Shown here: positions 1-64,000 of the stretch, piece by piece | Layout: each line of letters starts with the position of its first letter | How positions within the stretch are numbered: the stretch's first letter is position 1 | From: an uncultured Gammaproteobacteria bacterium | Lineage (GTDB): Bacteria > Pseudomonadota > Gammaproteobacteria > Arenicellales > CAJQKF01 | Assembly: GCA_964350265.1 (NCBI GenBank) | Contig: CAYGJZ010000001.1 | Location: 33,944 to 97,943 of the forward strand | Direction: 5' to 3' | DNA: 64,000 bases | Translations under genes and position numbers: made by a program | Notes under the pieces: generated by a model | The model's input: the letters and a program-made list of their open reading frames with translations, nothing else | The model's database searches: none | What the model was told of the DNA's origin: nothing

Positions 1-131
1 TCGCCGAACCGCACGTCCCGTGACGGGCGGCCTGGTCGACGACGCGCCGGTTGGCGCTAGCACATGGTCGCAGCAGCCCGCGACAAATCGACAACGGTAC
101 CCATCGCCCACGGTCGGGCTGATCAGCGGCT

Positions 132-175
132 TTTTCGTTTCATGATCTTGCTACATGAAACGAAAATGTTATAGT
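132..175 (+). promoter_or_regulatory. Putative promoter/operator of the Xre-RES toxin-antitoxin operon
   Basis: Perfect 13-bp inverted repeat TTTTCGTTTCATG (132-144) / CATGAAACGAAAA (154-166) with a 9-nt spacer. Sigma70-like TTGCTA (148-153) and TATAGT (170-175) are embedded, directly upstream of the antitoxin gene. Confidence 0.55.
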
Positions 176-257
176 GACTGCCCGTCATCCACCAGCGAGT
201 CGCGAAGGTCCGGTCCGGGCGGCTGCGAGGAACGTCGACCGCAACGAGGCACAGGCT

Positions 258-602
258 ATGTCCCCGTCGAATGCCATTACCAAGACCATCGCCGACCTGC
301 GTGACCACGGCAGGTTGAGTGGTGTCGACCTGGCAAACATCACCGACGTGTCGAGGGCGACCGTTTCGCGTTGGTCATCGGGAAAGGCGGTTCCCCATCC
401 GGGCACGCAACTGGTGCTTTCCGATCTGCGCTTCGTCGTCGATCGTCTCGGCGAGTTCTATTCGCCGGACGAAACCCGTGCCTGGCTGTATGCCAGGAAC
501 CACCTGCTCGACGGTGCACGGGCCATCGAGCTGATCCACGAGAATCGAACCGACGAGGTCCTCGTGGCCATAGAGCGGCTTGGCTCGATGGCCTACCTGT
601 AG
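258..602 (+). CDS. Xre-family HTH antitoxin with DUF2384/MbcA-ParS-like C-terminal domain
   Basis: ORF track 174..602 starts at a GTG inside the -10-like box, so ATG 258 (MSPSNAIT...) is preferred. HTH segment LANITDVSRATVSRWSSGK. Lies 27 nt upstream of a RES-domain gene. Confidence 0.75.
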   Translation: MSPSNAITKTIADLRDHGRLSGVDLANITDVSRATVSRWSSGKAVPHPGTQLVLSDLRFVVDRLGEFYSPDETRAWLYARNHLLDGARAIELIHENRTDEVLVAIERLGSMAYL

Positions 603-629
603 GCAGGAAACGCAGCCCCGGAGATCGCA

Positions 630-1196
630 TTGCGCAGGATGCTCGATTCGCAGTTGCTGGACACCATGGATGTACTGCCGGCGGCGACCTTCACCGGCAA
701 CGTCTGGCGGGTGACCTGGGCGACACGTGAGCCGCTGCTTGGCGGCATCGGTGGCGGCCGATGGTCGCCGGCGAACAGCTTCGAGACCCTCTACACCAGC
801 GCGACACATGACGGTGCGATGGCGGAAGCCTACTACCACCTGTCCAGGGCGCCCGTCTTCTCGTCCTCGACGATGACGATACACACCCTGTCCCTGCAGC
901 TGTCGAGAATGCTGACGCTGACAGGCGAGACGTTGCAACGACTGGGTATCGACGAGCCACTCGCCACCCGCGTGGACTATGACCTGACGCAGGCCATTGG
1001 CGATGCTGCCCACATGCTCGACTACGAGGGCATCTTCGTTCCGAGTGCACGGGCGGATTGCGTGAACGCGGTGCTCTTCCTCGACGCGGTGGATGTCGAT
1101 CGGCAGGTCACGCTGGTTTCGAGCGCGCCGGTGAACTGGCCTGCATGGCGGCAACGACAGCAGGAAGGCCGGCTGCCTTCGCCCCTGCCACGTTAG
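630..1196 (+). CDS. RES-domain toxin (MbcT/ParT-like)
   Basis: 188-aa ORF immediately downstream of the Xre/DUF2384 antitoxin. Size and GGRWSP...ETLYTS... pattern fit RES family proteins. Alternative ATG start at 639. Confidence 0.75.
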   Translation: MRRMLDSQLLDTMDVLPAATFTGNVWRVTWATREPLLGGIGGGRWSPANSFETLYTSATHDGAMAEAYYHLSRAPVFSSSTMTIHTLSLQLSRMLTLTGETLQRLGIDEPLATRVDYDLTQAIGDAAHMLDYEGIFVPSARADCVNAVLFLDAVDVDRQVTLVSSAPVNWPAWRQRQQEGRLPSPLPR

Positions 1197-2017
1197 CGCA
1201 TCTTCATCACCCGGTTGCGGGCGATGGCGGAGACGATCTCGGAGACGAAGACCAGCACCACGATGGACAGCAGGATGGCGGCGACCCGCTCGGTCTCGAT
1301 CTGCAGCACGTTGCGCTTCAGGTACCAGCCCATGCCGCCGGCGCCGAAGAAGCCGACCACGGTGGCGGCGCGGAAGGCCACGTCCCAGGTATAGATGGCG
1401 ATGCCGGTGAAGGCCACCCGCACCTGGGGAAAGACGCCGAACACGAACACCTGCAGCGGGTTGCCGCCGGTGGCGCGGATCGCCTCCACCGGTCCCATGT
1501 CGATGGCCTCCACCTCCTCGGCGAACAGCTTGCCGGCGAAGCCGGCGCAGAAGAAGGTCAGGGCGAGCACGCCGGGCAGCATGCCGAAGCCGAGGATGGA
1601 GACGAAGATGATCGCCCAGATCATCTCGTGCACCGCGCGAAAGCCCATCGTCACCAGCCGTGCCACGGGGTAGATGAAGCGCCGCGACGGGGTCACGTTG
1701 TAGGCCGCGAACCAGCCCAGCGGCAGGGTGATCAGCAGGCCGAACAGCGCGCCGAGGTAGGCCATCTGGATGGTCTCGACCACGTACTGGAAGTAGTCGG
1801 CGTTGAGGATGTAGGCGATGTCCGGCGGGTAGTAGCGGGTGGCCAGGGTGGTGCCCATGCGGTCGAAGATGCCGAGCAGGCGGTGAAGCGGAATCTCGAG
1901 GTAGTCGATGGAATAGCCGAGGAAGAAGGCGGCGCCGAGCCAGGAGCCGAGGCGGATCAACGAGTCGGGATAGCGGAAGCGCCGCCATTGCACCGGGTTG
2001 GCCGTTTGCGTGGTCAT
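1193..2017 (-). CDS. phnE: Phosphonate ABC transporter permease PhnE (distal copy)
   Basis: The last 274 aa of ORF 1193..2866 start at MTTQTANPVQW. Multi-TM permease with PhnE-like EAIDMGPVEAIRATGGNPLQV motif. The upstream part of the long ORF is a GC-rich run-on into the next gene. Confidence 0.85.
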   Translation of the reverse strand: MTTQTANPVQWRRFRYPDSLIRLGSWLGAAFFLGYSIDYLEIPLHRLLGIFDRMGTTLATRYYPPDIAYILNADYFQYVVETIQMAYLGALFGLLITLPLGWFAAYNVTPSRRFIYPVARLVTMGFRAVHEMIWAIIFVSILGFGMLPGVLALTFFCAGFAGKLFAEEVEAIDMGPVEAIRATGGNPLQVFVFGVFPQVRVAFTGIAIYTWDVAFRAATVVGFFGAGGMGWYLKRNVLQIETERVAAILLSIVVLVFVSEIVSAIARNRVMKMR

Positions 2018-2031
2018 GCCTGTGTCCCCGT

Positions 2032-2847
2032 TCAGATGGTCGAGCGACGAACGCGGTGGGAAACGATCTCGCCGATCACGATGATGGCGAGAATGGCGAG
2101 AATCACCGAGGTCACCCCCGGGTAGTTGAAGGTGTTCATCTGTCGGAAGAAGACCAGCCCGAGGCCGCCGGCGCCGACCAGGCCGAGGATGGCCGAGCGG
2201 CGGATGTTGATCTCCCACTCGAAGATGATCACGCCGAGCACCTGCGGCATCACCTGCGGCAGGATGGCGTAGACCAGCACCTGCACCGGGTTGGCGCCGG
2301 TGGCGCGCATCGCCTCCACCGGGCCGGGATCGATGTCCTCGATCGCCTCGGCGGACATCTTGGCAATGAAGCCCAGCGAGCGCACCGCGATGGCGAGTAC
2401 CCCGGCCATGGCGCCGAGGCCGACGGCGGCAACGAAGAACAGCGCCCAGACGATTTCGTGGATGGAGCGGCTCAAGGTCATCAGGAAGCGCGCCAGCGGA
2501 TAGGTGACCGGCTTGAACGGGGTGATGTTCAAGGCCCCGAACCAGGCCACCGGAATGCAAATGACGACGCCGACCAGGGTGCCGATGCAGGCGATCATGA
2601 AGGTCTCGATGGCCGGCTTGACCAGTTGCGGGAGCAGCGACAGGTCCACCGCGAAGAAGCGGCCGGCGGTCTGCAGCACCTCGCCCACCGAGCCCATGCG
2701 TTCCCAGTCGGTATCCTCGATGATGGTGACCTCCACGCTCCAGGCCACCAGCGCCAGCAGCACCAGGTAGAACACGCCGCGTCGGGTGCGTGCCCGGCGT
2801 CGATGGTCGACGATGCGCTCGGCGACGGCGGAGAGCGAAGCCGTCAT
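2032..2847 (-). CDS. phnE: Phosphonate ABC transporter permease PhnE (proximal copy)
   Basis: 271 aa from MTASLSAV within ORF 2032..2991. The ATG overlaps the phnC stop (TGATG). Motif EAIEDIDPGPVEAMRATGANPVQV is paralogous to the downstream permease. Confidence 0.85.
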   Translation of the reverse strand: MTASLSAVAERIVDHRRRARTRRGVFYLVLLALVAWSVEVTIIEDTDWERMGSVGEVLQTAGRFFAVDLSLLPQLVKPAIETFMIACIGTLVGVVICIPVAWFGALNITPFKPVTYPLARFLMTLSRSIHEIVWALFFVAAVGLGAMAGVLAIAVRSLGFIAKMSAEAIEDIDPGPVEAMRATGANPVQVLVYAILPQVMPQVLGVIIFEWEINIRRSAILGLVGAGGLGLVFFRQMNTFNYPGVTSVILAILAIIVIGEIVSHRVRRSTI

Positions 2848-3599
2848 CACAGCACCTCCATGGCATAGATCTCGGCCAGCTTGGCCTGGTCCATGTCGCT
2901 GGTGGGGCCGTTGAACATGACCACGCCGTCCTGCAGGCCGAGGATCTTGTTGCACGACTCCATCGCCAGGTTGACGTCGTGGATGTTGCACAGGCAGGGC
3001 ACGTTCAGTTCCCGCGCCATGTTCTTCACCAGTCCCATGATCTCGCGGGAGATCTTCGGGTCCAGCGCCGAGGTGGGTTCGTCGAGCAGCAGCAGCTTCG
3101 GCTCCTGCATCAGGGCGCGGGCAATGCCGACCCGCTGGCGCTGGCCACCGGACAGCTCGTCGGCACGCTTGTCGACGTGGTCGATCAGGCCGACCCGTGC
3201 AAGCAGCGCCAGCGCGCGGTCGATGTCCTCGCGGGGGAAGGCGCGCACGATGCTGCGCAGCGTCCCGGTATAGCCCAGTCGGCCGGAGAGCACGTTGTCC
3301 ATCACGCTCATGCGGTCGATCAGGTTGAACTCCTGGAAGATCATGCCGATGTCGCGCCGCAGCGCACGTAGCTGCCGGCCGTTCAGCTCGGTCACGTTGC
3401 GCGCATCGAAGCGGATGCTGCCGCTGGTCGGCTGCACCAGGTGGTTGATGCAGCGGATCAGGGTCGACTTGCCGGCCCCGCTCGGGCCGATGATGGCGAA
3501 GAAGTCGTCGTCCTCGACATCGAAGCTGATTCCCTTGAGGATCTCCGGGCCACCGCTGGCATAGCGAACCTTGAGATCACGGACTTCCAGTATGGCCAC
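2847..3599 (-). CDS. phnC: Phosphonate ABC transporter ATP-binding protein PhnC
   Basis: 250-aa ORF. Walker A GPSGAGKST, signature LSGGQRQR, Walker B LLLLDEP. Sits between phnD and phnE. Confidence 0.9.
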   Translation of the reverse strand: MAILEVRDLKVRYASGGPEILKGISFDVEDDDFFAIIGPSGAGKSTLIRCINHLVQPTSGSIRFDARNVTELNGRQLRALRRDIGMIFQEFNLIDRMSVMDNVLSGRLGYTGTLRSIVRAFPREDIDRALALLARVGLIDHVDKRADELSGGQRQRVGIARALMQEPKLLLLDEPTSALDPKISREIMGLVKNMARELNVPCLCNIHDVNLAMESCNKILGLQDGVVMFNGPTSDMDQAKLAEIYAMEVL

Positions 3600-3704
3600 G
3601 GCTTGCTCCTCGCTCCGGCACCGGGTGCCGGTCTGTATTCATCAGGTGGCCGCCCGCGACGGAACCGGGTCCCGTCGCGGACGGCGTTGCTGGCTCTGCG
3701 CGGA

Positions 3705-4619
3705 TCAGTTCTGCGCGTCCTTGGCCTTTTTCAGGTCGCGGATGATGTCGTAGTCCGCCGAGGTCATGGCGACGAAGGTGTTGGACTTGACGTTGTCGAG
3801 GAATTTCTTCGCCGCCGGCTGGTCCTTCAGACCGAGGAACGTCTCGCGGATGTTGGCCTTCAGCTCCTCGCACAGGTTGTCCAGGTAGACGAAGGGATCC
3901 TGCGGAATGGGGTTCGACTGCCACAGGATGTTGACGTCGTCGAGCGAGGCCTCGCCCTTGTTGACGACGTTGTCGAAGCGGTGCGAGGCGACGAAGGCGG
4001 CGTCCACGCGGCCTTCCACCACCGCCACCGTGGACAGCTCGTGGCTGCCGGTGTAGACCACCTTGCTGAAGTAGCTGTCGAGATCCTCGCCGCCGATCTC
4101 CCTGGCGAAGGATACCCGCGGCAGCAGGTTGCCGGAGGTGCTGCCCGGATCGGTGAGGCCCAGCGTGGAGCCCTTCAGCGAGGCGATGTCGGTGAACTTC
4201 GAACCCTTCTTGCTGATCAGCACGCCACGGTAGCCCGGACCCTCTTCCTGCATGTGCCCGGCCTTCTTCGCATAGGTGGCGAAGACCTCGATGTTCGGGT
4301 CCTTCTCGTTGGCGATGACGTAGCTGTAGGGGCCGAGCACGCCGACGTGGACGAAGCCGCCGAGCATGCCCTCCACCACCGAGGCATAGGAAGTCGGCAT
4401 GAAGAAGGAAACCTTCTTGCCGGTCATCTCCGCCAGCCGGTTGGTGACCGGCGCATACAGTTCCAGTTCCGCCACCGTCTCCTCGGTGGGGATGATGGCG
4501 AAGGTCAGCGACTCGGGGTCCTGGCACTCCGCGGCGAAGGCATGGGTGGTGGTCAGGCCGATGGCCAGCGCGCCGCTGGCGAGCAGGCGGGTGGCGTTGC
4601 GCAGCATGGTGTGTCTCAT
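3705..4619 (-). CDS. phnD: Phosphonate ABC transporter periplasmic substrate-binding protein PhnD
   Basis: 304 aa from MRHTMLRN within ORF 3705..4835. Signal peptide ...THAFA, PhnD-like LTFAIIPTEE and GSTSG motifs, GGAG RBS before the ATG at 4619. Confidence 0.85.
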   Translation of the reverse strand: MRHTMLRNATRLLASGALAIGLTTTHAFAAECQDPESLTFAIIPTEETVAELELYAPVTNRLAEMTGKKVSFFMPTSYASVVEGMLGGFVHVGVLGPYSYVIANEKDPNIEVFATYAKKAGHMQEEGPGYRGVLISKKGSKFTDIASLKGSTLGLTDPGSTSGNLLPRVSFAREIGGEDLDSYFSKVVYTGSHELSTVAVVEGRVDAAFVASHRFDNVVNKGEASLDDVNILWQSNPIPQDPFVYLDNLCEELKANIRETFLGLKDQPAAKKFLDNVKSNTFVAMTSADYDIIRDLKKAKDAQN

Positions 4620-4695
4620 GGCTTTCTCCTCGTGGATGGTGCCCGTGTGCGGGCTGTCGTGACTCGAGTACGCGCGGCCAGCGGCCGCGTGCGTC

Positions 4696-5799
4696 TCAAG
4701 CTTGTAGAAATTCTTGCTCGACGCGCTCGCGCGCACCGATGAAGTTGCGACCGCGCTCGCCGCCGATGGCGTCGACCACCCAGCGCTGCCACTGCTCCTC
4801 GCTGACACCGTAGTCGGCGAAGCGGGTGGAGACACCCAGGGTCTCCAGCAGCGCCTCGAGGCGCGCCGGCGCCGCGGCGAGGTCGTCGCCGAAGATCTCG
4901 CGCAGGGCGTTGTCGCAGTCGCGGTGAGTGCCGATCACGCTGCGCATCACCGCCGGCAGGGTAAAGGAGCAGGCCAGGCCATGGGCGATGCCGTGGTGGA
5001 GCGTCACCGGGTAGGACAGCGAGTGGGCCAGCGCGGTGCGGGTATTGGAGAAGGCCAGTCCCGCCATCATCGCGGCGCGGGCAAGATGCGCGCGCCGTGG
5101 CAGGTCGTCGAGGTTCTCGGCCAGGGGGCCGAGGTGGGCCAGGATGTCCCGCGAGGCGGTGATGGCGAAGCGGGTCGACACCGGGTTGGCGTTCACGTTC
5201 CAGATGCTTTCCAGCGAATGCGACAGGGCGTCGAGACCGGTGCCGATGGTCAGGCCGCGGGGCATGCCGGCCATCAGGGCCGGGTCGATGAAGGCATGGG
5301 TCGGGTAGAGGTCGTCGCGGGCCAGCGAGTACTTCTTCGAAGCCTCGGTGTCCCACACCGTGGCCCAGCTGGTGACCTCGCTGCCGGTGCCGGCGGTGGT
5401 CGGCACCGCGATCAGCGGCAGCGCCGGGGCGATCTCGCCTGCGCCCGGCTGCTCGAGGTGGCGCTGCACCGGCTCGAAGCCGGTGGGGCCGAAGGCCAGC
5501 ACCTTGGCGGCGTCGATCACCGAGCCGCCGCCCACCGCCACCACCAGCTCCACCCGCTCGGCGGCCTCGGCCAGCCGCCGACCCGATGCACGCAGGTGGA
5601 TGAAGTCCGGGTTCGGCTGGATGTTGTCGATGATGATGACCGGCTCGTGGGCGACCTCGGCGAGACGCCGTCCGAGGTCGGCGAACAACGGTTCGTCGTA
5701 GGTCACCAGGGCGTAGGCGCGCTCGCCGATCGCCTCGCCGAGCTGGTCGAAGCAGTCGACGCCGAATCGAATCGCCACGGGGTTGCGGTAATGCCACAT
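4696..5799 (-). CDS. Iron-containing (group III) alcohol dehydrogenase, phosphonoacetaldehyde-reductase-like
   Basis: 367 aa from MWHYRNPV within ORF 4696..5925, GAGGAGG RBS. Fe-ADH motifs GGGSVIDAAK, PTTAGTGSE and LSHSLE...H...HG. First gene of the phn transporter operon. Confidence 0.8.
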   Translation of the reverse strand: MWHYRNPVAIRFGVDCFDQLGEAIGERAYALVTYDEPLFADLGRRLAEVAHEPVIIIDNIQPNPDFIHLRASGRRLAEAAERVELVVAVGGGSVIDAAKVLAFGPTGFEPVQRHLEQPGAGEIAPALPLIAVPTTAGTGSEVTSWATVWDTEASKKYSLARDDLYPTHAFIDPALMAGMPRGLTIGTGLDALSHSLESIWNVNANPVSTRFAITASRDILAHLGPLAENLDDLPRRAHLARAAMMAGLAFSNTRTALAHSLSYPVTLHHGIAHGLACSFTLPAVMRSVIGTHRDCDNALREIFGDDLAAAPARLEALLETLGVSTRFADYGVSEEQWQRWVVDAIGGERGRNFIGARERVEQEFLQA

Positions 5800-5898
5800 C
5801 CGGGAAGTTCCTCCTCTCGCCCTGTCCCTGTTCGGGCCTTGAATGCTGTCCTTGACAACAGGGTCGCACCGTGAATAACTATTTGTCCAATGCAAAAA

Positions 5899-5913
5899 AT
5901 AGATTCGATCTAT
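5899..5913. promoter_or_regulatory. LysR-type (T-N11-A) palindromic box in the ADH-phn / lysR divergent region
   Basis: Perfect palindrome ATAGAT-TCG-ATCTAT, 12 nt upstream of the LysR start codon in the 125-bp divergent intergenic region. Confidence 0.5.
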
Positions 5914-5924
5914 TGCTTTAAGCA

Positions 5925-6836
5925 ATGAGTTACACCCACCTGCGCTCCTTCGACGCGGTCGCCACCGAGGGTGGCTTCACCGCCGCCGCCCGTGTCCTGA
6001 ACATCGGCCAGCCCACCGTCACCAGCCAGGTGCGGGCGCTGGAGGACCGCTTCGGCGTGGAGCTGTTCCAGCGTCGTGGCCGCCAGGTCGCGCTCACCGA
6101 GGCCGGTCGCGCCCTGCATGCCATCACCCGGCGGATGATGCGCCTGGAAGAGGATGCCCGCGACCTGCTCAATGCCTACGGCGGCTTCCACGTCGGCACG
6201 CTGAAGGTGGGCGCGGTGGGTCCCTACCACGCCACCGAGATGCTCAGCGCCTTCAACGACCGCTACCCGGACATTCGCATCGCGGTGACGGTGGGCAACT
6301 CCAAGGAGATGGTGCAGCGCCTGCTGGACTACAGCGTGGATGTGGCCGTGCTGGCCCATGTCGAGGACGATCCGCGCATCTTCGCCATGCCCTACAGCTC
6401 GCACCCGGTGGTGGTGATCATCAACAATGCCCACCCGCTGGCCGACCGGCCCAGCCTCACCCTGGGCGAGCTGGCCGGCGAGCGCATGGTGTTCCGCGAA
6501 GAAGGGTCCACCACCCGCCGCGCCTTCGAGACGGCGCTGGCCGGGCAGGGCCTGTTCATCGATCCGGTGATGGAGTTCGGCAGCCGCGAGGCGGTCTGGC
6601 TGGCGGTGGTGCGCGGGGTGGGCATCGGCGTGGTGTCGGCCTTCGAGTACATCCCGCACCCGGACATTCGCGCCATTCCCATTGCCGATGTCGACGTGCG
6701 CACCACCGCCCATGTCAACTGCCTGGTGGAGCGGCGCGAGTCGCGCCTGGTGCAGGCCTACTTCCAGGTGGCCAGGGAACTGCTCGACAGCGGCCGCTTC
6801 GCCGCCCATGCCGGCGACAAGGGCGGCCCGGGCTGA
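5925..6836 (+). CDS. LysR-family transcriptional regulator
   Basis: 303-aa ORF. N-terminal wHTH LRSFDAVATEGGFTAAARVLNIGQPTVTSQVRALE plus LysR substrate-binding domain. Divergent from the ADH-phnDCEE operon. Confidence 0.9.
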   Translation: MSYTHLRSFDAVATEGGFTAAARVLNIGQPTVTSQVRALEDRFGVELFQRRGRQVALTEAGRALHAITRRMMRLEEDARDLLNAYGGFHVGTLKVGAVGPYHATEMLSAFNDRYPDIRIAVTVGNSKEMVQRLLDYSVDVAVLAHVEDDPRIFAMPYSSHPVVVIINNAHPLADRPSLTLGELAGERMVFREEGSTTRRAFETALAGQGLFIDPVMEFGSREAVWLAVVRGVGIGVVSAFEYIPHPDIRAIPIADVDVRTTAHVNCLVERRESRLVQAYFQVARELLDSGRFAAHAGDKGGPG

Positions 6837-6864
6837 TCGCCGGCCCGGGCCGCGCTGTCGGCGG

Positions 6865-7293
6865 TCAGCCGCCCGGGGCGGTCTTCGTCTCGGTGACGGC
6901 GAGTCCCTCGATGCCGGCGTAGAAGACGATGATGGTGGCCGGCACGTCGCCGTCGTTGCGACCGCTGTGCCAGGTGTCCACCACTTCGACGATGGCCTCG
7001 CCGGCGCTGAGGTGGAGGCTCGTGCCATCCTCGGTGGTCACCGTCAGCTCGCCGGCCAGCAGCACCCCGGCGTTGATCACCGGGTGACGATGCAGGGGCA
7101 GCGTGAAGCCGGGCGGAATCTCGATCTTCAGGACCAGCACCTCCGGACTGCCCTGGGCATAGGCGGGCAGGCTGCCGCCGTCCCAGCTGGTGGTGCTCTT
7201 CGCGAGCACCTCCACGGTGGGCGTGGCGACGGCCGCGTCGGCAAAGGCCTGGGGCGTGGCGAGGAGGGCGGTGCAAAGGATCCAGGGTTTCAT
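6865..7293 (-). CDS. Secreted cupin-domain protein
   Basis: 142-aa ORF. Signal peptide MKPWILCTALLATPQAFA. Cupin motif PLHRHP...G...H. Confidence 0.7.
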   Translation of the reverse strand: MKPWILCTALLATPQAFADAAVATPTVEVLAKSTTSWDGGSLPAYAQGSPEVLVLKIEIPPGFTLPLHRHPVINAGVLLAGELTVTTEDGTSLHLSAGEAIVEVVDTWHSGRNDGDVPATIIVFYAGIEGLAVTETKTAPGG

Positions 7294-7427
7294 GTTGCAA
7301 TTTCCTTGTTGTTCGTTTCGGGTGGATGAATCCCGTCACCCGTGTCCGCGCCACGCACGACGCGTACATGGCGTCGCCGGTCCGCGGCAGTGCCAAGCAT
7401 AGCGCAGGTTGGCCGCCCGCGTGGCGA

Positions 7428-8408
7428 TCAGGCGGTGGCGATGACGATGGCCCGCCGCGGCGCCGGGTAGCCTTCCACGGTGCGCGACGGGTCGTGCAGG
7501 TCGAGGGCATCGGCCAGCGACTCGAAGGGCATCCAGTCGGTGGCGCGCTGCTCGGCCTGCGTGGTGACACTGACATCCACCACCTCGATGGCCGAGAACT
7601 TCATCCTCGCCAGCCAGCGGACGAGGGCCGCGGTGGAGGGCAGGAACCAGGTGTTGCCCATGCGTGCATAGCGCCCGGCCGGCACCAGCACGGTGTCGTC
7701 GCCGCCCTCCACCACCAGGGTCTCCAGCACCAGCTGGCCGCCCGCCCGGAGCGCGCCGCGCAGCTGGCGCAGGTGATCGAAGGGCGAGCGCTGGTGGTAG
7801 AGCACGCCCATGGAGAACACCGTGTCGAAGGCATGGCGGTCGGCAGGAAGCTGTTCCAGCCGCGCCGGCAGCACCCAGGCGCGGTGGTCACCGAGGTAGC
7901 GGCGCAGGGCCAGGAACTGCACCACGTAGAGCAGCATCGGCTCCAGGCCCAGCACCGTGGCGGCGCCGGCGCCGGCCATGCGCCAGGCGTGGTAGCCGCT
8001 GCCGCAGCCGACATCGAGCACCGCGCGGCCGGCCAGCGGGGCGATGGCGTCGGCCAGCCGCGCCCACTTCAGGTCGCTGCGCCACTCGGTGTCGATGTCG
8101 ACGCCGAACAGCGAGAACGGTCCCTTGCGCCAGGGCATCAGCGAACGCAGCGCTCCGACCAGCTGCGCGCGAAGGTCGTCGTCGAGGGGTTGCCCGCGAT
8201 CGGCGCCGACCACCGCGGCGTCGAGGGTCACCGTGTCGGCGGACAGCGCGGGCAGGGTGTCGAGGGCGTCCAGCCAGCGCTGCCGCTCACCGTGGGGATG
8301 CTCGGCGAGGCTGCCCTGGGCGGTGATCCAAGGCGCCAGTGCCGGCAGGCGCACGGCGAGGGCGACGGTGTCGAGGTCCGCCGGCGCAGGACGATGGGAT
8401 TCAGGCAT
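7428..8408 (-). CDS. cmoB: tRNA U34 carboxymethyltransferase CmoB
   Basis: 326-aa ORF with CmoB hallmarks LMPWRKGPFSLFG, IDTEWRSDLKW, SAM motif VLDVGCGSGYH, and FSMGVLYH. Confidence 0.9.
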   Translation of the reverse strand: MPESHRPAPADLDTVALAVRLPALAPWITAQGSLAEHPHGERQRWLDALDTLPALSADTVTLDAAVVGADRGQPLDDDLRAQLVGALRSLMPWRKGPFSLFGVDIDTEWRSDLKWARLADAIAPLAGRAVLDVGCGSGYHAWRMAGAGAATVLGLEPMLLYVVQFLALRRYLGDHRAWVLPARLEQLPADRHAFDTVFSMGVLYHQRSPFDHLRQLRGALRAGGQLVLETLVVEGGDDTVLVPAGRYARMGNTWFLPSTAALVRWLARMKFSAIEVVDVSVTTQAEQRATDWMPFESLADALDLHDPSRTVEGYPAPRRAIVIATA

Positions 8409-8498
8409 GCTGTCGATGGTTTACCATTGCCGGGGCCATTGTATCGGCCAACCGGCGACAACGCGTACCTGCGCGACCAACCAACGGGTGTTGCGACC

Positions 8499-9656
8499 AT
8501 GACTACGGCAGAAGAACGCGAGGAGATGCGCGCGGCGGTGGCCGCGCTGTGCGAGCGCTACGGCGAGGGCTACTGGCGGTCGCTGGACGCCGAGCGTGGC
8601 TATCCCACCGAGTTCGTGCGCGAGATGAACGAGGCCGGCTTCCTCTCCGCGCTGATTCCCGAGGACTACGGCGGCGCCGGGCTCGGCGTGGTGGACGCCT
8701 GCGTGATCATGGAGGAGATCAGTCGCCGCGGCGCCCATGCCGGCGCCTGCCACGCGCAGATGTACGTGATGGGCACGGTGCTGCGCCATGGCAGCGAGGC
8801 GCAGAAGCAGGCCTACCTGCCGAAGATCGCCAGCGGCGAACTGCGCCTGCAGAGCTTCGGCGTCACCGAGCCGAGCACCGGCACCGACACCACCTCGCTC
8901 ACCACCACCGCCCGCCGCGACGGCGACGTCTACCGGGTGAGCGGGCAGAAGGTGTGGATCAGCCGGGTCGAGCATTCCGACCTGATGGTGCTGCTGGCGC
9001 GGACCACGCCGCTGGCCGAGGTGCAGAAGAAGACCCACGGCCTGTCGGCCTTCCTGGTCGACCTGCGCGAGGCGGTCGGCAACGGCCTCGCCGTGCGTCC
9101 CATCGACGCGATGATCAACCACCATGCCTGCGAGCTGTTCTTCGACGACCTCGCGGTGCCCGCCGCCAACCTGCTCGGCGCCGAGGGCGAGGGCTTTCGC
9201 GTCATCCTCGACGGCATGAACGCCGAGCGCATCCTGATCGGTGCCGAGTGCATTGGCGATGCCCGCTACTTTCTCGACAAGGCCACCGCCTATGCCCGCG
9301 AGCGGGTGGTGTTCGGCCGGCCCATCGGCGCCAACCAGGGCATCGCCTTCCCGCTGGCGCAAAGCCATGCCGAGACCGAGGCCGCGGCCTTGATGGTGGA
9401 GCGCGCGGCGACCCTGTTCGACGCCGGGCAGGCCTGCGGCGCCGAGGCCAACATGGCCAAGATGCTGGCCGCCGATGCCTCCTGGCATGCCGCCGACCGC
9501 TGCATGCAGACCCACGGCGGCTTCGCCTTCTCCCGCGAGTACAACATCGAGCGCAAGTTCCGCGAAACCCGCCTGTACCGGATCGCGCCGATCTCCACCA
9601 ACCTGGTGCTGTCCTACATCGCCGAGCACGTGCTCGGCCTGCCGAGGAGCTTTTGA
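8499..9656 (+). CDS. Acyl-CoA dehydrogenase family protein
   Basis: 385 aa from MTTAEEREEM (in frame inside ORF 7326..9656). ACAD features FGVTEPSTGTD, WISR, and C-terminal QTHGGFAFSREYNIERKFRETRLYRIAP. Confidence 0.9.
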   Translation: MTTAEEREEMRAAVAALCERYGEGYWRSLDAERGYPTEFVREMNEAGFLSALIPEDYGGAGLGVVDACVIMEEISRRGAHAGACHAQMYVMGTVLRHGSEAQKQAYLPKIASGELRLQSFGVTEPSTGTDTTSLTTTARRDGDVYRVSGQKVWISRVEHSDLMVLLARTTPLAEVQKKTHGLSAFLVDLREAVGNGLAVRPIDAMINHHACELFFDDLAVPAANLLGAEGEGFRVILDGMNAERILIGAECIGDARYFLDKATAYARERVVFGRPIGANQGIAFPLAQSHAETEAAALMVERAATLFDAGQACGAEANMAKMLAADASWHAADRCMQTHGGFAFSREYNIERKFRETRLYRIAPISTNLVLSYIAEHVLGLPRSF

Positions 9657-10792
9657 TGAAACCCCTGCAAGGCCTCACGGTGGTCACCGTGGAACAGGCG
9701 GTGGCCGCGCCGCTGTGTACCGCCCGGCTGCGCGATGCCGGCGCCCGGGTGATCAAGGTGGAGCGCGCCGAGGGCGACTTCGCGCGTGGCTACGACACCG
9801 CCGGCGGCGGCGACAGTTCCTACTTCCTGTGGCTGAACCAGGGCAAGGAATCGGTGGTGATCGACTTCAAGACCGCCGACGGCGCGCGATTGATGCGGTC
9901 ACTGCTCGCGACCGCCGACGTGTTCGTGCAGAACCTCTCGCCGGGGGCGCTGGCGCGGGCCGGCTTCGGCAGCGAGGCACTGCGCGCGGCGCATCCGCGC
10001 CTGGTCACCTGCGACATCTCCGGCTACGGCGAGGTCGAGGCGATGGCCGGCATGCGCGCCTACGACCTGCTGGTGCAGGCCGAGTCGGGTCTTGCCGCCA
10101 CGTCCGGCGCCCCGGGGGAGATCGGCCGCATCGGCGTCTCCATCTGCGACATCGGCGCCGGCATGACCGCCCACGCGGCGATCCTCGAGGCATTGCTCAG
10201 GCGGGGGGTGAGCGGCGAGGGCGCATCGCTGGCGGTGTCGCTGTTCGACGTTGCCGCCGAGTGGATGGCGGTACCGCTCATCCACCACGACCACGGCGAC
10301 GGCGCGCCCACCCGCCAGGGCCTGCGGCACCCGTCCATTGCCCCCTACGGCGCCTATGCCAGCGGCGACGGCGTGGTCACCCTGATCTCCATCCAGAACG
10401 AGCGCGAGTGGGCCAGGCTGTGCCAGGCGGTGCTGGAACGCCCGGCACTGGCCAGCGATGCGCGTTTCGTCGACAACAACCGCCGGGTGGCCAACCGCGA
10501 CGCCCTCGACGGGGAAATCACCGCCGCCATCGCGCACCTCGATGCCGCCACCTTCCGCGCCCGGCTGCGTGCCGCGTCCATCGCCTACGGCGCGGTCAAC
10601 GAGGTGGCCGACCTGTCCGGCCACGCGGCCCTGCGTCGCCGCGAGGTACTGGCCAGCGGCGGCGCGGTGGTTTCGATTCCCGATCACCCGGTGCGCTGGC
10701 GCGGCGAGGCCTGGCGCAGTGCGCCGGGGGCGCCGAAGGTGGATGCGCACGGCGACGCCATCCGCCGCGAGTTCGGCGGGGAGGGGTCGTGA
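9656..10792 (+). CDS. Family III (CaiB/BaiF) CoA-transferase
   Basis: 378 aa from MKPLQGLTVV. The start overlaps the ACAD stop (TGATG). CaiB-like N-terminus VEQAVAAPLCTARLRDAGARVIKVE and D-L-L-V-QAESG region. Confidence 0.85.
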   Translation: MKPLQGLTVVTVEQAVAAPLCTARLRDAGARVIKVERAEGDFARGYDTAGGGDSSYFLWLNQGKESVVIDFKTADGARLMRSLLATADVFVQNLSPGALARAGFGSEALRAAHPRLVTCDISGYGEVEAMAGMRAYDLLVQAESGLAATSGAPGEIGRIGVSICDIGAGMTAHAAILEALLRRGVSGEGASLAVSLFDVAAEWMAVPLIHHDHGDGAPTRQGLRHPSIAPYGAYASGDGVVTLISIQNEREWARLCQAVLERPALASDARFVDNNRRVANRDALDGEITAAIAHLDAATFRARLRAASIAYGAVNEVADLSGHAALRRREVLASGGAVVSIPDHPVRWRGEAWRSAPGAPKVDAHGDAIRREFGGEGS

Positions 10793-11640
10793 GCGGCCTG
10801 CGCGAAGGGCCGCCGCGCAGCATCCTGTTCGTGCCCGGCAGCCGGATCGAGCTGGCGGCGAAGGCGGCGGCGCTGGCGGACGCGGTGTGCATCGACCTGG
10901 AAGACGCTGTCGAGCCCGCTGCCCGTCCCGCCGCCCGCCGCGCCCTTGCCGAAGGCGTGGCCGCGGTGCGCCAGGCCGGCACCGCGGTGCTGGTGCGGAT
11001 CAACGCCGAGGCCGCCGAGCATGGCCTGGACATCGACGCCCTGCCCGGCCCGGTGGATGCCCTGGTGGTGGCCAAGGCGGCCGGCGCCGGACACCTGCAC
11101 GGCATCGCGCAACGGCTCGCCGCCGGCGGGCTCGGCGCCGTACCGCTGCTGCCCATGATCGAGGACCTGGCCGGCCTCGACGCCTTTGCCGGCCTCGGCG
11201 AGGCCGACGGGCAGTCGCTGGCGGGCATCACCATCGGCTGCGAGGATCTTGCCGCCGACCTCGGCTGCGCGGTGCAGGGGGTGGCCATGGAGCATGCCTT
11301 CTACCGGCTGGCCGAGTGTGCCCGTCGCCTGCGGGTGCCGCTGCTCGGCTACCCCGGCAGCATCGCCGGCTTCGCCGATCTCGACGGCTACCGCGCGCTG
11401 GCCGAGGCGGGTGCGGCGATGGGTGCGGTGGGTGGCTTCTGCATCCATCCGCGGCAGGTGGCGGTGCTCAACGCGGTGTTCAGCCCGGACCCGGCGGCAT
11501 TGGCGAAGGCGCGCCAGGTGGTGGCCGCCTACCAGGCCGCCGGCGGCGGCGCGGTGGCGCTGGACGGGCGCATGGTGGATCGCCCGGTGGTGTTGCGGGC
11601 GCAGGCCCTGCTGGCCCGCGCCGAACGCTTCAGCGCCTGA
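10789..11640 (+). CDS. HpcH/HpaI aldolase / citrate lyase beta (CitE)-like acyl-CoA lyase
   Basis: GTG start overlaps the transferase stop (GTGA). SILFVPGSR...CIDLEDAV...PMIEDLAG...GCEDLAADLG matches the CitE/malyl-CoA lyase family pattern. Confidence 0.8.
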   Translation: MSGLREGPPRSILFVPGSRIELAAKAAALADAVCIDLEDAVEPAARPAARRALAEGVAAVRQAGTAVLVRINAEAAEHGLDIDALPGPVDALVVAKAAGAGHLHGIAQRLAAGGLGAVPLLPMIEDLAGLDAFAGLGEADGQSLAGITIGCEDLAADLGCAVQGVAMEHAFYRLAECARRLRVPLLGYPGSIAGFADLDGYRALAEAGAAMGAVGGFCIHPRQVAVLNAVFSPDPAALAKARQVVAAYQAAGGGAVALDGRMVDRPVVLRAQALLARAERFSA

Positions 11641-12367
11641 GGAAGCCGCGCCCGCGCAGGAAGTCGAGCATGTGCGGCCGGGTCTTGCGCTGCACCGCCT
11701 CGGCGGTGGGCGCCGACCAGTCGCTGTCGCGGCGGTTCTCGCTGCGCTGCGCATAGTAGTCGCGCATCAGGTCGTCGTAGCGATCCACCGCCTCGGCAAT
11801 GCCCTCGGCGCGGTAGCGCTCCTGGTGCAGCACCAGCTCCACCGGCATGCGTGGCTTGATCTCCGGATCCTGGTCGGGCCAGCCCAGGCACAGGCCGAAG
11901 ACCGGGTAGACCAGGTCCGGCAGCGCGACCAGCTCGCTGACCGTGGCCGGGTCGTTGCGGATGCCGCCGATGAACACCGCGCCGAGCCCGGCCGACTCCG
12001 CCGCCACCATCACGTTCTGCGCCATCAGCGCGGTGTCCACGGTGGCGGTGATGAAGTGCTCGGTGTACACCGCGAGTTCCTCGTCGAGGGACTTGCGCAC
12101 CGCCCGCGCCACCCGGTTGAGGTCGGCGCACATGAGCAGGAAGACCGGCGCCTCGCGCACCCAGCGCTGGTTGTGGGCGACGTGGGCAATGGCGTCGCGC
12201 ACCGACGGGTCGGTGACCTGCACGATGCTGTAGGCCTGGATGAAGCTGGACGTCGCCGCGCCCTGGCCGGCACGCAGCAGGTCGTGCAGCAGTGCCTCGT
12301 CCACCGGCTGGTCGGTGTAGCGGCGGATGGAACGGTGGCTGGCGAGTTGCTCGATAACGGGATTCAT
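11630..12367 (-). CDS. nfsA: Oxygen-insensitive NADPH nitroreductase (NfsA family)
   Basis: 245 aa from MNPVIEQLASHRSIRRYTDQPV at the 3' end of the fused ORF 11630..14335; typical NfsA N-terminus and length. Confidence 0.8.
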   Translation of the reverse strand: MNPVIEQLASHRSIRRYTDQPVDEALLHDLLRAGQGAATSSFIQAYSIVQVTDPSVRDAIAHVAHNQRWVREAPVFLLMCADLNRVARAVRKSLDEELAVYTEHFITATVDTALMAQNVMVAAESAGLGAVFIGGIRNDPATVSELVALPDLVYPVFGLCLGWPDQDPEIKPRMPVELVLHQERYRAEGIAEAVDRYDDLMRDYYAQRSENRRDSDWSAPTAEAVQRKTRPHMLDFLRGRGFLRR

Positions 12368-12405
12368 GGACGACGGCAGTTGGAGGCGGACGGCGAGGAT
12401 ACCAT

Positions 12406-14289
<1,884 letters not shown>

Positions 14290-14451
14290 CGCGGCCCGGC
14301 GGCGCTGCCGCGCATGCCATAATGATTCGCGCCACGCAGGCGGGCTGGCGGCGCGATCGGGCAAGTGGTCAGTGGACGGGGCATGGTTCAGCGGCGATAC
14401 AGGCGCGTTGGGCCAGTGTGCAACGGGTGCGTAACGAAGGAGAGCAGGTAC

Positions 14452-16938
14452 ATGGGGCGCGGCTTGCGCATCACGGCGGCGATTCTAGCAGTCCTCGTGG
14501 TGATGATGGCGTTGTGGGCATCGTCGCCGTGGTGGGCGGCACGGCTGCTGGCGCCACGCCTGGCCGAGCATGGCCTGGTGCTCGAGTCGCTGTCGATGAC
14601 GCCGCCCGGGCCGCGTCGCCTGCACGTCGCGCAACTGGCCGTGCGTCATCCCCGGCTCGACGCCACCGTGCACCTGCACGGCATCACCCTGGCCTATGGT
14701 CGCGTCCTGCGTGGTGGCCGGCTCGGCGCGGTCACGGTGGACCGGGTCGTCGTGGCGATGCAGGCGGACGGCAACGGCGATGCCGTGCCCGCGCAGGCGC
14801 TGCCGCTGGCACCGCTCCTCGACGCGCCCCTCGCGGCGCCGTGGCCGGACCCCGGCCTGCTGGCGGCGATACCCGTCGACGGTGCGACGGTGGACCGCGT
14901 CGAGCTGTCGCTGAACGACACCGCCTACCCGCCCTTCTCCCTGGCCGCCAGCGGTGACGCCGACGGTGCCCGGCTGCATGCGCAGGTGCTGGAACCGGCC
15001 CAGCCGGCCCGCCAGGCCACGCTGCAGGCCGACGCCGGCGCCTGGTCGGCGGTGCTCGGCGGTGACGGCGCCGAGCCGCTGGCCGTGTCGATGCGTCGCG
15101 ACGGCGACGGCGTCCGCGGCCGCCTGCGTGGCGATGCCGCCGCGCTGTCCGCCTGGCTGGCTCCCTTCGGCGGCCCCCGCCTCGACGCCGACTGCCGCCT
15201 GGACGTCGCGCTGCGCTGGTCGCCGAACCCCCTCGAGGCGCTGCGCGTGGACGGCGCGCTGTCCGACTGCCGCCTCGGCCCGCGCGCGCTGCAGGGTGGC
15301 CGTCTCGCCACCACCTTGATGCGCACCGCCAGCGGCTATGCCAGCGTGGCGCCGGCCCAACTGGCGCTGGAGGGCGTGGTGCTGCCCGGGGTGCGCATCG
15401 GCACCGTGCAACTGCACAGCGGCCTTGCCGTGGATGTCGAGTCGCGGCAACTCGCCCTGCCCCGCGGCGCCACGCTGCAGGCCTCGGCCATCGAGGCCGG
15501 CGAGGTGACGATGACGCAACTGGCCGCCCGCCTGGCCGAGTCGACCACGCTGGATGCCGACGGTACCGCCGCCGACGTGGTGGTGACGCTGGCGCCGGCT
15601 GCGCTGGCGCTGGGCGAGGAAGACATCGGCTTCCAGGCCGCGCGCCTGGTCCTGCCGGCGGACGGTTCCGGCCTGCGCGGCGAGATCGAAGCCGTGGAAC
15701 TGGCCGCCGGCGAGGTCACCCTGCGCGTGCCGCGTGCCGTTGCCCGACTCGTCGATGACACCCTCGAGGCCACCGTCCCGGTATTTACCGTGCACGGGCT
15801 GCTCGACGAACTGGCCGGCAGCGACGCCGACCTGCGCCTGGCGCTGGATGGCGTCGCCGTATCCGCCGAGGTTGCCTCGCTGCGCCTGGCGATGGACGAG
15901 GTCCGCGCCGGCCTGGCCGGGGTCCGCGTCGAGATCGAGCCGGGGGCCACCCCGCCGACTGGCCGCTTCGCCGCCCGGCTGGCCGGCGTCGCCCCGTTCG
16001 GCGGCCGCTTCAGCTTGGCCGGCGACGGCCCGGCCAGGGTGGAGATCGATCCGGCCAGCTGGACCTTCGGCGAGACGCTGCCAAGCGCCTCGGCCCTGCT
16101 CGAGAAGGGCTGGCCGGCCGATCTCGATCTCGTCTCCGGCACGTTGACCTGGTCGGCAACGCTGGTTCTCGGCGAGGCGGTGAATGCCGATGCCCGGCTG
16201 CGCCTGGACGATGTCGGCGGTGTCGCCGGCGGGGTGTTCTTCTCCGGCGCCAGCGGCGAAGGCGACCTGTCCCTGTGGCCAAGCCTGGCCACCCGTGCCG
16301 CCATCCCGCTCGAGGTGGCCGCGGTGGACGTCGGCGTGGCACTGACCGCGGTACGTGGCCATCTGGCGCTGGCCGACCACGGCGCACCGGTGGTGATCGC
16401 CAACGAGGTGTCCGCCGAGACCCTCGGCGGGCGTGTCTCGGTGCCCCGCTACGACAGCCGCGTTGCACGCGTGGAGGTGGTGCTGGAGGACATCGACCTG
16501 GCCGAGCTCGCCGGCGAGGAACGCTTTCCCGGCCTGACCATGACCGGGCGCGTGGGTGGCCGCGTGCCGGTGGAAATCCGCGAGGACGGTGTATACATTA
16601 CCTCCGGCCGGCTGGTGAACCGCGAAGGCGGCCTGCTGCGCTATGCCGCCGGCGGTGCCGGCGAAGGCAGCGGGGTGGAAATCCTGTTCAAGGCGCTGGA
16701 GACGTTCGACTACACGTTGCTCACCGCCGAACCGAACTACCGACCCGATGGCACCCTGGTGCTGGCCATTCACCTGGAGGGCACCAGCGAGGAGATCGGC
16801 CGCAGCCAGCCCATCCACTTCAATGTCAACGTGGAACAGAACCTGTTGTCCCTGCTGCGCAGCGTGCGCCTGGTCAACGGCCTGAACGAGCGCGTCGACC
16901 GCGAGGTGCGCCAGTACTACGAGCGGAACCTGAACTAG
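14452..16938 (+). CDS. ydbH: YdbH-family AsmA-like intermembrane lipid-transport protein
   Basis: About 828 aa from MGRGLRITAAILAVLVVMM (N-terminal TM anchor). C-terminal YdbH-type region (LLTAEPNYRPDGTLVLAIHLEGTS). Followed by ynbE and ydbL as in E. coli. Confidence 0.8.
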   Translation: MGRGLRITAAILAVLVVMMALWASSPWWAARLLAPRLAEHGLVLESLSMTPPGPRRLHVAQLAVRHPRLDATVHLHGITLAYGRVLRGGRLGAVTVDRVVVAMQADGNGDAVPAQALPLAPLLDAPLAAPWPDPGLLAAIPVDGATVDRVELSLNDTAYPPFSLAASGDADGARLHAQVLEPAQPARQATLQADAGAWSAVLGGDGAEPLAVSMRRDGDGVRGRLRGDAAALSAWLAPFGGPRLDADCRLDVALRWSPNPLEALRVDGALSDCRLGPRALQGGRLATTLMRTASGYASVAPAQLALEGVVLPGVRIGTVQLHSGLAVDVESRQLALPRGATLQASAIEAGEVTMTQLAARLAESTTLDADGTAADVVVTLAPAALALGEEDIGFQAARLVLPADGSGLRGEIEAVELAAGEVTLRVPRAVARLVDDTLEATVPVFTVHGLLDELAGSDADLRLALDGVAVSAEVASLRLAMDEVRAGLAGVRVEIEPGATPPTGRFAARLAGVAPFGGRFSLAGDGPARVEIDPASWTFGETLPSASALLEKGWPADLDLVSGTLTWSATLVLGEAVNADARLRLDDVGGVAGGVFFSGASGEGDLSLWPSLATRAAIPLEVAAVDVGVALTAVRGHLALADHGAPVVIANEVSAETLGGRVSVPRYDSRVARVEVVLEDIDLAELAGEERFPGLTMTGRVGGRVPVEIREDGVYITSGRLVNREGGLLRYAAGGAGEGSGVEILFKALETFDYTLLTAEPNYRPDGTLVLAIHLEGTSEEIGRSQPIHFNVNVEQNLLSLLRSVRLVNGLNERVDREVRQYYERNLN

Positions 16939-16963
16939 CCGCATCGCAACCCGAGGACAGACC

Positions 16964-17158
16964 ATGAAGCATCCATCCGCCTACTGCCTGGCCGCCGCGC
17001 TGACCCTCGCGGCGGGCTGCACGCCGACCGTCAAGGTCGACACCCCGGACAAGCCGATCACCATCAACCTGAACGTGAAGATCGAGCACGAGGTGCGGGT
17101 ACGCATCGACCGCGAGCTCGAGAACGAGGTGTTCAGCGAAGACAGCGGCCTGTTCTAG
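16964..17158 (+). CDS. ynbE: YnbE-family lipoprotein
   Basis: 64-aa ORF with lipobox LAAGC, then TPTVKVDTPDKPITINLNVKIEHE, typical of YnbE. Confidence 0.8.
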   Translation: MKHPSAYCLAAALTLAAGCTPTVKVDTPDKPITINLNVKIEHEVRVRIDRELENEVFSEDSGLF

Positions 17159-17185
17159 CGCAAGACAACGACCGAGGAAATCACC

Positions 17186-17512
17186 ATGAAACGAATTGCC
17201 CTTCTCATTGCCGCCCTGCTCGCCCTGGCGACCCCGTTGGCCGCGCTGGCCATCGACATCGGCCAGGCCAAGAGCCAGGGCCTGGTGGGGGAAACCGACA
17301 GCGGCTACATCGCCGCCGTGTCCAGTCCGGGCAGCGACGTGCGCGCGCTGGTGGACGAGGTCAACGGCAAGCGCCGGCAGGTCTACCAGGACCTGGCGAA
17401 GAAGAACGGCGTACCGCTGGCGGAGATCGAGAAGGTGGCCGCGCAGAAGGCCATCAACAAGACACCGGCCGGGCAGAAGGTGCGCATCGGGGGCAGTTGG
17501 CAGACCAAGTAG
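17186..17512 (+). CDS. ydbL: YdbL (DUF1318) periplasmic protein
   Basis: 108-aa ORF with signal peptide. GLVGE...GYI...VN..R...Y pattern of DUF1318. Third gene of the ydbH operon. Confidence 0.8.
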   Translation: MKRIALLIAALLALATPLAALAIDIGQAKSQGLVGETDSGYIAAVSSPGSDVRALVDEVNGKRRQVYQDLAKKNGVPLAEIEKVAAQKAINKTPAGQKVRIGGSWQTK

Positions 17513-17518
17513 CCGACC

Positions 17519-19048
17519 ATGCGCCGCAACGTGCTGCTCGTCACCGCCGACCAGTGGCGCGGTGACTGCCTGTCCAGCCTCGGCCACCCGCTGGCGCTGA
17601 CCCCCAACATCGACGCCTTCGCCGCCGAGGGCGTCACCTTCGCCCGCCACTACAGCGTCTGCGCACCCTGCGGCCCCTCGCGTGCCAGCCTGCTCACCGG
17701 CATGTACCTGCACAACCACCGCTCGGTGCGCAACGGCACGCCGCTGGAGGATCGCCACACCAACCTGGCCCGCGAGGCGCGCCGCGCCGGCTACCGGCCG
17801 CGCCTGTACGGCTATACCGACACCACCCTCGATCCGCGTGCCCATGCCCTGGAGGACGTCCTCCGCCACGGCTACGAGAACCTCATGCCCGGCTTCGAGG
17901 AGGGCTTGCTGCTGCCCGGCGAACAGCCGACCGCCTGGCTGGCCGACCTCGCCGCCAAGGGCTACCCGGTGCTTGACGTCGACGAGGCCTTCGCCCCGGC
18001 CAGTCCCTCGCCCGCCGATCGCGGGCGGACCTTCGCCCCGGCCCGCTATGCCGTCGCCGACGGCCCCACCGCCTTTCTCACCGACCGCCTGCTGCGCGAC
18101 CTCGCCGAGAGCGGGCCGGGCTGGTTCGTGCACCTGTCGTGGCTGCGCCCGCACCCGCCCTTCATCGCCCCGGCGCCCTGGCACGAACGCTACCACCCGG
18201 CTTCGGTGCCGTCGCCGGTGCGTGCCCACAGCGTCGCCGAGGAGGCGGCCCTGCACCCGTACCTGGCCGCGCTGCTCGGCAGCGGAGACACCGCCGGCAT
18301 GCTGCACGGCGCGGTGCCGGGCAGCGACCGCTACGAGGTGGAGATGCGCCAGCTGCGCGCCACCTACTACGCGCTGGTGTCCGAGGTGGACCACGAGTTC
18401 GGTCGCCTGCTGTCCTTCCTGCGTGGCACGGGCATGCTCGACGATACCCTGGTGATCCTCACCAGCGACCACGGCGAACTGCTCGGCGACCACTACCTGT
18501 TCGGCAAGCGCGGCTTCCACGACGCCGCCTTCCACGTGCCCCTGCTGGTGCGCGACCCGGCGCTGCCGCGTGCCGGGCGTGGCCGGGTGGTGTCGTCGTT
18601 CTCCGAGAGCGTCGATGTCATGCCGACCATCTGCCAGTGGCTGGACATCGACATCCCGGCGCAGTGCGACGGCCGCTCGCTGCTGGGGGTCATGCGCGGC
18701 GAAGACAGCGGCCGCGACGCGGTGCACTGGTCCTACGACGTCGGCAACGACGGCGAGGCGGTCCACCGCCTGCTGGGCGGCACGCGCCCGCCGACCTTCG
18801 ACGTGGTGCGTACCGCGCACGCCAAGTACGTGCATGGCAGCGGCATGCCTTCGCTGCTGTTCGACCTCGATGCCGACCCGGGGGAACGCCGCAACCGGCT
18901 CCGCGACCCGGCCCTGGCCGGGCTGCGTGCGGAGTTGCTCGATCGCCTGCTGCAGCGGCGCATCGACAGCATGCCGCGGGCGCTGGCCGACCTCGTGGTC
19001 AGCCGCGACGGCATCACCGAGCTGGCGCCGGGCGCGGGCCTTCGCTGA
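17519..19048 (+). CDS. Sulfatase-family hydrolase, phosphonate monoester hydrolase (PMH)-like
   Basis: 509-aa ORF. LLVTADQWRGD and CAPCGPSRASLLTGMYLHNHR closely parallel the recalled Rhizobium/Burkholderia PMH motif CVPCGPARASLLTGLYLMNHR. Also SDHGELLGDH. Starts 6 nt after the ydbL stop. Confidence 0.75.
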   Translation: MRRNVLLVTADQWRGDCLSSLGHPLALTPNIDAFAAEGVTFARHYSVCAPCGPSRASLLTGMYLHNHRSVRNGTPLEDRHTNLAREARRAGYRPRLYGYTDTTLDPRAHALEDVLRHGYENLMPGFEEGLLLPGEQPTAWLADLAAKGYPVLDVDEAFAPASPSPADRGRTFAPARYAVADGPTAFLTDRLLRDLAESGPGWFVHLSWLRPHPPFIAPAPWHERYHPASVPSPVRAHSVAEEAALHPYLAALLGSGDTAGMLHGAVPGSDRYEVEMRQLRATYYALVSEVDHEFGRLLSFLRGTGMLDDTLVILTSDHGELLGDHYLFGKRGFHDAAFHVPLLVRDPALPRAGRGRVVSSFSESVDVMPTICQWLDIDIPAQCDGRSLLGVMRGEDSGRDAVHWSYDVGNDGEAVHRLLGGTRPPTFDVVRTAHAKYVHGSGMPSLLFDLDADPGERRNRLRDPALAGLRAELLDRLLQRRIDSMPRALADLVVSRDGITELAPGAGLR

Positions 19049-20720
19049 ACTCGACCCGGTCGCGGCCGGCGTCCTTGGCGCGGAACAGGGCGCGGTCCAC
19101 GCGCATGACGAAGTCGCCGGCCCGCTCGCCGGCGGCCAGGGTGCCGACGCCGATGCTCACCGTCACCGGGCCGATGCCGTCGAAGGTGGCCGCGGCCATG
19201 CCCGCGCGCAGCGTCTCGGCGGTGTGCCGCGCGGCGCGAAGGTCGGTGCCGGCGCAGAGCACGGCGAACTCCTCGCCGCCCCAGCGGCAGATGGCATGTT
19301 CCTCGCTGAGCGTGCGCTTCAGTTGCCGCGCCATCTGCCGCAGCACCTCGTCGCCGCCGGCGTGGCCATGGTTGTCGTTGATGCGCTTGAAGTGGTCCAC
19401 GTCGAGAAGCAGCAGCGACAGCGGCCGCTGGTGCTCGGCGGCATCCCGGCAGGCGGCGTCCAGGCGGGCGTCGAAGGCGCGTCGGTTGTACAGGTCGGTG
19501 AGGTAGTCGATCTCCGCCCGGCGGCGATCGCTGATGTCCTGCACCAGCACGTAGAAGCCGCGCACCTCGCCGTCGATAAGCTGGTGCGGGATGTAGTCGG
19601 CCTGCACCGGGCGCGGCCGTCCGCGCAGGTAGGGCACCTCGGTCTCGAAGGACACGGTGCGACCGGCCAGGGCGGCGTCCATGTGCGGCTCGACCAGCGC
19701 GAAGGCGGCTTCGCCGAGCACGTCGCGCACCCGCTGGCCGACCACTTCCTCGCGGCGCAGGCCGAACCAGTCCAGGTAGGCATCGTTGACGTCGCGGTAG
19801 CGCTTGTCGGTGCCGATGTAGGACACCAGCGCCGGCAGCGCGTCGATCAGCAGGCGCTGGCGGTCGTGGGTCACGCTGGAGCGGCTGTCGTCCACGGTGG
19901 TGGCGATGAAGCCGGCGAGAAATTGCAGCAGCTCGGCATGCACGCCGCGAAAGGCACGGGCCTGCCGGGCGCGGATGGCGAGCACGCCGTAGCAGCGGCC
20001 GGCGGATTCCACCCGCACCAGTACCGCGGAACGGAAGCGGCCATAGGCGGCGACGTCGCAGGAACGCACGCGCAGGTCCTCGGCGGCGTCCTCGATGATC
20101 AGCGGTTCGCGTTGTCGATAGGCGCGGCCAGACAGGCTTTCGCTCACCGCCAGCCGCACGCCGAGGCGGTTTCTTGCCTCGCTGCTGCTGGCGCGGCAGA
20201 TCAGCACGTCGCCCTCGATGCGCTCGAGCATGGCCTCCTCGGCCGCGGTGACGGTGACGGCGGCATCCAGGTAGGCGGCCAGCAGGCTGCCGATGCTGCC
20301 GCCGCTGCTGGCCAGGCGGCAGACATGAACCATGCCGCGGACCTTGACCAGGGCGTCGGCACAGCCACTGGAGTCCTCGTGGTCGAACACGGCCAGCAGC
20401 ATGCGCCCGCGGCCGTGGCCGGGCACCTCGAGCACCGAGCAGGGTACCTGCTGGCGCCAGCCGTGCGCCTGCACGGTCAGCGTCTGCGCGGCGTCCTTCG
20501 ACCGCTTCGACGCGGCGAGGATCTCCCCGGCCAGCGAGGCGTCGTCGAGGGAGCCCTCGAGCAGGACCTGGGCAGCGGCATTGGCGAAGACCAGCCGGGG
20601 AACCTGGTCCTCGGCAATCGATACCAGCACCAGGGCATCGCGGACCGAGTCGAGGCCGAGCCGGGCGGCGGCGGGTGCCGGATCCTCGAAGACCCGGTGC
20701 ATGGGGGTCGTTGCGGACAT
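19014..20720 (-). CDS. GAF/PAS-containing diguanylate cyclase (GGDEF)
   Basis: 568 aa from MSATTPMHRV within ORF 19014..20879. C-terminal GGDEF domain with intact GGEEF; no RxxD I-site seen just upstream of it. Its 3' end overlaps the convergent sulfatase gene by 35 nt. Confidence 0.85.
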   Translation of the reverse strand: MSATTPMHRVFEDPAPAAARLGLDSVRDALVLVSIAEDQVPRLVFANAAAQVLLEGSLDDASLAGEILAASKRSKDAAQTLTVQAHGWRQQVPCSVLEVPGHGRGRMLLAVFDHEDSSGCADALVKVRGMVHVCRLASSGGSIGSLLAAYLDAAVTVTAAEEAMLERIEGDVLICRASSSEARNRLGVRLAVSESLSGRAYRQREPLIIEDAAEDLRVRSCDVAAYGRFRSAVLVRVESAGRCYGVLAIRARQARAFRGVHAELLQFLAGFIATTVDDSRSSVTHDRQRLLIDALPALVSYIGTDKRYRDVNDAYLDWFGLRREEVVGQRVRDVLGEAAFALVEPHMDAALAGRTVSFETEVPYLRGRPRPVQADYIPHQLIDGEVRGFYVLVQDISDRRRAEIDYLTDLYNRRAFDARLDAACRDAAEHQRPLSLLLLDVDHFKRINDNHGHAGGDEVLRQMARQLKRTLSEEHAICRWGGEEFAVLCAGTDLRAARHTAETLRAGMAAATFDGIGPVTVSIGVGTLAAGERAGDFVMRVDRALFRAKDAGRDRVEFSEGPRPAPAR

Positions 20721-20877
20721 GTCCCCACTATACCAAGGTGCAACCGCCCGGCTGTCATCCCGGGCGTCATCATCCGCGACCGTTCGCCTGCCGGCGACGA
20801 ACGTGGTAGAAGGAAGGCACGACGCGCCGCCCGCCCGGCGTCGTGTCGCCGTCCACGCCGAACCGGAGGATGCCGCC

Positions 20878-21342
20878 ATGCCGATTCACGTTTGTTCCAA
20901 GCGTCTGTTCCGTCGCGTACTGCTGGCCCTCGGCCTCGTCGCCGCCTGGCCGGCACAGGCCGACCCGGCGCTGTCCGCGCGCGAGGTCGTCGATATCCAG
21001 CTCGATGCGCTGCAGGCGCTGGCACCCGGCTCGCTGGATGGCGTGGCCACGGTGTGGCGTCATGCGCACCCGGACAACCGTCGCCAGCTCGGCGACCTGC
21101 AACGCTTCGGCGCGATGCTGCAAAGCCCGGGCTATGTCGCCCTGCTCGGTCATCGCGATCGCCAGGTGCTGGCGGCGCGCAGCGCTGGCGAGGTGGTCGA
21201 GTTCTACGTCACTGTCCGTGGTGGCGACGGCAGCGCGACCGCCTACCTGTGGGTGGTGGAAAAAGTCGCCGACGGAGAGTTCGCCCGATGCTGGATGACC
21301 CGTTCGGTGTCGCCGGCGGTGACCCTGAACCGATCGGCCTAG
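20878..21342 (+). CDS. Secreted DUF4864-like protein
   Basis: 154 aa from MPIHVCSKRLF (frame of ORF 20332..21342). GGAGGA RBS. Signal peptide ...AWPAQA. NTF2-like DUF4864 pattern (VVDIQLDALQA...). Confidence 0.55.
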   Translation: MPIHVCSKRLFRRVLLALGLVAAWPAQADPALSAREVVDIQLDALQALAPGSLDGVATVWRHAHPDNRRQLGDLQRFGAMLQSPGYVALLGHRDRQVLAARSAGEVVEFYVTVRGGDGSATAYLWVVEKVADGEFARCWMTRSVSPAVTLNRSA

Positions 21343-21347
21343 CAGCC

Positions 21348-22298
21348 TCAGTAGCCGAGCTGGCGATCGACCTCGTGCAGCAGGGGTCGCCCCTCGACCA
21401 GCCGGCGGTAGTTCTCCGCCACCACGCCAACGCCCTCGCCGAGATGCCAGCCGGCGACGTGCGGGGTGACGATGACCCCCGGGTGCGCCCACAGCGGGTG
21501 ATCGGCGGGTAGCGGCTCGACCCGGAAGACGTCGAGCACGGCACCGCCGGGGCGGCCGCGGTCGAGGGCCGCCAGCAGGTCGTCCTCCACCACCAGGTTG
21601 CCGCGGCCGACGTTCAGCAGCACCGAGCCGGGCTTCATCTTCGCCAGCCGCCGGGCGTCGAACAATCCCCGGGTGCGTTCGGTGGAGGGCAGGATGCAGA
21701 GCACGTAGTCCGCCGTCGCCAGCACCGCGTCGAGGGCCTCGTCGCCGTGTCGGCAGTGCACCCCGGGGATCTCGCGCGGGGTGCGGCTGACGCCGTCGAC
21801 GGCAAAGCCCAGCGCGGCGAAGGTGGTGGCCACGCGGGCGCCGATGTGGCCGAGGCCGAGCACCGCGATGCGCACGTCCCGGCAGCCCCGGGGTTCCCGC
21901 GGCGACCACTGCCGTTGCTGCTGGTTGCGGTGGTGGTGGAAGACATCGCGCAGGTGGGCGAAGACCTGGGCCAGGCAGTACTCGGTGATCTCCCGGGCCG
22001 AGTCGTCCTGGCGCATTCGCGCCACCTTCACCGACGGTGCCAGCGACGGGTCGGCGACGATGGTTTCCACCCCGGCGCCGAGCTTCTGCACCAGCGCCAG
22101 GTTGGGATAGGCGGCGAACTGCCCCGGCCGGGTGCGCGACACCGCCAGCACCGCGATGTCGGCCGGGTCGCCGGGGTCGTCGGCGCAGCGGATGTCCACC
22201 CCCGGCAGCAGCGGCGCGATCTGCGCCGCCAGCTCGCCGTCGCCGATCCAGTGGGCCTGCCCGCTGTCGATCAGCAACGCCGACGAGGGCTTGGCCAT
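21348..22298 (-). CDS. D-2-hydroxyacid dehydrogenase / glyoxylate-hydroxypyruvate reductase A-like
   Basis: 316-aa ORF. NAD motif VLGLGHIGARVA and catalytic region NVGRG...D...PH typical of the D-isomer 2-hydroxyacid dehydrogenase family. Confidence 0.8.
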   Translation of the reverse strand: MAKPSSALLIDSGQAHWIGDGELAAQIAPLLPGVDIRCADDPGDPADIAVLAVSRTRPGQFAAYPNLALVQKLGAGVETIVADPSLAPSVKVARMRQDDSAREITEYCLAQVFAHLRDVFHHHRNQQQRQWSPREPRGCRDVRIAVLGLGHIGARVATTFAALGFAVDGVSRTPREIPGVHCRHGDEALDAVLATADYVLCILPSTERTRGLFDARRLAKMKPGSVLLNVGRGNLVVEDDLLAALDRGRPGGAVLDVFRVEPLPADHPLWAHPGVIVTPHVAGWHLGEGVGVVAENYRRLVEGRPLLHEVDRQLGY

Positions 22299-22299
22299 G

Positions 22300-23619
22300 C
22301 TAGCCGAGTACCTCCTCGATGGAACGGCGGTAGCGCTGGATGAACAGGTCGATCTCGGTCTCGCTGATGGTCAGCGGCGGCGACATCACCATGCCGTCGC
22401 CGACGCCGCGGGCCAGCAGCCCGTTCTCGAAGCAGCGGTTGTGCACCGCCATCCCGGTGCCGCCGGGGAAGCGTTCGGCATCGGCGGCGAAGGTCACCGC
22501 GCCGAGCAGGCCGTAGTTGCGGATGTCGACGATGCCGTCGATGCCGCGCAGGCCGTGCAGGGCGTCCTCGAAGTACTGGCCGATGGGGCCGCTGGCGCGG
22601 GTCAGCAACTGCTCGCGCTCGTAGATGCCGAAGGCGGCAAGACCGGCGGCGGCGGCCACCGGGCTGCCGGCATAGGTATTGCCGTGGAACAGCTCCGGGC
22701 CACCGGCCGGGGCGGCATCGAAGATGGCCTGCTGCACGTCGCGGTGCACGAACACCGCGCCCATGGGAATGGTGCCGCCGTTGATGGCCTTGGCGGTGGT
22801 CATCAGGTCGGGGGTCACGCCGAGGGCCTGGGAGGCGAAGCACTGGCCGGTGCGGCCGAAGCCGGTGACCACCTCGTCGAAGATCAGCAGCACGTCGTTG
22901 GCGTCGCAGATCTCGCGGATGCGCTGGAGGTAGCCGGCCGGTGGCGGCACCATGCCGCCGGCGCCGACGATGGGCTCGATGATCACCGCGCAGACATTGT
23001 CGGCACCACGCTGCTCGATGATGGCGGCGAGCTGGTCGGCCTTCTCGGCACCGTGTTCCGGCAGGCCGCGACTGAAGGCGGCATGGGCGATGTCGAGGGT
23101 GTCGTCGAGGAAGTCGACGTTGTCCAGCACCGGGAAGCCGCGGCGGTTGTTGGGCAGACCCTGCAGCGAGGTGCCGCCGACGTTGATGCCGTGGTAGCCG
23201 CGCTGGCGCGAGACCAGCCGGGTCTTGTTCGGCTTGCCGCGGGCGACCTGGTAGTGGAAGGCGATCTTCAGCGCGGTGTCCACCGACTCGGAGCCGGAGT
23301 TGGTGAAGAACACGCGGTCGAGCCCGTCCGGGGCATGGCTGGCCAGCTTCTCGGCGAAGCGGAAGGTGACCGGGTTGCCGAACTGGAAGGGCGGCGCATA
23401 GTCCATGGTCATCATCTGCTCATGCACCGCGTCGGCGATTTCGCGGCGGCCATGGCCGGGGGCGACGCACCACAGGCCGGCGGTCATGTCGAGGATGTCG
23501 CGACCGTCCTCGGTGTACAGGAAGCAGCCTTCGGCGCGGGAAATGATGCGGGGGTTGGCGCGAAAGCCGCGGACGTTGGTGAACGGCTGCCACCAGTTTT
23601 CAAGGTTCAGCGAGGTCAT
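22300..23619 (-). CDS. Class-III (omega) aminotransferase
   Basis: 439 aa from MTSLNLENWWQPF within ORF 22300..23748. Motifs FTNSGSESVDTALK, DEVVTGFGRTG and TTAKAINGG (PLP lysine region). Stop lies 1 nt from the downstream dehydrogenase start. Confidence 0.85.
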   Translation of the reverse strand: MTSLNLENWWQPFTNVRGFRANPRIISRAEGCFLYTEDGRDILDMTAGLWCVAPGHGRREIADAVHEQMMTMDYAPPFQFGNPVTFRFAEKLASHAPDGLDRVFFTNSGSESVDTALKIAFHYQVARGKPNKTRLVSRQRGYHGINVGGTSLQGLPNNRRGFPVLDNVDFLDDTLDIAHAAFSRGLPEHGAEKADQLAAIIEQRGADNVCAVIIEPIVGAGGMVPPPAGYLQRIREICDANDVLLIFDEVVTGFGRTGQCFASQALGVTPDLMTTAKAINGGTIPMGAVFVHRDVQQAIFDAAPAGGPELFHGNTYAGSPVAAAAGLAAFGIYEREQLLTRASGPIGQYFEDALHGLRGIDGIVDIRNYGLLGAVTFAADAERFPGGTGMAVHNRCFENGLLARGVGDGMVMSPPLTISETEIDLFIQRYRRSIEEVLG

Positions 23620-23746
23620 GGTGCTTCCCTGGTCGGCGCGCGTCGGCCGCCGTGGTTGCGCGGCATCGAACGCGGCATGGATGAAGTCGAGCGCGCATTG
23701 TACCGAAACGGTCGCGGAGTTCTTATGCAGGCTTTTTGGCGCAGCC

Positions 23747-23776
23747 AAAAAAAAAGCGCCGATGTGGAATCGGCGC
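23747..23776 (-). terminator. Rho-independent terminator downstream of the phasin gene
   Basis: Stem GCGCCGAT / ATCGGCGC with a 5-nt loop. On the minus strand it is followed by a 9-nt T run (the A run at 23747-23755 on the plus strand). Confidence 0.7.
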
Positions 23777-23868
23777 GAAGATCACTTAGGAGGAGGAAAG
23801 CGTTGCGGGACCGTTGTCGGTGCCGCGGCGAGACGCCGGTGTTGCCCGGCGCTCGCGCAGGGGTTTTG

Positions 23869-24198
23869 TCAGGCGGCCTTCTTGGTCGACTCGGAGACCA
23901 GCTTGCCGGCGGCCTCGAAGTAGCTCATCGACAGCTTCACCGCGGCCTCGGCATCGGCGCGTGCGGTGTCGGCGATGGCCTTGATGGCCTCGGGCTGGCG
24001 GGCGACGTAGGCCTGCAGGGCGGCGGGGTCCTTCAGTTCGACCAGCTCGCGGGCATTGGCCAGGGCGAGGTCGGCGTAGCGCTTGGTGATGGACAGGTTC
24101 ATTTCCATCATCTTGGCGGCGTTGTCCAGGGTCAGCTTGTTGAAGGCGCGGACCGGCTCGAGGGCCTTGTCGACATCGGGGAGAGCTTTGGTGGCCAT
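23869..24198 (-). CDS. Phasin-family (PHA granule-associated) protein
   Basis: 109 aa from MATKALPDVDKALEPVRAFNKL at the 3' end of ORF 23869..24693. GGAGG RBS. Small alanine/lysine-rich helical protein resembling phasins. Confidence 0.65.
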   Translation of the reverse strand: MATKALPDVDKALEPVRAFNKLTLDNAAKMMEMNLSITKRYADLALANARELVELKDPAALQAYVARQPEAIKAIADTARADAEAAVKLSMSYFEAAGKLVSESTKKAA

Positions 24199-24698
24199 GA
24201 TTAGAAACCTCCGGGAGGCGTCTGTGTGTATGTTGCGGTGCATCATAACAGCCTCTTTTGTGCAATGCAACAAGTGCATGGGAAAAAAGTTGGCGGGCGT
24301 TGAGCATGGTGTCGTGATTGGGGGAAGGACCGCGTGTTCCGGGGCTTTTTCGCCCTTCGCCCGTGCCCTTTCGGCGGACGGTGGAGGCTCGCCGGGTCCG
24401 TCGGCAGCCCGGTTTCCAGCTCGAAGTCGGTCCCCGTTGCCGACCGCGCCTGCCGACGTCGACGAGTGCGTACACCTGGGCGGACACCTGGGCGGCGCCG
24501 GGGCGCGACCACGCTGGCCGAGCCGGCCGGTCTTCGCGGGTGCCGGGCGGCGGCCTCGCCGCCAACACCACCGGCGCCCGGTGACGTCCTTCATGTCCTC
24601 GTCACCTCGGCCGGCAACAATGCCCTGGCCAGCGGCGCCATATTGCATTGCCGATGGCTTTACAGTGTAATTTCGGCGGCATTCACGCGGCATGCACG

Positions 24699-25301
24699 AT
24701 GATCGATCCGGGACTTCGCATCCTCCGTACCGACATTTCGGCCACGCCCATCGAATGGATCGGCGTGGAAGAGGCGGTCAAGCTTTACTGCCAGGCGCAG
24801 GTAGCCTATGCGCTCGGCTCGGTCACCTGTTGCGTGCGCGGCGGCTTCAACGCGAAGAGCGGTGAACGCAGCGAGGTGGAGGTCAGCTCCATCCTGTGCA
24901 CCCAGGGGCGGCAGCGAGCCCTGCATCGCCTGCACCATCACTACACGCCGCCGCTGAACAACAACACCCTGTTTCGTCGCGACGGCAACCTGTGCATGTA
25001 CTGCGGCGGCCAGTTCCGCGATGCCGACCTGTCCCGCGACCATATCCAGCCGCTCAGTCGCGGTGGCCAGGACGTGTGGACCAACGTCGTCGCGGCCTGC
25101 AAGCGCTGCAACCACTTCAAGGGCGACCGCACCCCCGAACAGGCCGGGCTGGAGCTGCTGGCGGTGCCCTTCAAGCCCACCCACGCCGAGTACATCTACC
25201 TCTCCGGTCGCCGCATCCTGGCCGACCAGATGGCATTCCTCAAGGCCCACTTCCCCCGCAACAGCCCGCTGCTGCGAAGACTGGCGGCCGCCGCGGCCTG
25301 A
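24699..25301 (+). CDS. HNH endonuclease
   Basis: 200 aa from MIDPGLRIL. HNH core CMYCGG...DHIQPLSRGG...N...ACKRCNHFKGDRTP. Confidence 0.85.
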   Translation: MIDPGLRILRTDISATPIEWIGVEEAVKLYCQAQVAYALGSVTCCVRGGFNAKSGERSEVEVSSILCTQGRQRALHRLHHHYTPPLNNNTLFRRDGNLCMYCGGQFRDADLSRDHIQPLSRGGQDVWTNVVAACKRCNHFKGDRTPEQAGLELLAVPFKPTHAEYIYLSGRRILADQMAFLKAHFPRNSPLLRRLAAAAA

Positions 25302-25310
25302 TGCGTCGAG

Positions 25311-25949
25311 GTGGCTGACCGGGTCGACGCGGCGGTGGCGCGGCTCGACCGCGTACTGCCCCTGCGCCGGCGCCAGCGCACGCTGACGGTGGCCCATCGA
25401 CAGGCACACCGCGACTTGTTGCGCCACTTCCTGCACCACGGTCGGCCGCCGACCCCGGATGACCTGCCGACGGACTCGCTGGCCGCGATGGTCGATGCCG
25501 ACCTGGTGGTGCTGAGCGAGGACGGCGCCATTCACGGCGCCTATCCCTTCACCGCCGAGGCCCGCGAGCACCGGGTGCACAGCGGGCATGGCATGGTGCA
25601 TGCCATGTGCGCCATCGATGCGCTGGGCGTGGCCGCGATGTTTGCCATCGACACCGAGGTGGTGTCCCGTTGCCGGCTCGGCGGCGGCCCGGTGCGCATT
25701 TTCCAGCGGGCCGACGGTCGCGCCCGTACGCACCACGGCGTCGAGGTGCATGCCGCGATCGACTGGCGCGCATCCAGCACCGGCCCCTGCGCCATGCACC
25801 TGTGCCGACAGATGATGTTCCTGCGCGAGGGGGCGCAGGCCTGGCAGGATGCCGATCCGGCCAATCGCGACCTGTTTGATCTCGACCAGGCAACGGCATT
25901 CGCCGCGCGCCTGTTCCTGCCGTTGATGAAGGAGGATGCCCTGCCATGA
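25311..25949 (+). CDS. MerB-like (organomercurial lyase family) protein
   Basis: 212-aa ORF (GTG start). HAMCAIDALGVAAMF parallels the MerB YAWCALDTLIFPALI (Cys96/Asp99 positions kept). A later Cys in AMHLCRQMMFL parallels the MerB Cys159 region. Confidence 0.6.
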   Translation: MADRVDAAVARLDRVLPLRRRQRTLTVAHRQAHRDLLRHFLHHGRPPTPDDLPTDSLAAMVDADLVVLSEDGAIHGAYPFTAEAREHRVHSGHGMVHAMCAIDALGVAAMFAIDTEVVSRCRLGGGPVRIFQRADGRARTHHGVEVHAAIDWRASSTGPCAMHLCRQMMFLREGAQAWQDADPANRDLFDLDQATAFAARLFLPLMKEDALP

Positions 25950-26311
25950 AACACCCGCGATACACCCTGTACGCGGTGCGCGTGTTCGTGCGCGACTTCG
26001 AAGCGGCGGAACGCTTCTACCGTGACGTGCTCGGCCTCAAGCCGGGCTTTGTCAGCCACGAAGCGGGCTGGGCGGAGTTCGACACCGGTGGTGGACGCAT
26101 TGCCCTGGAACGCATCGTCGATGCCGAGGGCGAGGCACTTGCCGGGCGCTTCGTCGGGGTCTCGTTGCAGGTGGACGACATCGACGCGGTCTACCGGTTG
26201 CTTTGCGAGCGCGGCGTGACCTTCGCGATGGCGCCGGAGCGCCAGGACTGGGGTGGCACGCTGGCCCACCTGCGCGATCCGGAAGGCAACGTGCTCACCT
26301 TGCTGGGTTGA
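25946..26311 (+). CDS. VOC/glyoxalase-family protein
   Basis: 121-aa ORF overlapping the previous stop by 4 nt. Paired beta-alpha-beta-beta-beta module pattern (FYRDVLGL..., ...LRDPEGNVLTL). Confidence 0.8.
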   Translation: MKHPRYTLYAVRVFVRDFEAAERFYRDVLGLKPGFVSHEAGWAEFDTGGGRIALERIVDAEGEALAGRFVGVSLQVDDIDAVYRLLCERGVTFAMAPERQDWGGTLAHLRDPEGNVLTLLG

Positions 26312-26333
26312 CGGGATCGCGGAAGCGGCAACG

Positions 26334-26364
26334 AAAAAGGCCCGCCACCAGGCGGGCCTTTTTC
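26334..26364. terminator. Bidirectional rho-independent terminator
   Basis: AAAAA-GGCCCGCC-ACCA-GGCGGGCC-TTTTT between the convergent VOC and H-NS-like genes. Confidence 0.85.
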
Positions 26365-26380
26365 TCGCGGGCCGGGAAGT

Positions 26381-26752
26381 CTACTTGATCGCGAGATCCT
26401 GCAGCTTCTTGCCGGCGTCCAGCGCGGCCACCACCCAGGCCGGCTTGCGTCCGCGGCCGGTCCAGGTTTCCCTGGAGTTGGCCGGGTTGCGGTACTTCGG
26501 CGCTACCTTGCCCCGTTTCTTTCGGCCGATCTTCTTCGCGCTGGCCTTCTTGCCGCGACGCTTTCGCGTGGTCGGTGCGCCGTCGTCGATGATCTCGGCA
26601 ATCTCCAGTCCTTCGTCCCTGGCGAGTTCACGAAACTTCTTGGCCAGTTCCTTTTTCTTGGTTTTCTTTCTTGCGTCGATCTGCGCCGTGCAGTTCTTGA
26701 TCAGCTCTTCGAGTTCGGCAACATTCAACTTCGAAATATCAGGTAGTGCCAC
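26381..26752 (-). CDS. H-NS-family nucleoid-associated protein
   Basis: 123-aa ORF. N-terminal coiled coil, lysine-rich linker, C-terminal DNA-binding motif TWTGRGRKPAWV. AT-richer upstream region at 26753-27080. Confidence 0.85.
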   Translation of the reverse strand: MALPDISKLNVAELEELIKNCTAQIDARKKTKKKELAKKFRELARDEGLEIAEIIDDGAPTTRKRRGKKASAKKIGRKKRGKVAPKYRNPANSRETWTGRGRKPAWVVAALDAGKKLQDLAIK

Positions 26753-27083
26753 AATGGTTCTCCCATGCAGTCCGGGGCGAAAATAAACAAATAAACGGCT
26801 AGCCCGCGGGTTATTCCGTTATTCAATTGGGGGCGGTAATTTATGCAATTCAGGGGGTCAACGCAAATCAACGTAACGGTAATCGTTTACAACGTGTTGT
26901 ATGCCTGCGTTTCCAATCCCGGCTTACGCGTGGTTGCAAGTATTCCGTGTATACAACGGGCAATACCCGAACAGGACCGGAAAAGGGGGCAACCGGGGAG
27001 AATTGTCGAGGGAATGCGGTGACCGACATGGTTTTTATCGTTTCAAACCACGTGCACCAAGTTGGCACGAACGCTGTGTCCAC

Positions 27084-28724
27084 TCAATCGGCGATGGCCG
27101 ACTCGTCTTCCACGTGCAGGGAAAAGGCTGCCGAGATCAGCGCACGGGTATAGTCCGCCGCCGGCTGTGCAAACAGGGTTTCCGCCTCGCCGGATTCCAC
27201 CACCACGCCGTCACGCAATACCACCAGGTAGTCGCTCATCGCCCGCACCACTTTCAAGTCGTGGCTGATGAACATGTAGGCCAGTGAATGCTGCTCCTGA
27301 AGTTTCAACAGCAGTTCGACGATCTGCACCTGCACCGAGCGATCCAGCGCCGAGGTCGGTTCGTCCAGCACCACCAGTTTCGGTTGCATGATCATGGCCC
27401 GGGCAATGGCTACGCGCTGGCGCTGGCCGCCGGAAAACTCGTGCGGGTAACGAAAGCGACTGTCCGGGTCGAGACCGACTTCCACCAGGGCATCGACCAC
27501 GCGCTGCTCGCGTTCGGAGTCGTCGCCGATGTCGTGGGCAACGAGTCCCTCCTCGACGATCTGCTGGATGGACAGGCGTGGAGACAGCGAGCCGTAGGGA
27601 TCCTGGAACACCACCTGCATCTGCCTGCGCACCGGCTTCAATGCCTCGCCGTGCGCGCGGCTGATGTTCTCACCGCGAAAATGAATCTCGCCTTCGCTGT
27701 CCTGCAGGCGCAGCATGGCCAGTGCCAGGGTGGTCTTGCCCGATCCGCTTTCGCCGACCACGCCCACGGTTTCCCCGGCGCGCACGCGGAAGCTGACCTC
27801 GTCCACCGCCTTCACGTGATCCACGGTGCGCTTGAAGATGCCGCGCTTGATCGGGAACCAGACCCGGACCTTCTCGGCGCGCAGGACTTCCTCGCGACCG
27901 TCGAGGTCACGGGCCGGCTTCACCGGCGGCTCGGCGGTGATCAGTTCGCGGGTGTATTCCCGTTGCGGCGCCGCGAACACGGCATCGGTGGCACCCTCTT
28001 CCACCACCTGGCCGTTCTTCATCACGTAGAGCATGTCGGCGGTCTTCTCGACGATGCCAAGGTCGTGGGTGATCAGCAGCACGGCCATGCCCAGGTCGCG
28101 CTGCAGGTCGTCGAGCAGCTTCAGGATCTGCGCCTGGGTGGTCACGTCCAGCGCGGTGGTGGGTTCGTCGGCGATCAAGAGGTCCGGGTCGTTGGCCAGC
28201 GCCATGGCCATCATCACCCGCTGGCGCTGACCGCCGGAAAGCTGGTGCGGGTAGCTGTCCAGTCGTTGCCGCGGGTTGCGGATGCGCACCTTCTCGAGCA
28301 GTTCCAGGCAGCGGCCACGTGCCTCGTCGTCGGACAGGCCCTTGTGCAGCAGCAGGACTTCGCTGATCTGCTTGCGCACCGTGTGCAACGGGTTCAGCGA
28401 GGTCATCGGTTCCTGGAAGATCATGCCGACCTGGTCGCCGCGTACCCGCCGCAGGGTGGCGGGCGAGGCATTCACCAGTTCCTCGCCGCGGAAGCGGATG
28501 CTGCCGGAGGGGTGGTGCGCCTTCGGATAGGGCAGCAACTGCATCACCGACAGCGCGGTGACCGACTTGCCCGAGCCGCTTTCTCCGACCAGCGCCACGG
28601 TCTGTCCTCGCTCGACCACCAGGCTGGCATGGTCGACGGCGACGATGTCCGGCCCGCTGGCACGGAAATGCACCGACAGGTCGTCGATGACCAGCAGCGG
28701 CGTGTTGTTGGCGTCGTCGTTCAC
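27084..28724 (-). CDS. yejF: Peptide/microcin-type ABC transporter, fused double ATPase YejF
   Basis: 546-aa ORF with two complete ABC cassettes (GESGSGKS twice, LSGGQRQR twice). Last gene of yejABEF. Confidence 0.9.
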
Positions 28725-29779
28725 AGCACGTTCTTGCGCGGATCGAAGGCGTCGCGCACCGCTTCACCGATGAAGATCAGCAGCGACAGCATGGCGCCGA
28801 TGACGAAGAAGCCGGTCAGGCCCAGCCACGGAGCCTGCAGGTTGGCCTTGCCCTGGGCCAGCAGTTCGCCGAGGGAGGCCGAGCCCGGTGGCAGGCCGAT
28901 GCCGAGGAAGTCCAGCGAGGTCAGCACGGTGACCGAGCCGGCCAGGGTGAAGGGCATGAAGGTCAGCGTCGCGACCATGGCATTGGGCAGCACGTGCTTG
29001 AAGATGATGACCCGGTCGGACACGCCCAGCGCGCGGGCCGCGCGCACGTACTCGAAGTTGCGCGCGCGCAGGAACTCGGCGCGCACCACGCCGACGAATC
29101 CCATCCACGAGAACAGGAGCAGCACGCCGAGCAGCCACCAGAAGTTCGGCTCCACGATGCTGGCGAGGATGATCAGGATGAACAGGATGGGCAGTCCCGA
29201 CCAGACTTCGATGAAGCGCTGGAAGACGAGGTCCAGCCAGCCGCCGAAGTAGCCCTGCACGGCACCCGCGCTGACCCCGACGGCGGCGCTGATGATGGTC
29301 AGGGTGAAGCCGAACAGCACCGAGATGCGAAAGCCGTAGATCAGCCGTGCGGCGACGTCGCGGGCCTGGTCGTCGGTGCCCAGCCAGTGGGTCGCGTCCG
29401 GCGGCGATGGCGCCGGCTCGGGCAGGTCCCAGGCCACCGTCTGGTGGTCGAAGGGAATCAGCGGCCACAGCATCCAGCCCTTGTCGTTGATCAGCGCGCT
29501 GACCACCGGGTCGCGGTAGTCGGCCTCGGTGGGAAACTCGCCGCCGAAGGTGGTCTCGGGATAGCTGGCGAAGATCGGCGAGTACAGGCCGCCGTCGTAC
29601 CAGACCACGATGGGCTTGTCGTTGGCGACGAACTCGGCCAGGCCGGTGAACACGAACAGGGCGGCGAAGATCCACAGCGACCACCAGCCGCGGCGGTTGG
29701 CGCGAAAGTTCTGCATGCGCCGTTGGGTCAGCGGCGACAGCGGCCGGCCGAGCAGGCGACGACGGCGCGGCGTGCTCAT
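28721..29779 (-). CDS. yejE: ABC transporter permease YejE
   Basis: 352 aa from [10 protein letters not shown] within ORF 28721..30454. 4-nt overlaps with yejB and yejF. Opp/Dpp-C-type permease. Confidence 0.85.
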
Positions 29780-30864
29780 GTGCGGCGTGCCTCGAAGTCG
29801 ATGCGCGGGTCGATGACGGTGTACATGATGTCGCCCACCAGTGTCATCAAAAGGCCAAGCAGGGAGAAGAAGTACAGCGTGCCGAAGACCACCGGGTAGT
29901 CGCGCTGGAAGGCGGCCTCGAAGCCGAGCAGTCCGAGGCCGTCGAGGGAGAAGATGATCTCGATCAGCACCGAGCCGGTGAACAGCATGCTGACGAAGGC
30001 CGCCGGGAAGCCGGCCACCACGATGAGCATGGCGTTGCGGAACACGTGGCCGTACATCACGCGGCGCTCGGACAGTCCCTTGGCGCGGGCGGTGAGCACA
30101 TACTGCTGGCCGACCTGGTCCATGAAGGAGTTCTTGGTCAGCATGGTCAAGGTGGCAAAGCCGCTGATGGTCATGGCCAGCACCGGCAGGGTGATGTGCC
30201 ACAGGTAGTCGCGGATGCGGTCGAACCAGTTCATGGTGTCCCAGTCGTCGGAAACCAGGCCGCGCAGGGGGAACCAGTCGAGGTAGCTGCCGCCGGCGAA
30301 CACCACCAGCAGGAAGACGGCGAACAGGAAGCTGGGAATGGCGGTGCCGATGACGATGATCACCGACGACCACAGGTCGAAGCGGCTGCCGTCGCGCATG
30401 GCCTTGGCAATGCCCAGCGGAATGGAGATGAGGTAGACCAGCAGCGTGGTCCACACCCCCAGCGAGATCGACACCGGCATCTTGTCCAGCACCAGGTCGA
30501 CCACCGCGCGGTCGCGGAAGAAGCTGTCGCCGAAGTCGAACACCAGGTAGTTGCCCATCATCTCGAAGAAGCGCTCGGTGAGCGGCTTGTCGAAGCCGAA
30601 GCGCTGTTCCAGCTCGGCGATGAAGGCCGGGTCGAGTCCCTGGGCGCCGCGGTAGCCGCTGCCGTCGTCCTGCTGGCGCAGGTTCTCGCCGACGTCGGTG
30701 CGGGTGACCCGCCCGGTGATGTCGGCGGCGGTGCCGGTGAGCTCGGCGATGACCTGTTCCACCGGGCCACCGGGGGCGATGTGGATGATGGCGAAGTTGA
30801 TCAGCATGATGGCGAACAACGTCGGGATCATCAGCGCCAGTCGGCGAATGATGTAGGCGCCCAT
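29776..30864 (-). CDS. yejB: ABC transporter permease YejB
   Basis: 362-aa [37 protein letters not shown] is a typical Opp/Dpp-B N-terminus. Confidence 0.9.
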
Positions 30865-30879
30865 GTGGCTACTCCGTGC

Positions 30880-32889
30880 TCACGACGGTGGCCCGCGGCG
30901 CAGCGCGCGTCGCGCCAGCCAGAAGCCGATGACGCCGAGCAGCGCGAGCAGGCCGAGGACACTGCTCCACGTCGGCGTGCGTTCGCCGCCGTCCTGCTCC
31001 CCGGATTCTTCCCCGGACTCCTCCACGATGTCCTGCATGACCCGCTCCAGCGCCTGCGCCTTGTCGGCATCGTACCACCACAGGCTGGTGTTCACGCCGG
31101 ACTTCACCTTCGCCTGCGGGCGGTCGTACTTGTCCCAGTAGATGACGCGGTCGGCGCGCAGGTGCCAGTTGGGAATGACATGGAAGCCCCACAGCAGCAC
31201 CCGGTCCAGGGCCCGGGTCCAGGCCACCAGTTCCTCCCGCGAGCAGGCCTCGATGACGCCCTCGATCAACTTGTCCACCACCGGGTCGGCGATGCCGGCG
31301 AAGTTGCGGCTGTCCGGCTGTTCGGCGGCCTGGCTGCTCCAGAAGATGCGCTGCTCGTTGCCCGGGGAATCCGATTGTCCCCAGACGAAGACGAACATGT
31401 CGAAGTCGAAGGCGCGCAGCCGGTTGACGTACTGGCTGGAGTCCACCACCCGGGCACTGGCGTCGATGCCGAGCCGCTTGAGGTTGCGGATGAAGGGCAG
31501 CACGATGCGCTCGAAGTCCGGGCTCACCAGCAGGAACTGGAAGCGGAACGGCCGTCCGGTCTCGCGGTGCACCAGCTGGTTGTCCACCACCTCCCAGCCG
31601 GCCTCGTCGAGCAGGGCGAAGGCGGTGCGCAGGTTGTCCCGTGGCCAGCCCGAGCCGTCGGTGGCCGGCGGCCGGTAGGGTTCGGTGAACAGGCGTGGCG
31701 GCAACTGCTCGCGGTAGGGCTCGAGGATCTGAAGTTCGCGGCCGTCGGGCAGGCCGCTCGAGGCCAGCTCGGAGTTGGAAAAGTAGCTGGTGGTGCGGCT
31801 GTACTGGCCGAAGAACAGGTTCTTGTTGGTCCAGTCGAAGTCGAAGGCATGGGCCAGCGCCTCGCGCACCTTCGGGTCGGAGAAGATCTCCCGCCGGGTG
31901 TTGTAGACGAAGGCCTGCATGCCGGTGGGCTGGCCATGGGGCACGGTTTCCATCTTCAGCCAGCCGCGCCGCGTGGCGGGCACGTCGTAGTCCAGCGCCC
32001 AGGCCTTGGCCTGGTTCTCCAGGCGCAGGTCCAGGTCGCCGGATTTGAGCGCCAGGCGGATGGCGGTGGCATCGCGGAAGTACTCGCTGCGGACGATGTC
32101 GAAATTGTTCTGGCCGCGATTGACCGGCAGGTCCTCGCCCCAGTAGTCGGCCACCCGCTCCAGCTCCACGTAGCGGCCGGCCTCGAAGCGCTTCACCCGG
32201 TAGGGCCCGCTGCCCAGCGGCGGTTCCAGGGTGGTGCGGGAAAACTCGCGGTCCTGCCAGTAGTGTTGGGGCAGGATCGGCATCTGCCCCATGATCAGCG
32301 GCATTTCCCGGTTGGTGGTGTCGGAGAAGGTGAACTTCACCCGCCTTTGGTCGAGCTTTTCCACCGACGACACGTTCTGGTACATGAAGCGGAACTGCGG
32401 CGAGCCCTCGGTGGTGAGGATGTTGAAGGAGAACACCACGTCGTCCGGGGTGATCGGCTCGCCGTCGTGCCAGCGGGCGATGTCGCGCAGGGTGAAGATC
32501 ACCCAGGAGCGGTCGGCGGGCCATTCCACCGATTCGGCGATCAGCCCGTAGAGGGTGAACGGCTCGTCCTCGTTGCCGGTGAGCAGGGTCTCCACCGAGC
32601 CGGTGCTGGCGGCGGAACCCTTGGGCAGGAAGGGATTGAAGCTGTCGAAGGTGCCGAGGGCGCCCTGGCGCAGGGAGCCGCCCTTGGGCGCATCGGGATT
32701 GACGTAGTCGAAGTGGGAAAAGCCTTCCGGGTACTTCGGTTCGCCGTGCATGGCGATGGCATGGCCCCGGTGCACGGTATCGCCGGTCTCGCCGCACTCG
32801 GCGGCCCGCACGGTGGTCATGCAAAGCGCGAGGGCGCCGGCAACGAGCAGCCGGGCGGCGGTCGGGATTCGGCCGGGAAAGATGCGCAT
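30880..32889 (-). CDS. yejA: Extracellular solute-binding protein YejA (family 5)
   Basis: 669 aa from MRIFPGRIPTAARLLVAG (signal peptide) within ORF 30880..33039. Family-5 SBP size and order match E. coli yejA-B-E-F. Confidence 0.85.
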   Translation of the reverse strand: MRIFPGRIPTAARLLVAGALALCMTTVRAAECGETGDTVHRGHAIAMHGEPKYPEGFSHFDYVNPDAPKGGSLRQGALGTFDSFNPFLPKGSAASTGSVETLLTGNEDEPFTLYGLIAESVEWPADRSWVIFTLRDIARWHDGEPITPDDVVFSFNILTTEGSPQFRFMYQNVSSVEKLDQRRVKFTFSDTTNREMPLIMGQMPILPQHYWQDREFSRTTLEPPLGSGPYRVKRFEAGRYVELERVADYWGEDLPVNRGQNNFDIVRSEYFRDATAIRLALKSGDLDLRLENQAKAWALDYDVPATRRGWLKMETVPHGQPTGMQAFVYNTRREIFSDPKVREALAHAFDFDWTNKNLFFGQYSRTTSYFSNSELASSGLPDGRELQILEPYREQLPPRLFTEPYRPPATDGSGWPRDNLRTAFALLDEAGWEVVDNQLVHRETGRPFRFQFLLVSPDFERIVLPFIRNLKRLGIDASARVVDSSQYVNRLRAFDFDMFVFVWGQSDSPGNEQRIFWSSQAAEQPDSRNFAGIADPVVDKLIEGVIEACSREELVAWTRALDRVLLWGFHVIPNWHLRADRVIYWDKYDRPQAKVKSGVNTSLWWYDADKAQALERVMQDIVEESGEESGEQDGGERTPTWSSVLGLLALLGVIGFWLARRALRRGPPS

Positions 32890-33043
32890 CGGCCGGATTA
32901 TACGCACCGGTCCGCCCCTGCATAGATGGAATTTACTCAAGATATCAAGTACAAGGCGGTATCGGGGCGCGGTCGGAATCCCCCCCTGCCACTGCCGCTT
33001 CGAGGCCGCGGGGCGGGTCCTGGTGGCGCCGGCGATCACGACT

Positions 33044-33129
33044 GGCTATCGAATTGCCGTGAACTTAGCCACGGGCTATCGTCCGATAAGACAGATCACT
33101 TTGACAGTGTTCTTTCACTCTCTCTACTC
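33044..33129 (+). promoter_or_regulatory. Conserved MSA-island promoter/operator element, copy 1 (upstream of msmA)
   Basis: GGCTATCGAA-N20-GGCTATCGTCCGATAAGACAGATCACTTTGACA (-35-like 33101-33106), then N17, then CTACTC (33124-33129). Near-identical to copy 3. Confidence 0.65.
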
Positions 33130-33253
33130 TTGCCGGACGTAATACCCGCGGCCCGATTCCGGAAATTCCGGCGTTGCCGCCGTGAATCCAGGCGGGACAC
33201 CCAGCCGTCGAGCGACCAGCGGTCGCCGACCATCACAGCGAGGAGCCAATACC

Positions 33254-34540
33254 ATGCCAACCAGAAATGCAGAAACCTGGAAGCAGGCGCCGAAGGGCCT
33301 GCGTCAGGGCGAATGGATCGATTCGCGCATCTACTCCGACCGGGAGATCTTCGAAGAAGAGCTGAACAAGGTCTGGAAGAAGTGCTGGATCGCGGTCTGC
33401 CACGAATCCGAGCTGTCCGAGCCCTACGATTTCCGCACCATGACCATCGCTCGCGAGCCGATCATCGTGGTGCGTGGCCCGGACAACAAGATCCGCGCCT
33501 TCCTCAACGTCTGTCCGCACCGCGGCAACATGATCGAGATGCGTCCTTCCGGCAACTTCAAGGAAGGCACCCCGTCGGGCAACCCCAAGCACATGACCTG
33601 CATGTTCCACGCCTGGCAGTTCGACATGAAGGGCAACTGTTCCTACATCTCGCGCGAGAAGGAAGGTTACCAGGAGCGCCTGACCCGCAAGGACGTCGGC
33701 CTGCGCAAGCTGAAGAGCGAAGTGTACTTCGGCGGTTTCGTCTGGGTCTGCCTGGACGACGAGATGGACCAGACCGTGGCCGAGTGGGGCGGCGGTGCCT
33801 TCGATTGCCTGCAAAAGGCGGTGGACGAAGAGCCGTTGGAGGTCTTCCACTACCACAAGGCCATCATTCCGTGCAATTACAAGCTGTGGCATGACACCAA
33901 CTCGGAGTTCTACCACGACTACCTGCACTACCATAACCGCATCACCGGCTTCAACGACGAGTACTTCGCGCGCAAGAACTCCGCCTACGACAACGGTCAC
34001 GTGGTAGTCGGCTCGTTCAAGGTGCGCTACGACCAGTACGAGGGCTTCCATTCCCGTGCCGATGCCTCCTTCCCGCACATGGAGGAGAATGCCTGGTACA
34101 TGATCGACATGTTCCCGGGCATCAACTTCAACCTGCGCGGTTCGGCGCTGCGTTGCGACCTGATGACGCCGCTGTCGCCCAACGAGGTGATGATCGAGTT
34201 CCGCGGTCTCGGCCTGAAGAGCGACACCCCGGAGCTGCGCAAGGCACGCATCGAGCACCACAACTCGATCTGGGGTCCGTTCGGGCGCAACCTGCACGAG
34301 GACCTGATCGCGGTCAGCGGCCAGGGCGGCACCATGGCGGAGAACGCCGAGCCGCGCCGCATCCTGCACGGCCGCCACGAGAACCACACCATCCACGACG
34401 AAGTCGGCATGCGTCACTTCTACGACGTCTGGGGCCAGATGATGGATCGCCTGCCGAGCGACCCGACCCAGCCCTACGCGCCGCCCCCCGCGGACCTCGA
34501 GCTCGAGGAGCCTGCGAAACAGGCTGCCAGCGCAGGCTGA
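33254..34540 (+). CDS. msmA: Methanesulfonate monooxygenase hydroxylase large subunit (Rieske/mononuclear Fe)
   Basis: 428 aa from MPTRNAETWK (GAGGAG RBS). Rieske motif CPH-(26 residues)-CMFH, the unusual X26 spacing described for MsmA. Followed by beta subunit, Rieske ferredoxin and reductase genes. Confidence 0.85.
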   Translation: MPTRNAETWKQAPKGLRQGEWIDSRIYSDREIFEEELNKVWKKCWIAVCHESELSEPYDFRTMTIAREPIIVVRGPDNKIRAFLNVCPHRGNMIEMRPSGNFKEGTPSGNPKHMTCMFHAWQFDMKGNCSYISREKEGYQERLTRKDVGLRKLKSEVYFGGFVWVCLDDEMDQTVAEWGGGAFDCLQKAVDEEPLEVFHYHKAIIPCNYKLWHDTNSEFYHDYLHYHNRITGFNDEYFARKNSAYDNGHVVVGSFKVRYDQYEGFHSRADASFPHMEENAWYMIDMFPGINFNLRGSALRCDLMTPLSPNEVMIEFRGLGLKSDTPELRKARIEHHNSIWGPFGRNLHEDLIAVSGQGGTMAENAEPRRILHGRHENHTIHDEVGMRHFYDVWGQMMDRLPSDPTQPYAPPPADLELEEPAKQAASAG

Positions 34541-34620
34541 GTGGCCCTTCCCGGCGGCGACCCGAGCGGTCGCCGCCGACCGATGCTGTTGATCGAAAAC
34601 CTGTCGAGTTCAAGAACACC

Positions 34621-35121
34621 ATGAGTAACGAAAAACGCACGGCCGCCGTGGAGGCCGTCAAGGACACCATCTACCGCGCCTGCCTGCACCTGGACGACGA
34701 AAAGTGGAGCGACTGGCTGGACCAGTGTGACCAGGACTTCACCTATGCCATCTGCGCCTACAGCCCGGAAATCCGCACCGACATGACCTACCTGTCCGGC
34801 GACCGCGAGGAAATGGTGTCGTTGACGGAGATGCTGCCCAAGCACAACACCGACCAGTCGCCGCTGAGCCGTCATGCCACCGTCTACGCGGTGGACGTCA
34901 GCGAGGACGGCACCGAGGCCAGCGCGGTGACCACCGTGGCCATCTACCAGACCCGTCTGAACGGCAACAGCTCCCACGTCGATGCCGGTTCCACCCACCT
35001 GTTCGTCAGTGCCAAGTACTACGACAAGTTGCGACTGGTGGACGGCAAGGCCAAGTTCGTCGAGCGGGTGACGCGGCTGGACACCCGCCGCCTCGACCGC
35101 GGCTCGCACTGGCCCTTGTAA
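34621..35121 (+). CDS. msmB: Methanesulfonate monooxygenase hydroxylase small (beta) subunit
   Basis: 166 aa from MSNEKRTAAVEAV (frame of ORF 34153..35121). NTF2-like ring-hydroxylating oxygenase beta-subunit pattern. Position follows msmA. Confidence 0.8.
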   Translation: MSNEKRTAAVEAVKDTIYRACLHLDDEKWSDWLDQCDQDFTYAICAYSPEIRTDMTYLSGDREEMVSLTEMLPKHNTDQSPLSRHATVYAVDVSEDGTEASAVTTVAIYQTRLNGNSSHVDAGSTHLFVSAKYYDKLRLVDGKAKFVERVTRLDTRRLDRGSHWPL

Positions 35122-35235
35122 CGACGACGCGGGGCCAAGCGCCCCGCCACGCCGTCGGGCGTCCGAGGAGGAGGCGCGTACCGGCCAACCGGGTCGGTGG
35201 CGCGCAGGAAAAAACGATAAGCGAGCCTACCCTAC

Positions 35236-35595
35236 ATGAGCTGGAAAAACGTCTGTAGCCTGAACGACCTGGAATCCAACAGCCTGCGCGAATTTGATGT
35301 CGACGGCATCAGCATCGTGCTGGCGCGCGTGGACGACCAGGTCCGTGCCATTCCCCCCGCCTGCCCGCACATGGAGGAGCCGCTGGCGCGCTCCGGCCTG
35401 TGTTCCGGCGGCATGCTCACCTGCACCAAGCACCTGTGGCAGTGGGACATCCTCACGGGCGAGGAGCGCGGCGACGCCGAGAAGCCGCTGTTGATGTACG
35501 AGACCAAGGTCGAGGACGACAACGTGCTGGTCTTCGTCGACGGCGAACTCGAGTACGAGTACGACGACGAGGATGACGAGGACGACGATGACTAG
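35236..35595 (+). CDS. msmC: Rieske-type [2Fe-2S] ferredoxin component
   Basis: 119-aa ORF. CPH-X17-CTKH Rieske motif. Poly-acidic C-terminal tail EYEYDDEDDEDDDD. Confidence 0.85.
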   Translation: MSWKNVCSLNDLESNSLREFDVDGISIVLARVDDQVRAIPPACPHMEEPLARSGLCSGGMLTCTKHLWQWDILTGEERGDAEKPLLMYETKVEDDNVLVFVDGELEYEYDDEDDEDDDD

Positions 35596-35646
35596 CGTCC
35601 ATCCCGGCGTCGGCGTTGGCCGTTGCCCGCGCGGAAGCGTGCGCGG

Positions 35647-36699
35647 ATGAGGATCGACGTCAAGGCCAAGAACGGCGAGTTTCACTTCGACTGCGAAGAA
35701 GGCGAACAGGTTCTCTATGCCGGCCTGCGCCAGGGCATCGAGCTGCCCTACGAGTGCGCCACCGGCACCTGCGGCACCTGCAAGGCCCGCGTCGGCGAAG
35801 ACCAGGGCGAACCCATCGTCAACGGCTGGGAGGAAGCCCCCGGTCGCGCCTACCTGAAGCCGAAGCGCGGCGAGTTCCTGATGTGCCAGGCCTCGGCGCG
35901 TGGCAGCTGCCGCATCGTCGTGCCGAGCAAGCTCAACGGCGCCGACGACCATGGTCGGCCCGGCTACCGCAACGGCGTCATCGGCGACCTGCGCACGCTC
36001 AACCCGGACGTGGTCGACTTCCGCGTGCGGCTCGATGCGCCGATGAGTTTCCGCGCCGGCCAGTTCGCCTGCCTGGAAACCCCGGGAGTGGAAGGCTTCC
36101 GCGCCTACTCGATGGTCAACTACGACACCAACGAGACCGACGAGCTGCACTTCGTGGTCAAGCGCAAGCCCGACGGCGCCTTCTCCAAGGCCCTGTTCGA
36201 CGGTCGCATCGACGGCGCTGCCACCCGGGTCTTCGGGCCCCTTGGCAAGGCGGTGTTCGACCCGGCGGAGAACCGCAACGTGCTGTGCATGGCCGGTGGT
36301 TCGGGCATCGCGGGGATGATGTCCATCGCCCGCCACGTCGACCACATCGACTACTGTGCCGATCACCACATGCGCATGTTCTTCGGCGTGCGCAGCGAGC
36401 GCGACACCTTCTACCTCGACGAGCTGGCGGAACTCGCCGAACGGCACGTCGACCGCATGTCGGTGTGGATCGTGCTTTCCGAAGAGGATCCGGGCGAGGC
36501 GCTGCGCGCCGCCTACCCGTCGCTGGGCTTCGACACCGGCTTCGTCCACGAGGTCATGGGTCGACGCATGCAGGGCCTGTACCAGGACTCGGTGGCCTTC
36601 GTGGCCGGGCCGCCGCCGATGGTCGACGGCGTGCTGCGGCTGCTGATCATCGACGGCCGCCTGCCGGCCTCGGACATTCGCTATGACAAGTTCTCGTAA
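35647..36699 (+). CDS. msmD: Ferredoxin-NAD(P)H reductase component (plant-type 2Fe-2S + FNR-like)
   Basis: 350 aa from MRIDVKAKNG (ORF track offers TTG at 35623). CATGTCGTCKARV cluster motif, FAD/NAD domains RAYSMVN and MAGGSGIAGMMS. Confidence 0.85.
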   Translation: MRIDVKAKNGEFHFDCEEGEQVLYAGLRQGIELPYECATGTCGTCKARVGEDQGEPIVNGWEEAPGRAYLKPKRGEFLMCQASARGSCRIVVPSKLNGADDHGRPGYRNGVIGDLRTLNPDVVDFRVRLDAPMSFRAGQFACLETPGVEGFRAYSMVNYDTNETDELHFVVKRKPDGAFSKALFDGRIDGAATRVFGPLGKAVFDPAENRNVLCMAGGSGIAGMMSIARHVDHIDYCADHHMRMFFGVRSERDTFYLDELAELAERHVDRMSVWIVLSEEDPGEALRAAYPSLGFDTGFVHEVMGRRMQGLYQDSVAFVAGPPPMVDGVLRLLIIDGRLPASDIRYDKFS

Positions 36700-36801
36700 C
36701 GCGATGGCGGCGGCTTGCACAATGAAGCAGCCTGCCGGAACATCGAACCACAACCGACGACATGACACCGGCGCTCGCGCGAAGGTATTGGAGGAACGCC
36801 G

Positions 36802-37236
36802 ATGACGGAAACCCCGAACAAGCACGAAGTCCTGGTCGATGCCGAGCTCTTTGCCGGCGTCGACCCGGCCACCATCGACCGCATTGCCGAAGTCTCCGGG
36901 TTCCGGCGCTTCGAGGAAGGCGACGTCGTCTACCAGATGGGCGATGACGCCGACCACGCCTTCGTGCTGGTCCAGGGCCGCGTGCGCTTCAGTCTCGGCG
37001 TGGGCAACCGGCCGGGCAGCGGGCATTCCATCATCACCCGCAACATGACCTACGGCTGGGCTGCGCTGATCGACGAGCGGCCGCGACGCGTGGCTACCGC
37101 CTCGTGTCTCGAGCCGACCGTGCTGCTGGCCATCGACGGTCGCAAGCTGTTGACCATTCTCGAGGACGACACCGCCTCCGGCTTCCTGGTCATGCGGCGC
37201 ATCGCCTCGATGATTGCCAGGAACTTCCTGGAGTAG
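36802..37236 (+). CDS. Stand-alone cNMP-binding-like domain protein (degenerate phosphate-binding cassette)
   Basis: 144-aa ORF with GGAGG RBS. CAP/cNMP-fold pattern GDVVYQMGD..D..FVLVQGRV...YGWAALIDERPRRVATASCL. No HTH or other output domain. Confidence 0.75.
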   Translation: MTETPNKHEVLVDAELFAGVDPATIDRIAEVSGFRRFEEGDVVYQMGDDADHAFVLVQGRVRFSLGVGNRPGSGHSIITRNMTYGWAALIDERPRRVATASCLEPTVLLAIDGRKLLTILEDDTASGFLVMRRIASMIARNFLE

Positions 37237-37260
37237 TATTCACCCGCGCACCAGCGTCAT

Positions 37261-37291
37261 GCCGCGACCCCCGGGGTCGCGGCGCATTTTT
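37261..37291 (+). terminator. Rho-independent terminator after the msmABCD-cNMP unit
   Basis: GCCGCGACCC-CCG-GGGTCGCGGC, then GCA, then TTTTT. Confidence 0.7.
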
Positions 37292-37369
37292 CCCAGGGTC
37301 GCCGCGCGCGGCCCTTGTTGACCGTTCACGAACACCGTACAACGACACCACGCAGAGGAGCGAAACCAC

Positions 37370-39043
37370 ATGGCCAAGACCGATCTTGAGATTGCCCGCG
37401 AGGCGAAGATGCAGCCGATCAACGAGATCGCGTCGAAGATCGGCATTCCCGACGATGCGCTGGCGCCCTTCGGTCGTACCAAGGCCAAGGTGTCCTTCGA
37501 CTTCATCAACACGCTGAAGGACCGCAAGGACGGCAAGCTGATCCTGGTCACGGCGATGTCGCCGACCCCGGCCGGCGAAGGCAAGACCACCACCACGGTG
37601 GGACTCGGCGATGCCCTGAACCGCATCGGCAAGAAGACCATGATGTGCCTGCGCGAGCCGAGCCTCGGCCCGTGCTTCGGCATGAAGGGCGGCGCCGCCG
37701 GCGGCGGCTATGCCCAGGTAGTGCCGATGGAAGACATCAACCTGCACTTCACCGGCGACTTCCACGCCATCACCTCGGCCCACAACCTGCTGTCGGCGAT
37801 GATCGACAACCATGTCTACTGGGGCAACGAGCTCGGCTTCGACCTGCGTCGCATCTCCTGGCGCCGCGTGGTCGACATCAACGACCGCTCGCTGCGTTCC
37901 ATCGCCAGCGGCCTGGGCGGCGTCAGCAACGGCTTCGTGCGCGAGACCGGCTACGACATCACCGTCGCCTCGGAGATCATGGCCATCTTCTGCCTGGCGC
38001 GCGACCTGGATGATCTCAGCGAGCGGCTCGGCAACATCATCGTCGGCTACACCCGGGACCGCGAAGCCATCTATGCCCGCCAGGTGAAAGCCCCGGGCGC
38101 GATGACCGCGTTGCTGCGCGACGCGCTGTCGCCGAACCTGGTGCAGACGCTGGAGAACAACCCGGTGTTCATCCACGGCGGTCCCTTCGCCAACATCGCC
38201 CATGGCTGCAACTCGGTGATCGCCACCACCACCGCGCTCAAGCTGGCCGACTACGTGGTCACCGAGGCCGGCTTCGGCGCCGACCTCGGGGCCGAGAAGT
38301 TCTTCGACATCAAGTGCCGCAAGGCCGGCCTGAATCCCGCTGCCGCGGTCATCGTGGCCACCGTGCGTGCACTGAAGATGCACGGCGGCGTGGCCCGCGA
38401 TGCGCTGGGTGCCGAGGACATTCCGGCATTGAAGGCGGGACTGGCCAACCTTGGCCGTCACATCCGCAACGTCGGTCACTACGGCGTTCCGGTGGTGGTG
38501 GGCATCAACCGCTTCTCCGGCGATACCGACGGCGAGATCGAGGCGGTCAAGGCCTACTGCCGCGAGCTCGGCGTGGAAGCCATTTCCTGCACCCACTGGG
38601 GCGACGGTGGCGCCGGCGCCGAGGCACTGGCCGAGGCGGTGGCCAAGCTGGCCGACAGCGGCAGCGCGCAGTTCCGCACCCTGTACGACGACGACGTGCC
38701 GCTGTGGCAGAAGGCGAAGACCATCGCGCAGAAGATCTACGGCGCCGAGGACATCATCGCCGATGCCCGCGTGCGTGCGCAGTTCACCGCCTACGAGGAA
38801 GCCGGTTTCGGTTCGCTACCGATCTGCATGGCCAAGACGCAATACAGTTTCTCCACCGATCCGAAGCTGCTCGGCGCGCCGAGCGATCACGCGGTGGCCA
38901 TTCGCGAAGTGCGCCTGTCCGCCGGTGCCGGCTTCCTGGTGTGCATCTGCGGCGACATCATGACCATGCCTGGTTTGCCGCGAGTGCCCGCCGCAGACAA
39001 GATTTTCGTCGACGATAACGGCAATATCGAGGGATTGTTCTAG
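37370..39043 (+). CDS. fhs: Formate--tetrahydrofolate ligase
   Basis: 557-aa [19 protein letters not shown]-loop and full-length collinearity with the FTHFS family as recalled ([22 protein letters not shown]). Confidence 0.95.
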
Positions 39044-39103
39044 CCGTTCCACAGTGTGAAAACGGGCCCCGGCAGGGGACGATGGCGGGCGATGTAACAC
39101 CTT

Positions 39104-39175
39104 ACAAGTGATAGCCCGCCCCTATCGTTTCATTCGTTCAAATGACTTTACAAATCGAAGTCAGTCCGCTGAGAT
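39104..39175 (+). promoter_or_regulatory. Conserved MSA-island element, copy 4 (degenerate; far upstream of msmE)
   Basis: GATAGCCCGCCCCTATCGTTTCATTCGTTCAAATGACTTTACA (-35-like TTTACA 39147-39152), then N17, then TGAGAT. Shares the CTATCGT...A.AT.ACTTT.AC frame with copies 1-3, but weaker. Confidence 0.4.
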
Positions 39176-39679
39176 AGATGCAGGTCGGAGGCCGGTAACG
39201 ATGACGTTACCGGTTCGCCGAAACACCGTGAATCACGGTGTTTTCGCAGCGACAAGCAGAACCGGCCCTGGGGTGACACCCTGGCGAGAACAAGTCGCGA
39301 ACACCCTGGCCCGGTCCGCCGCGCCAGGCGGGGTTACGCGACCCGCCGCGACACCCGGCAGCATGTGCGACCCGGCTGCCAGTTGCCAACGGCAACTCGA
39401 CACGGCGCGAATGACAGGAGGAAACATGACGCGTAACCCCAGCTACGCGCAACGACGTGCGCAGCCGGCCACCCCGGCCCGAACAGGACAGAGCCATGCT
39501 CATGCCCTGTCTCGCGCCTGCGCCCTCTCGGTTTCCCGTTCGATTTACCAAGCTCATACTCCGGCCATGACAGCTCACCTGCCTTGCCCGGTGCCCTGAG
39601 TGAGGCCGCCCGGTGCCCATGCGGGCAACCGGTGATGCCTTAGCTACCCAAGAAGTTTGACCACGATAAGGAGGAAGCC

Positions 39680-40816
39680 ATGTTTCAACATCGAACGATT
39701 TCCCGGACCCTGAGCACCGCCGCTGCGGCGATGTTCGCGGTTGGTGTACCGGGAACCGCCCTCGCGGCGGACAAGGACTACGGCAATCCGGGGGAGCCGG
39801 TTGACCTGGTCATTGGTTACCAGCCGTACTACACCCAGTCCTGGTCCGGCGTGGTCATGCGCGGACAGGAACTGTGGAAGAAATACCTTCCGGAAGGTTC
39901 CAGCGTGGAATTCGCCATTGGCCTGCAAGGCGCCATCGTGGTGAACAACATGCTCGCCGGCAAGAACGACATCGGCTACATGGGCGACATGCCGGCCATC
40001 GTTGCCACCACCAAGGACGAGGTCGCCGACATTCGCATCGTCGCCACCCTCGGCACGGGCTGGGACATGTGCAACGTGTTCCTGGTGCGCAACGACGCAC
40101 CGGAATTCGCCGATGCACAGGAGGCCATGAAGTGGCTGGACGGCAAGATCGTCGCGGTGCCGCAGGGTAGCTGTACCGACCGCTTCGCCCGCGCCGTGTT
40201 CGAGAAGCTGTCCATCGAGCCGGAGGCCTACCTCAACCAGAACATCGAGGTCATCACCAGTGGCTTCCGCGTCGGCAAGCTGGACGCGGCGGTCATGTGG
40301 GAACCGACCACCTCGCGCCTGGTGGAAGAGGGCCTGGCCCGACGTGTTGCTTCCGGCGCCTCCGCCGATGAGAACGACGGTGGCTTCCTGGCCATGCGTG
40401 GCGACCTCATCAAGCAGCGCCCGGACGTGGTCAAGGGCTGGCTCGAGGCCGAGCTGGACGCGCAGCTTTTCCTCTCCGATCCGGCCAACTACATGGCGGT
40501 GGTGAAGATGGCGCAGGACCAGACCACCGGCTTCTCCGAGAAGATCCTGTGGAGCTCGCTGGCCGGTTCCTTCCCGGAATCCCAGGGTGGCGTGGAAGTG
40601 CGTGACTACAAGGAATACGCGATTACCCCGCGCGCCCAGGAGCTGCTGACCCGTGCGACCAAGTTCCTGCACTCGATCAAGAGCATCAAGTCGGACACCC
40701 TGCGTCCGGAAGCCGTGATGACCGAGTTCACCGAGGAGATCCTCAAGGAACGTGGCCTGACCGCGCCGATCGGCGAGATCAAGGCTCAGCCCGAGTCCGC
40801 CTACACCGGTAGCTGA
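39680..40816 (+). CDS. msmE: Sulfonate-type (NMT1/TauA-SsuA-like) ABC substrate-binding protein
   Basis: 378-aa ORF. AAGGAGG RBS, signal peptide ...GTALAA. First gene of a binding-permease-ATPase-permease set, the same order as msmEFGH. Confidence 0.75.
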   Translation: MFQHRTISRTLSTAAAAMFAVGVPGTALAADKDYGNPGEPVDLVIGYQPYYTQSWSGVVMRGQELWKKYLPEGSSVEFAIGLQGAIVVNNMLAGKNDIGYMGDMPAIVATTKDEVADIRIVATLGTGWDMCNVFLVRNDAPEFADAQEAMKWLDGKIVAVPQGSCTDRFARAVFEKLSIEPEAYLNQNIEVITSGFRVGKLDAAVMWEPTTSRLVEEGLARRVASGASADENDGGFLAMRGDLIKQRPDVVKGWLEAELDAQLFLSDPANYMAVVKMAQDQTTGFSEKILWSSLAGSFPESQGGVEVRDYKEYAITPRAQELLTRATKFLHSIKSIKSDTLRPEAVMTEFTEEILKERGLTAPIGEIKAQPESAYTGS

Positions 40817-40861
40817 TCGGCAGGTCATCGACGATCCGTCGTCGACGACCCGTCCGTGACT

Positions 40862-40897
40862 GCCTGGTTCATGCGCCAGCGCGCGCATGAACCAGGC
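40862..40897 (+). other. Intercistronic 15-bp perfect hairpin between msmE and msmF
   Basis: GCCTGGTTCATGCGC-CAGCGC-GCGCATGAACCAGGC, with no following T run. Confidence 0.6.
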
Positions 40898-41021
40898 AAC
40901 CGCTGCCCTGTAACCACGTCCGCGGCACCAGGGTCATCAACCACCGCGCCCTGCCGGGTCCGGTGACCAGGCCAGGACCCTGCCGCAAGTTCGATTCCAT
41001 GTCTGACATCCCAAGGAGTTT

Positions 41022-42398
41022 GTGCGCCATGCCGAGGAGTTTCGCGTGAACGAGGCGCTGGTATCGCTGCTCAAGGAAAGCATGCCCTTCCGGGTGGTTT
41101 CCGACGAGTTGCTCAATCGTATCGCCGCCATATCCCGGCGAACGACCTACGACCCCGGCGAGGTGATCTACCACGCCGACGAGCCATCCGACGATATCTA
41201 CATCGTTGTCGAGGGCCGCATCGAACATTCCCTGCCCAGCAACGTGGTCAGCCACAACCCGATCCGCGTGGTCGAGCGTGGCGACGTGTTCGGCTGGGCA
41301 TCCCTGCTGAAGAACCGGCCGGGGCGATTGGCGAAGACGACTTCGCTGGTCAAGTCGGAAGTACTGCGTATCGACGCGCAGCAACTCATGGCGGTGCTGG
41401 ACTCGGATCCGGCGACCGCAGATACCGTCATGAGCCGGTTCGCTACCATGATCAACAAGGATTTCGCCGTGTCCGGAGAAAACGCCCAACTCACCACGCC
41501 CAGTCAAACCGCGACGGGCGCCGACTCGAGAAGCAGTTCCGCTGGCGGCGCGCCCATCACGGGCACGGCGCTGACCATGTTCCGCTTCGCCCAGTGGCTG
41601 CGCAGCCCGCGTCCATACCTGATGCTGATCGGGTTCGCGCTGCTGTTCGGCTTCTGGTTCCTGACCACCGAGGTGTGGAAACTGCCGCGCTTCCGCGAGA
41701 TGCCCGGCCTCACCGAGGTCTGGCGAGAGTGGTTGTCGGAGAACCCCATCTACGGCCTGTCCGTCCACGTGCCCGAGTACTACACCCATATCTGGGTGAG
41801 CATCCGGCGGGTCATGATCGCCTTCGGCCTGGCCACCGTGCTCGGCGTGCCGCTGGGACTGTTCCTCGGCTGGTCGCAGAAGTTCAAGGAATACGTGTTC
41901 CCGGTGTTCGAGACGCTGCGTCCGATCCCGGTGCTGGCCTGGGTGCCGCTGGCCATCCTGATGTTCGCCGGGCTGGAAACCCCGGTCATCTTCCTGACCT
42001 TCCTGGCCTCGTTCTATGCCACTGCGCTGAACACCATGCTCGGCGTGCAGTCCATCGACGAGTCCTACAGTCGCGCCGCCTACTGTCTCGGCGCCAGCGA
42101 CGCACAGGTCTTCCGCCACATCGTCATTCCCGGCGCCATGCCGTTCATCTTCACCGGCCTGCAGATCTCCATCGGCGTGGCCTGGTTCTCGCTGGTGGCG
42201 GCGGAGATGGTCTCGGGACAGTACGGTCTTGGCTACGTCATCAACACTTCGTACACGATGGTTCGTTACCCGACCATCATCATCGGCATGATCACGCTCG
42301 GCGTCATCGGCTACGCCACCAGTGCCATGGTGCGCATGCTCGGCGACCACCTGATGCAGTGGCGTGTACGTGAACTCGCACTGGGAGAGCAGAATTGA
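41022..42398 (+). CDS. msmF: NitT/TauT-family ABC permease with N-terminal cNMP-binding-like domain
   Basis: 458-aa ORF (GTG 41022; the alternative GTG 41046 has better GAGGAG spacing). Residues 1 to about 150 are paralogous to the 36802 protein (GEVIYHADE..D.IYIVVEGRI...FGWASLLKNRPGRLAKTTSL). Residues 200-458 are a 6-TM BPD permease. Confidence 0.8.
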   Translation: MRHAEEFRVNEALVSLLKESMPFRVVSDELLNRIAAISRRTTYDPGEVIYHADEPSDDIYIVVEGRIEHSLPSNVVSHNPIRVVERGDVFGWASLLKNRPGRLAKTTSLVKSEVLRIDAQQLMAVLDSDPATADTVMSRFATMINKDFAVSGENAQLTTPSQTATGADSRSSSAGGAPITGTALTMFRFAQWLRSPRPYLMLIGFALLFGFWFLTTEVWKLPRFREMPGLTEVWREWLSENPIYGLSVHVPEYYTHIWVSIRRVMIAFGLATVLGVPLGLFLGWSQKFKEYVFPVFETLRPIPVLAWVPLAILMFAGLETPVIFLTFLASFYATALNTMLGVQSIDESYSRAAYCLGASDAQVFRHIVIPGAMPFIFTGLQISIGVAWFSLVAAEMVSGQYGLGYVINTSYTMVRYPTIIIGMITLGVIGYATSAMVRMLGDHLMQWRVRELALGEQN

Positions 42399-43270
42399 TT
42401 TCCGCGGTAGAAAACATGAAGGGCAACGGCGGTTCCGCACCGTTGTCCGCCAACGGCGGAGCCATCCGCATCGACGACGTGGTCAAGGTCTATGACCCGG
42501 ACGGCGCAGCGGTGATGGCGGTGGATCATTGCAGCCTGGACATCAAGGCCGGCGAGATCTGCATGATCGTTGGCCCGTCCGGCTGCGGCAAGACCACCTT
42601 GCTGAACGCCATTGCCGGCTTCCACGACATCACTTCCGGCAGCATCCACATGGATGGCGAACTGCTGTGCGGCCCCGGCAAGCCGATGGCCCAGCCCGGT
42701 TCCGACCGCATCGTGGTGTTCCAGAACGGCGCGCTGTTTCCCTGGCGCACCAACCTGGAGAACGTCATCTTCGGCCCGGTGATGCAGGGCAAGATGAGCA
42801 AGAAGGAGGCCATCGAGAAGGCCCGTGGCATGATGGCCGACGCCGGTCTCAACGACGTCGAGTACAACTACCCGGGCGAGATCTCCTCCGGCGTGCGTCG
42901 CCGCGTGGAAATCGTCCGCGCGTTGATGAACGATCCCAAGGTGCTGCTGTTCGACGAGCCCTACCGCGCCCTCGACTCGCTGACCAAGTCGGTCATGCAC
43001 GAGGCGTTGCTGGAGATCTACTACCGCAACCCGGTGACCATCTTCTTCATCACCCACGACCTGGAAGAGGCGTTGTTCGTCGGCCACAAGGTGGCCATCA
43101 TGACCACCCGCCCGTGCAAGCCGAAGAAGATTCTCGACGTCGACATTCCGCATCCGCGGGACTACGGCGTGTTGACCAGCAAGCGATTCCGCGAGCTGAT
43201 GGAAGAAACCGTTGATGCCGTGCACGAGGAGGCCCTGAAGGCCTTCGATCGCGGCGAGAAGGAGGGCTGA
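42395..43270 (+). CDS. msmG: ABC ATPase with non-canonical signature motif
   Basis: 291-aa ORF (TTG overlapping the msmF stop; alternative ATG 42416). Walker A GPSGCGKTT, signature position reads ISSGVRRR, Walker B LLFDEP, H-loop ITHD. Confidence 0.85.
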   Translation: MISAVENMKGNGGSAPLSANGGAIRIDDVVKVYDPDGAAVMAVDHCSLDIKAGEICMIVGPSGCGKTTLLNAIAGFHDITSGSIHMDGELLCGPGKPMAQPGSDRIVVFQNGALFPWRTNLENVIFGPVMQGKMSKKEAIEKARGMMADAGLNDVEYNYPGEISSGVRRRVEIVRALMNDPKVLLFDEPYRALDSLTKSVMHEALLEIYYRNPVTIFFITHDLEEALFVGHKVAIMTTRPCKPKKILDVDIPHPRDYGVLTSKRFRELMEETVDAVHEEALKAFDRGEKEG

Positions 43271-43273
43271 TCG

Positions 43274-44107
43274 ATGGCCACAGCCACCAAGCGCGCTGGT
43301 CGCAAACTGCCGCTGCGCTCGATGCGTCGCGGCGTCATTTCCATCATCGTCTTCCTGGTCCTGTGGGAGATCGGTTCAAGCTTCGGCGAGTGGTTCGGCA
43401 TCCAGCTGCCGTGGATCGGGCGCATTCCCCCGCCCACCGACGTGCTGGTTTCCTGGAAGGGCCTGCTCACCGACCAGGGCTACTGGTACAGCTGGTACCA
43501 GACCTACCTGCGGGTGTTCGCCGGCTTCCTCGCCGCCATGGTGGTGGGGATACCCTTCGGACTGGCCATGGCGGTGAGCCGCACGGCCTACGGCATCCTG
43601 TTCCCGCCCTTCGAGGTGCTGCGTCCGATCCCGCCGCTGGCCTGGGTGCCGGCCGCGATCATCTTCTGGCCCACCCAGGAGCTGTCGATCGCCTTCGTGA
43701 CCTTCCTTGGCGCCTTCTACACCATCGTCATCAACGTGCTCGGCGGAGCCCGCTCCATCGACGTCCGCTACTTCCAGGCGGCGCAGTCCATGGGTGCCAA
43801 TTCCTGGAACGTGTTCCGGCGCATCATCCTGCCCGGCACGCTGCCCTCGATCTTCGTCGGCGCGGCGGTGGGCATGGGCATCACCTGGGAAGTGGTGGTG
43901 GCCGCGGAGATGATCTCCGGTGGCGGCGGCGCCATCCAGGGCGGTTCCGGTGGTGGCCTGGGCTTCTTCATCTGGAACTCCTACGTTGGCGGCTCGGATA
44001 CGCAGATCGTGGTCGGCATGATCAGTATCGGCATCGCCGGCTACATCTCCAGCGAGCTGATCCGTTGGCTCGGCACGTTTGCCACGCCGTGGCTGCGTCA
44101 ACGATGA
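43274..44107 (+). CDS. msmH: NitT/TauT-family ABC permease (second TMD)
   Basis: 277-aa ORF. The BPD-transporter permease core is paralogous to the MsmF C-terminal half (LRPIPPLAWVPAAIIFWP...). Confidence 0.85.
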   Translation: MATATKRAGRKLPLRSMRRGVISIIVFLVLWEIGSSFGEWFGIQLPWIGRIPPPTDVLVSWKGLLTDQGYWYSWYQTYLRVFAGFLAAMVVGIPFGLAMAVSRTAYGILFPPFEVLRPIPPLAWVPAAIIFWPTQELSIAFVTFLGAFYTIVINVLGGARSIDVRYFQAAQSMGANSWNVFRRIILPGTLPSIFVGAAVGMGITWEVVVAAEMISGGGGAIQGGSGGGLGFFIWNSYVGGSDTQIVVGMISIGIAGYISSELIRWLGTFATPWLRQR

Positions 44108-44151
44108 GCCCCACCAAGGCCGCTTAACGAACTTCAAGAGATAGCATAGTC

Positions 44152-45078
44152 ATGGCGATTCAATCCTCCGCCCGGCAGGCAGCAGCCTCCGGCGGCAAAC
44201 TCGGCTCCGACATCGCCCCGGGCGAGATCAAGGTCGAGAACGTTTCCAAGTCCTATGGCACCGGTCCGGTGGCGCGCGAAGTCGTGCGCGACTGTTCCTT
44301 CGTCATCGAGCGCGGCAAGCTCAACGTGATGATCGGCCCCTCCGGCTGCGGCAAGAGCACGCTGATCCGCCTGATCGCCGGCTTCCAGCGGCCCAACAAG
44401 GGCAGCGTGACGCTGGACGGCAAGCCGATCACCGAGCCCTCCCGCGACCGGCTGGTGGTGTTCCAGGAGACCGCGCTGTTCCCCTGGATGACCACCTGGG
44501 AGAACATCGTCTACGGGCCCAAGGCACGTGGCACGTTCAACCGCGAGACCCGCGAGCGGGCAGAGTTCCTGCTCGACAAGGTGGGCCTGGTGCAGTTCCG
44601 CGAGAAGTATCCCACCCAGTTGTCCGGTGGCATGCAGCGTCGCGCCGAACTGGCCCGGGCGATGATCAACAATCCCCAGGTGATGATCCTCGACGAGCCG
44701 TTCCGCGGCCTCGACTCGATGACCAAGGAACTGATGTGGGAGTACTACGCCTCGCTGTTCGAGGAGTCCGGCCGCACCAACTTCTTCGTCACCACCGACA
44801 TCGACGAAGCGGTGTTCCTGGCCGACCGCATGATCATCATGACCAACATCCCCACCCGCGTGCGCGCGGTGCTCGACATCGACCTGCCGCGACCGCGCAA
44901 GCTGTCCGACATGATCGAGGACGACCGCGCCAACGAGGTGAAGATGAAGGCACTGGCGATCCTCCACGAGGAGGCGATGAAGTCGTTCAGCGGCGGCAGC
45001 GCCGCGGCTTCGGACTTCGTCGAGGCCTACTCCCGCCGGGTCGGCAAGCGCAACCGGTCCGACGGCGACGACGGCTGA
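44152..45078 (+). CDS. Second ABC ATPase (canonical signature, H-loop His replaced)
   Basis: 308-aa ORF. Walker A GPSGCGKST, signature LSGGMQRR, Walker B ILDEPF, but the H-loop position reads VTTD instead of THD. Confidence 0.85.
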   Translation: MAIQSSARQAAASGGKLGSDIAPGEIKVENVSKSYGTGPVAREVVRDCSFVIERGKLNVMIGPSGCGKSTLIRLIAGFQRPNKGSVTLDGKPITEPSRDRLVVFQETALFPWMTTWENIVYGPKARGTFNRETRERAEFLLDKVGLVQFREKYPTQLSGGMQRRAELARAMINNPQVMILDEPFRGLDSMTKELMWEYYASLFEESGRTNFFVTTDIDEAVFLADRMIIMTNIPTRVRAVLDIDLPRPRKLSDMIEDDRANEVKMKALAILHEEAMKSFSGGSAAASDFVEAYSRRVGKRNRSDGDDG

Positions 45079-45281
45079 TGCCCGACTGGCTGGTATCGCG
45101 CGCCACCGTCATCACCCTGGCGGTGATCGGCGGGGTGATCTCGCTGGTGGTGTCGCAGCTGCATGGTCGTGGCCGCATCGACGACGCCCAGGCGAAGAAG
45201 TTCAACCGCGTCGGCTACGGCTTCATGTGGGCCAGCATCGCGCTGTTCATCTACGCCGGCTTCCGCGCCGGCTACCAGTAG
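45078..45281 (+). CDS. Small two-TM membrane protein
   Basis: 67 aa, MPDWLVSRATVITLAVIGGVISLVV...FMWASIALFIYAGF. The ATG overlaps the ATPase stop (TGATG), implying translational coupling to the transporter operon. Confidence 0.55.
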   Translation: MPDWLVSRATVITLAVIGGVISLVVSQLHGRGRIDDAQAKKFNRVGYGFMWASIALFIYAGFRAGYQ

Positions 45282-45320
45282 GCTTCCCCGCGCCGCGCCC
45301 GCCGCGGCCAGTCGCAGGAC

Positions 45321-45352
45321 AAAAAAACGGGCCCGGTTTGTAGCCGGGCCCG
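45321..45352 (-). terminator. Rho-independent terminator of the sulfite dehydrogenase operon
   Basis: CGGGCCCGG-N7-CCGGGCCCG. Read on the minus strand it is followed by TTTTTTT (the A run at 45321-45327 on the plus strand). Confidence 0.75.
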
Positions 45353-45418
45353 GCGTTCATCGCTCAAGGAGGAGTATCCGTTACCCCGTGGTCTGCGCCC
45401 CGTGGGTCATCGCCTGCT

Positions 45419-46042
45419 TCAGCCTGCGTGGTCGCCGTCGGCAACGGTGCCGATGGGCTTGCAGTCCGACATGCAGCGTTCTGCGCTGGCGTCCGGGCGG
45501 TCGTCGTTGATGAAGGCATCCTTGTTCGGCATCTCGATGGCCGGCATGGTCTCCGCGTTCATGGTGAAGTCCTCGGCCACCAACCCGTTCAGGTGGTAGA
45601 TGTAGGCGGACACCGCGTAGACCTCGTCGTTGGTCAGCGAGTATGGCCGGTCCATCGGCATGGCACGACGCACGTAGTCGAAGATGATCGGCGCATAGGG
45701 ATACATGCTGCCGGGCGTCAGCTTGCGCGGACGCTCGGTCATGCTGCCGATGCCACCGACCATGCTGCCGTACACAGGCCCGCCGCCGGCATCGGCGCCG
45801 TGGCAGGCCAGGCACTTGGCCTCGTACACCGCCTTGCCCTCGGCCACCGTGCCCTGTCCTTCGGGCAGGCCGACACCGGTGGGTGCCTGGATCTCGATGT
45901 CCCACAGGGCGAGGTCGCTCTCGGCGATGTCCGAGCCGAAGGCAGCGCCTTCCGGACGTTCACCGAAGTCGGCCTGTACCGCGCCGACGAGGGCGAAGGA
46001 CAGCGTTGCCGCGATGGCGGCATGCAGTTTACGCGATGGCAT
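45419..46042 (-). CDS. Monohaem cytochrome c subunit of sulfite dehydrogenase (SorB/SoxD-like)
   Basis: 207-aa ORF with signal peptide and a single CLACH haem motif. Start overlaps the molybdoprotein gene by 14 nt. Confidence 0.75.
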   Translation of the reverse strand: MPSRKLHAAIAATLSFALVGAVQADFGERPEGAAFGSDIAESDLALWDIEIQAPTGVGLPEGQGTVAEGKAVYEAKCLACHGADAGGGPVYGSMVGGIGSMTERPRKLTPGSMYPYAPIIFDYVRRAMPMDRPYSLTNDEVYAVSAYIYHLNGLVAEDFTMNAETMPAIEMPNKDAFINDDRPDASAERCMSDCKPIGTVADGDHAG

Positions 46043-47387
46043 TTTTCACCTCCCCACTTTCGGAAACGGACCAGGGGAAGACACCGTTGTGGTGCTGCAC
46101 GAAGCCGACGATCTCGCGCTTGCGCGCCAGGTCTTCCACCGTGGGCTGCACGTAGCCGGTGTCGTCCATGGCGCGGCTGGCGATCTTCGCCGGGCTGCCG
46201 TCCCACTGCCAGTTGTAGCGGAAGCGGGTCAGGCACTTGTCCATCACCGGTCCTTCCACCGTGGCCTCGCGCCAGGTCTTGCCGCCGTCGAAGGTCACGT
46301 CCACCGCCTTGATCTTGCCAAGCCCCGACCAGGCAAAGCCCTGCACCTCGTAGAGGCCGGGGCCGGCCATGTTCATGCCGCCGGAGGGGTTGGTGATCAC
46401 CGACTTGCATTCCATCTCCATGCTGAACTGGCGCCACTTGCCGTCCGGCATCGGGTCGGTGTAGCGGGCGGTCTCGCCGCGCACGTGGGCCGGCTGGTCC
46501 ACCACCTTGATGCGGCGCAGCCACTTCACGTTGGTGTTGCCTTCCCAGCCGGGGATGATGGCGCGCAGCGGGTAGCCCTGCTCGGCACGCAGCATCTCGC
46601 CGTTCTGGCCATAGGCCAGCAGCACGTCGTCCATGATCTTCTCGATGGGAATCGAGCGCAGGTGGCCGGAGCCGTCACCGCCCTCGAGCATCACCCACTT
46701 GCCTTCCGCCTTCACACCGGCCTCGTCCAGCAGCCAGGCCAGCGGAATGCCGGTCCACTGTCCGCAGGACAACAGGCCGTGGCTCTGCTGCACGGTGGTC
46801 GCCTTCGGCTCGCGCCAGTCGGTGAGCGTGTTGCCCGAGCACTCCAGGAAGTGGAAGCGTGATACCGACGGGTAGCGCATCAGGTCGTTCATGGTGAACA
46901 CCAGCGGCCGCTCCACCAGTCCGTGGATGACCAGCCTGTGCTGCTCCGGGTCGATCTGTGCAACGCCGTTGTGGTGACGTTCGAAGAACAGCCCGTTCGG
47001 CGTCACGATGCCGATCTGGTGCTGCAGCGGCGTCATGCTCCAGTCGGAGAAGTTCTGCTTGTTGACGAAGACATCCGTACGGCGCCGCTTGACGTGATCC
47101 TCGTACTGGATCGGCATGCCGTAATCCGTTTCGGGAATCGGCCGTCCCATGGTCTTGTTGCTCTCCGGCACCGCCAGTGGCTCGGCGCGCGCGGCGGATA
47201 TGCCCGCGCCTGAGGCCATGGCAACACCTGCCATGGAAAGACCGGATTGCAGGAACCGGCGACGTTCGCCGGCGGAAGGTGCCCTGGAGGGCTGCGTGCT
47301 CAGCGTTCGGTCGTTCGGCGCATCGGCCGAACCCGAACCGCCCGCCTCCCCGCTGCTGCGGGTACGGACTTTCTTGGTAGTCATCAA
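46029..47387 (-). CDS. SoxC/SorA-family molybdopterin sulfite dehydrogenase
   Basis: 452-aa ORF. Tat signal ERRRFLQSG. Sulfite-oxidase-fold motifs HFLECSGN, GWEGNTNVKWL and a C-terminal dimerisation domain. Confidence 0.85.
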   Translation of the reverse strand: MMTTKKVRTRSSGEAGGSGSADAPNDRTLSTQPSRAPSAGERRRFLQSGLSMAGVAMASGAGISAARAEPLAVPESNKTMGRPIPETDYGMPIQYEDHVKRRRTDVFVNKQNFSDWSMTPLQHQIGIVTPNGLFFERHHNGVAQIDPEQHRLVIHGLVERPLVFTMNDLMRYPSVSRFHFLECSGNTLTDWREPKATTVQQSHGLLSCGQWTGIPLAWLLDEAGVKAEGKWVMLEGGDGSGHLRSIPIEKIMDDVLLAYGQNGEMLRAEQGYPLRAIIPGWEGNTNVKWLRRIKVVDQPAHVRGETARYTDPMPDGKWRQFSMEMECKSVITNPSGGMNMAGPGLYEVQGFAWSGLGKIKAVDVTFDGGKTWREATVEGPVMDKCLTRFRYNWQWDGSPAKIASRAMDDTGYVQPTVEDLARKREIVGFVQHHNGVFPWSVSESGEVKNAIA

Positions 47388-47495
47388 TTGCTCCTCCGAC
47401 AGTGATCTATCGGTTTATCGTGATTGGCTATGATGCCGTTGTCTGTTGCTTGCCGTTTCTCCTCGCGGTTTCAGGTGGGAATAGTGCTCATGCAA

Positions 47496-47577
47496 GAATA
47501 GAAACGCGCTTGGCAAACTGCAAAGTGATCTCGCTTATCGGATGATAGGCAGCGGCTTGCTTGACAGCGATGGAGCC
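47496..47577 (-). promoter_or_regulatory. Conserved MSA-island promoter/operator element, copy 2 (upstream of the sulfite dehydrogenase operon)
   Basis: The minus strand reads GGCTCCATCG...GCCTATCATCCGATAAGCGAGATCACTTTGCAG-N-CTATTC. The -10-like box is about 110 nt before the ATG at 47387. Confidence 0.6.
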
Positions 47578-47655
47578 CTCGCGCCATGGTGCACCGTTGC
47601 CAACCCACATGGTCCCGTCCTTGTCCGCCGCCCGTTCCCGTCTTCTGCCTGGTGT

Positions 47656-48618
47656 ATGCCCCATCGGCCACGTGGTGGCCGTGATGGTCGACGGTTGAGC
47701 GCGCCCGTATCGCCGCGGCGACGGCTGGCCGCGGCCAGCGCGGTGGTGCTCGGCGCGGTGGCCACCGCCGCCAACCCGGTGTTCGTGCGGATCAGTGACG
47801 TCGGCCTGGTGGCCTCGGCCTTTCACCGCATGTTCTGGGCCATCCCGGTGCTGGCGCTGTGGGCCTGGCTGGCGCGGCGCCGGGAATCCGCGCCACGCGG
47901 TCTCGGCACACGCGACGCGGTGCTGCTGCTGGCCTGCGGTGCCTTCTTCGCCGGCGACCTGGTGGCGCTGCATACCTCCATCTCGCTGACCTATGCCGCC
48001 AATGCCATCCTGTTCCTCAATGCCCAGCCCATCTACGTGGTGCTGGCCGGCTGGCTGCTGTTCGGCATCGTGGTCACCCGGCGCTTCGTGCTGGCGGCGG
48101 CGGTGGCCATGGCCGGGGCGGTATTGCTGGTGGGGCAGGGCGCACGGTTCGGTGGCGAACACCTGCTCGGCGACGGCCTCGGCGTGGTCGCCGGGCTGTG
48201 CTATGCCGGCTACATCCTCGCCGCCGCCTACCTGCGCAACGGTCGTGGCAGTGCGGTGATCAACCTGTGGACCTGCGTGGTCGGCGCGCCCATCCTGCTG
48301 GTGGCGGCGCTGGTTGCCGGCCAGGACATCCTGCCGCCCAGCGGGCGCGACCTGGCATTGATGATTGCGCTCGGCGTGGTCTCGCAGGCACTCGGCCAGG
48401 GCTTGATCGTGTGGGGCCTGGCCTACCTGCCGTCGAGTTTCTCCTCGGTGGCGTTGATGGTCGCCCCGGTGGCCGCCGCCGGTTTTGCCTGGCTGCTGCT
48501 GGACGAGGCCATGAGCGCACTGCAACTGCTGGCCATGGGCATCGTCCTGGCCGGTGTCTACGGTGCCTGGCGGGCCAGCTTCGCGGTCAAGCGCAGGCTC
48601 GAGGCGGCGGCGACGTGA
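47656..48618 (+). CDS. DMT-superfamily (EamA-like) transporter
   Basis: About 320 aa from MPHRPRGG within ORF 47542..48618 (start uncertain). Ten predicted TM segments and two EamA repeats. Confidence 0.7.
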   Translation: MPHRPRGGRDGRRLSAPVSPRRRLAAASAVVLGAVATAANPVFVRISDVGLVASAFHRMFWAIPVLALWAWLARRRESAPRGLGTRDAVLLLACGAFFAGDLVALHTSISLTYAANAILFLNAQPIYVVLAGWLLFGIVVTRRFVLAAAVAMAGAVLLVGQGARFGGEHLLGDGLGVVAGLCYAGYILAAAYLRNGRGSAVINLWTCVVGAPILLVAALVAGQDILPPSGRDLALMIALGVVSQALGQGLIVWGLAYLPSSFSSVALMVAPVAAAGFAWLLLDEAMSALQLLAMGIVLAGVYGAWRASFAVKRRLEAAAT

Positions 48619-48626
48619 ATGCCTTC

Positions 48627-49619
48627 CTAGCCGCGCGACTTGCTCGTCGCACGCTTGCGCCGCGCCACCTTCGAGGTCATCGGCGGCACCGCGTTGTGCA
48701 TGCGGTTCTCGCTGAACCAGCGCTCGATGCCGCCGTTGTCGATGGCCTCGCCGAGCACGTCGATGACCGCCTTGGCCATCGGCATCATCGGGTCGCCCTC
48801 CACCCACACCAGGCCGACGGTCTCCTTCACCACCGGGTCTTCCAGCGCCACCCGGCGGGTGCCCGGGCAGTTGCTCAACATTTCCATGAAGTGACTGGGT
48901 ATGATGGTGGCCAGCTTGGCGGCGGCCACGTGGAAGGCGAGCTGGAAGATGGAGTTGGATTCCATCTTCGGCTGCGGCACGAAGCCGGAGCCGGCGAAGG
49001 CGCGGTCGAGGATCTGCCGCTCCGGGGTGCTCGGCGAGAGCAGGCACAACGGCAGTTGCGCCGCCTCTTCCCAGGTGGCGGACTCGCGGCCTTCCAGCCA
49101 GTCGTTTTCCGGCAGCAGCAGGATCAGCCGCTCGTCGTACAGGGGCAGGCTCTGCAGCCGGTCCATGGGCTGGCTGGAGAGGTAGGTGATGCCGACGTCG
49201 AACTCGAAGTTGGTCAGGCCGACGTTGAGCCGGTTCTGGCCGATGAACTGGATGTCCACCTGCACCCCGGGATGACGCTCGACGAACAGCTGGTTGACCA
49301 CCGGCAGCACCGGCGAGGTCATCGGCATGGCGCCGACCCGCAGCAGGCCCTGCAGGTTGCCGTGCATGATGGCCAGCTCCTCGAGCATGGCATTCTTGTC
49401 GGCGAGGATGCGCTTGGCCCAGGTGACCACCCGCATGCCTTCCTCGGTGAAGCCCTGGAAGCGGTGTGCCCGCAGTATGATGGGCACGTCGAGCTCGATC
49501 TCCAGTTGCTTGATGGCGCTGGAAAGACTCGGCTGGGAGACGTGGCAGTGTTCGGCGGCGCGGCCGAAGTGGCCGTGCTCCTCGAGGGAAACTAGGTACT
49601 CGAACTGTCGTAGAAACAT
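48627..49619 (-). CDS. LysR-family transcriptional regulator
   Basis: 330 aa from MFLRQFEYLVSLEEHGHFGRAAEHCHVSQPSLSSAIKQLE (ATG 49619; the ORF track TTG at 49634 is less likely). Divergent from the tauE-like gene. Confidence 0.9.
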   Translation of the reverse strand: MFLRQFEYLVSLEEHGHFGRAAEHCHVSQPSLSSAIKQLEIELDVPIILRAHRFQGFTEEGMRVVTWAKRILADKNAMLEELAIMHGNLQGLLRVGAMPMTSPVLPVVNQLFVERHPGVQVDIQFIGQNRLNVGLTNFEFDVGITYLSSQPMDRLQSLPLYDERLILLLPENDWLEGRESATWEEAAQLPLCLLSPSTPERQILDRAFAGSGFVPQPKMESNSIFQLAFHVAAAKLATIIPSHFMEMLSNCPGTRRVALEDPVVKETVGLVWVEGDPMMPMAKAVIDVLGEAIDNGGIERWFSENRMHNAVPPMTSKVARRKRATSKSRG

Positions 49620-49707
49620 GCTCGTTGCCTGCAAAAATCAACCATACATCGCCGAGCCCACGTCGTTCGTCGGCCGGCACAACGAGACGAGAGCCGGCTC
49701 GAAGTTT

Positions 49708-49735
49708 GAACGCTAAGACGTTGATCATAGCGTTC
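49708..49735. promoter_or_regulatory. Palindromic LysR-type operator in the lysR / tauE divergent region
   Basis: GAACGCTA-N12-TAGCGTTC (8-bp perfect arms), 33 nt upstream of the tauE-like ATG. Confidence 0.55.
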
Positions 49736-49767
49736 CCACGCCGGGTGGTCGAGGGAGGAGGGCGACC

Positions 49768-50529
49768 ATGACGATGATGACGATCCTGCCACTGGCCGTG
49801 GTGGTCCTGGTTTCCGGCGCATTGATCGGCTGTGTCGGCATCGGCGGCGTGCTGCTGGTGCCGGCGCTGGCCTACATCGGCGGCATCGACGTGCACCTGG
49901 CCATTGCCAGCGTGATGCTCAGCTATTTCTTCACCGGCGTGCTCGGCACCTGGCTGTATGCGCGCAAGGGATCCATCACCTGGGCGATGGCCGGCACCCT
50001 GTGCGCCGGCGCCATGCCCGGTGCCTTCCTCGGCGCCGCCGCGGTGCACGCGGTGCCGGGGCCGACGGTGGAACTGATCATCGGCCTTTTGGTGATCTTC
50101 TCCGGCCTGCATGCCCTGTACAGCGGCGAACGCAGTGCCAGCCGGGAGAGCCTGTCGGCGGCGGCACTGTTCGCGGTGGGCTTGTTCACCGGCTTCGGTT
50201 CGTCCCTCACCGGCTCTGGCGGGCCGTTGCTGCTGGTGCCGCTGCTGGTGTGGATGGGGCTGCCGGTGCTGGTCTCCATCGGTCTCAGCCAGGTCATCCA
50301 GGTGCCCATCGCGGTGCTGGCCACCGCGGGCAACATCGCCTACGGCGAGATCGACCTGGTGCTGGCACTGGTGGTGGCGGCGATGCTGATGCTCGGCGTG
50401 GTGGCCGGTGCGCGGCTGGCCCACCGGGTGTCGGCACGGACCCTGAAGCAGGTGGTGGCCTGGGTGATGGTGGCGGTGGGCGTCATCATCGTGGTGCGGA
50501 TCGGCTGGACCATGCTCGGCGGCGGTTGA
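49768..50529 (+). CDS. TauE/SafE-family sulfite (anion) exporter
   Basis: 253-aa ORF with about 8 TM segments. TauE/SafE-type glycine-rich repeats (GIGGVLLVPAL, GSGGPLLLVPLL). Confidence 0.8.
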   Translation: MTMMTILPLAVVVLVSGALIGCVGIGGVLLVPALAYIGGIDVHLAIASVMLSYFFTGVLGTWLYARKGSITWAMAGTLCAGAMPGAFLGAAAVHAVPGPTVELIIGLLVIFSGLHALYSGERSASRESLSAAALFAVGLFTGFGSSLTGSGGPLLLVPLLVWMGLPVLVSIGLSQVIQVPIAVLATAGNIAYGEIDLVLALVVAAMLMLGVVAGARLAHRVSARTLKQVVAWVMVAVGVIIVVRIGWTMLGGG

Positions 50530-50537
50530 GGCGAACC

Positions 50538-51536
50538 GTGGATCTCTCCGGCCTGGTGCGCGACTACGGCGACGTCGACGCCGAGTGGCGCGCCGCGCGC
50601 GAGGATGCCGCGCTGTTCGACTTCTCCTTCATGTCGCGGGCGCGGCTGGCCGGCGCCGGTGCCGCCGCCGCGCTCAACGCCTTCCAGCCCCGGCCGGTGG
50701 AGCGGCTGGCGGTGGGCCGCATCGCCTATGCCCTGCGTCTCGCCGCCGACGGCTTCGTACGCACCGATCTCACCGTGTGGCGGCTGGCCGAGGATGTCTT
50801 CGAGCTGTACAGCGGCGACCACCGGGACATCGACGACCTGCTCGCCATGGCGGGTGACGACGTCGCCGTGACCGACCTGTCCGAACATGCCGTCTTCGCC
50901 GTGCAGGGGCCGTCGACCCCGGCGCGGATGCACGCCCTGTGCGGCGACGCCCTGGACGGGCTCGACTACTTCGGCTTTCGCGCCATCGAGGTCCATGGCC
51001 TGCCGGTGCTCGCCGGGCGGCTGGGCTATACCGGCGAGAAGGGCGTCGAGCTGATCGTCGATGCCGACCATGCCGCGGTCCTGTGGCAACACCTCGCCGA
51101 CCGCTTGCCGCCGGCCGGCTTCGCCGCCATCGACCGGCTGCGCATCGAGGCCGGCTTCGTGCTGTTCGCCAACGAGTGCCGGCTGCCGGTGCGGCCGGCG
51201 GACCTGGGTCTTGGCGGGTTCGCCGCCGACCCGGCGCCGCCGCGCTGGCGGCTGACCGGCTTCCGCGCCGCCCAGGCCCTGCCCACCGAGCCCTGGCGTC
51301 CGCCCGGGCCGCCGCGGCCACCACGGGCGGGGGAGATCGCGGTGACCTCCGCCTGCCGCCACGGCGACGGCGTCATCGGCCTCGGCTTCGTCGACGCCGG
51401 GTCGGCCGCCGCGCGGCTGCACGACCCGGTCACCTTCGGCGAGGTGGTGGCCGCCTCCATCCCCTTTCTCGACCCCGAAAAACGCCGTCCCCGCGGGCCC
51501 TGGCGGGCCGAACCCGGCCCCGGTTCCGCCGGCTGA
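50538..51536 (+). CDS. GcvT-family (aminomethyltransferase-like) folate-binding protein
   Basis: 332 aa from a GTG (VDLSGLVRDYG) in the frame of ORF 50001..51536. GcvT landmarks AALFDFSFM, FAVQGP, GYTGEKGVEL, RLRIEAGF. Starts 8 nt after the tauE stop. Confidence 0.75.
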   Translation: MDLSGLVRDYGDVDAEWRAAREDAALFDFSFMSRARLAGAGAAAALNAFQPRPVERLAVGRIAYALRLAADGFVRTDLTVWRLAEDVFELYSGDHRDIDDLLAMAGDDVAVTDLSEHAVFAVQGPSTPARMHALCGDALDGLDYFGFRAIEVHGLPVLAGRLGYTGEKGVELIVDADHAAVLWQHLADRLPPAGFAAIDRLRIEAGFVLFANECRLPVRPADLGLGGFAADPAPPRWRLTGFRAAQALPTEPWRPPGPPRPPRAGEIAVTSACRHGDGVIGLGFVDAGSAAARLHDPVTFGEVVAASIPFLDPEKRRPRGPWRAEPGPGSAG

Positions 51537-51548
51537 ACCATCAAACGG

Positions 51549-51634
51549 GGCTATCGAACCGCGCTCTTTTAAGTTCCCGGCTATCGTCTGATAAGCGAGA
51601 TCACTTTGACGCGCTTTCCCGCCGCTCACTATTC
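51549..51634 (+). promoter_or_regulatory. Conserved MSA-island promoter/operator element, copy 3 (upstream of the panB-like gene)
   Basis: GGCTATCGAA-N20-GGCTATCGTCTGATAAGCGAGATCACTTTGACG (51606-51611), then N17, then CTATTC (51629-51634). Same 30-nt spacing of the two GGCTATCG boxes as copy 1. Confidence 0.65.
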
Positions 51635-51794
51635 TGTGTCCCGAACAACGAGTTGCCGCGACGTGTCCCGATCCCTCGCCCGCAACCGCGCCCGCTGGGC
51701 GGTGGCGCGCGGGTGGCATTGCGCGTTGCCATTGGCAGGAAAGCCACGCCGCGACCACGCCAATCACCATGTACTACATGCAACAGGAGGACCG

Positions 51795-52691
51795 ATGAGT
51801 CAATCATCCGAGACGGCCGCACCGGCCAAGCGCAAGAAAGTCACCATCCCCATGCTCATGGACAAGATGAAGCGGGGCGAGGCGATCACGCAGATGGCCG
51901 TGTACGAGTACCGTCACGCCGTGGTCTGCGACCGGCTCGGCATGGACATCCTGTGCGTGTCCGATTCCGGCGGCATGATCCTGTTCGGCCACGAGAGCAC
52001 CACCTCCGTCACCTTCGAAGAGGTGATGATGATGTCCAAGGCCGTGCAGCGCGGTTCCAAGTACGGCCTGCGCATGGTCGACATGCCCTACTGGAGCTTC
52101 CACGTTTCCCCCGAGCAGGCGGTGGAGAATGCCGGCCGCTTCGTCCACGAGGCTGGCGCCGAGGTGATGAAGTGTGAAGGCAACCAGCACCATGCCAAGG
52201 CCATCGAGGCCATCATCAAGGCCGGCATCCCGGTGCAGGGCCACATCGGCATCACCCCCATGCGCATGCCCCAGCTCGGCGGCTTCCGCGCCCAGGGCAA
52301 GACCGCCGAAGACGCCAAGCGCCTGATCGACGACGCCTGGGCCTTCGTCGACGCCGGCTGCTTCTCCATCATGTGCGAAGTGGTCTCCAACGAGGTCAAC
52401 CAGTACCTCGCCGAGACCCTGCCGGTGCCGGTGATCTCGCTGGGCTCGGGCAACCGCGGCCACGGCGTGCACATCATCGCCAGCGACCTGTTCCACCTCT
52501 ACGAGGAACACGTGCCGCGGCACTCGAAGATCTACACCGATCTCATCCCGATCCTCGAGGACGTGTACACCCGCTACATGGACGACGTGCGCAACCGTGT
52601 CTACCCGGGCAAGGAGCACACCGTGTTCATGAAGGACGAGGAGCTCGCCGTGCTGAAGAAGGAGCTCAACTGGGAGCCGAAGACGGCCTGA
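51795..52691 (+). CDS. PanB-family (3-methyl-2-oxobutanoate hydroxymethyltransferase-like) protein
   Basis: 298 aa from MSQSSETAAP (AGGAGG RBS). Collinear with E. coli PanB as recalled: VSDSGGM/VGDSLGM, GHIGITP/GHLGLTP, GGFRAQGK/GGYKVQGR, PVISLGSG/PVIGIGAG, VYPGKEHT/VYPGEEHS. Confidence 0.8.
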   Translation: MSQSSETAAPAKRKKVTIPMLMDKMKRGEAITQMAVYEYRHAVVCDRLGMDILCVSDSGGMILFGHESTTSVTFEEVMMMSKAVQRGSKYGLRMVDMPYWSFHVSPEQAVENAGRFVHEAGAEVMKCEGNQHHAKAIEAIIKAGIPVQGHIGITPMRMPQLGGFRAQGKTAEDAKRLIDDAWAFVDAGCFSIMCEVVSNEVNQYLAETLPVPVISLGSGNRGHGVHIIASDLFHLYEEHVPRHSKIYTDLIPILEDVYTRYMDDVRNRVYPGKEHTVFMKDEELAVLKKELNWEPKTA

Positions 52692-52829
52692 CCCGGTTCG
52701 GTCCGCGACCACGCCCGTGGTCGCGGACTGTCCCCCGGCCGCATCCTTCGCGGCCGACCTCAGGCGGCTTTCCCCCGCCGCCGCCATGGGGTAGGCTGGC
52801 AGCCCGCCATTCGCGCAGCCGCCGCCTTC

Positions 52830-53894
52830 GTGCCCACCGCTCCTGCTGACCCCGCCGACTTCTCCCGCCGCCTGCTGGCCTGGTACGACGACCACGGCCG
52901 CCACGACCTGCCGTGGAAGCGCTCCCGCGACCGCTACCGCATCTGGGTCTCGGAGATCATGCTGCAGCAGACCAGGGTGGAGACCGTGCTCGACTACTAT
53001 GCGCGCTTCCTCGCCGCCTTCCCCGACGTCCATGCCCTGGCCCGGGCCGAGGCGGACGCGGTGCTGGCGCTGTGGGCCGGGCTTGGCTACTACGCCCGTG
53101 CCCGCAACCTGCACCGTGCCGCGCAGCAGGTGGTGGCAGCACACGGCGGCGACTTCCCGGACGACATCGACGCCCTCACCGCCCTGCCCGGCATCGGTCG
53201 TTCCACCGCCGCCGCCATCCTCGCCCTGTCCAGCGGCGCCCGCCATGCCATCTGCGACGGCAACGTGCGCCGGGTGCTGAGCCGGGTGCACCGGGTGGAG
53301 GGCGACCCCGCCGCCAGCGCCACCCAGGCGCGGCTGTGGCGGCTGGCCGAGGCCCACACCCCGGACCGGCGGGTGGACGACTACACCCAGGCCATCATGG
53401 ATCTCGGCGCCACCGTGTGCATGCGCAGGCCGCGCTGCGCACTCTGCCCGGTCCGGTCGCTGTGCGCCGGCTTCGCCGCCGGCGACGCCGATGCCTTCCC
53501 GTGGCCGCGCACGCGGCGGGCGCGGCCGCGTCAGCAGGCCGGCTTCCTGCTGCTGCGCGACGCCCGCGGCCGGCTGCTGCTGGAGCGGCGTCCGCCGGCC
53601 GGCATCTGGGGCGGACTGTGGTGCCCGCCCGAGGTCGGTGACGATATACTCGGCTGGATCCGGCAGCGCTTCGGCACTGCCCCGGCGTGCTGGCAGGACG
53701 AACCGCCCGTGCTGCACGGCTTCACCCACTTCGAGCTGGAGATCCGCCCGCGCAGCGCGGTGCTCGGCGACACCTACGCAGACGGCGGCGCGGTGGGCGA
53801 CCAGGCCGCGCTGCGCTGGCACGACCACGAACAACTCGCCGGCGCGGGACTGCCCGCGCCGTTTCGCAAACTCATCGACCAATCAGGAGGCTAG
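52830..53894 (+). CDS. mutY: A/G-specific adenine DNA glycosylase MutY
   Basis: 354-aa ORF (GTG). LPWKRSRDRYRIWVSEIMLQQT, HhH-GPD LPGIGRSTAAAI, 4Fe-4S cluster C-X6-C-X2-C-X5-C, Nudix-like C-terminus. Confidence 0.9.
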   Translation: MPTAPADPADFSRRLLAWYDDHGRHDLPWKRSRDRYRIWVSEIMLQQTRVETVLDYYARFLAAFPDVHALARAEADAVLALWAGLGYYARARNLHRAAQQVVAAHGGDFPDDIDALTALPGIGRSTAAAILALSSGARHAICDGNVRRVLSRVHRVEGDPAASATQARLWRLAEAHTPDRRVDDYTQAIMDLGATVCMRRPRCALCPVRSLCAGFAAGDADAFPWPRTRRARPRQQAGFLLLRDARGRLLLERRPPAGIWGGLWCPPEVGDDILGWIRQRFGTAPACWQDEPPVLHGFTHFELEIRPRSAVLGDTYADGGAVGDQAALRWHDHEQLAGAGLPAPFRKLIDQSGG

Positions 53895-53898
53895 CGCG

Positions 53899-54168
53899 AT
53901 GGCACGCACCGTGCACTGCGTCTACCTCGGCCGCGAGGCCGAAGGCCTGGAGATGGCGCCGTGGCCGGGGGAACTCGGCCAGAAGATCCTCGACAACGTG
54001 TCCAGGGAGGCCTGGGCCGAGTGGATGCGCTACCAGACCATGCTCATCAACGAGAAACGCCTGAAGCCCATGGACAAGGAACACCGCCGCTACCTCGGCG
54101 AGCAGATGGAGAAGTTCCTGTTCGGCGGCGAGGTGGACGAGGTGAGCGGCTATACCCCCGGCTCGTGA
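53899..54168 (+). CDS. yggX: Oxidative-damage protection / Fe(II)-trafficking protein YggX
   Basis: 89 aa, MARTVHCVYLGREAEGLE...WMRYQTMLINEKRL. AGGAGG RBS. Conserved mutY-yggX pairing. Confidence 0.9.
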   Translation: MARTVHCVYLGREAEGLEMAPWPGELGQKILDNVSREAWAEWMRYQTMLINEKRLKPMDKEHRRYLGEQMEKFLFGGEVDEVSGYTPGS

Positions 54169-54190
54169 AGACCAACGCAGGACAGGCGGC

Positions 54191-54898
54191 ATGAGCACGG
54201 CAGTGCTGTCGGCGGTGCGCGGCATCACCTTCGACCTGGACGACTCGCTGTGGGCGGTGTGGCCGGTGATCCACCGCGCCGAGGCGAAGATGCACGAGCA
54301 TCTCGCCGAGCACTACCCGCGCATTGCCGAGCGGCACGACGTGGCCTCGGTGCGCGACCTGCGCAACCGGGTGGCCGAGGCCCATCCGCAGCTTGCCTAC
54401 GACTTCACCGAGATGCGCCGGCTGACCTACGTCGAGCTGCTCATCGGCGCTGGTTATGCCGCCGACGGCGCCGACGACCTGCTGGCCCGCTTCCTCGACC
54501 TGCGCCACGAGGTCACCTTCTTCGACGACGTGCTGCCCGCGCTGGAAGCCCTGGCCGGTCGCTACCGCCTGTACGCGGTCTCCAACGGCAATGCCAGCCT
54601 CGCCCGGGTGGGCATCGACCACCTCTTCCACGGCCAGGTCAACGCCGGCATGGTGGGTGCGGGCAAGCCCGATGCGCGCATCTTCCACGTCGCCTGCGCC
54701 GAGCTCGACCTCGACCCGGGGCAGGTGCTGCACATCGGCGATCACCCGCTGGAGGACATCCACGGCGCCATGAGCGCCGGTCTCCGGGCCGCCTGGCTGA
54801 ACCGCACCGAGGCGACCTGGCCGCGCGAGGACGCCCCCGACCTCACCATCACCCGCCTCGACCAGCTGGTCGAGGCACTGCAGGCCGCGGAGGGCTGA
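54191..54898 (+). CDS. HAD-superfamily hydrolase (subfamily IA)
   Basis: 235-aa ORF. Motif I FDLDDSL, motif II VSNG, motif III K...GD. Confidence 0.8.
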   Translation: MSTAVLSAVRGITFDLDDSLWAVWPVIHRAEAKMHEHLAEHYPRIAERHDVASVRDLRNRVAEAHPQLAYDFTEMRRLTYVELLIGAGYAADGADDLLARFLDLRHEVTFFDDVLPALEALAGRYRLYAVSNGNASLARVGIDHLFHGQVNAGMVGAGKPDARIFHVACAELDLDPGQVLHIGDHPLEDIHGAMSAGLRAAWLNRTEATWPREDAPDLTITRLDQLVEALQAAEG

Positions 54899-54902
54899 GG
54901 AC

Positions 54903-56042
54903 ATGGCCGGCCGGCAGGAACGCTTCCTCGAGATGCCGACCACCTCGCCGGGTACCCTGCGACTGCTCAAGGTGCTGTCCTGGGGCGCCCCCGACGCCCG
55001 GCCCAAGGCCTACCTGCAGGCCGCGCTGCACGCCGACGAGCTGCCCGGCATGCTGGTGGCCCATCGCCTGGCCGCGCTGCTCGACGAGGCCGACGCCGCC
55101 GGCGAAGTGGTCGGCCAGGTGGTGCTGGTGCCGGTGGCCAACCCGGCGGGCCTGGCCCAGCGCATGCAGGGCAACATCCTCGGCCGGCTGGCCTTCGACA
55201 GCGGGCAGAACTTCAACCGCGGCCACGGCGACCTCGCCGAGGCCGCCGCCGCCCTGCTCGACGGCCGGCTCGGCGACGATGCCGCCGCCAACGGCGTGAT
55301 CCTGCGCGAGGCCCTGCGCCGTGCCGCCGCCGCCATGCCCGGCGACGACGAGGGCGCCTGGCTGCGCCGCACCCTGCTGGAGATGGCGGTGGACGCCGAC
55401 GTCTGCCTGGACCTGCACTGCGACAACGAGGCGGTGCTGCACCTGTATACCCACACCGCCGGCTGGCCGCGCGCCGCCGGCCTCGCCGCGCGGCTGGATG
55501 CCCGCGGCGTGTTCCTCGCCGACATCTCCGGCGGCCATCCCTTCGACGAGGCGGTGTCGCGGCCCCATGCCGAGCTGGCCGAGCGCTTTCCCGGCCATCC
55601 CTTGCCGGCGCCGCCCCTGTCCGCCACCGTGGAACTGCGCGGCCTGGCCGACGTCAACGAGACCCTGGCCGATGCCGACGCCCGCGGCCTGCTCGCCTTC
55701 CTGCGCGACGAGGGCATCGTCGCCGGCGACGCCGGCCCGCTGCCCGAGCCCTGCCAGGCCACCCCGCTGGCCGGCGTCGAGCACCTGCGCAGCCCGGTGG
55801 CCGGCCTCGTCGCCCATCGCGTGGCGGTGGGCGAACGGGTGACCAGGGGCCAGTGCGTGGCCCGCATCATCGACCCGATGGCCAGCTTCGGCGACGGCGT
55901 CACCGAGCTCACCGCGGGCACCGACGGCCTCGTCTATGCGCGCACCCATCACCGCATGGCGGCACCGGGCACGGTGATCGCCGGCATTGCCGGCAGCGAT
56001 GCCCTGCCGGGCAAGGACAGGGGGCCGCTGCTGACCGACTGA
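54903..56042 (+). CDS. Succinylglutamate desuccinylase/aspartoacylase (AstE/AspA) family metallohydrolase
   Basis: 379-aa ORF. LHADELPG zinc-ligand motif, NP.G, LDLHCD. Family-typical length. Confidence 0.75.
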   Translation: MAGRQERFLEMPTTSPGTLRLLKVLSWGAPDARPKAYLQAALHADELPGMLVAHRLAALLDEADAAGEVVGQVVLVPVANPAGLAQRMQGNILGRLAFDSGQNFNRGHGDLAEAAAALLDGRLGDDAAANGVILREALRRAAAAMPGDDEGAWLRRTLLEMAVDADVCLDLHCDNEAVLHLYTHTAGWPRAAGLAARLDARGVFLADISGGHPFDEAVSRPHAELAERFPGHPLPAPPLSATVELRGLADVNETLADADARGLLAFLRDEGIVAGDAGPLPEPCQATPLAGVEHLRSPVAGLVAHRVAVGERVTRGQCVARIIDPMASFGDGVTELTAGTDGLVYARTHHRMAAPGTVIAGIAGSDALPGKDRGPLLTD

Positions 56043-56081
56043 CCCCGTTCGAAGAAGGATTCCACCGAAGGAGATGAAAGG

Positions 56082-57506
56082 ATGACCAGGAATGTAGATG
56101 TCGCCATCGTCGGCGCCGGCTCCGCCGGCCTCGCCGCCATGACCCAGGTGCGCAAGGTGAGCGAGGACTTCGTGCTCATCGACAGCGGGCCCCTCGGCAC
56201 CACCTGCGCGCGGGTGGGCTGCATGCCCTCCAAGGCGGCGATCCAGGTGGCCGACGACATGTACCGCAGGCGCATCTTCAAGCGCGAGGGCATCCTCGGC
56301 GGCGACGCGCTCAAGCTCGACATGGAAGAGGCCTTCGAGCACGTGCGCAACATGCGCGACATCCTCGTCGACCGCGTGCTGGCCCACAACACCGACGAAC
56401 TCGACGACCGCCTGGTCGGCGGCTTCGCCCGCTTCCTCGCCCCCGGCGTGCTCGACGTCGACGGCGAGCGCATCGAGGCGAAGAGCATCATCCTCGCCGT
56501 GGGCAGCTCGCCCTTCGTGCCCGAGCCCTGGCGCGAGCTCGGCGAGAGCATCATCACCACCGACGACCTGTTCGACACCATGCACTGGCCGAAGACCCTC
56601 GGCGTCATCGGCCTCGGCGTCATCGGCCTGGAGCTTGGCCAGGCGCTGGCGCGCATGGGCATCAAGGTCACCGGCTTCGACCGCCTCGACGCCGTCGGCG
56701 GCCTCGACGACGATCTCTTGGCGATCACCGCCAAGGACCTCGTCGAAGGCGACATGACCGTGCACCTCGGCCACGAGGTCAAGCTGCTGCCGCTGGACGG
56801 CCGGGTGCGCATCGACGCCGGCGAGCAGCGCATGATCGTGCACAAGGCACTGGTGGCGGTGGGGCGGCGCTCCAACCTGCACGCCATGGAGCTCGACAAG
56901 GCCGGCATCCCGCTGCGCGAGGACGGCCTGCCCGACTACAACCCCTATACCACCCGCGCCGGCGACGCCCGCGTCTTCGTCGCCGGCGATGGCATCGGCA
57001 GCCGGCAGATCCTGCACGAGGCCGTGGCCGAGGGCCGCATCGCCGGCTACAACGCCATGCGCGAAGCATCCACCGCCTTCGCCCGCACCGTGCCCATGTC
57101 GGTGTGCTACAGCGACCCGCACATCTGCCACGTCGGCGCGCGCTATCCCGAGCTCGACCCGGAAACCGTGGTGGTGGGCAACACCCGCTTCGGCCCGGTG
57201 GGCCGGGCGCTGATCATGGGCCGCAACCGCGGCATGCTGCGGCTCTACGTGCGCAAGGTCGACGGCCGCGTGCTCGGCGCCGCCATGGTGGCGCCGGACG
57301 GCGAGTACATCACCCACCTGCTGGCCTGGGCCATCGAGCAGAACCTCACCGTGTTCGACCTCGCCCGCATGCCCTTCTACCACCCCACCGTGGTGGAAGG
57401 CCTGCAGGGCGCCATCCGCGAAGCCATCGCCCAGCTGCCCGAGCTGGCCGAACGCTTCGACCACCCCGCCGAACTGCGCCCGCTGGAAGACATGCTGCCC
57501 TCGTAA
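56082..57506 (+). CDS. Dihydrolipoyl dehydrogenase-family FAD-dependent pyridine nucleotide-disulfide oxidoreductase
   Basis: 474-aa ORF. GAGSAG FAD motif, redox disulfide TCARVGCMPSK, second Rossmann motif GLGVIGLE, C-terminal dimerisation domain. Confidence 0.8.
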   Translation: MTRNVDVAIVGAGSAGLAAMTQVRKVSEDFVLIDSGPLGTTCARVGCMPSKAAIQVADDMYRRRIFKREGILGGDALKLDMEEAFEHVRNMRDILVDRVLAHNTDELDDRLVGGFARFLAPGVLDVDGERIEAKSIILAVGSSPFVPEPWRELGESIITTDDLFDTMHWPKTLGVIGLGVIGLELGQALARMGIKVTGFDRLDAVGGLDDDLLAITAKDLVEGDMTVHLGHEVKLLPLDGRVRIDAGEQRMIVHKALVAVGRRSNLHAMELDKAGIPLREDGLPDYNPYTTRAGDARVFVAGDGIGSRQILHEAVAEGRIAGYNAMREASTAFARTVPMSVCYSDPHICHVGARYPELDPETVVVGNTRFGPVGRALIMGRNRGMLRLYVRKVDGRVLGAAMVAPDGEYITHLLAWAIEQNLTVFDLARMPFYHPTVVEGLQGAIREAIAQLPELAERFDHPAELRPLEDMLPS

Positions 57507-57610
57507 GCTTCCCTGGGCCGCGCACGCGGCGGCGCGGCGGCAGCAGGCAAGGGGAAACGAAGGGGAAGGGGGAGGGGAGCCGCGCGTCGCGCCCCGCATT
57601 CAGCGCGGGA

Positions 57611-58162
57611 TCAGCGCGGGGTCGGCTGTGTGATCTCGTCGATGTAAGGGGCGAACACGCCGCGGCGACGGTCCTCGTAGTATCGCGTCAGCGCCCGGGT
57701 GATCACCGCGAAGGCCATTTCGTCCCAGGGAATCTGGTCCTCGTCGTACAGCGCCGTCTCCAGGCTCTCCGGCCCCGGCGCGAAGCGGCCGTCCACCAGC
57801 TCGCCGCGAAAGATCATGTACACCTGGCTGATGTGCGGGATGTTGTAGATCGCGTACAGGTCGCTCACCCGCACCTTCGCCATCGCCTCCTCGTCCGTCT
57901 CCCGCGCCGCCGCCTGCTGCACCGTCTCGCGGTTCTCCATGAACCCCGCCGGGATCGTCCACAGCCCGTGGCGCGGCTCGATGGCGCGGCGGCAGAGCAG
58001 GATGCGCCCCTCCCACTCCGGGATGCAGCCCGCCACGATCTTCGGGTTCTGGTAGTGAATCTCGCCGCAGGCCTCGCACACGTGCCGCGGCAGGTTGTCC
58101 CCCGCCGGCACCCGGAACGCGACAGGTCCGCCGCACAGGTTGCAGTACTTGATATCGATCAT
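57611..58162 (-). CDS. NUDIX hydrolase with N-terminal zinc ribbon
   Basis: 183 aa from MIDIKYCNLCGG...CEACG within ORF 57611..58222. Nudix box GFMENRETVQQAAARETDEEA. Confidence 0.85.
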   Translation of the reverse strand: MIDIKYCNLCGGPVAFRVPAGDNLPRHVCEACGEIHYQNPKIVAGCIPEWEGRILLCRRAIEPRHGLWTIPAGFMENRETVQQAAARETDEEAMAKVRVSDLYAIYNIPHISQVYMIFRGELVDGRFAPGPESLETALYDEDQIPWDEMAFAVITRALTRYYEDRRRGVFAPYIDEITQPTPR

Positions 58163-58273
58163 CGGCCACGGCCCGTGGCCGTCAACAGTGCCCAAAAAAT
58201 CGACTATACCACCCCCAACCACCGCCAGGCCCCACCCACCGTTGCCAAACCGACACCCCGCCGCGCCACAGGC

Positions 58274-58302
58274 TTGACTGTCCCCCGCGAATGCTTTTAA
58301 AT
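58274..58302 (+). promoter_or_regulatory. Putative sigma70 promoter of tRNA-Phe
   Basis: TTGACT-N17-TTAAAT followed by a GC-rich discriminator (CCGCCGC), about 60 nt upstream of the tRNA. Confidence 0.5.
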
Positions 58303-58365
58303 CCGCCGCTCACCTTCGGCGAGCGACACCCCACCAACCCCCGTCGCCCGCCCATACCCCCCGAT

Positions 58366-58441
58366 GGCCAGGTAGCTCAGTCGGTAGAGCAGGGGACTGA
58401 AAATCCCCGTGTCGGCAGTTCGATTCTGTCCCTGGCCACCA
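58366..58441 (+). tRNA. tRNA-Phe (anticodon GAA), CCA encoded
   Basis: GGCCAGGTAGCTCAGTCGGTAGAGCAGGGGACTGAAAATCCCCGTGTCGGCAGTTCGATTCTGTCCCTGGCCACCA. Cloverleaf arms pair, the anticodon loop is CTGAAAA, and it is close to E. coli tRNA-Phe. Confidence 0.95.
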
Positions 58442-58481
58442 TAAATATCAATTAGTTATCTATACCCCGAGACACGACTGG

Positions 58482-58769
58482 TCACAAACTGGTTACATCT
58501 TTCTCGCGGTCACGCTTCCGCAGGTACCACCACAGCACGTCGCCTCGAATCCTCCCGGTCTTGTCCCAGGTGCACTCGTTGTACCGGCGGATGATCTTGT
58601 GGGTCTGCCAGTCCTCGACCAGCTTGAAGGTCTGCATGTAGGGCCGGTTGATGAGCTTCGACGTCAGGTGCACGTACTTCTCGAAAACCGGCGCGGCTTC
58701 CTCCGGTTGATAATTCTTTAAGAGCTCGCCGATCCGTTTTACGCCGCCGCGCGCGTCGTTGATTTCCAT
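58482..58769 (-). CDS. Hypothetical protein (island-borne)
   Basis: 95-aa ORF MEINDARGGVKRIGELL...WWYLRKRDREKDVTSL; no family recognised. In the same frame as the upstream 65-aa ORF, separated by one TAA. Confidence 0.4.
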   Translation of the reverse strand: MEINDARGGVKRIGELLKNYQPEEAAPVFEKYVHLTSKLINRPYMQTFKLVEDWQTHKIIRRYNECTWDKTGRIRGDVLWWYLRKRDREKDVTSL

Positions 58770-58778
58770 ATCTAGGTT

Positions 58779-58976
58779 TTACTTGACTTTTAAAGGTCGG
58801 TCATTCTTGTTACTCCTGAGGTCGGAAGGTTTGACCTTTCCCGCCTCCATGCTATGAAGGTTTGGAGGCGTCTTGTATGATACGAGGCGTATCTCGTTGT
58901 GGTGCTCTTTGTTATTCTCGTTGTCCATTCGACCGGGGGTATGACCCTTGCTTTGAGACTGCTCGTTACTTGTCAT
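58779..58976 (-). CDS. Hypothetical low-complexity ORF (possibly the 5' part of a disrupted gene)
   Basis: 65-aa ORF rich in N/K/S/E. Ends at TAA 58779-58781, in frame with ORF 58482..58769. Confidence 0.25.
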   Translation of the reverse strand: MTSNEQSQSKGHTPGRMDNENNKEHHNEIRLVSYKTPPNLHSMEAGKVKPSDLRSNKNDRPLKVK

Positions 58977-59106
58977 CCATTCGAGTAGTGGGTACGCGCC
59001 CAGTAGTCTCAGTTTCGCTATGATAGTACGTTCTTTAGTCGAGCAAGCGACGAAAGAAAGCTCGTGCTTGTCGGTCAGGCAGAGCCACCAGTAGGAAAAT
59101 TGCGAA

Positions 59107-59137
59107 TGAAAAACACGCCGAGGTAGGCGTGTTTAAA
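59107..59137 (-). terminator. Terminator-like hairpin in the island non-coding region
   Basis: AAACACGCC-GAGGTA-GGCGTGTTT. On the minus strand the stem runs into TTTTTCATT. Confidence 0.4.
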
Positions 59138-59606
59138 AATCGAGTTCTTTGTGGCTAGCGCAAAGCTCAAATGGTACTCTGCGCTTGCGCCAGCTACAAA
59201 AGACTCAATTTGTGTGCGGAGTACCATTAATTGCATAGTACTCGATGAGAACTAGAAAGCCAGCGTCAAGCTGCGGATAACTTGAGTGAGATATATTGAC
59301 CGCTGACTCGGTGACGCTAGAAATGGCTTACGGGAAGACGATGGAACGAATCGAGATGACTGAGGGTATTCGATAATTGCTTAATAACTGTGGTTATGGA
59401 CTCTTTTCGAATAGGTTCATAAGCGATGTATAGACTACTTGACCACCACGATATCATGAATCAAAAAAGTCGCAAGTCGGACTAAGAAATAAATGTATTG
59501 TCTGGTAACTGCAAGACAAGCGTTACATGTGCGTTGATCTGGAAAACTGGTGGGAAAAGATCGTCCCGTGTGAGTTATACGTGCCAGCTCCCACCAGGGA
59601 GGCTCA

Positions 59607-59804
59607 ATGACCGACTCGCTCGGATTCTTGATTGATGACGTCGCTATTAATCTCGGTGTAGCGACGCGCGCCATCTGCCCATGGAGAGAGCATAAAGGTT
59701 TGCCAGTTCACAAGGCCGAACGACTGTGGAAGCTTAGAATAGATGTCGAAGATGAGCGGGTTAGATCGGGGGATGCCGACGAAAGCAAGGAGGTGTCCGG
59801 TTGA
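59607..59804 (+). CDS. Small excisionase/MerR-type HTH DNA-binding protein
   Basis: 65-aa ORF. LIDDVAINLGVATRAICPWREHKGLPVHKAERLWKLRIDVE resembles AlpA/excisionase-family HTH proteins. 4-nt overlap with brxF. Confidence 0.6.
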   Translation: MTDSLGFLIDDVAINLGVATRAICPWREHKGLPVHKAERLWKLRIDVEDERVRSGDADESKEVSG

Positions 59805-60325
59805 CGGCGGCGGCGACACATAGTTCGGCAAGCGGTTTTCTCGGTGAGCGGATCCGGCACCTCATCCCTAAGGCCACGGAGCTTTACCACCGGCTGATCC
59901 TGGTCGTGGCACCCGCAGGCGCCGACAAATCCGAAGCGCTGCGAGAGGTCGCCGAGAGGACCGGCGCGCCGATCGTGAATCTAAATCTGGAGCTGTCTCG
60001 GCGCTTGCTCGACCTGACTGAACGGCAGCGTAAGCTTCAAGCCTCGCGGCTCGTCGGAGAGCTGGTCGCGGAAGCGGTCTTACAGGAGGGCGCAAAGGGG
60101 GTGGTGTTGCTCGACGATACTGAGATCCTCTTCGACGTCAGCCTGGCAATTGATCCGCTTCGGCTCCTCCAAGATGTCTCGCGGAACTGGACGTTGGTTG
60201 TTGCGTGGCGCGGGCACGTGGACGGCGACCATCTTGAATACGCGCGCCCAGGGCACCCGGAGTATCGGCGCTACCCCACGGGCGATCTGGTGATCGTCTC
60301 GGGGGACGACCCGGCTTCTGAATAG
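59801..60325 (+). CDS. brxF: BREX type 3 P-loop-containing protein BrxF
   Basis: 174-aa ORF (TTG start). Degenerate P-loop VVAPAGADKSEAL, Walker-B-like VVLLDDTE. Size and position directly upstream of a brxC/pglY-like giant ATPase gene. Confidence 0.65.
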   Translation: MTAAATHSSASGFLGERIRHLIPKATELYHRLILVVAPAGADKSEALREVAERTGAPIVNLNLELSRRLLDLTERQRKLQASRLVGELVAEAVLQEGAKGVVLLDDTEILFDVSLAIDPLRLLQDVSRNWTLVVAWRGHVDGDHLEYARPGHPEYRRYPTGDLVIVSGDDPASE

Positions 60326-60350
60326 GAATCGTTGGTAAGGGGCTAACAGA

Positions 60351-63300
60351 GTGAAATACGGAGAACTGATCCAGTTTGAGCCGATCGAGTCGGTGGTTCA
60401 GCTGCGCGACGCGGATGAGACCGATGCGGCACGCCAGCTGGCCAGCACTTATGTGATCTCCGCCGAGATGGGCGAGAAACTCACCAGCCTCGTCATACCT
60501 CAGCTGCAATTCGATCAGCCCCACGATAACCGCGGACTGCTTGTCGTCGGCAACTACGGCACAGGTAAGTCGCACTTGATGTCGGTAATCTCAGCGGTCG
60601 CTGAGAATCAGGATCTGGCGGCTTCACTGACAGATGCCGACGTCGCGGCGGCCGCCGAGCGCATCAGTGGGCGCTTCAAGGTCGTCCGCACCGAGATCGG
60701 GGCGACCACGATGAGCCTGAGAGACATCCTTGTCGCTGAGCTCGAGGAGCACCTGCAGAGCCTGGGTGTGTCCTATTCGTTCCCCGATGCCAGCACCGTC
60801 CCGAACAACAAGCGCGCGTTCGAGGACATGATGGCGGAATTCCATCAGGGATATCCGGACCATGGTTTGCTGTTAGTAGTCGACGAACTGCTCGATTTTC
60901 TTAGGACTCGAAAAGACCAGGAGTTGATCCTCGACCTCAACTTCCTACGTGAAGTCGGTGAGGTCTGTAAAGACCTGCGCTTCCGTTTCATCGCGGGCGT
61001 ACAAGAAGCCATCTTTGACAGTCCGAGATTCTCGTTTGTCGCCGACAGCATCCGGCGGGTGAAGGACCGCTTCGAGCAGATCCTCATCGCTCGCAAGGAC
61101 GTGAAGTTCGTGGTGTCTGAGCGTCTGCTCAAGAAGTCCGGTGACCAGCAGACCAAGATTCGCGACTACCTGACGCCGTTCGCTAAGTTCTACGGAGGGA
61201 TGAATGAGCGCATGGACGAGTTCGTGCGATTGTTCCCGGTCCATCCGGATTACATCGACACCTTCGAGAGGGTGACGGCGGTTGAGAAGCGTGAGGTTCT
61301 GAAGACGCTCTCACTGGCAATGAAAGCGCTCGTGGACAAGTCCGTGCCGGATGACCATCCCGGCCTGATTGCCTACGACAGCTACTGGTCCACCCTGCGG
61401 GAGAACCCATCCTTCCGGGCAGTACCCGACATCAAGGCGGTGATCGACTGCAGTCAGGTGCTCGAGTCGCGGATCCAGCAGGCTTTCACGCGACCGGCCT
61501 ACAAGCCGATGGCACTCCGGGTTATTCATGCACTATCTGTACATCGGCTGACCACCGGCGACATCCACGCCAATCTCGGCGCCACCCCGGCCGAGCTCAG
61601 GGATGCGTTGTGCCTCTATCAGCCTGGTATCGAAGAGCTGGGTGGCGATCCGGCCGACGACCTGCTCTCGCAAGTGGAAACAGTCCTCCGGGAAATTCAC
61701 AAGACGGTGAGCGGGCAGTTCATCTCCGCAAATGCGGATAACCGCCAGTACTACCTCGACCTGAAAAAGACAGACGATTTCGACGCCCTGATCGAGAAGC
61801 GCGCCGAGAGCCTGGATTCCTCACAGCTAGACCGGTACTACTATGAAGCGCTGAAGCGCGTCATGGAATGCACCGATCAGACCTACGTCACGGGCTACAA
61901 AATCTGGCAGCACGAGCTCGAGTGGTTGGAGCGCAAGGCCGCGCGCCAGGGCTACCTTTTTTTCGGGGCGCCTAATGAACGCTCGACCGCGGTTCCCCCG
62001 CGCGACTTCTACTTGTACTTCATCCAACCGAACGACCCGCCGCACTACAAGGACGAGAAGAAGGCCGACGAGGTATTCCTCAAGCTGACAGGCGCTGACG
62101 ACGAATTCCGCAAGTTGCTCAGGAACTACGCTGCGGCACTGGATCTTGCCGCCACGTCATCGGGGCATGCGAAGTCCACCTACGAGTCGAAGGCGTCGAA
62201 CTTTCTACGGGACCTCGTGCAATGGCTGCAGAAGCACATGGTCAGCGCGTTCGAGGTAACCTACCAGGGGCGCACCAAGTCGATTACCGAGTGGGCAAAG
62301 GGCCGATCGATTCGTGAGTTGTCCGGTATTGGTGCTCAAGAACGGATCAATTTCCGGGACTTGATCAACACCGTCGCGGGCGTCTGCCTGGAAGGACACT
62401 TCCAGGATCAGGCGCAGGAATATCCCTTCTTCTCGGTGCTCATCACGGGCACGAACCGACAGCAGGCTGCGCAAGATGGGCTGCGTGCGATCGCAGGCCA
62501 AACGCGCACCAAGCAGGCCACGGCGGTACTCGATGCGCTAGAGCTGCTCGATGGTGAGCGCCTGGACCCGTATCGGTCAAAGTACGCCAAGCATGTGCTC
62601 GATATCGTTAAGAAGAAGGGACATGGCCAGGTCACGAACCGATCCGAGCTGATCCACGACATCCTAGGCGTGGAGTACATGGCGCCCGATAAGCTGCGAC
62701 TCGAGCCCGAATGGGCGGTCGTCGTCCTGGCAACCCTGGTCTATTCGGGCGATGTCGTACTGGCGATACCCGGCAAGAAGTTCGATGCGACAGGGCTCGG
62801 GTTGCTCGCCTCGACCAGCATCGACGACCTGATTGGTTTCAAGCACGTCGAGCCACCGAAGGACTGGAATCTACCCGCCATTAAGGCCATGTTCGAGTTG
62901 CTCGGCCTGACGCCGGGTATGGCGCAACTGGTGACACAAGGCAAGGATGAGCCGGTCCAACAGCTCCAGACGGCTGTCGCGCAAACCGTCGAAAAGCTCG
63001 TGCTTTCGCAGCAGAGCCTTCAGGCCGGCCTGACGTTCTGGGGCCGCAGCTTGCTGGCTGAAGACGAACTGACAGCGCTTCGCGAACGGTTGGCTGGGAC
63101 GAAGACCTTTCTGGAGTCACTGCAGGCGTACAGCACCCCGGGCAAGCTAAAGAATTTCCGTCACGATGCACAGGAGATTGCTGGTCATCGCGACGGCCTG
63201 AAAGCCTTGGCGGAGATCGAAGCGCTTCAGGACATCGTCGGCGACTTGGGGACACAGGCATCCTACCTGGCGACGGCGGAAGCTCTGCTGCCGGTCGATC

Positions 63301-64000
63301 ATGCCTGGGTAGGCAAGATGCGTTCCGCGCGAGAAGACGTGCTTAAGGACGTCACGGACGCCGGCAAGCGTAGCCAAGCGACAGTCCGGCAGCAGCTGGC
63401 CCGTAAGCTGGCGGCGCTCAAGAAGGAATATATCCAGGTCTATTTGAAGCTGCACAGTCGGGCCCGCCTAGGTGTCAGCGAAGACAAGCGGAAGGCGTCC
63501 CTGATGCAGGACGAGCGCCTGAAGACCCTTCAGAAGCTGTCGACCATCGATCTCATGCCGGTGCAGCACCTCACGGACTTCCAGAACCGTCTCGCGGGCC
63601 TCAAGAGTTGCTTCGCACTGACGGAAAATGACCTGGAGACGTCGGCGACCTGTCCCCACTGCAGCTTCAAGCCGGATGCGGAGCCGGTCGGAGCGCCGGG
63701 CAGTGACGCGCTCAACAAGCTGGATACCGAACTTGATGACCTGGTCGGGGACTGGACCCAGACCCTATTAGTCAATCTCGACGATCCCACGACCAAGGGG
63801 AACCTGGGGCTGTTGAAGAACGAAGCCCGGACATTGATCGACACATTTATCAAGGACAAGGGTCTTCCGGATGATCTTTCGCAGGACTTCATCCAGGCAC
63901 TGAAGGATGTCCTGTCTGGACTGATCAAGGTGTCAGTCAGCTCCGAAGAGCTCCGCAAGGCATTGCTTTCCGGTGGCTCGCCCGCAACACCGGCGGAGAT
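60351..64000 (+). CDS. brxC: BrxC/PglY-like large P-loop ATPase (DUF6079-type), 3'-truncated by the window end
   Basis: Open frame from GTG 60351 (in-frame TAA at 60336-60338) to the window end; absent from the ORF track because no stop is reached. My translation gives [22 protein letters not shown]..., Walker [12 protein letters not shown], Walker [12 protein letters not shown], and more than 1216 aa without a stop. Confidence 0.7.

Follow-up and report, generated by a model that had tools for sequence, protein, structure and literature searches.

A conserved PanB-like clade associated with methanesulfonate monooxygenase genes and its possible role in loading one-carbon units onto tetrahydrofolate

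Domain and equivalog matches identify positions 33-53 kb of the window, the whole 64-kb stretch of DNA analyzed here, as a methanesulfonate (MSA) regulon. It comprises msmABCD, a cNMP-binding gene, fhs, an msmEFGH-type transporter, soxCD, and LysR, TauE, GcvT-fold and PanB-family genes, together with three copies of a shared regulatory element:

33044..33130, + strand: element copy 1, upstream of msmA; GGCTATCG-N22-GGCTATCGTCCGATAAGACAGATCACTTTGACA-N18-TACTCT, with the TATCGTCYGATAAGNNAGATCACTTTG match at 33077-33103
33182..34540, + strand: msmA, large Rieske subunit of MSA monooxygenase (Rieske and Ring_hydroxyl_A domains)
34621..35121, + strand: msmB, small hydroxylase subunit (weak Ring_hydroxyl_B and SnoaL_4 matches)
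35236..35595, + strand: msmC, Rieske ferredoxin (domain match)
35623..36699, + strand: msmD, Fer2/FAD/NAD reductase (domain match)
36802..37236, + strand: stand-alone cNMP-binding-domain protein, 144 aa (domain match)
37370..39043, + strand: fhs, formate-tetrahydrofolate ligase (full-length FTHFS, 885 bits in Pfam)
39680..45078, + strand: msmEFGH-type sulfonate ABC transporter (domain matches)
45419..47387, - strand: soxD (cytochrome c) and soxC (sulfite dehydrogenase); TIGR04555, 625 bits against a cutoff of 420
47446..47610, - strand: element copy 2, facing soxC; TATCGTCYGATAAGNNAGATCACTTTG match at 47521-47547, distal half diverged
48627..49634, - strand: LysR-family regulator, divergent from TauE (domain match)
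49768..50529, + strand: TauE/SafE sulfite exporter (domain match)
50538..51536, + strand: GcvT-fold folate-binding protein, 332 aa (family and domain matches)
51549..51635, + strand: element copy 3, upstream of the PanB-like gene; TATCGTCYGATAAGNNAGATCACTTTG match at 51582-51608, TTGACG-N18-TATTCT at 51606-51635
51795..52691, + strand: PanB-like protein, 298 aa, a ketopantoate hydroxymethyltransferase paralogue (full-length Pfam PanB, Pantoate_transf, match)

MsmA, whose true start is likely the ATG at 33254, is 68-77% identical to MsmA of other loci and contains the hallmark CXH-X26-CXXH described as MsmA-specific (PMC4433239). The Ring_hydroxyl_B score of MsmB (25.7 bits) falls slightly below Pfam's 27. 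The transporter genes encode, in order, an SsuA-family binding protein, a permease, an ATPase, a permease and a second ATPase, and the first permease carries a cNMP-binding domain at its N-terminus. The stand-alone cNMP-binding gene recurs in 21 of the 80 species loci in which we located the PanB-like gene, and a LysR gene, here likely encoding the regulator of the module, is adjacent in 42. The original prediction placed fhs directly after the oxygenase unit; instead, the cNMP-binding gene and a GC-rich hairpin with a trailing T-run (read by eye at about 37262-37290) separate it from msmD, and fhs possesses its own promoter-like site. Fhs itself scores 915 bits against the NCBIfam equivalog NF010030 (cutoff 652) and adjoins the PanB-like gene or msmA in 14/80 loci.

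The shared element is an operator/promoter of about 65 nt found 5′ of msmA, of soxC and of the PanB-like gene; its core pattern occurs three times in the window against 0.00 expected from 100 shuffles. The copies at msmA and at the PanB-like gene have another GGCTATCG half-site 30 nt upstream, and TTGAC(A/G)-N18-TAYTCT comes after the pattern. The copy facing soxC falls inside the 5′ end of a long EamA open reading frame, and its position, together with the gene call in locus L004, indicates that EamA probably starts at about 47743. The element is also kept 5′ of the PanB-like orthologues in two related loci, L001 and L002, where the flanks have diverged. The claim that the PanB-family gene has its own copy of the island promoter is thus borne out, and the broader proposal of a folate module under the shared promoter holds for this gene only: 5′ of fhs and in the LysR-TauE intergenic region the element is lacking, which leaves fhs and TauE-gcvT outside it.

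The GcvT-like gene begins, as anticipated, 8 nt past the TauE stop (50527-50529), with a GTG start and GAGG just upstream, and is probably translationally coupled to TauE. Its product adopts a full T-protein fold (TM 0.77-0.81 to known T-protein-type folds) and retains the folate and catalytic residues (Asp, GYTGE and Arg); among its structural neighbors are folate domains from the sarcosine and dimethylglycine oxidases. Fold and folate residues are likewise shared with T-protein, dimethylglycine dehydrogenase, TMAO demethylase and DmdA. In such oxidases and demethylases the GcvT-like domain captures formaldehyde or iminium on THF as they form. Unlike T-protein and these folate domains, the 332-residue protein stands alone beside a sulfite exporter, and its scores fall well short of the equivalog cutoffs for GcvT, DmdA and Tdm. 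A GcvT-family gene is present in 39/80 loci and missing from about half, including an abundant marine TauE / PanB-like / msmABCD operon, and the protein is the least conserved of the cluster, at 59% identity where the PanB-like protein reaches 90%.

The PanB-like protein starts at the ATG at 51795 behind an AGGAGG ribosome binding site, the start listed earlier, 51606, being only the first in-frame TTG. Each of the PanB motifs named in the original prediction (VSDSGGM, VDMPY, KCEG, GHIGITP, CEVV and PVISLGSG) is present. The protein nevertheless scores 245.7 against the NCBIfam PanB subfamily, below the cutoff of 272, although it passes the TIGR00222 cutoff by 4 bits. It belongs to a discrete, highly conserved clade: 119 members average 80% identity (minimum 68%) and are only 29-34% identical to the PanB proteins of E. 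coli, M. tuberculosis and Burkholderia, which are 45-53% identical among themselves. In a set of 1.84 billion representatives at 50% identity, a single full-length sequence stands for the whole clade, and the full-length relatives that come next are at 47% and 43%. Members with 72-80% identity occur in MAGs labeled Alpha-, Beta- and Gammaproteobacteria, Acidimicrobiia and others.

Comparison with solved PanB structures (EC 2.1.2.11; PDB 1M3U, 1OY0, 3EZ4) reveals both retention and rewriting of the active site. The Mg ligands and catalytic residues D45, D84, K112, E114, H136 and E181 are kept, these and Y25, S/T46 and D217 are clade-invariant, and all of the 2-oxoacid- and Mg-binding residues of PanB are retained. 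In contrast, residues invariant in the three solved enzymes are replaced throughout the clade (G44S, Q142M, S143R, G201S, I202L, Q211V, G220H and F229H), as is I212H at a position that varies (I/V) among solved PanBs. Most of the clade-specific replacements fall in the four motifs that surround the PanB ligand pocket (PMC13488298), so that LVGDS, HLGLTPQS, IPVIGIGAG and DGQILVMHD of PanB read CVSDS, HIGITPMR, VPVISLGSG and HGVHIIASD. The clade differs further in a C-terminal extension of roughly 22 residues, some of them clade-invariant, in being encoded with msmA under the msmA operator, and in having no panC, panD or folK neighbors. The noted absence of adjacent panC and panD extends beyond this locus: searches with approximate E. 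coli queries found no PanC or PanD homologue in the window, nor in any of 89 related loci up to 10 kb from the PanB-like gene.

Gene neighborhoods link the clade to MSA oxidation. Genes of the msm set occur in 54/80 species loci, msmA lies directly downstream on the same strand in 33, and TauE is present in 50. Conversely, among 14 msmA loci with at least 6 kb on both sides, 11 contain the PanB-like gene, and the other three (L114, L158 and L168) have no copy within 10 kb of msmA. To our knowledge the PanB-like gene is unmentioned in published Methylosulfonomonas msm regions. The LysR / TauE / GcvT-like / PanB-like block adjoins msm genes in unrelated lineages, and subsets of related loci add FolD, Fhs, MTHFR, FolC, 5-formyl-THF cyclo-ligase and NAD-type formate dehydrogenase. 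Together with the folate residues of the GcvT-like protein, these associations support the idea of a folate-linked MSA module.

Co-location of the two genes with msm is already known from Filomicrobium sp. Y, where LysR, TauE, 'glycine cleavage T' (332 aa), '3-methyl-2-oxobutanoate hydroxymethyltransferase', SoxC and SoxD lie beside msmEFGH and msmABCD, the GcvT and PanB genes being tabulated under 'reactions linked to methylotrophic pathways' (Henriques & De Marco 2015, PMC4433239, Table 1). That report lists the genes and makes no claim on clade, conservation, regulation or function; relative to it, the window has a different gene order and additionally holds fhs, cNMP-binding genes and the shared operator.

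Because the PanB-like gene keeps constant company with msmA and is the best conserved of its partners, while the GcvT-like protein is optional and poorly conserved, the comparison reverses the original assignment, which made the GcvT-like protein the principal trap for formaldehyde and the PanB paralogue a side sink. On balance we favor a model in which the PanB-like protein does not serve pantothenate synthesis: as a dedicated accessory enzyme it accompanies msmA, shares its operator and would probably load the C1 unit of the oxygenase product (hydroxymethanesulfonate or formaldehyde) onto THF. From the observed gene identities, operator sharing, clade distinctness and gene associations we infer substrates and reaction directions as follows. 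MsmABCD would convert MSA to hydroxymethanesulfonate, the formaldehyde-bisulfite adduct. The sulfite half would be exported by TauE and oxidized by SoxCD; the C1 half would pass to tetrahydrofolate and be oxidized by FolD encoded elsewhere, with Fhs releasing formate and gaining ATP. Using the retained Mg2+ site, Lys112, His136 and the Glu181 base (E. coli numbering), the PanB-like protein could perform a reverse-PanB-type hydroxymethyl transfer, giving 5,10-methylene-THF and sulfite from THF and the C1 of hydroxymethanesulfonate or free formaldehyde, either directly or through a bound 2-oxoacid carrier. The TauE-coupled GcvT-fold protein would act as an auxiliary or back-up trap.

The spontaneous joining of formaldehyde to THF by condensation is too slow in vivo (PMC7073904) and the hydroxymethanesulfonate adduct is stable and reverses slowly (PMC6459274), which together imply the need for an enzyme. 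PanB has been named as a possible catalyst of this condensation through a ketoisovalerate carrier cycle (PMC7073904), and we see a functional analogy for the proposed role in Fae, which speeds formaldehyde loading onto the pterin C1 carrier H4MPT (discussed in the same paper). Fae and the PanB-like protein are non-homologous and differ in cofactor. We know of no described THF-dependent equivalent of Fae. Since every 2-oxoacid-binding residue is kept, a 2-oxoacid may also be a substrate. A few clade members have no sulfonate genes within 10 kb: in loci L010, L012, L014 and L017 the gene adjoins an HpcH/HpaI aldolase, and in L020 it is found with MTHFR, a DAO-type oxidase and an aldehyde dehydrogenase. 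Such settings are easier to square with a general role in formaldehyde or 2-oxoacid metabolism than with one specific to hydroxymethanesulfonate.

The retained 2-oxoacid and Mg sites also suit a doubtful alternative, that of the original prediction, in which the GcvT-like protein is the main route of formaldehyde to THF and the PanB paralogue runs forward as a sink of the aldolase type. There it would use methylene-THF or formaldehyde to hydroxymethylate a 2-oxoacid, such as pyruvate to give 4-hydroxy-2-oxobutanoate, and so serve assimilation or detoxification. E. coli PanB takes formaldehyde directly, the folate domains of sarcosine and dimethylglycine oxidases that resemble the complete GcvT-like fold capture it as it forms, and in four alphaproteobacterial MAGs the PanB-like gene adjoins an HpcH/HpaI 2-oxoacid aldolase. 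However, the patchy occurrence and low conservation of the GcvT-like protein argue against a main trap, the loci contain no recurrent follow-up enzyme (reductase, transaminase or other) for a hydroxymethylated 2-oxoacid, and their recurrent partners FolD, Fhs and FDH are enzymes of C1 oxidation. Quite unlikely, in our estimation, is a THF-independent lyase that would split Mg-bound hydroxymethanesulfonate into formaldehyde and sulfite upon deprotonation of its hydroxyl, leaving free formaldehyde to the GcvT-like protein or housekeeping routes. PanB belongs to the isocitrate lyase / PEP mutase superfamily, in which Mg-bound oxyacids are cleaved once the hydroxyl is deprotonated, and the splitting of 2-hydroxyacids by these lyases could serve, by analogy only, as a template for HOCH2-SO3-. 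We know of no superfamily member that acts on a sulfonate. The tight linkage to msmA, TauE and SoxCD, the clade-invariant basic residues of the pocket motifs (S143R, I212H, G220H and F229H) that could bind sulfonate, and the base catalysis needed to split the stable adduct (PMC6459274) are compatible with such a lyase; the folate-dependent hydroxymethyl transfer that is the norm of the PanB family, the folate enzymes of the neighborhood, the clade members lacking nearby sulfonate genes and the absence of a precedent in the literature searched weigh against it.

It is highly improbable that the gene encodes an ordinary pantothenate isozyme lying by chance at the island edge, with the GcvT-like protein a spare glycine-cleavage T-protein. 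The full-length Pfam match, the narrow pass of TIGR00222, the G+C of 50-52 kb (0.707, nearer the flanking genome than the island) and the position beside mutY, kept in related locus L001, would agree with that origin. Such an isozyme is difficult to reconcile with an operator common to msmA and soxC, with a discrete clade above 72% identity across MAGs of several phyla, with rewritten pocket motifs, with the lack of pan genes nearby and with an operon shared with msmA in 33/80 species loci. Likewise, the GcvT-like gene, far below the GcvT cutoffs, sits between TauE and the PanB-like gene and not beside gcvH or gcvP. There is also a precedent, as the PanB paralogue RHE_PE00443 of R. etli does not substitute for panB (PMC3082293).

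Methanesulfonate (MSA) is a major intermediate of sulfur in the atmosphere and the sea, and its catabolism has been described so far as the action of a monooxygenase followed by generic handling of formaldehyde and sulfite. In many lineages from the sea and from soil, a discrete and very highly conserved PanB paralog shares an operon with msmA, which suggests that the oxygenase is followed by a dedicated enzymatic step. G+C-aware ORF calling combined with Pfam and NCBIfam scans gives the following gene map for the region.

Genes in and next to the msm cluster of the window
33182-34540, plus strand: msmA
34621-35121, plus strand: msmB
35236-35595, plus strand: msmC
35623-36699, plus strand: msmD
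36802-37236, plus strand: stand-alone cNMP-binding protein, 144 aa
37370-39043, plus strand: fhs
39680-45078, plus strand: SsuA-type ABC importer, first permease with an N-terminal cNMP-binding domain
45419-47387, minus strand: soxD and soxC
47542-48618, plus strand: EamA transporter ORF
48627-49634, minus strand: LysR regulator
49768-50529, plus strand: TauE
50538-51536, plus strand: GcvT-family gene
51795-52691, plus strand: PanB-family gene
52830-53894, plus strand: mutY
53899-54168, plus strand: yggX

The long Rieske spacer CXH-X26-CXXH, which is MsmA-specific according to Henriques and De Marco (PMC4433239), is present in the window MsmA as CPH-X26-CMFH (long-ORF residues 111-143), and the region is therefore a bona fide MSA monooxygenase locus. 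Domain scans find both the four-component oxygenase and the SsuA-type importer in the cluster, and on sequence grounds the locus is an MSA regulon. Fhs is matched at equivalog level (NF010030, 915.1 against a cutoff of 652, with residues 2-557 of 557 covered). Its gene had been placed directly after the oxygenase unit, but the cNMP-binding gene and a GC-rich hairpin with a T-run, spotted by eye in the intergenic sequence, separate msmD from fhs. Apart from this adjacency and the start of the PanB-like gene, every sequence statement in the original prediction of a C1 module is borne out, including the 8-nt gap between TauE and the GcvT-like gene (TGA at 50527-50529, GTG start at 50538). The cNMP-binding domain occurs twice in the cluster, once as the stand-alone protein after msmD and once as an N-terminal fusion to the first ABC permease (41022-42398, 458 aa); the fusion is also found in the related loci L001 and L004. 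At 45078-45281 an ORF of 67 aa, predicted to have two membrane helices and assigned to no Pfam family, runs across the stop codon of the last ABC ATPase gene, and an ORF of 66-69 aa lies at the matching position in L001, L002, L004 and L007.

A recurring block of ~65 nt, GGCTATCG-N22-GGCTATCGTCYGATAAGNNAGATCACTTTGAC followed 18 nt on by TAYTCT, links the PanB-like gene to the sulfonate genes. The 27-nt core of the block has three copies in the 64 kb against 0.00 expected, which lie upstream of three genes: msmA, soxC (on the minus strand) and the PanB-like gene. The copy at the PanB-like gene includes TTGACG-18-TATTCT at 51606-51635, which a generic promoter scan flagged independently, and the block is retained ahead of the PanB-like orthologs of L001 and L002, where the surrounding intergenic sequence diverges. 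Neither the region upstream of fhs nor the LysR-TauE intergenic region contains the block. The proposal that fhs, the GcvT-like gene and the PanB-like gene share a promoter thus holds for the PanB-like gene, which has its own copy, and not for fhs or the TauE-gcvT pair. As judged from the operator, the PanB-like gene is regulated together with those for the oxygenase and the sulfite dehydrogenase. Its start, earlier put at 51606, is the ATG at 51795 with AGGAGG just ahead. The predicted mRNA leader (51636-51794, ~160 nt) is G+C-rich, shows no conservation in either L001 or L002 and matches no Rfam family; one tRNA is the only Rfam match in the window. The long EamA ORF (358 aa) takes in the distal half of the soxC operator (47542-47742), and its counterpart in L004 is called as 291 aa, equivalent to a start at ~47743 in the window, so the start of the long ORF is probably wrong.

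The PanB-like protein has the domain and the catalytic residues of PanB together with altered ligand-pocket motifs. It matches Pantoate_transf over the full length (PF02548, 265.6 bits, profile positions 1-258 of 259) and PDB 1M3U with E = 4e-43, and it scores 211.6 against a cutoff of 207.55 for TIGR00222 and 245.7 against 272 for NF001452. All PanB motifs quoted in the original prediction are found in it. The acid/base residues D45, D84, K112, E114, H136 and E181 (E. coli PanB numbering), which are strictly conserved in PanB (PMC13488298), are invariant across 119 members of the clade, as is the full catalytic set of Y25, D45, S/T46, D84, K112, E114, H136, E181 and D217. Around the ligand pocket PanB has four conserved motifs, LVGDS, HLGLTPQS, IPVIGIGAG and DGQILVMHD (PMC13488298); the PanB-like protein lacks these and reads CVSDS, HIGITPMR, VPVISLGSG and HGVHIIASD. 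At many positions where three solved PanBs agree, the clade has a different residue that is itself invariant (among them G44S, A83V, L85M, F87Y, Y90F, G116N, Q142M, S143R, G201S, I202L, Q211V, V214I, G220H and F229H); I212H is clade-invariant too, at a position that varies among the solved PanBs. The swaps fall mostly in the four pocket motifs or at the neighboring positions 83, 85, 176 and 177, which tune ligand contacts in PanB (PMC13488298).

Members of the clade share a mean identity of 80% (minimum 68%), whereas they are only 29-34% identical to the PanBs of E. coli, M. tuberculosis and Burkholderia, outside the range of orthologous PanBs; these three are mutually 45-53% identical. A search of 5.8 billion proteins returned 2321 matches, the best 120 of which are 76-100% identical. 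Among 1.84 billion representatives at 50% identity the clade comprises one full-length representative (75%), beyond which the next full-length relatives, at 47% and 43%, likewise have non-canonical motifs and ordinary PanBs follow at 31-40%. PLSDB plasmids contain no clade member, their best match being 37% identical. These comparisons place the PanB-like protein in a discrete, strongly constrained clade separate from ordinary PanB. As originally stated, no panC or panD is adjacent: E. coli PanC and PanD query sequences find zero homologs in the window and no match in 89 related loci.

The gene context of the clade was surveyed with one genome per species, which identified a relative in 222 genomes. 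Of these, the best 80 (72-80% identity) are mostly metagenome-assembled genomes (MAGs) labeled Alpha-, Beta- or Gammaproteobacteria or Acidimicrobiia, with a few labeled otherwise; the loci nearest to that of the window are metagenomic, one being labeled Gammaproteobacteria. When the window proteins are mapped onto these best 80 of 222 loci, an msm gene of any kind is found in 54, MsmA at 60% identity or more in 39, and msmA lies immediately downstream of the PanB-like gene on the same strand in 33. TauE occurs in 50 of the 80, LysR in 42, a GcvT-family protein in 39 (directly after TauE in at least 19), the stand-alone cNMP-binding protein in 21 and Fhs in 14. An abundant marine layout (L007-L009) runs LysR, TauE, PanB-like, msmABCD and msmEFGH and lacks the GcvT-like gene; its form of the PanB-like protein is present in 187 index blocks, TARA samples among them. 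A second layout consists of PanB-like, cNMP, TauE and GcvT genes, with Fhs next in several loci. Further folate enzymes join individual loci: 5-formyl-THF cyclo-ligase, MTHFR and FolC in Bradyrhizobium sp. NP1, an MTHFR fusion and formate dehydrogenase in L032, MTHFR in L020, and FolD in several, some of which have it between msmE and msmA. In the converse direction, 14 metagenomic msmA loci with at least 6 kb on either side contain the PanB-like gene in 11 cases, TauE in 11, the GcvT-like gene in 5, SoxC in 3 and Fhs in 2; in the other three of these well-covered loci the PanB-like gene is absent within 10 kb of msmA, and sulfonate genes are missing within 10 kb of a few clade members. Taken together, the neighborhoods show the PanB-like clade traveling with msmA, TauE and folate enzymes.

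Several of these loci differ in composition. In L132, L134, L136 and L137, which are metagenomic msm loci, divergent msmE and msmA genes flank a FolD homolog that shares 48-49% identity with the E. coli protein. A variant Rieske oxygenase, ~50% identical to MsmA and with a spacer of 17 rather than 26 residues, adjoins the PanB-like/cNMP/TauE/GcvT/Fhs module in two loci (L068:5149-6814 and L072:17199-20749) and may be a variant C1-sulfonate oxygenase. The same module stands beside an MsmEFGH-type transporter, 64-86% identical to that of the window, in L063, L069 and L084. The MAG JAPPQJ01 has two separate PanB-like genes (L067 and L074), each 74% identical to that of the window, one followed by msmABCD and the other behind Fhs, LysR and TauE.

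The GcvT-like protein presents a different picture. It has a GCV_T domain (PF01571, 154.5 bits), does not reach the equivalog cutoffs (TIGR00528, 104.9 against 235.85; NF001567, 132.6 against 300) and scores far below those for DmdA and Tdm; an exact look-up of its sequence gave no match. The AlphaFold (AF2) model (pLDDT 93.5) has the three-domain T-protein fold, with a TM score of 0.80 to T-proteins (1YX2, 1WOO) and 0.77-0.81 to the folate domains of sarcosine and dimethylglycine oxidases. D77, which is the catalytic Asp, aligns with T-protein residues, as do GYTGE at 163-167 and R202, and all of them are invariant in 43 homologs. From this predicted fold and these residues, the protein is plausible as a folate-dependent C1 acceptor. 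Identification as YgfZ was rejected, as no YgfZ model matches and the TM score is 0.63 to YgfZ versus 0.80 to T-proteins. Here and, by neighbor identity, in related loci the gene adjoins TauE and the PanB-like gene rather than gcvH or gcvP. At 50-52 kb the G+C content is 0.707, which could mean that the GcvT-like and PanB-like genes belong to the core genome rather than to the island; this reading was rejected because the block also adjoins msm genes in other lineages and the operator is present at the PanB-like gene. The GcvT-like protein is only 45-60% identical in neighborhoods where the best 120 PanB-like matches reach 76-100%, and in the syntenic locus L001 it is 59% identical, the lowest value of the cluster, versus 90% for the PanB-like protein. 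It is optional and fast-evolving.

Hydroxylation of the MSA methyl group yields hydroxymethanesulfonate, the formaldehyde-bisulfite adduct. Assuming a hydroxyl pKa near 11.7, we estimate that the half-life of the adduct at cytoplasmic pH is on the order of minutes, so that cleavage without catalysis would not sustain growth-level flux. The adduct, which is both stable and reversible, has a dissociation constant of ~2e-4 M above the bisulfite pKa, and its cleavage via the alkoxide reaches 43 per second when the pH is high (PMC6459274). The spontaneous reaction in which formaldehyde condenses with THF could support a doubling time of only ~three weeks, no THF counterpart of Fae is known, and PanB has been named as a possible catalyst of formaldehyde-THF loading through a ketoisovalerate carrier cycle (PMC7073904). 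An enzyme acting on or cleaving hydroxymethanesulfonate was not found in the literature searched. We tentatively propose, giving the idea rather less than an even chance, that the PanB-like clade is an unrecognized THF-dependent "formaldehyde-activating" hydroxymethyltransferase that moves the C1 unit of hydroxymethanesulfonate or formaldehyde to 5,10-methylene-THF with release of sulfite. In the most likely mechanism, the transfer from adduct or formaldehyde to THF would be of the reverse-PanB type, sulfite would be removed by TauE and SoxCD, FolD (encoded elsewhere in the genome) and Fhs would yield formate and ATP, and the GcvT-like protein would act as an auxiliary trap. The folate-linked interpretation originally put forward is supported in broad terms, with the PanB paralog rather than the GcvT-like protein as the key player.

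There are three rival explanations. The enzyme could run in the forward direction as a 2-oxoacid hydroxymethylase, for which the retention of the 2-oxoacid ligands of PanB speaks, as does an HpcH aldolase gene adjoining the PanB-like gene in four MAGs. In these alphaproteobacterial MAGs (L010, L012, L014 and L017, ~8950-11815) the PanB-like protein is 78-79% identical to that of the window, its gene lies between those for a HAD hydrolase and an HpcH/HpaI 2-oxoacid aldolase, and msm, TauE and GcvT genes are absent within 10 kb. Alternatively, the protein could be a lyase that acts on the adduct independently of THF. That it is simply an ordinary PanB is countered by the separation of the clade from PanBs, by the operator common to the PanB-like gene, msmA and soxC, by the gene context, and by the precedent of a PanB paralog in R. 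etli that does not substitute for panB (PMC3082293).

The proposed THF-dependent transfer, if correct, would fill an unassigned step in MSA catabolism and provide the first natural enzyme for formaldehyde-THF condensation, which would settle whether a natural equivalent of Fae exists for THF. It would also supply a part for synthetic C1 assimilation and correct the "panB" annotation of the clade in at least 222 species-level genomes. The PanB-like gene offers a marker of MSA users, with stronger conservation than msmE. Its location with msm and GcvT-like genes has already been published once, in passing: beside msmEFGH and msmABCD, Filomicrobium sp. Y has a LysR regulator, TauE, SoxC, SoxD, a "glycine cleavage system protein T" (996 nt, or 332 codons including the stop) and a "3-methyl-2-oxobutanoate hydroxymethyltransferase", the last two described as "reactions linked to methylotrophic pathways" (PMC4433239, Table 1). 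The window matches that locus in having LysR, TauE, T-protein-type, PanB-type, SoxC and SoxD genes beside the msm genes. This 2015 table entry is the only link between MSA and a PanB-type gene in the literature searched, within which the clade-level picture and the proposed role are, as far as shown, unpublished.

The surroundings of the regulon have features of their own. Genes for an HNH endonuclease, a MerB-like alkylmercury lyase and a glyoxalase-family protein form a run at 24648-26311, just before the dip in G+C that opens a lower-G+C stretch at 26-50 kb. On the other side, a tRNA-Phe gene (58366-58441) is followed by a fall in G+C to 0.54-0.60 and by small ORFs only, mostly on the minus strand and with zero Pfam matches; the stretch 58366-64000 looks like a separate integrated element.

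Follow-up and report, generated by a model that had tools for sequence, protein, structure and literature searches.

The closest solved relatives of the two ATPases described here are those of the cyanobacterial nitrate and bicarbonate transporters NrtABCD and CmpABCD (PDB 8wm7/8w9m and 9u9z/9ua1), type I importers of the NitT/TauT type. They share with the present system two different ATPases, a binding protein of the NMT1 type and an asymmetrically attached regulatory domain, but they use one permease twice and have two standard sites that bind two ATP-Mg symmetrically, whereas our locus encodes two different permeases, and one of its predicted sites would combine a signature Ser with an H-loop Thr. 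In the ATP-bound NrtBCD and CmpBCD structures, two ATP are sandwiched, each by one subunit's Walker A and its partner's signature (PMC10945777, PMC13287603). E. coli DppABCDF and mycobacterial Opp/Dpp resemble the present system in being of type I with two permeases, two ATPase domains and one binding protein. Dpp has no degenerate site, however, as the motif sets of DppD and DppF are both functional and either single E-to-Q mutant retains ATPase activity (PMC12136057).

Non-identical ATPase domains whose deviations meet in one site, as they would here, are found in TM287/288, TAP1/2, BmrCD and the ABCC family including CFTR, which are exporters with another membrane fold. The same first signature Gly that is altered in our locus is substituted in ABCC proteins (LSVGQ, LSHGH), and the H-loop His is absent from TAP1 and CFTR. 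Degenerate exporter sites are typically without the catalytic Glu (PMC7756269), a loss that another account treats as the hallmark of such sites (PMC7544095). In contrast, the system encoded here would be an importer that depends on a binding protein and has four separate core subunits, and its catalytic Glu is kept. Among importers, one competent ATP site has likewise been predicted from sequence for RbsA and NupO in a B. subtilis survey, although their ATPase domains are fused, their membrane domains are classed with type II importers and the Walker A Lys is missing from their degenerate site, as are the Walker B acidic residues in the case of NupO (PMC11466899). A family of fused nitrate-type ATPases shows the same split of deviations as our two ATPases. 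The first-pass annotation of this DNA had called the asymmetric design uncommon among NitT/TauT importers, which fits the two standard sites of Nrt, Cmp and Dpp, but RbsA/NupO and the fused nitrate-type proteins indicate that it is not unique among importers. Within the limited literature collection that we searched, we found no account of a type I importer that has separate ATPase subunits and a degenerate site.

The published msmEFGH operon for methanesulfonate (MSA) shares with our locus the order binding protein-permease-ATPase-permease beside msmABCD as well as neighboring sulfite dehydrogenase, TauE and C1 genes. Its name ends at msmH and takes in neither a second ATPase nor the small gene for a two-helix membrane protein, and the Filomicrobium table shows an unnamed ATPase directly after msmH (PMC4433239). 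The Filomicrobium msmF gene (~295 codons) is too short for a cNMP-like domain, unlike the MsmF of our locus, in which such a domain (residues ~42-128) is fused at the N terminus to a type I importer membrane domain. In the window, the 64,000 nucleotide stretch that was analyzed, msmABCD lies upstream of the transporter genes on the same strand (Table 1), and MsmA has a CXH-X26-CXXH Rieske motif with a 26-residue spacer, the criterion for an MSA monooxygenase MsmA (PMC4433239). With this motif present, and with the binding protein-permease-ATPase-permease genes adjoining msmABCD, the set matches the gene arrangement of the methanesulfonate transporter, and from this genomic context we infer that the substrate would be methanesulfonate.

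Table 1. Features of the transporter locus and motifs of its two ATPases (positions are those of the window)
Feature	Position	Strand	Evidence or remark
MsmA	33182-34540	+	Rieske motif
Stand-alone cNMP-binding-like protein, 144 aa	36802..37236	+	Pfam PF00027 E=2.8e-12
Terminator-like hairpin	37260-37284		3' of the 144-aa protein gene
Periplasmic substrate-binding protein, MsmE-like, NMT1/SsuA-type, 378 aa	39680..40816	+	PF13379 E=2.4e-10
Permease 1, MsmF-like	41022..42398	+	PF00027 E=9.7e-15; PF00528 E=1.2e-25
ATPase 1, MsmG-like	42395..43270	+	PF00005 E=8.7e-30
ATPase 1 Walker A	42572-42598		GPSGCGKTT
ATPase 1 signature position	42881-42904		ISSGVRRR; Ser165 replaces first Gly
ATPase 1 Walker B/D-loop	42941-42976		VLLFDEPYRALD
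ATPase 1 H-loop	43049-43060		ITHD
Permease 2, MsmH-like, 277 aa	43274..44107	+	PF00528 E=3.7e-17
ATPase 2, unnamed fifth gene	44152..45078	+	PF00005 E=3.3e-35
ATPase 2 Walker A	44335-44361		GPSGCGKST
ATPase 2 signature	44620-44643		LSGGMQRR (standard)
ATPase 2 Walker B/D-loop	44680-44715		VMILDEPFRGLD
ATPase 2 H-loop position	44788-44799		VTTD; Thr215 replaces His
67-aa ORF, two hydrophobic helices	45078..45281	+	ATG overlaps ATPase 2 stop codon
G+C-rich hairpin	45328..45352	.	A-run on one side, T-run on the other

The genes of the transporter overlap or sit 4-44 nt apart, and no strong internal terminator was found within them. A promoter scan of 36600-45500 found nothing, and an Rfam search of 33000-48000 found no RNA family. 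At its 3' end the operon is separated by the G+C-rich hairpin from the cytochrome c / sulfite dehydrogenase genes, toward which it converges. Database gene calls start permease 1 at GTG 41046 (450 aa), while the ORF of ATPase 1 was listed from a TTG and identical database proteins begin at ATG 42416 (284 aa), which is probably the true start. The two different permeases and the coupled 67-aa protein with two membrane segments that had been noted from the sequence are present. Pfam gave no match to the 67-aa ORF; it is annotated as a gene in identical database contigs, and a similar ORF with two hydrophobic segments lies directly 3' of ATPase 2 in at least 46 of 72 loci.

The single PF13379 and two PF00528 domains, together with ATPases nearest the TauB/NrtD/SsuB group, place the transporter among the NitT/TauT-type type I importers. 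The best NCBIfam matches were SaoA, TauB and ntrCD and the best PDB matches were CmpD and NrtD, with E values to CmpD of 2e-47 for ATPase 1 and 2e-58 for ATPase 2. Every match to an NCBIfam equivalog (TauB, SsuB, NrtC/D, SaoA and their permeases) fell under the curated cut-off: ATPase 1 scored 188.1 against a cut-off of 360 for SaoA and 179.9 against 291.8 for ntrCD, ATPase 2 scored 208.7 against the same ntrCD cut-off, and the MsmE-like protein reached 91.6 bits with TIGR01728 SsuA_fam, also under its cut-off. Judged by these scores, all of them below cut-off, the transporter is a distinct, unnamed subfamily.

Each of the two ATPases departs from the standard motifs at one position. In ATPase 1 the Walker A, Q-loop, Walker B and H-loop are all standard, as are the Walker A, Q-loop and Walker B Asp-Glu of ATPase 2. 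HMMER alignments to CmpD (9u9z_D) contained no gaps across the signature and H-loop motifs, pairing 'eiSSGvrrr' of ATPase 1 with 'qiSGGmkqr' and 'vtTDidea' of ATPase 2 with 'itHDidea', and the motifs are therefore correctly assigned; those quoted in the first-pass annotation were all found where it had placed them. When the proteins were compared column by column with 77 family representatives, the only two non-conservative motif departures were G165S in ATPase 1 and H215T in ATPase 2, and the Walker A GxxGxGK[ST], Q-loop Gln, Walker B hhhhDE and D-loop Asp were invariant in both ATPase families. Neither protein unites LSGG[Q/M] with an H-loop His, as ATPase 1 has xSSGx and His and ATPase 2 has LSGGM and Thr. 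The earlier description of ISSGV as degenerate relative to LSGGQ was correct for the replacement of the first Gly by Ser, but the family consensus is LSGGM and the remainder of the motif is normal. The two ATPases are 37% identical, so that any duplication would be old, and a recent tandem duplication was rejected. An AlphaFold2 model of both ATPases fused as a single sequence had a mean pLDDT of 33.5 and a pTM of 0.20, values too low for the model to be informative.

All 76 related loci with both ATPases encode xSS[G/A]xRRR and ITHD in ATPase 1 together with LSGGMQRR and xTTD in ATPase 2, so that the msmG homologues do share the unusual signature. It reads SSG in 79 of 80 loci and SSA in one, and xTTD is present in each of the 74 loci in which the H-loop lies within the available sequence; the pairing of the two deviations is far above chance. 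The codon of Ser165 is TCN in 80/80 loci and that of Thr215 is ACN in 74/74. At each of these positions every one of the four synonymous codons is in use, and it takes two nucleotide changes to get from these residues to Gly and His, respectively. Codon turnover beneath an invariant amino acid demonstrates that Ser165 and Thr215 are under purifying selection. The Asp181-Glu182 of ATPase 2 is kept in 100% of loci. The design is common to hundreds of genomes, with at least 557 genomes matched. Beyond these loci, three lineages at ~50% identity (L082, L085 and L086) keep the split with Ser instead of Thr at the H-loop, while in another lineage (L083) the partner lacks the H-loop His yet the ATPase 1-like subunit retains SGG, which means that the two deviations are not strictly coupled. 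Among 150 representatives, no intact ATPase domain carried both deviations, 17 had SxG with His and six had SGG without His.

In every locus, permease 2 is flanked by the two ATPase genes. ATPase 1 is the most conserved component, with a mean identity of 82.5% across related loci compared to 72.7% for ATPase 2 and 64.5% for the MsmE-like binding protein, which was found in 68 of them. The lower value for ATPase 2, and its absence from the published 'msmEFGH' name (PMC4433239), might suggest a decaying or non-transport paralogue with no importer role. We regard this as extremely unlikely, since the reading frame is intact, the other motifs are invariant wherever the gene is complete on its contig, conservation exceeds that of both permeases and the binding protein, and the sole standard signature available to MsmG (ATPase 1) would come from ATPase 2.

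On this evidence, 39680-45281 probably encodes a single methanesulfonate importer, a binding-protein-dependent ABC transporter of type I that is composed of MsmE, an MsmF/MsmH permease heterodimer, an MsmG/ATPase 2 heterodimer and often the small two-helix membrane protein. From ABC dimer geometry and the ATP-bound Nrt and Cmp structures we infer that both deviations would lie in one composite site of the head-to-tail dimer, which would leave the other site fully consensus. The consensus site, site A, would be built from the Walker A, Walker B and H-loop His221 of MsmG and the LSGGM of ATPase 2, and its hydrolysis would drive transport. Site B would comprise the Walker A and Walker B of ATPase 2, Thr215 in place of the H-loop His, and the xSSGx signature of MsmG. 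Since site B retains its ATP-binding residues and catalytic Glu (Walker A Lys68, Gln105, Asp181-Glu182) and lacks the His, it would most likely bind ATP and hydrolyze it slowly or not at all, serving as a structural or regulatory nucleotide site. The complementary placement of the deviations proposed in the first-pass annotation is supported, with the pairing conserved across the 76 loci and in the more distant lineages, and the other site would be fully consensus, but the term 'inactive' is too strong for a second site that keeps all of these residues and the D-loop Asp. Relative to the consensus/degenerate class, the deviations would be gathered in one composite site and the catalytic Glu is not missing. 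Together these data suggest that ATP splitting in this importer relies on one fully standard site.

The intact Walker A, Q-loop, D-loop Asp and catalytic Glu of ATPase 2 would also suit a heterodimeric importer in which both sites hydrolyze and neither is truly inactive, with the Thr/Ser H-loop and Ser signature being tolerated variants, specific to the family, that merely tune kinetics. Two relatives with a single ATPase gene have the signatures LSIGM (L090) and LSAGM (L094) and are presumably working homodimers, so the idea that a signature deviation alone makes a dead site was rejected; moreover, Ser165 and Thr215 are not drifting, as would be expected of residues that still do something. 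The H-loop His, however, is needed for hydrolysis in HlyB, MalK and HisP. It is invariant in 115 SGG/His representatives. Where it is missing, this clade has Thr or Ser and the fused nitrate-type family has Asn, which suggests selection for 'not His'. Deviations fall always in the same predicted composite site, never in both sites or in one polypeptide, as is typical of known consensus/degenerate transporters. Some ABC proteins do tolerate H-loop substitutions: Gln and Asn mutants in NBS2 of ABCC1 keep transport, and mutation of NBS1 had little effect (PMC7756269). On balance, hydrolysis at both sites seems to us unlikely, and a single hydrolytic site A is preferred.

The permease-ATPase-permease-ATPase order resembles two modules, raising the question of whether MsmF with an MsmG homodimer and MsmH with an ATPase 2 homodimer form two separate transporters. 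A second binding-protein paralogue (~50% identity) in five loci (L013, L015, L018, L038 and L075) would be in keeping with this arrangement, but most loci have a single binding-protein gene, including the operon in the window. SSG would be the signature at both sites of an MsmG homodimer, and neither site of an ATPase 2 homodimer would have an H-loop His, leaving two defective sites in each transporter. As the modules are also found together in 76/76 loci as well as in distant lineages, and the close spacing and overlap of the genes described above extend across both, two transporters are very improbable.

More tentatively, and with less confidence than we have in the single importer, this clade of importers may have been selected for one hydrolytic site, with the second becoming a stable nucleotide-sensing or dimer-latching site that keeps its Glu; the split may also have arisen independently in the fused nitrate-type ATPases, with cNMP-like sensors recruited in three ways. 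If so, one-ATP importers would be a hitherto unrecognized design that recurs within the NitT/TauT family, and they would offer a natural system in which to measure ATP-per-substrate stoichiometry in importers. Whether an importer cycle uses one or two ATP is still debated, mainly on engineered mutants, and a naturally asymmetric, widely conserved four-subunit importer would permit a clean test with one mutation per site. The parts list for MSA uptake, which is relevant to the marine and atmospheric sulfur cycle, is corrected by adding the second ATPase and, in many cases, a small membrane protein. The automatic label 'NitT/TauT ATP-binding protein' would conceal two functionally different subunits.

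Domains of the cNMP-binding-like type were seen in three arrangements: as separate proteins, as part of the permease and as part of the ATPase. The suggestion that this domain and the ATPase asymmetry form one linked feature was rejected, as about 10 loci without the domain on the permease keep the asymmetry and the link is loose. In most related loci, a homologue of the 144-aa stand-alone protein is located between msmD and the binding-protein gene.

All of the motifs quoted for the two ATPases in the first-pass annotation were found in the window proteins. The closest solved relative of both is CmpD (PDB 9u9z_D), from the bicarbonate importer CmpABCD, and HMMER alignments of both proteins to it were gap-free through the signature and H-loop, with the SSG of ATPase 1 on the SGG of CmpD and the TTD of ATPase 2 on its THD; the motif register is therefore right. 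An open comparison used the columns with at least 85% conservation across 77 single-domain representatives of the family. Within the motifs it showed just two non-conservative substitutions, Gly165Ser in ATPase 1 and His215Thr in ATPase 2; Walker A, the Q-loop Gln, the Walker B Asp-Glu and the D-loop Asp were invariant in both. Because SGG and His were the criteria by which the 77 representatives were picked, neither column could vary in this set; an unselected tally found SGG/His in 115 of 139 scored domains. The ATPase 1 signature had been called degenerate as a whole, but part of it is normal for the family (consensus LSGGM[RQK]QR), in which position 5 varies from Gln to Val, Leu or Met and position 1 from Leu to Ile or Val; Gly165Ser is a real departure. 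Four traits common to both ATPases are rare elsewhere in the family: an Arg-Arg after the signature (ATPase 1 169-170, ATPase 2 163-164; family consensus Gln-Arg), a D-loop Arg (191 and 185; EP[YF]R[AG]LD against the family EPF[GAS]ALD), a Lys replacing Arg after the D-loop (198 and 192), and a C-terminal HEEA[LM]K[AS]F helix (approximately 277-284 and 272-279). Such shared traits suggest that the two ATPases descend from an old common ancestor or have co-adapted where they meet in the dimer.

In every solved ABC dimer, one subunit contributes Walker A, Walker B and the H-loop to each ATP pocket, and the partner contributes the signature. The ATP-bound nitrate importer NrtBCD and CmpBCD follow that geometry (PMC10945777, PMC13287603). 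By this geometry the signature of ATPase 1 would face the P-loop and H-loop position of ATPase 2, and both deviations would meet in one site, hereafter the odd site; the other site, formed by the P-loop and His221 of ATPase 1 with the LSGGM of ATPase 2, would be fully consensus. The earlier inference that both deviations fall into a single composite site is sound and well supported.

A scan of species-representative genomes gave 557 confirmed ATPase 1 relatives, and 80 loci were kept. The order binding protein, permease 1, ATPase 1, permease 2, ATPase 2 recurs throughout these loci, with the transporter usually just 3' of msmD and a stand-alone cNMP-like gene. Whether msmG homologues elsewhere share ISSGV had been left as a check: all 76 loci holding both ATPases pair xSS[G/A]xRRR and ITHD in ATPase 1 with LSGGMQRR and xTTD in ATPase 2. 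Ser165 is encoded by TCG, TCC, TCA or TCT (80 of 80 loci) and Thr215 by ACC, ACG, ACT or ACA (74 of 74), and this synonymous turnover around a fixed amino acid shows purifying selection on both residues. Neither is a recent slip, since Ser165 is two nucleotide changes from Gly (GGN) and Thr215 two from His (CAY). Mean identity to the window was highest for ATPase 1 (82.5%), followed by ATPase 2 (72.7%), permease 2 (69.7%), the binding protein (64.5%) and permease 1 (63.4%). The two ATPases might instead serve two separate transporters, each as a homodimer, but this is unlikely because a homodimer of either would have two deviant sites, there is a single binding-protein gene, the genes are tightly packed, and the two deviations co-occur in 76 of 76 loci. 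We therefore favor one transporter with two unlike sites, and on these comparisons take the asymmetry to be real, ancient and selected.

A full HMMER scan over 1.84 billion cluster representatives extended this to distant relatives. The SSG signature is retained down to approximately 47-51% identity (P0244, P0246, P0367), and in the ATPase 2-like representatives P0260, P0312, P0334 and P0336 the H-loop position is Thr or Ser. The permease-ATPase-permease-ATPase order and the same split were found on the contigs of three distant members: L082 (ISSGMQRR and ITHD with LSGGMKRR and ITSE), L085, which adjoins Rieske alpha and beta genes (LSSGLQRR and ITHD with LSGGMQRR and VTSE), and L086 (LSSGMRRR and ITHD with LSGGMQRR and VTSE). 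In loci L083 and L084, an ATPase 1-like ATPase with a fused cNMP-like domain retains VSGGMGRR; the H-loop position of its partner, by contrast, already reads VTSE. The ATPase 2 lineage has therefore lost its H-loop His more widely than ATPase 1 has exchanged Gly for Ser, and may have done so earlier. No intact domain among 150 representatives carried both deviations on one polypeptide.

The first-pass annotation had also predicted that one ATP site is inactive. The odd site retains all ATP-binding residues and the catalytic Glu, whose loss is described as the hallmark of degenerate exporter sites in reviews (PMC7544095, PMC7756269). Among NitT/TauT ATPases, LSIGM signatures occur in L090 (1813-2568) and L091, and LSAGM in L094 (900-1712), all with a normal H-loop His. 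On each of these three contigs a single permease gene and a single ATPase gene are present, with unrelated genes after them; presumably their ATPases must act as homodimers, if functional at all, and the first signature Gly seems dispensable in them. Given such single-permease, single-ATPase loci, Gly165Ser by itself cannot be taken to mean that the signature is dead. The argument that the odd site hydrolyses ATP poorly depends mainly on the absent H-loop His, a residue that HlyB, MalK and HisP require for hydrolysis. H-loop substitutions are tolerated in some transporters (PMC7756269), and inactivity of the odd site is unproven.

Consensus/degenerate ATPase pairs are frequent in exporters (PMC3971661, PMC7756269), and the design had been considered uncommon for type I NitT/TauT importers. 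This stands with respect to the solved importers with two different ATPases: unlike the transporter described here, NrtBCD and CmpBCD combine two different ATPases with two standard sites (PMC10945777, PMC13287603), and DppBCDF has two standard sites and is active with either single E-to-Q mutant. It does not extend to RbsA and NupO, importers with fused ATPase domains and one predicted degenerate site (PMC11466899), or to a fused two-domain nitrate-type ATPase family (P0250, at L081 4737-6422; P0253, P0254, P0346). In this family the N-terminal half has LSGGM and VTND (His to Asn) and the C-terminal half LS[N/A/I]GM and VTHD, the same complementary split but on one polypeptide; the L081 operon encodes a binding protein, a single permease and the fused ATPase. 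Since the fused ATPase scores 591.7 bits over two stretches against NCBIfam ntrCD (cut-off 291.8), and ATPases 1 and 2 both fall under that cut-off, the two splits are probably of independent origin, the fused family being a second case of an importer with one consensus site. In the literature searched, no paper described this asymmetry, either for the MSA transporter or for any type I importer whose ATPase subunits are separate. What the window appears to encode is a type I importer that depends on a binding protein, has its four core subunits as separate proteins, and follows the consensus/degenerate design while keeping the catalytic Glu; by sequence inference, it would let the ATP stoichiometry of importers be tested in a natural system.

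The transporter genes sit within a methanesulfonate (MSA) utilisation cluster, whose MsmA has the CXH-X26-CXXH arrangement; this long spacer is the mark of a genuine MSA monooxygenase in the MSA literature (PMC4433239). The published operon name, msmEFGH, ends at the second permease and leaves out the second ATPase. For Filomicrobium strain Y, the published table has, directly 3' of msmH, an ATPase without a gene name (10737-11624; PMC4433239) that agrees with ATPase 2 in both location and length. This amends the component list of an uptake system of environmental importance. No strong terminator-like site was found within 39680-45281, and 33000-48000 had no Rfam match.

Features of the MSA cluster in the window and of related loci
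Feature	Position	Strand	Remark
MsmA, Rieske and ring-hydroxylase alpha	33182-34540	+	
Beta subunit	within 34153-35121	+	
Rieske ferredoxin	35236-35595	+	
Reductase MsmD	35623-36699	+	
Stand-alone cNMP-binding-like protein	36802-37236		downstream of MsmD
Strong terminator-like hairpin	37260-37284		directly 3' of stand-alone cNMP-like gene; 11-bp stem, 9 G-C pairs, T-run
Formate-tetrahydrofolate ligase (FTHFS)	37370-39043		between stand-alone cNMP-like and binding-protein genes
Binding protein (MsmE-like)	39680-40816	+	first transporter gene
Permease 1 (MsmF-like)	41022-42398	+	N-terminal cNMP-like domain (41022-41500)
ATPase 1 (MsmG-like)	42395-43270	+	
Permease 2 (MsmH-like)	43274-44107	+	
ATPase 2	44152-45078	+	
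67-aa ORF	45078-45281		two hydrophobic helices; own ATG overlaps ATPase 2 stop codon
Hairpin	45328-45352		between transporter operon and convergent cytochrome c and SoxC-type sulfite dehydrogenase genes
LysR regulator, TauE sulfite exporter			beyond cytochrome c and sulfite dehydrogenase genes
ATPase 1-like, N-terminal cNMP-like domain (P0243)	L083 160-1425		MTHFR gene next
Second binding-protein paralogues	L013 10879-11886; L015 5502-6509; L018 7947-9020; L038 3791-4798; L075 4467-5474		approximately 50% identity to window MsmE-like protein

The asymmetry had also been tied to the cNMP-like domain as a sign of allosteric control. Approximately ten loci without the domain on permease 1 retain both deviations, including those of Granulosicoccaceae (L034, L036, L040, L056, L066), which speaks against this link, and it is unproven. 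The domain is attached in three ways: as a free-standing gene, at the N terminus of permease 1, and at that of an ATPase 1-like ATPase. Inspected visually, the two copies in the window show [FY]GW[AS][AS]L...R[LV]A in place of the GE...R[ST]A of canonical cAMP binders, and may therefore bind a ligand other than a cyclic nucleotide.

The 67-aa ORF is translationally coupled to ATPase 2 and matched no Pfam family. A comparable ORF lies directly 3' of ATPase 2 in at least 46 of 72 loci, and these ORFs share the pattern (W)LL.R..VI.LA..G....LN..(A/G)Y.FM..S..LFI..G. Such an ORF is apparently absent from the Thiobacillus-type loci L069 and L074, and the sole ORF in L065 to satisfy the scan criteria is an unrelated one of 45 aa. 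The second binding protein found in some loci may allow one and the same translocator to accept further substrates. The hairpin 3' of the stand-alone cNMP-like gene suggests that the msmABCD-cNMP and FTHFS-transporter units may be separately transcribed. The position of FTHFS, a C1 gene, shifts within the cluster among loci: in most it is elsewhere or beyond the stretch fetched, and in L079 (10709-12373) it lies between ATPase 2 and the small ORF. The ATPase 1 ORF was called mechanically from TTG 42395, overlapping the permease 1 stop codon, and identical database proteins (P0001, 284 aa) begin at ATG 42416; permease 1 is called in the databases from GTG 41046 (450 aa), not 41022.
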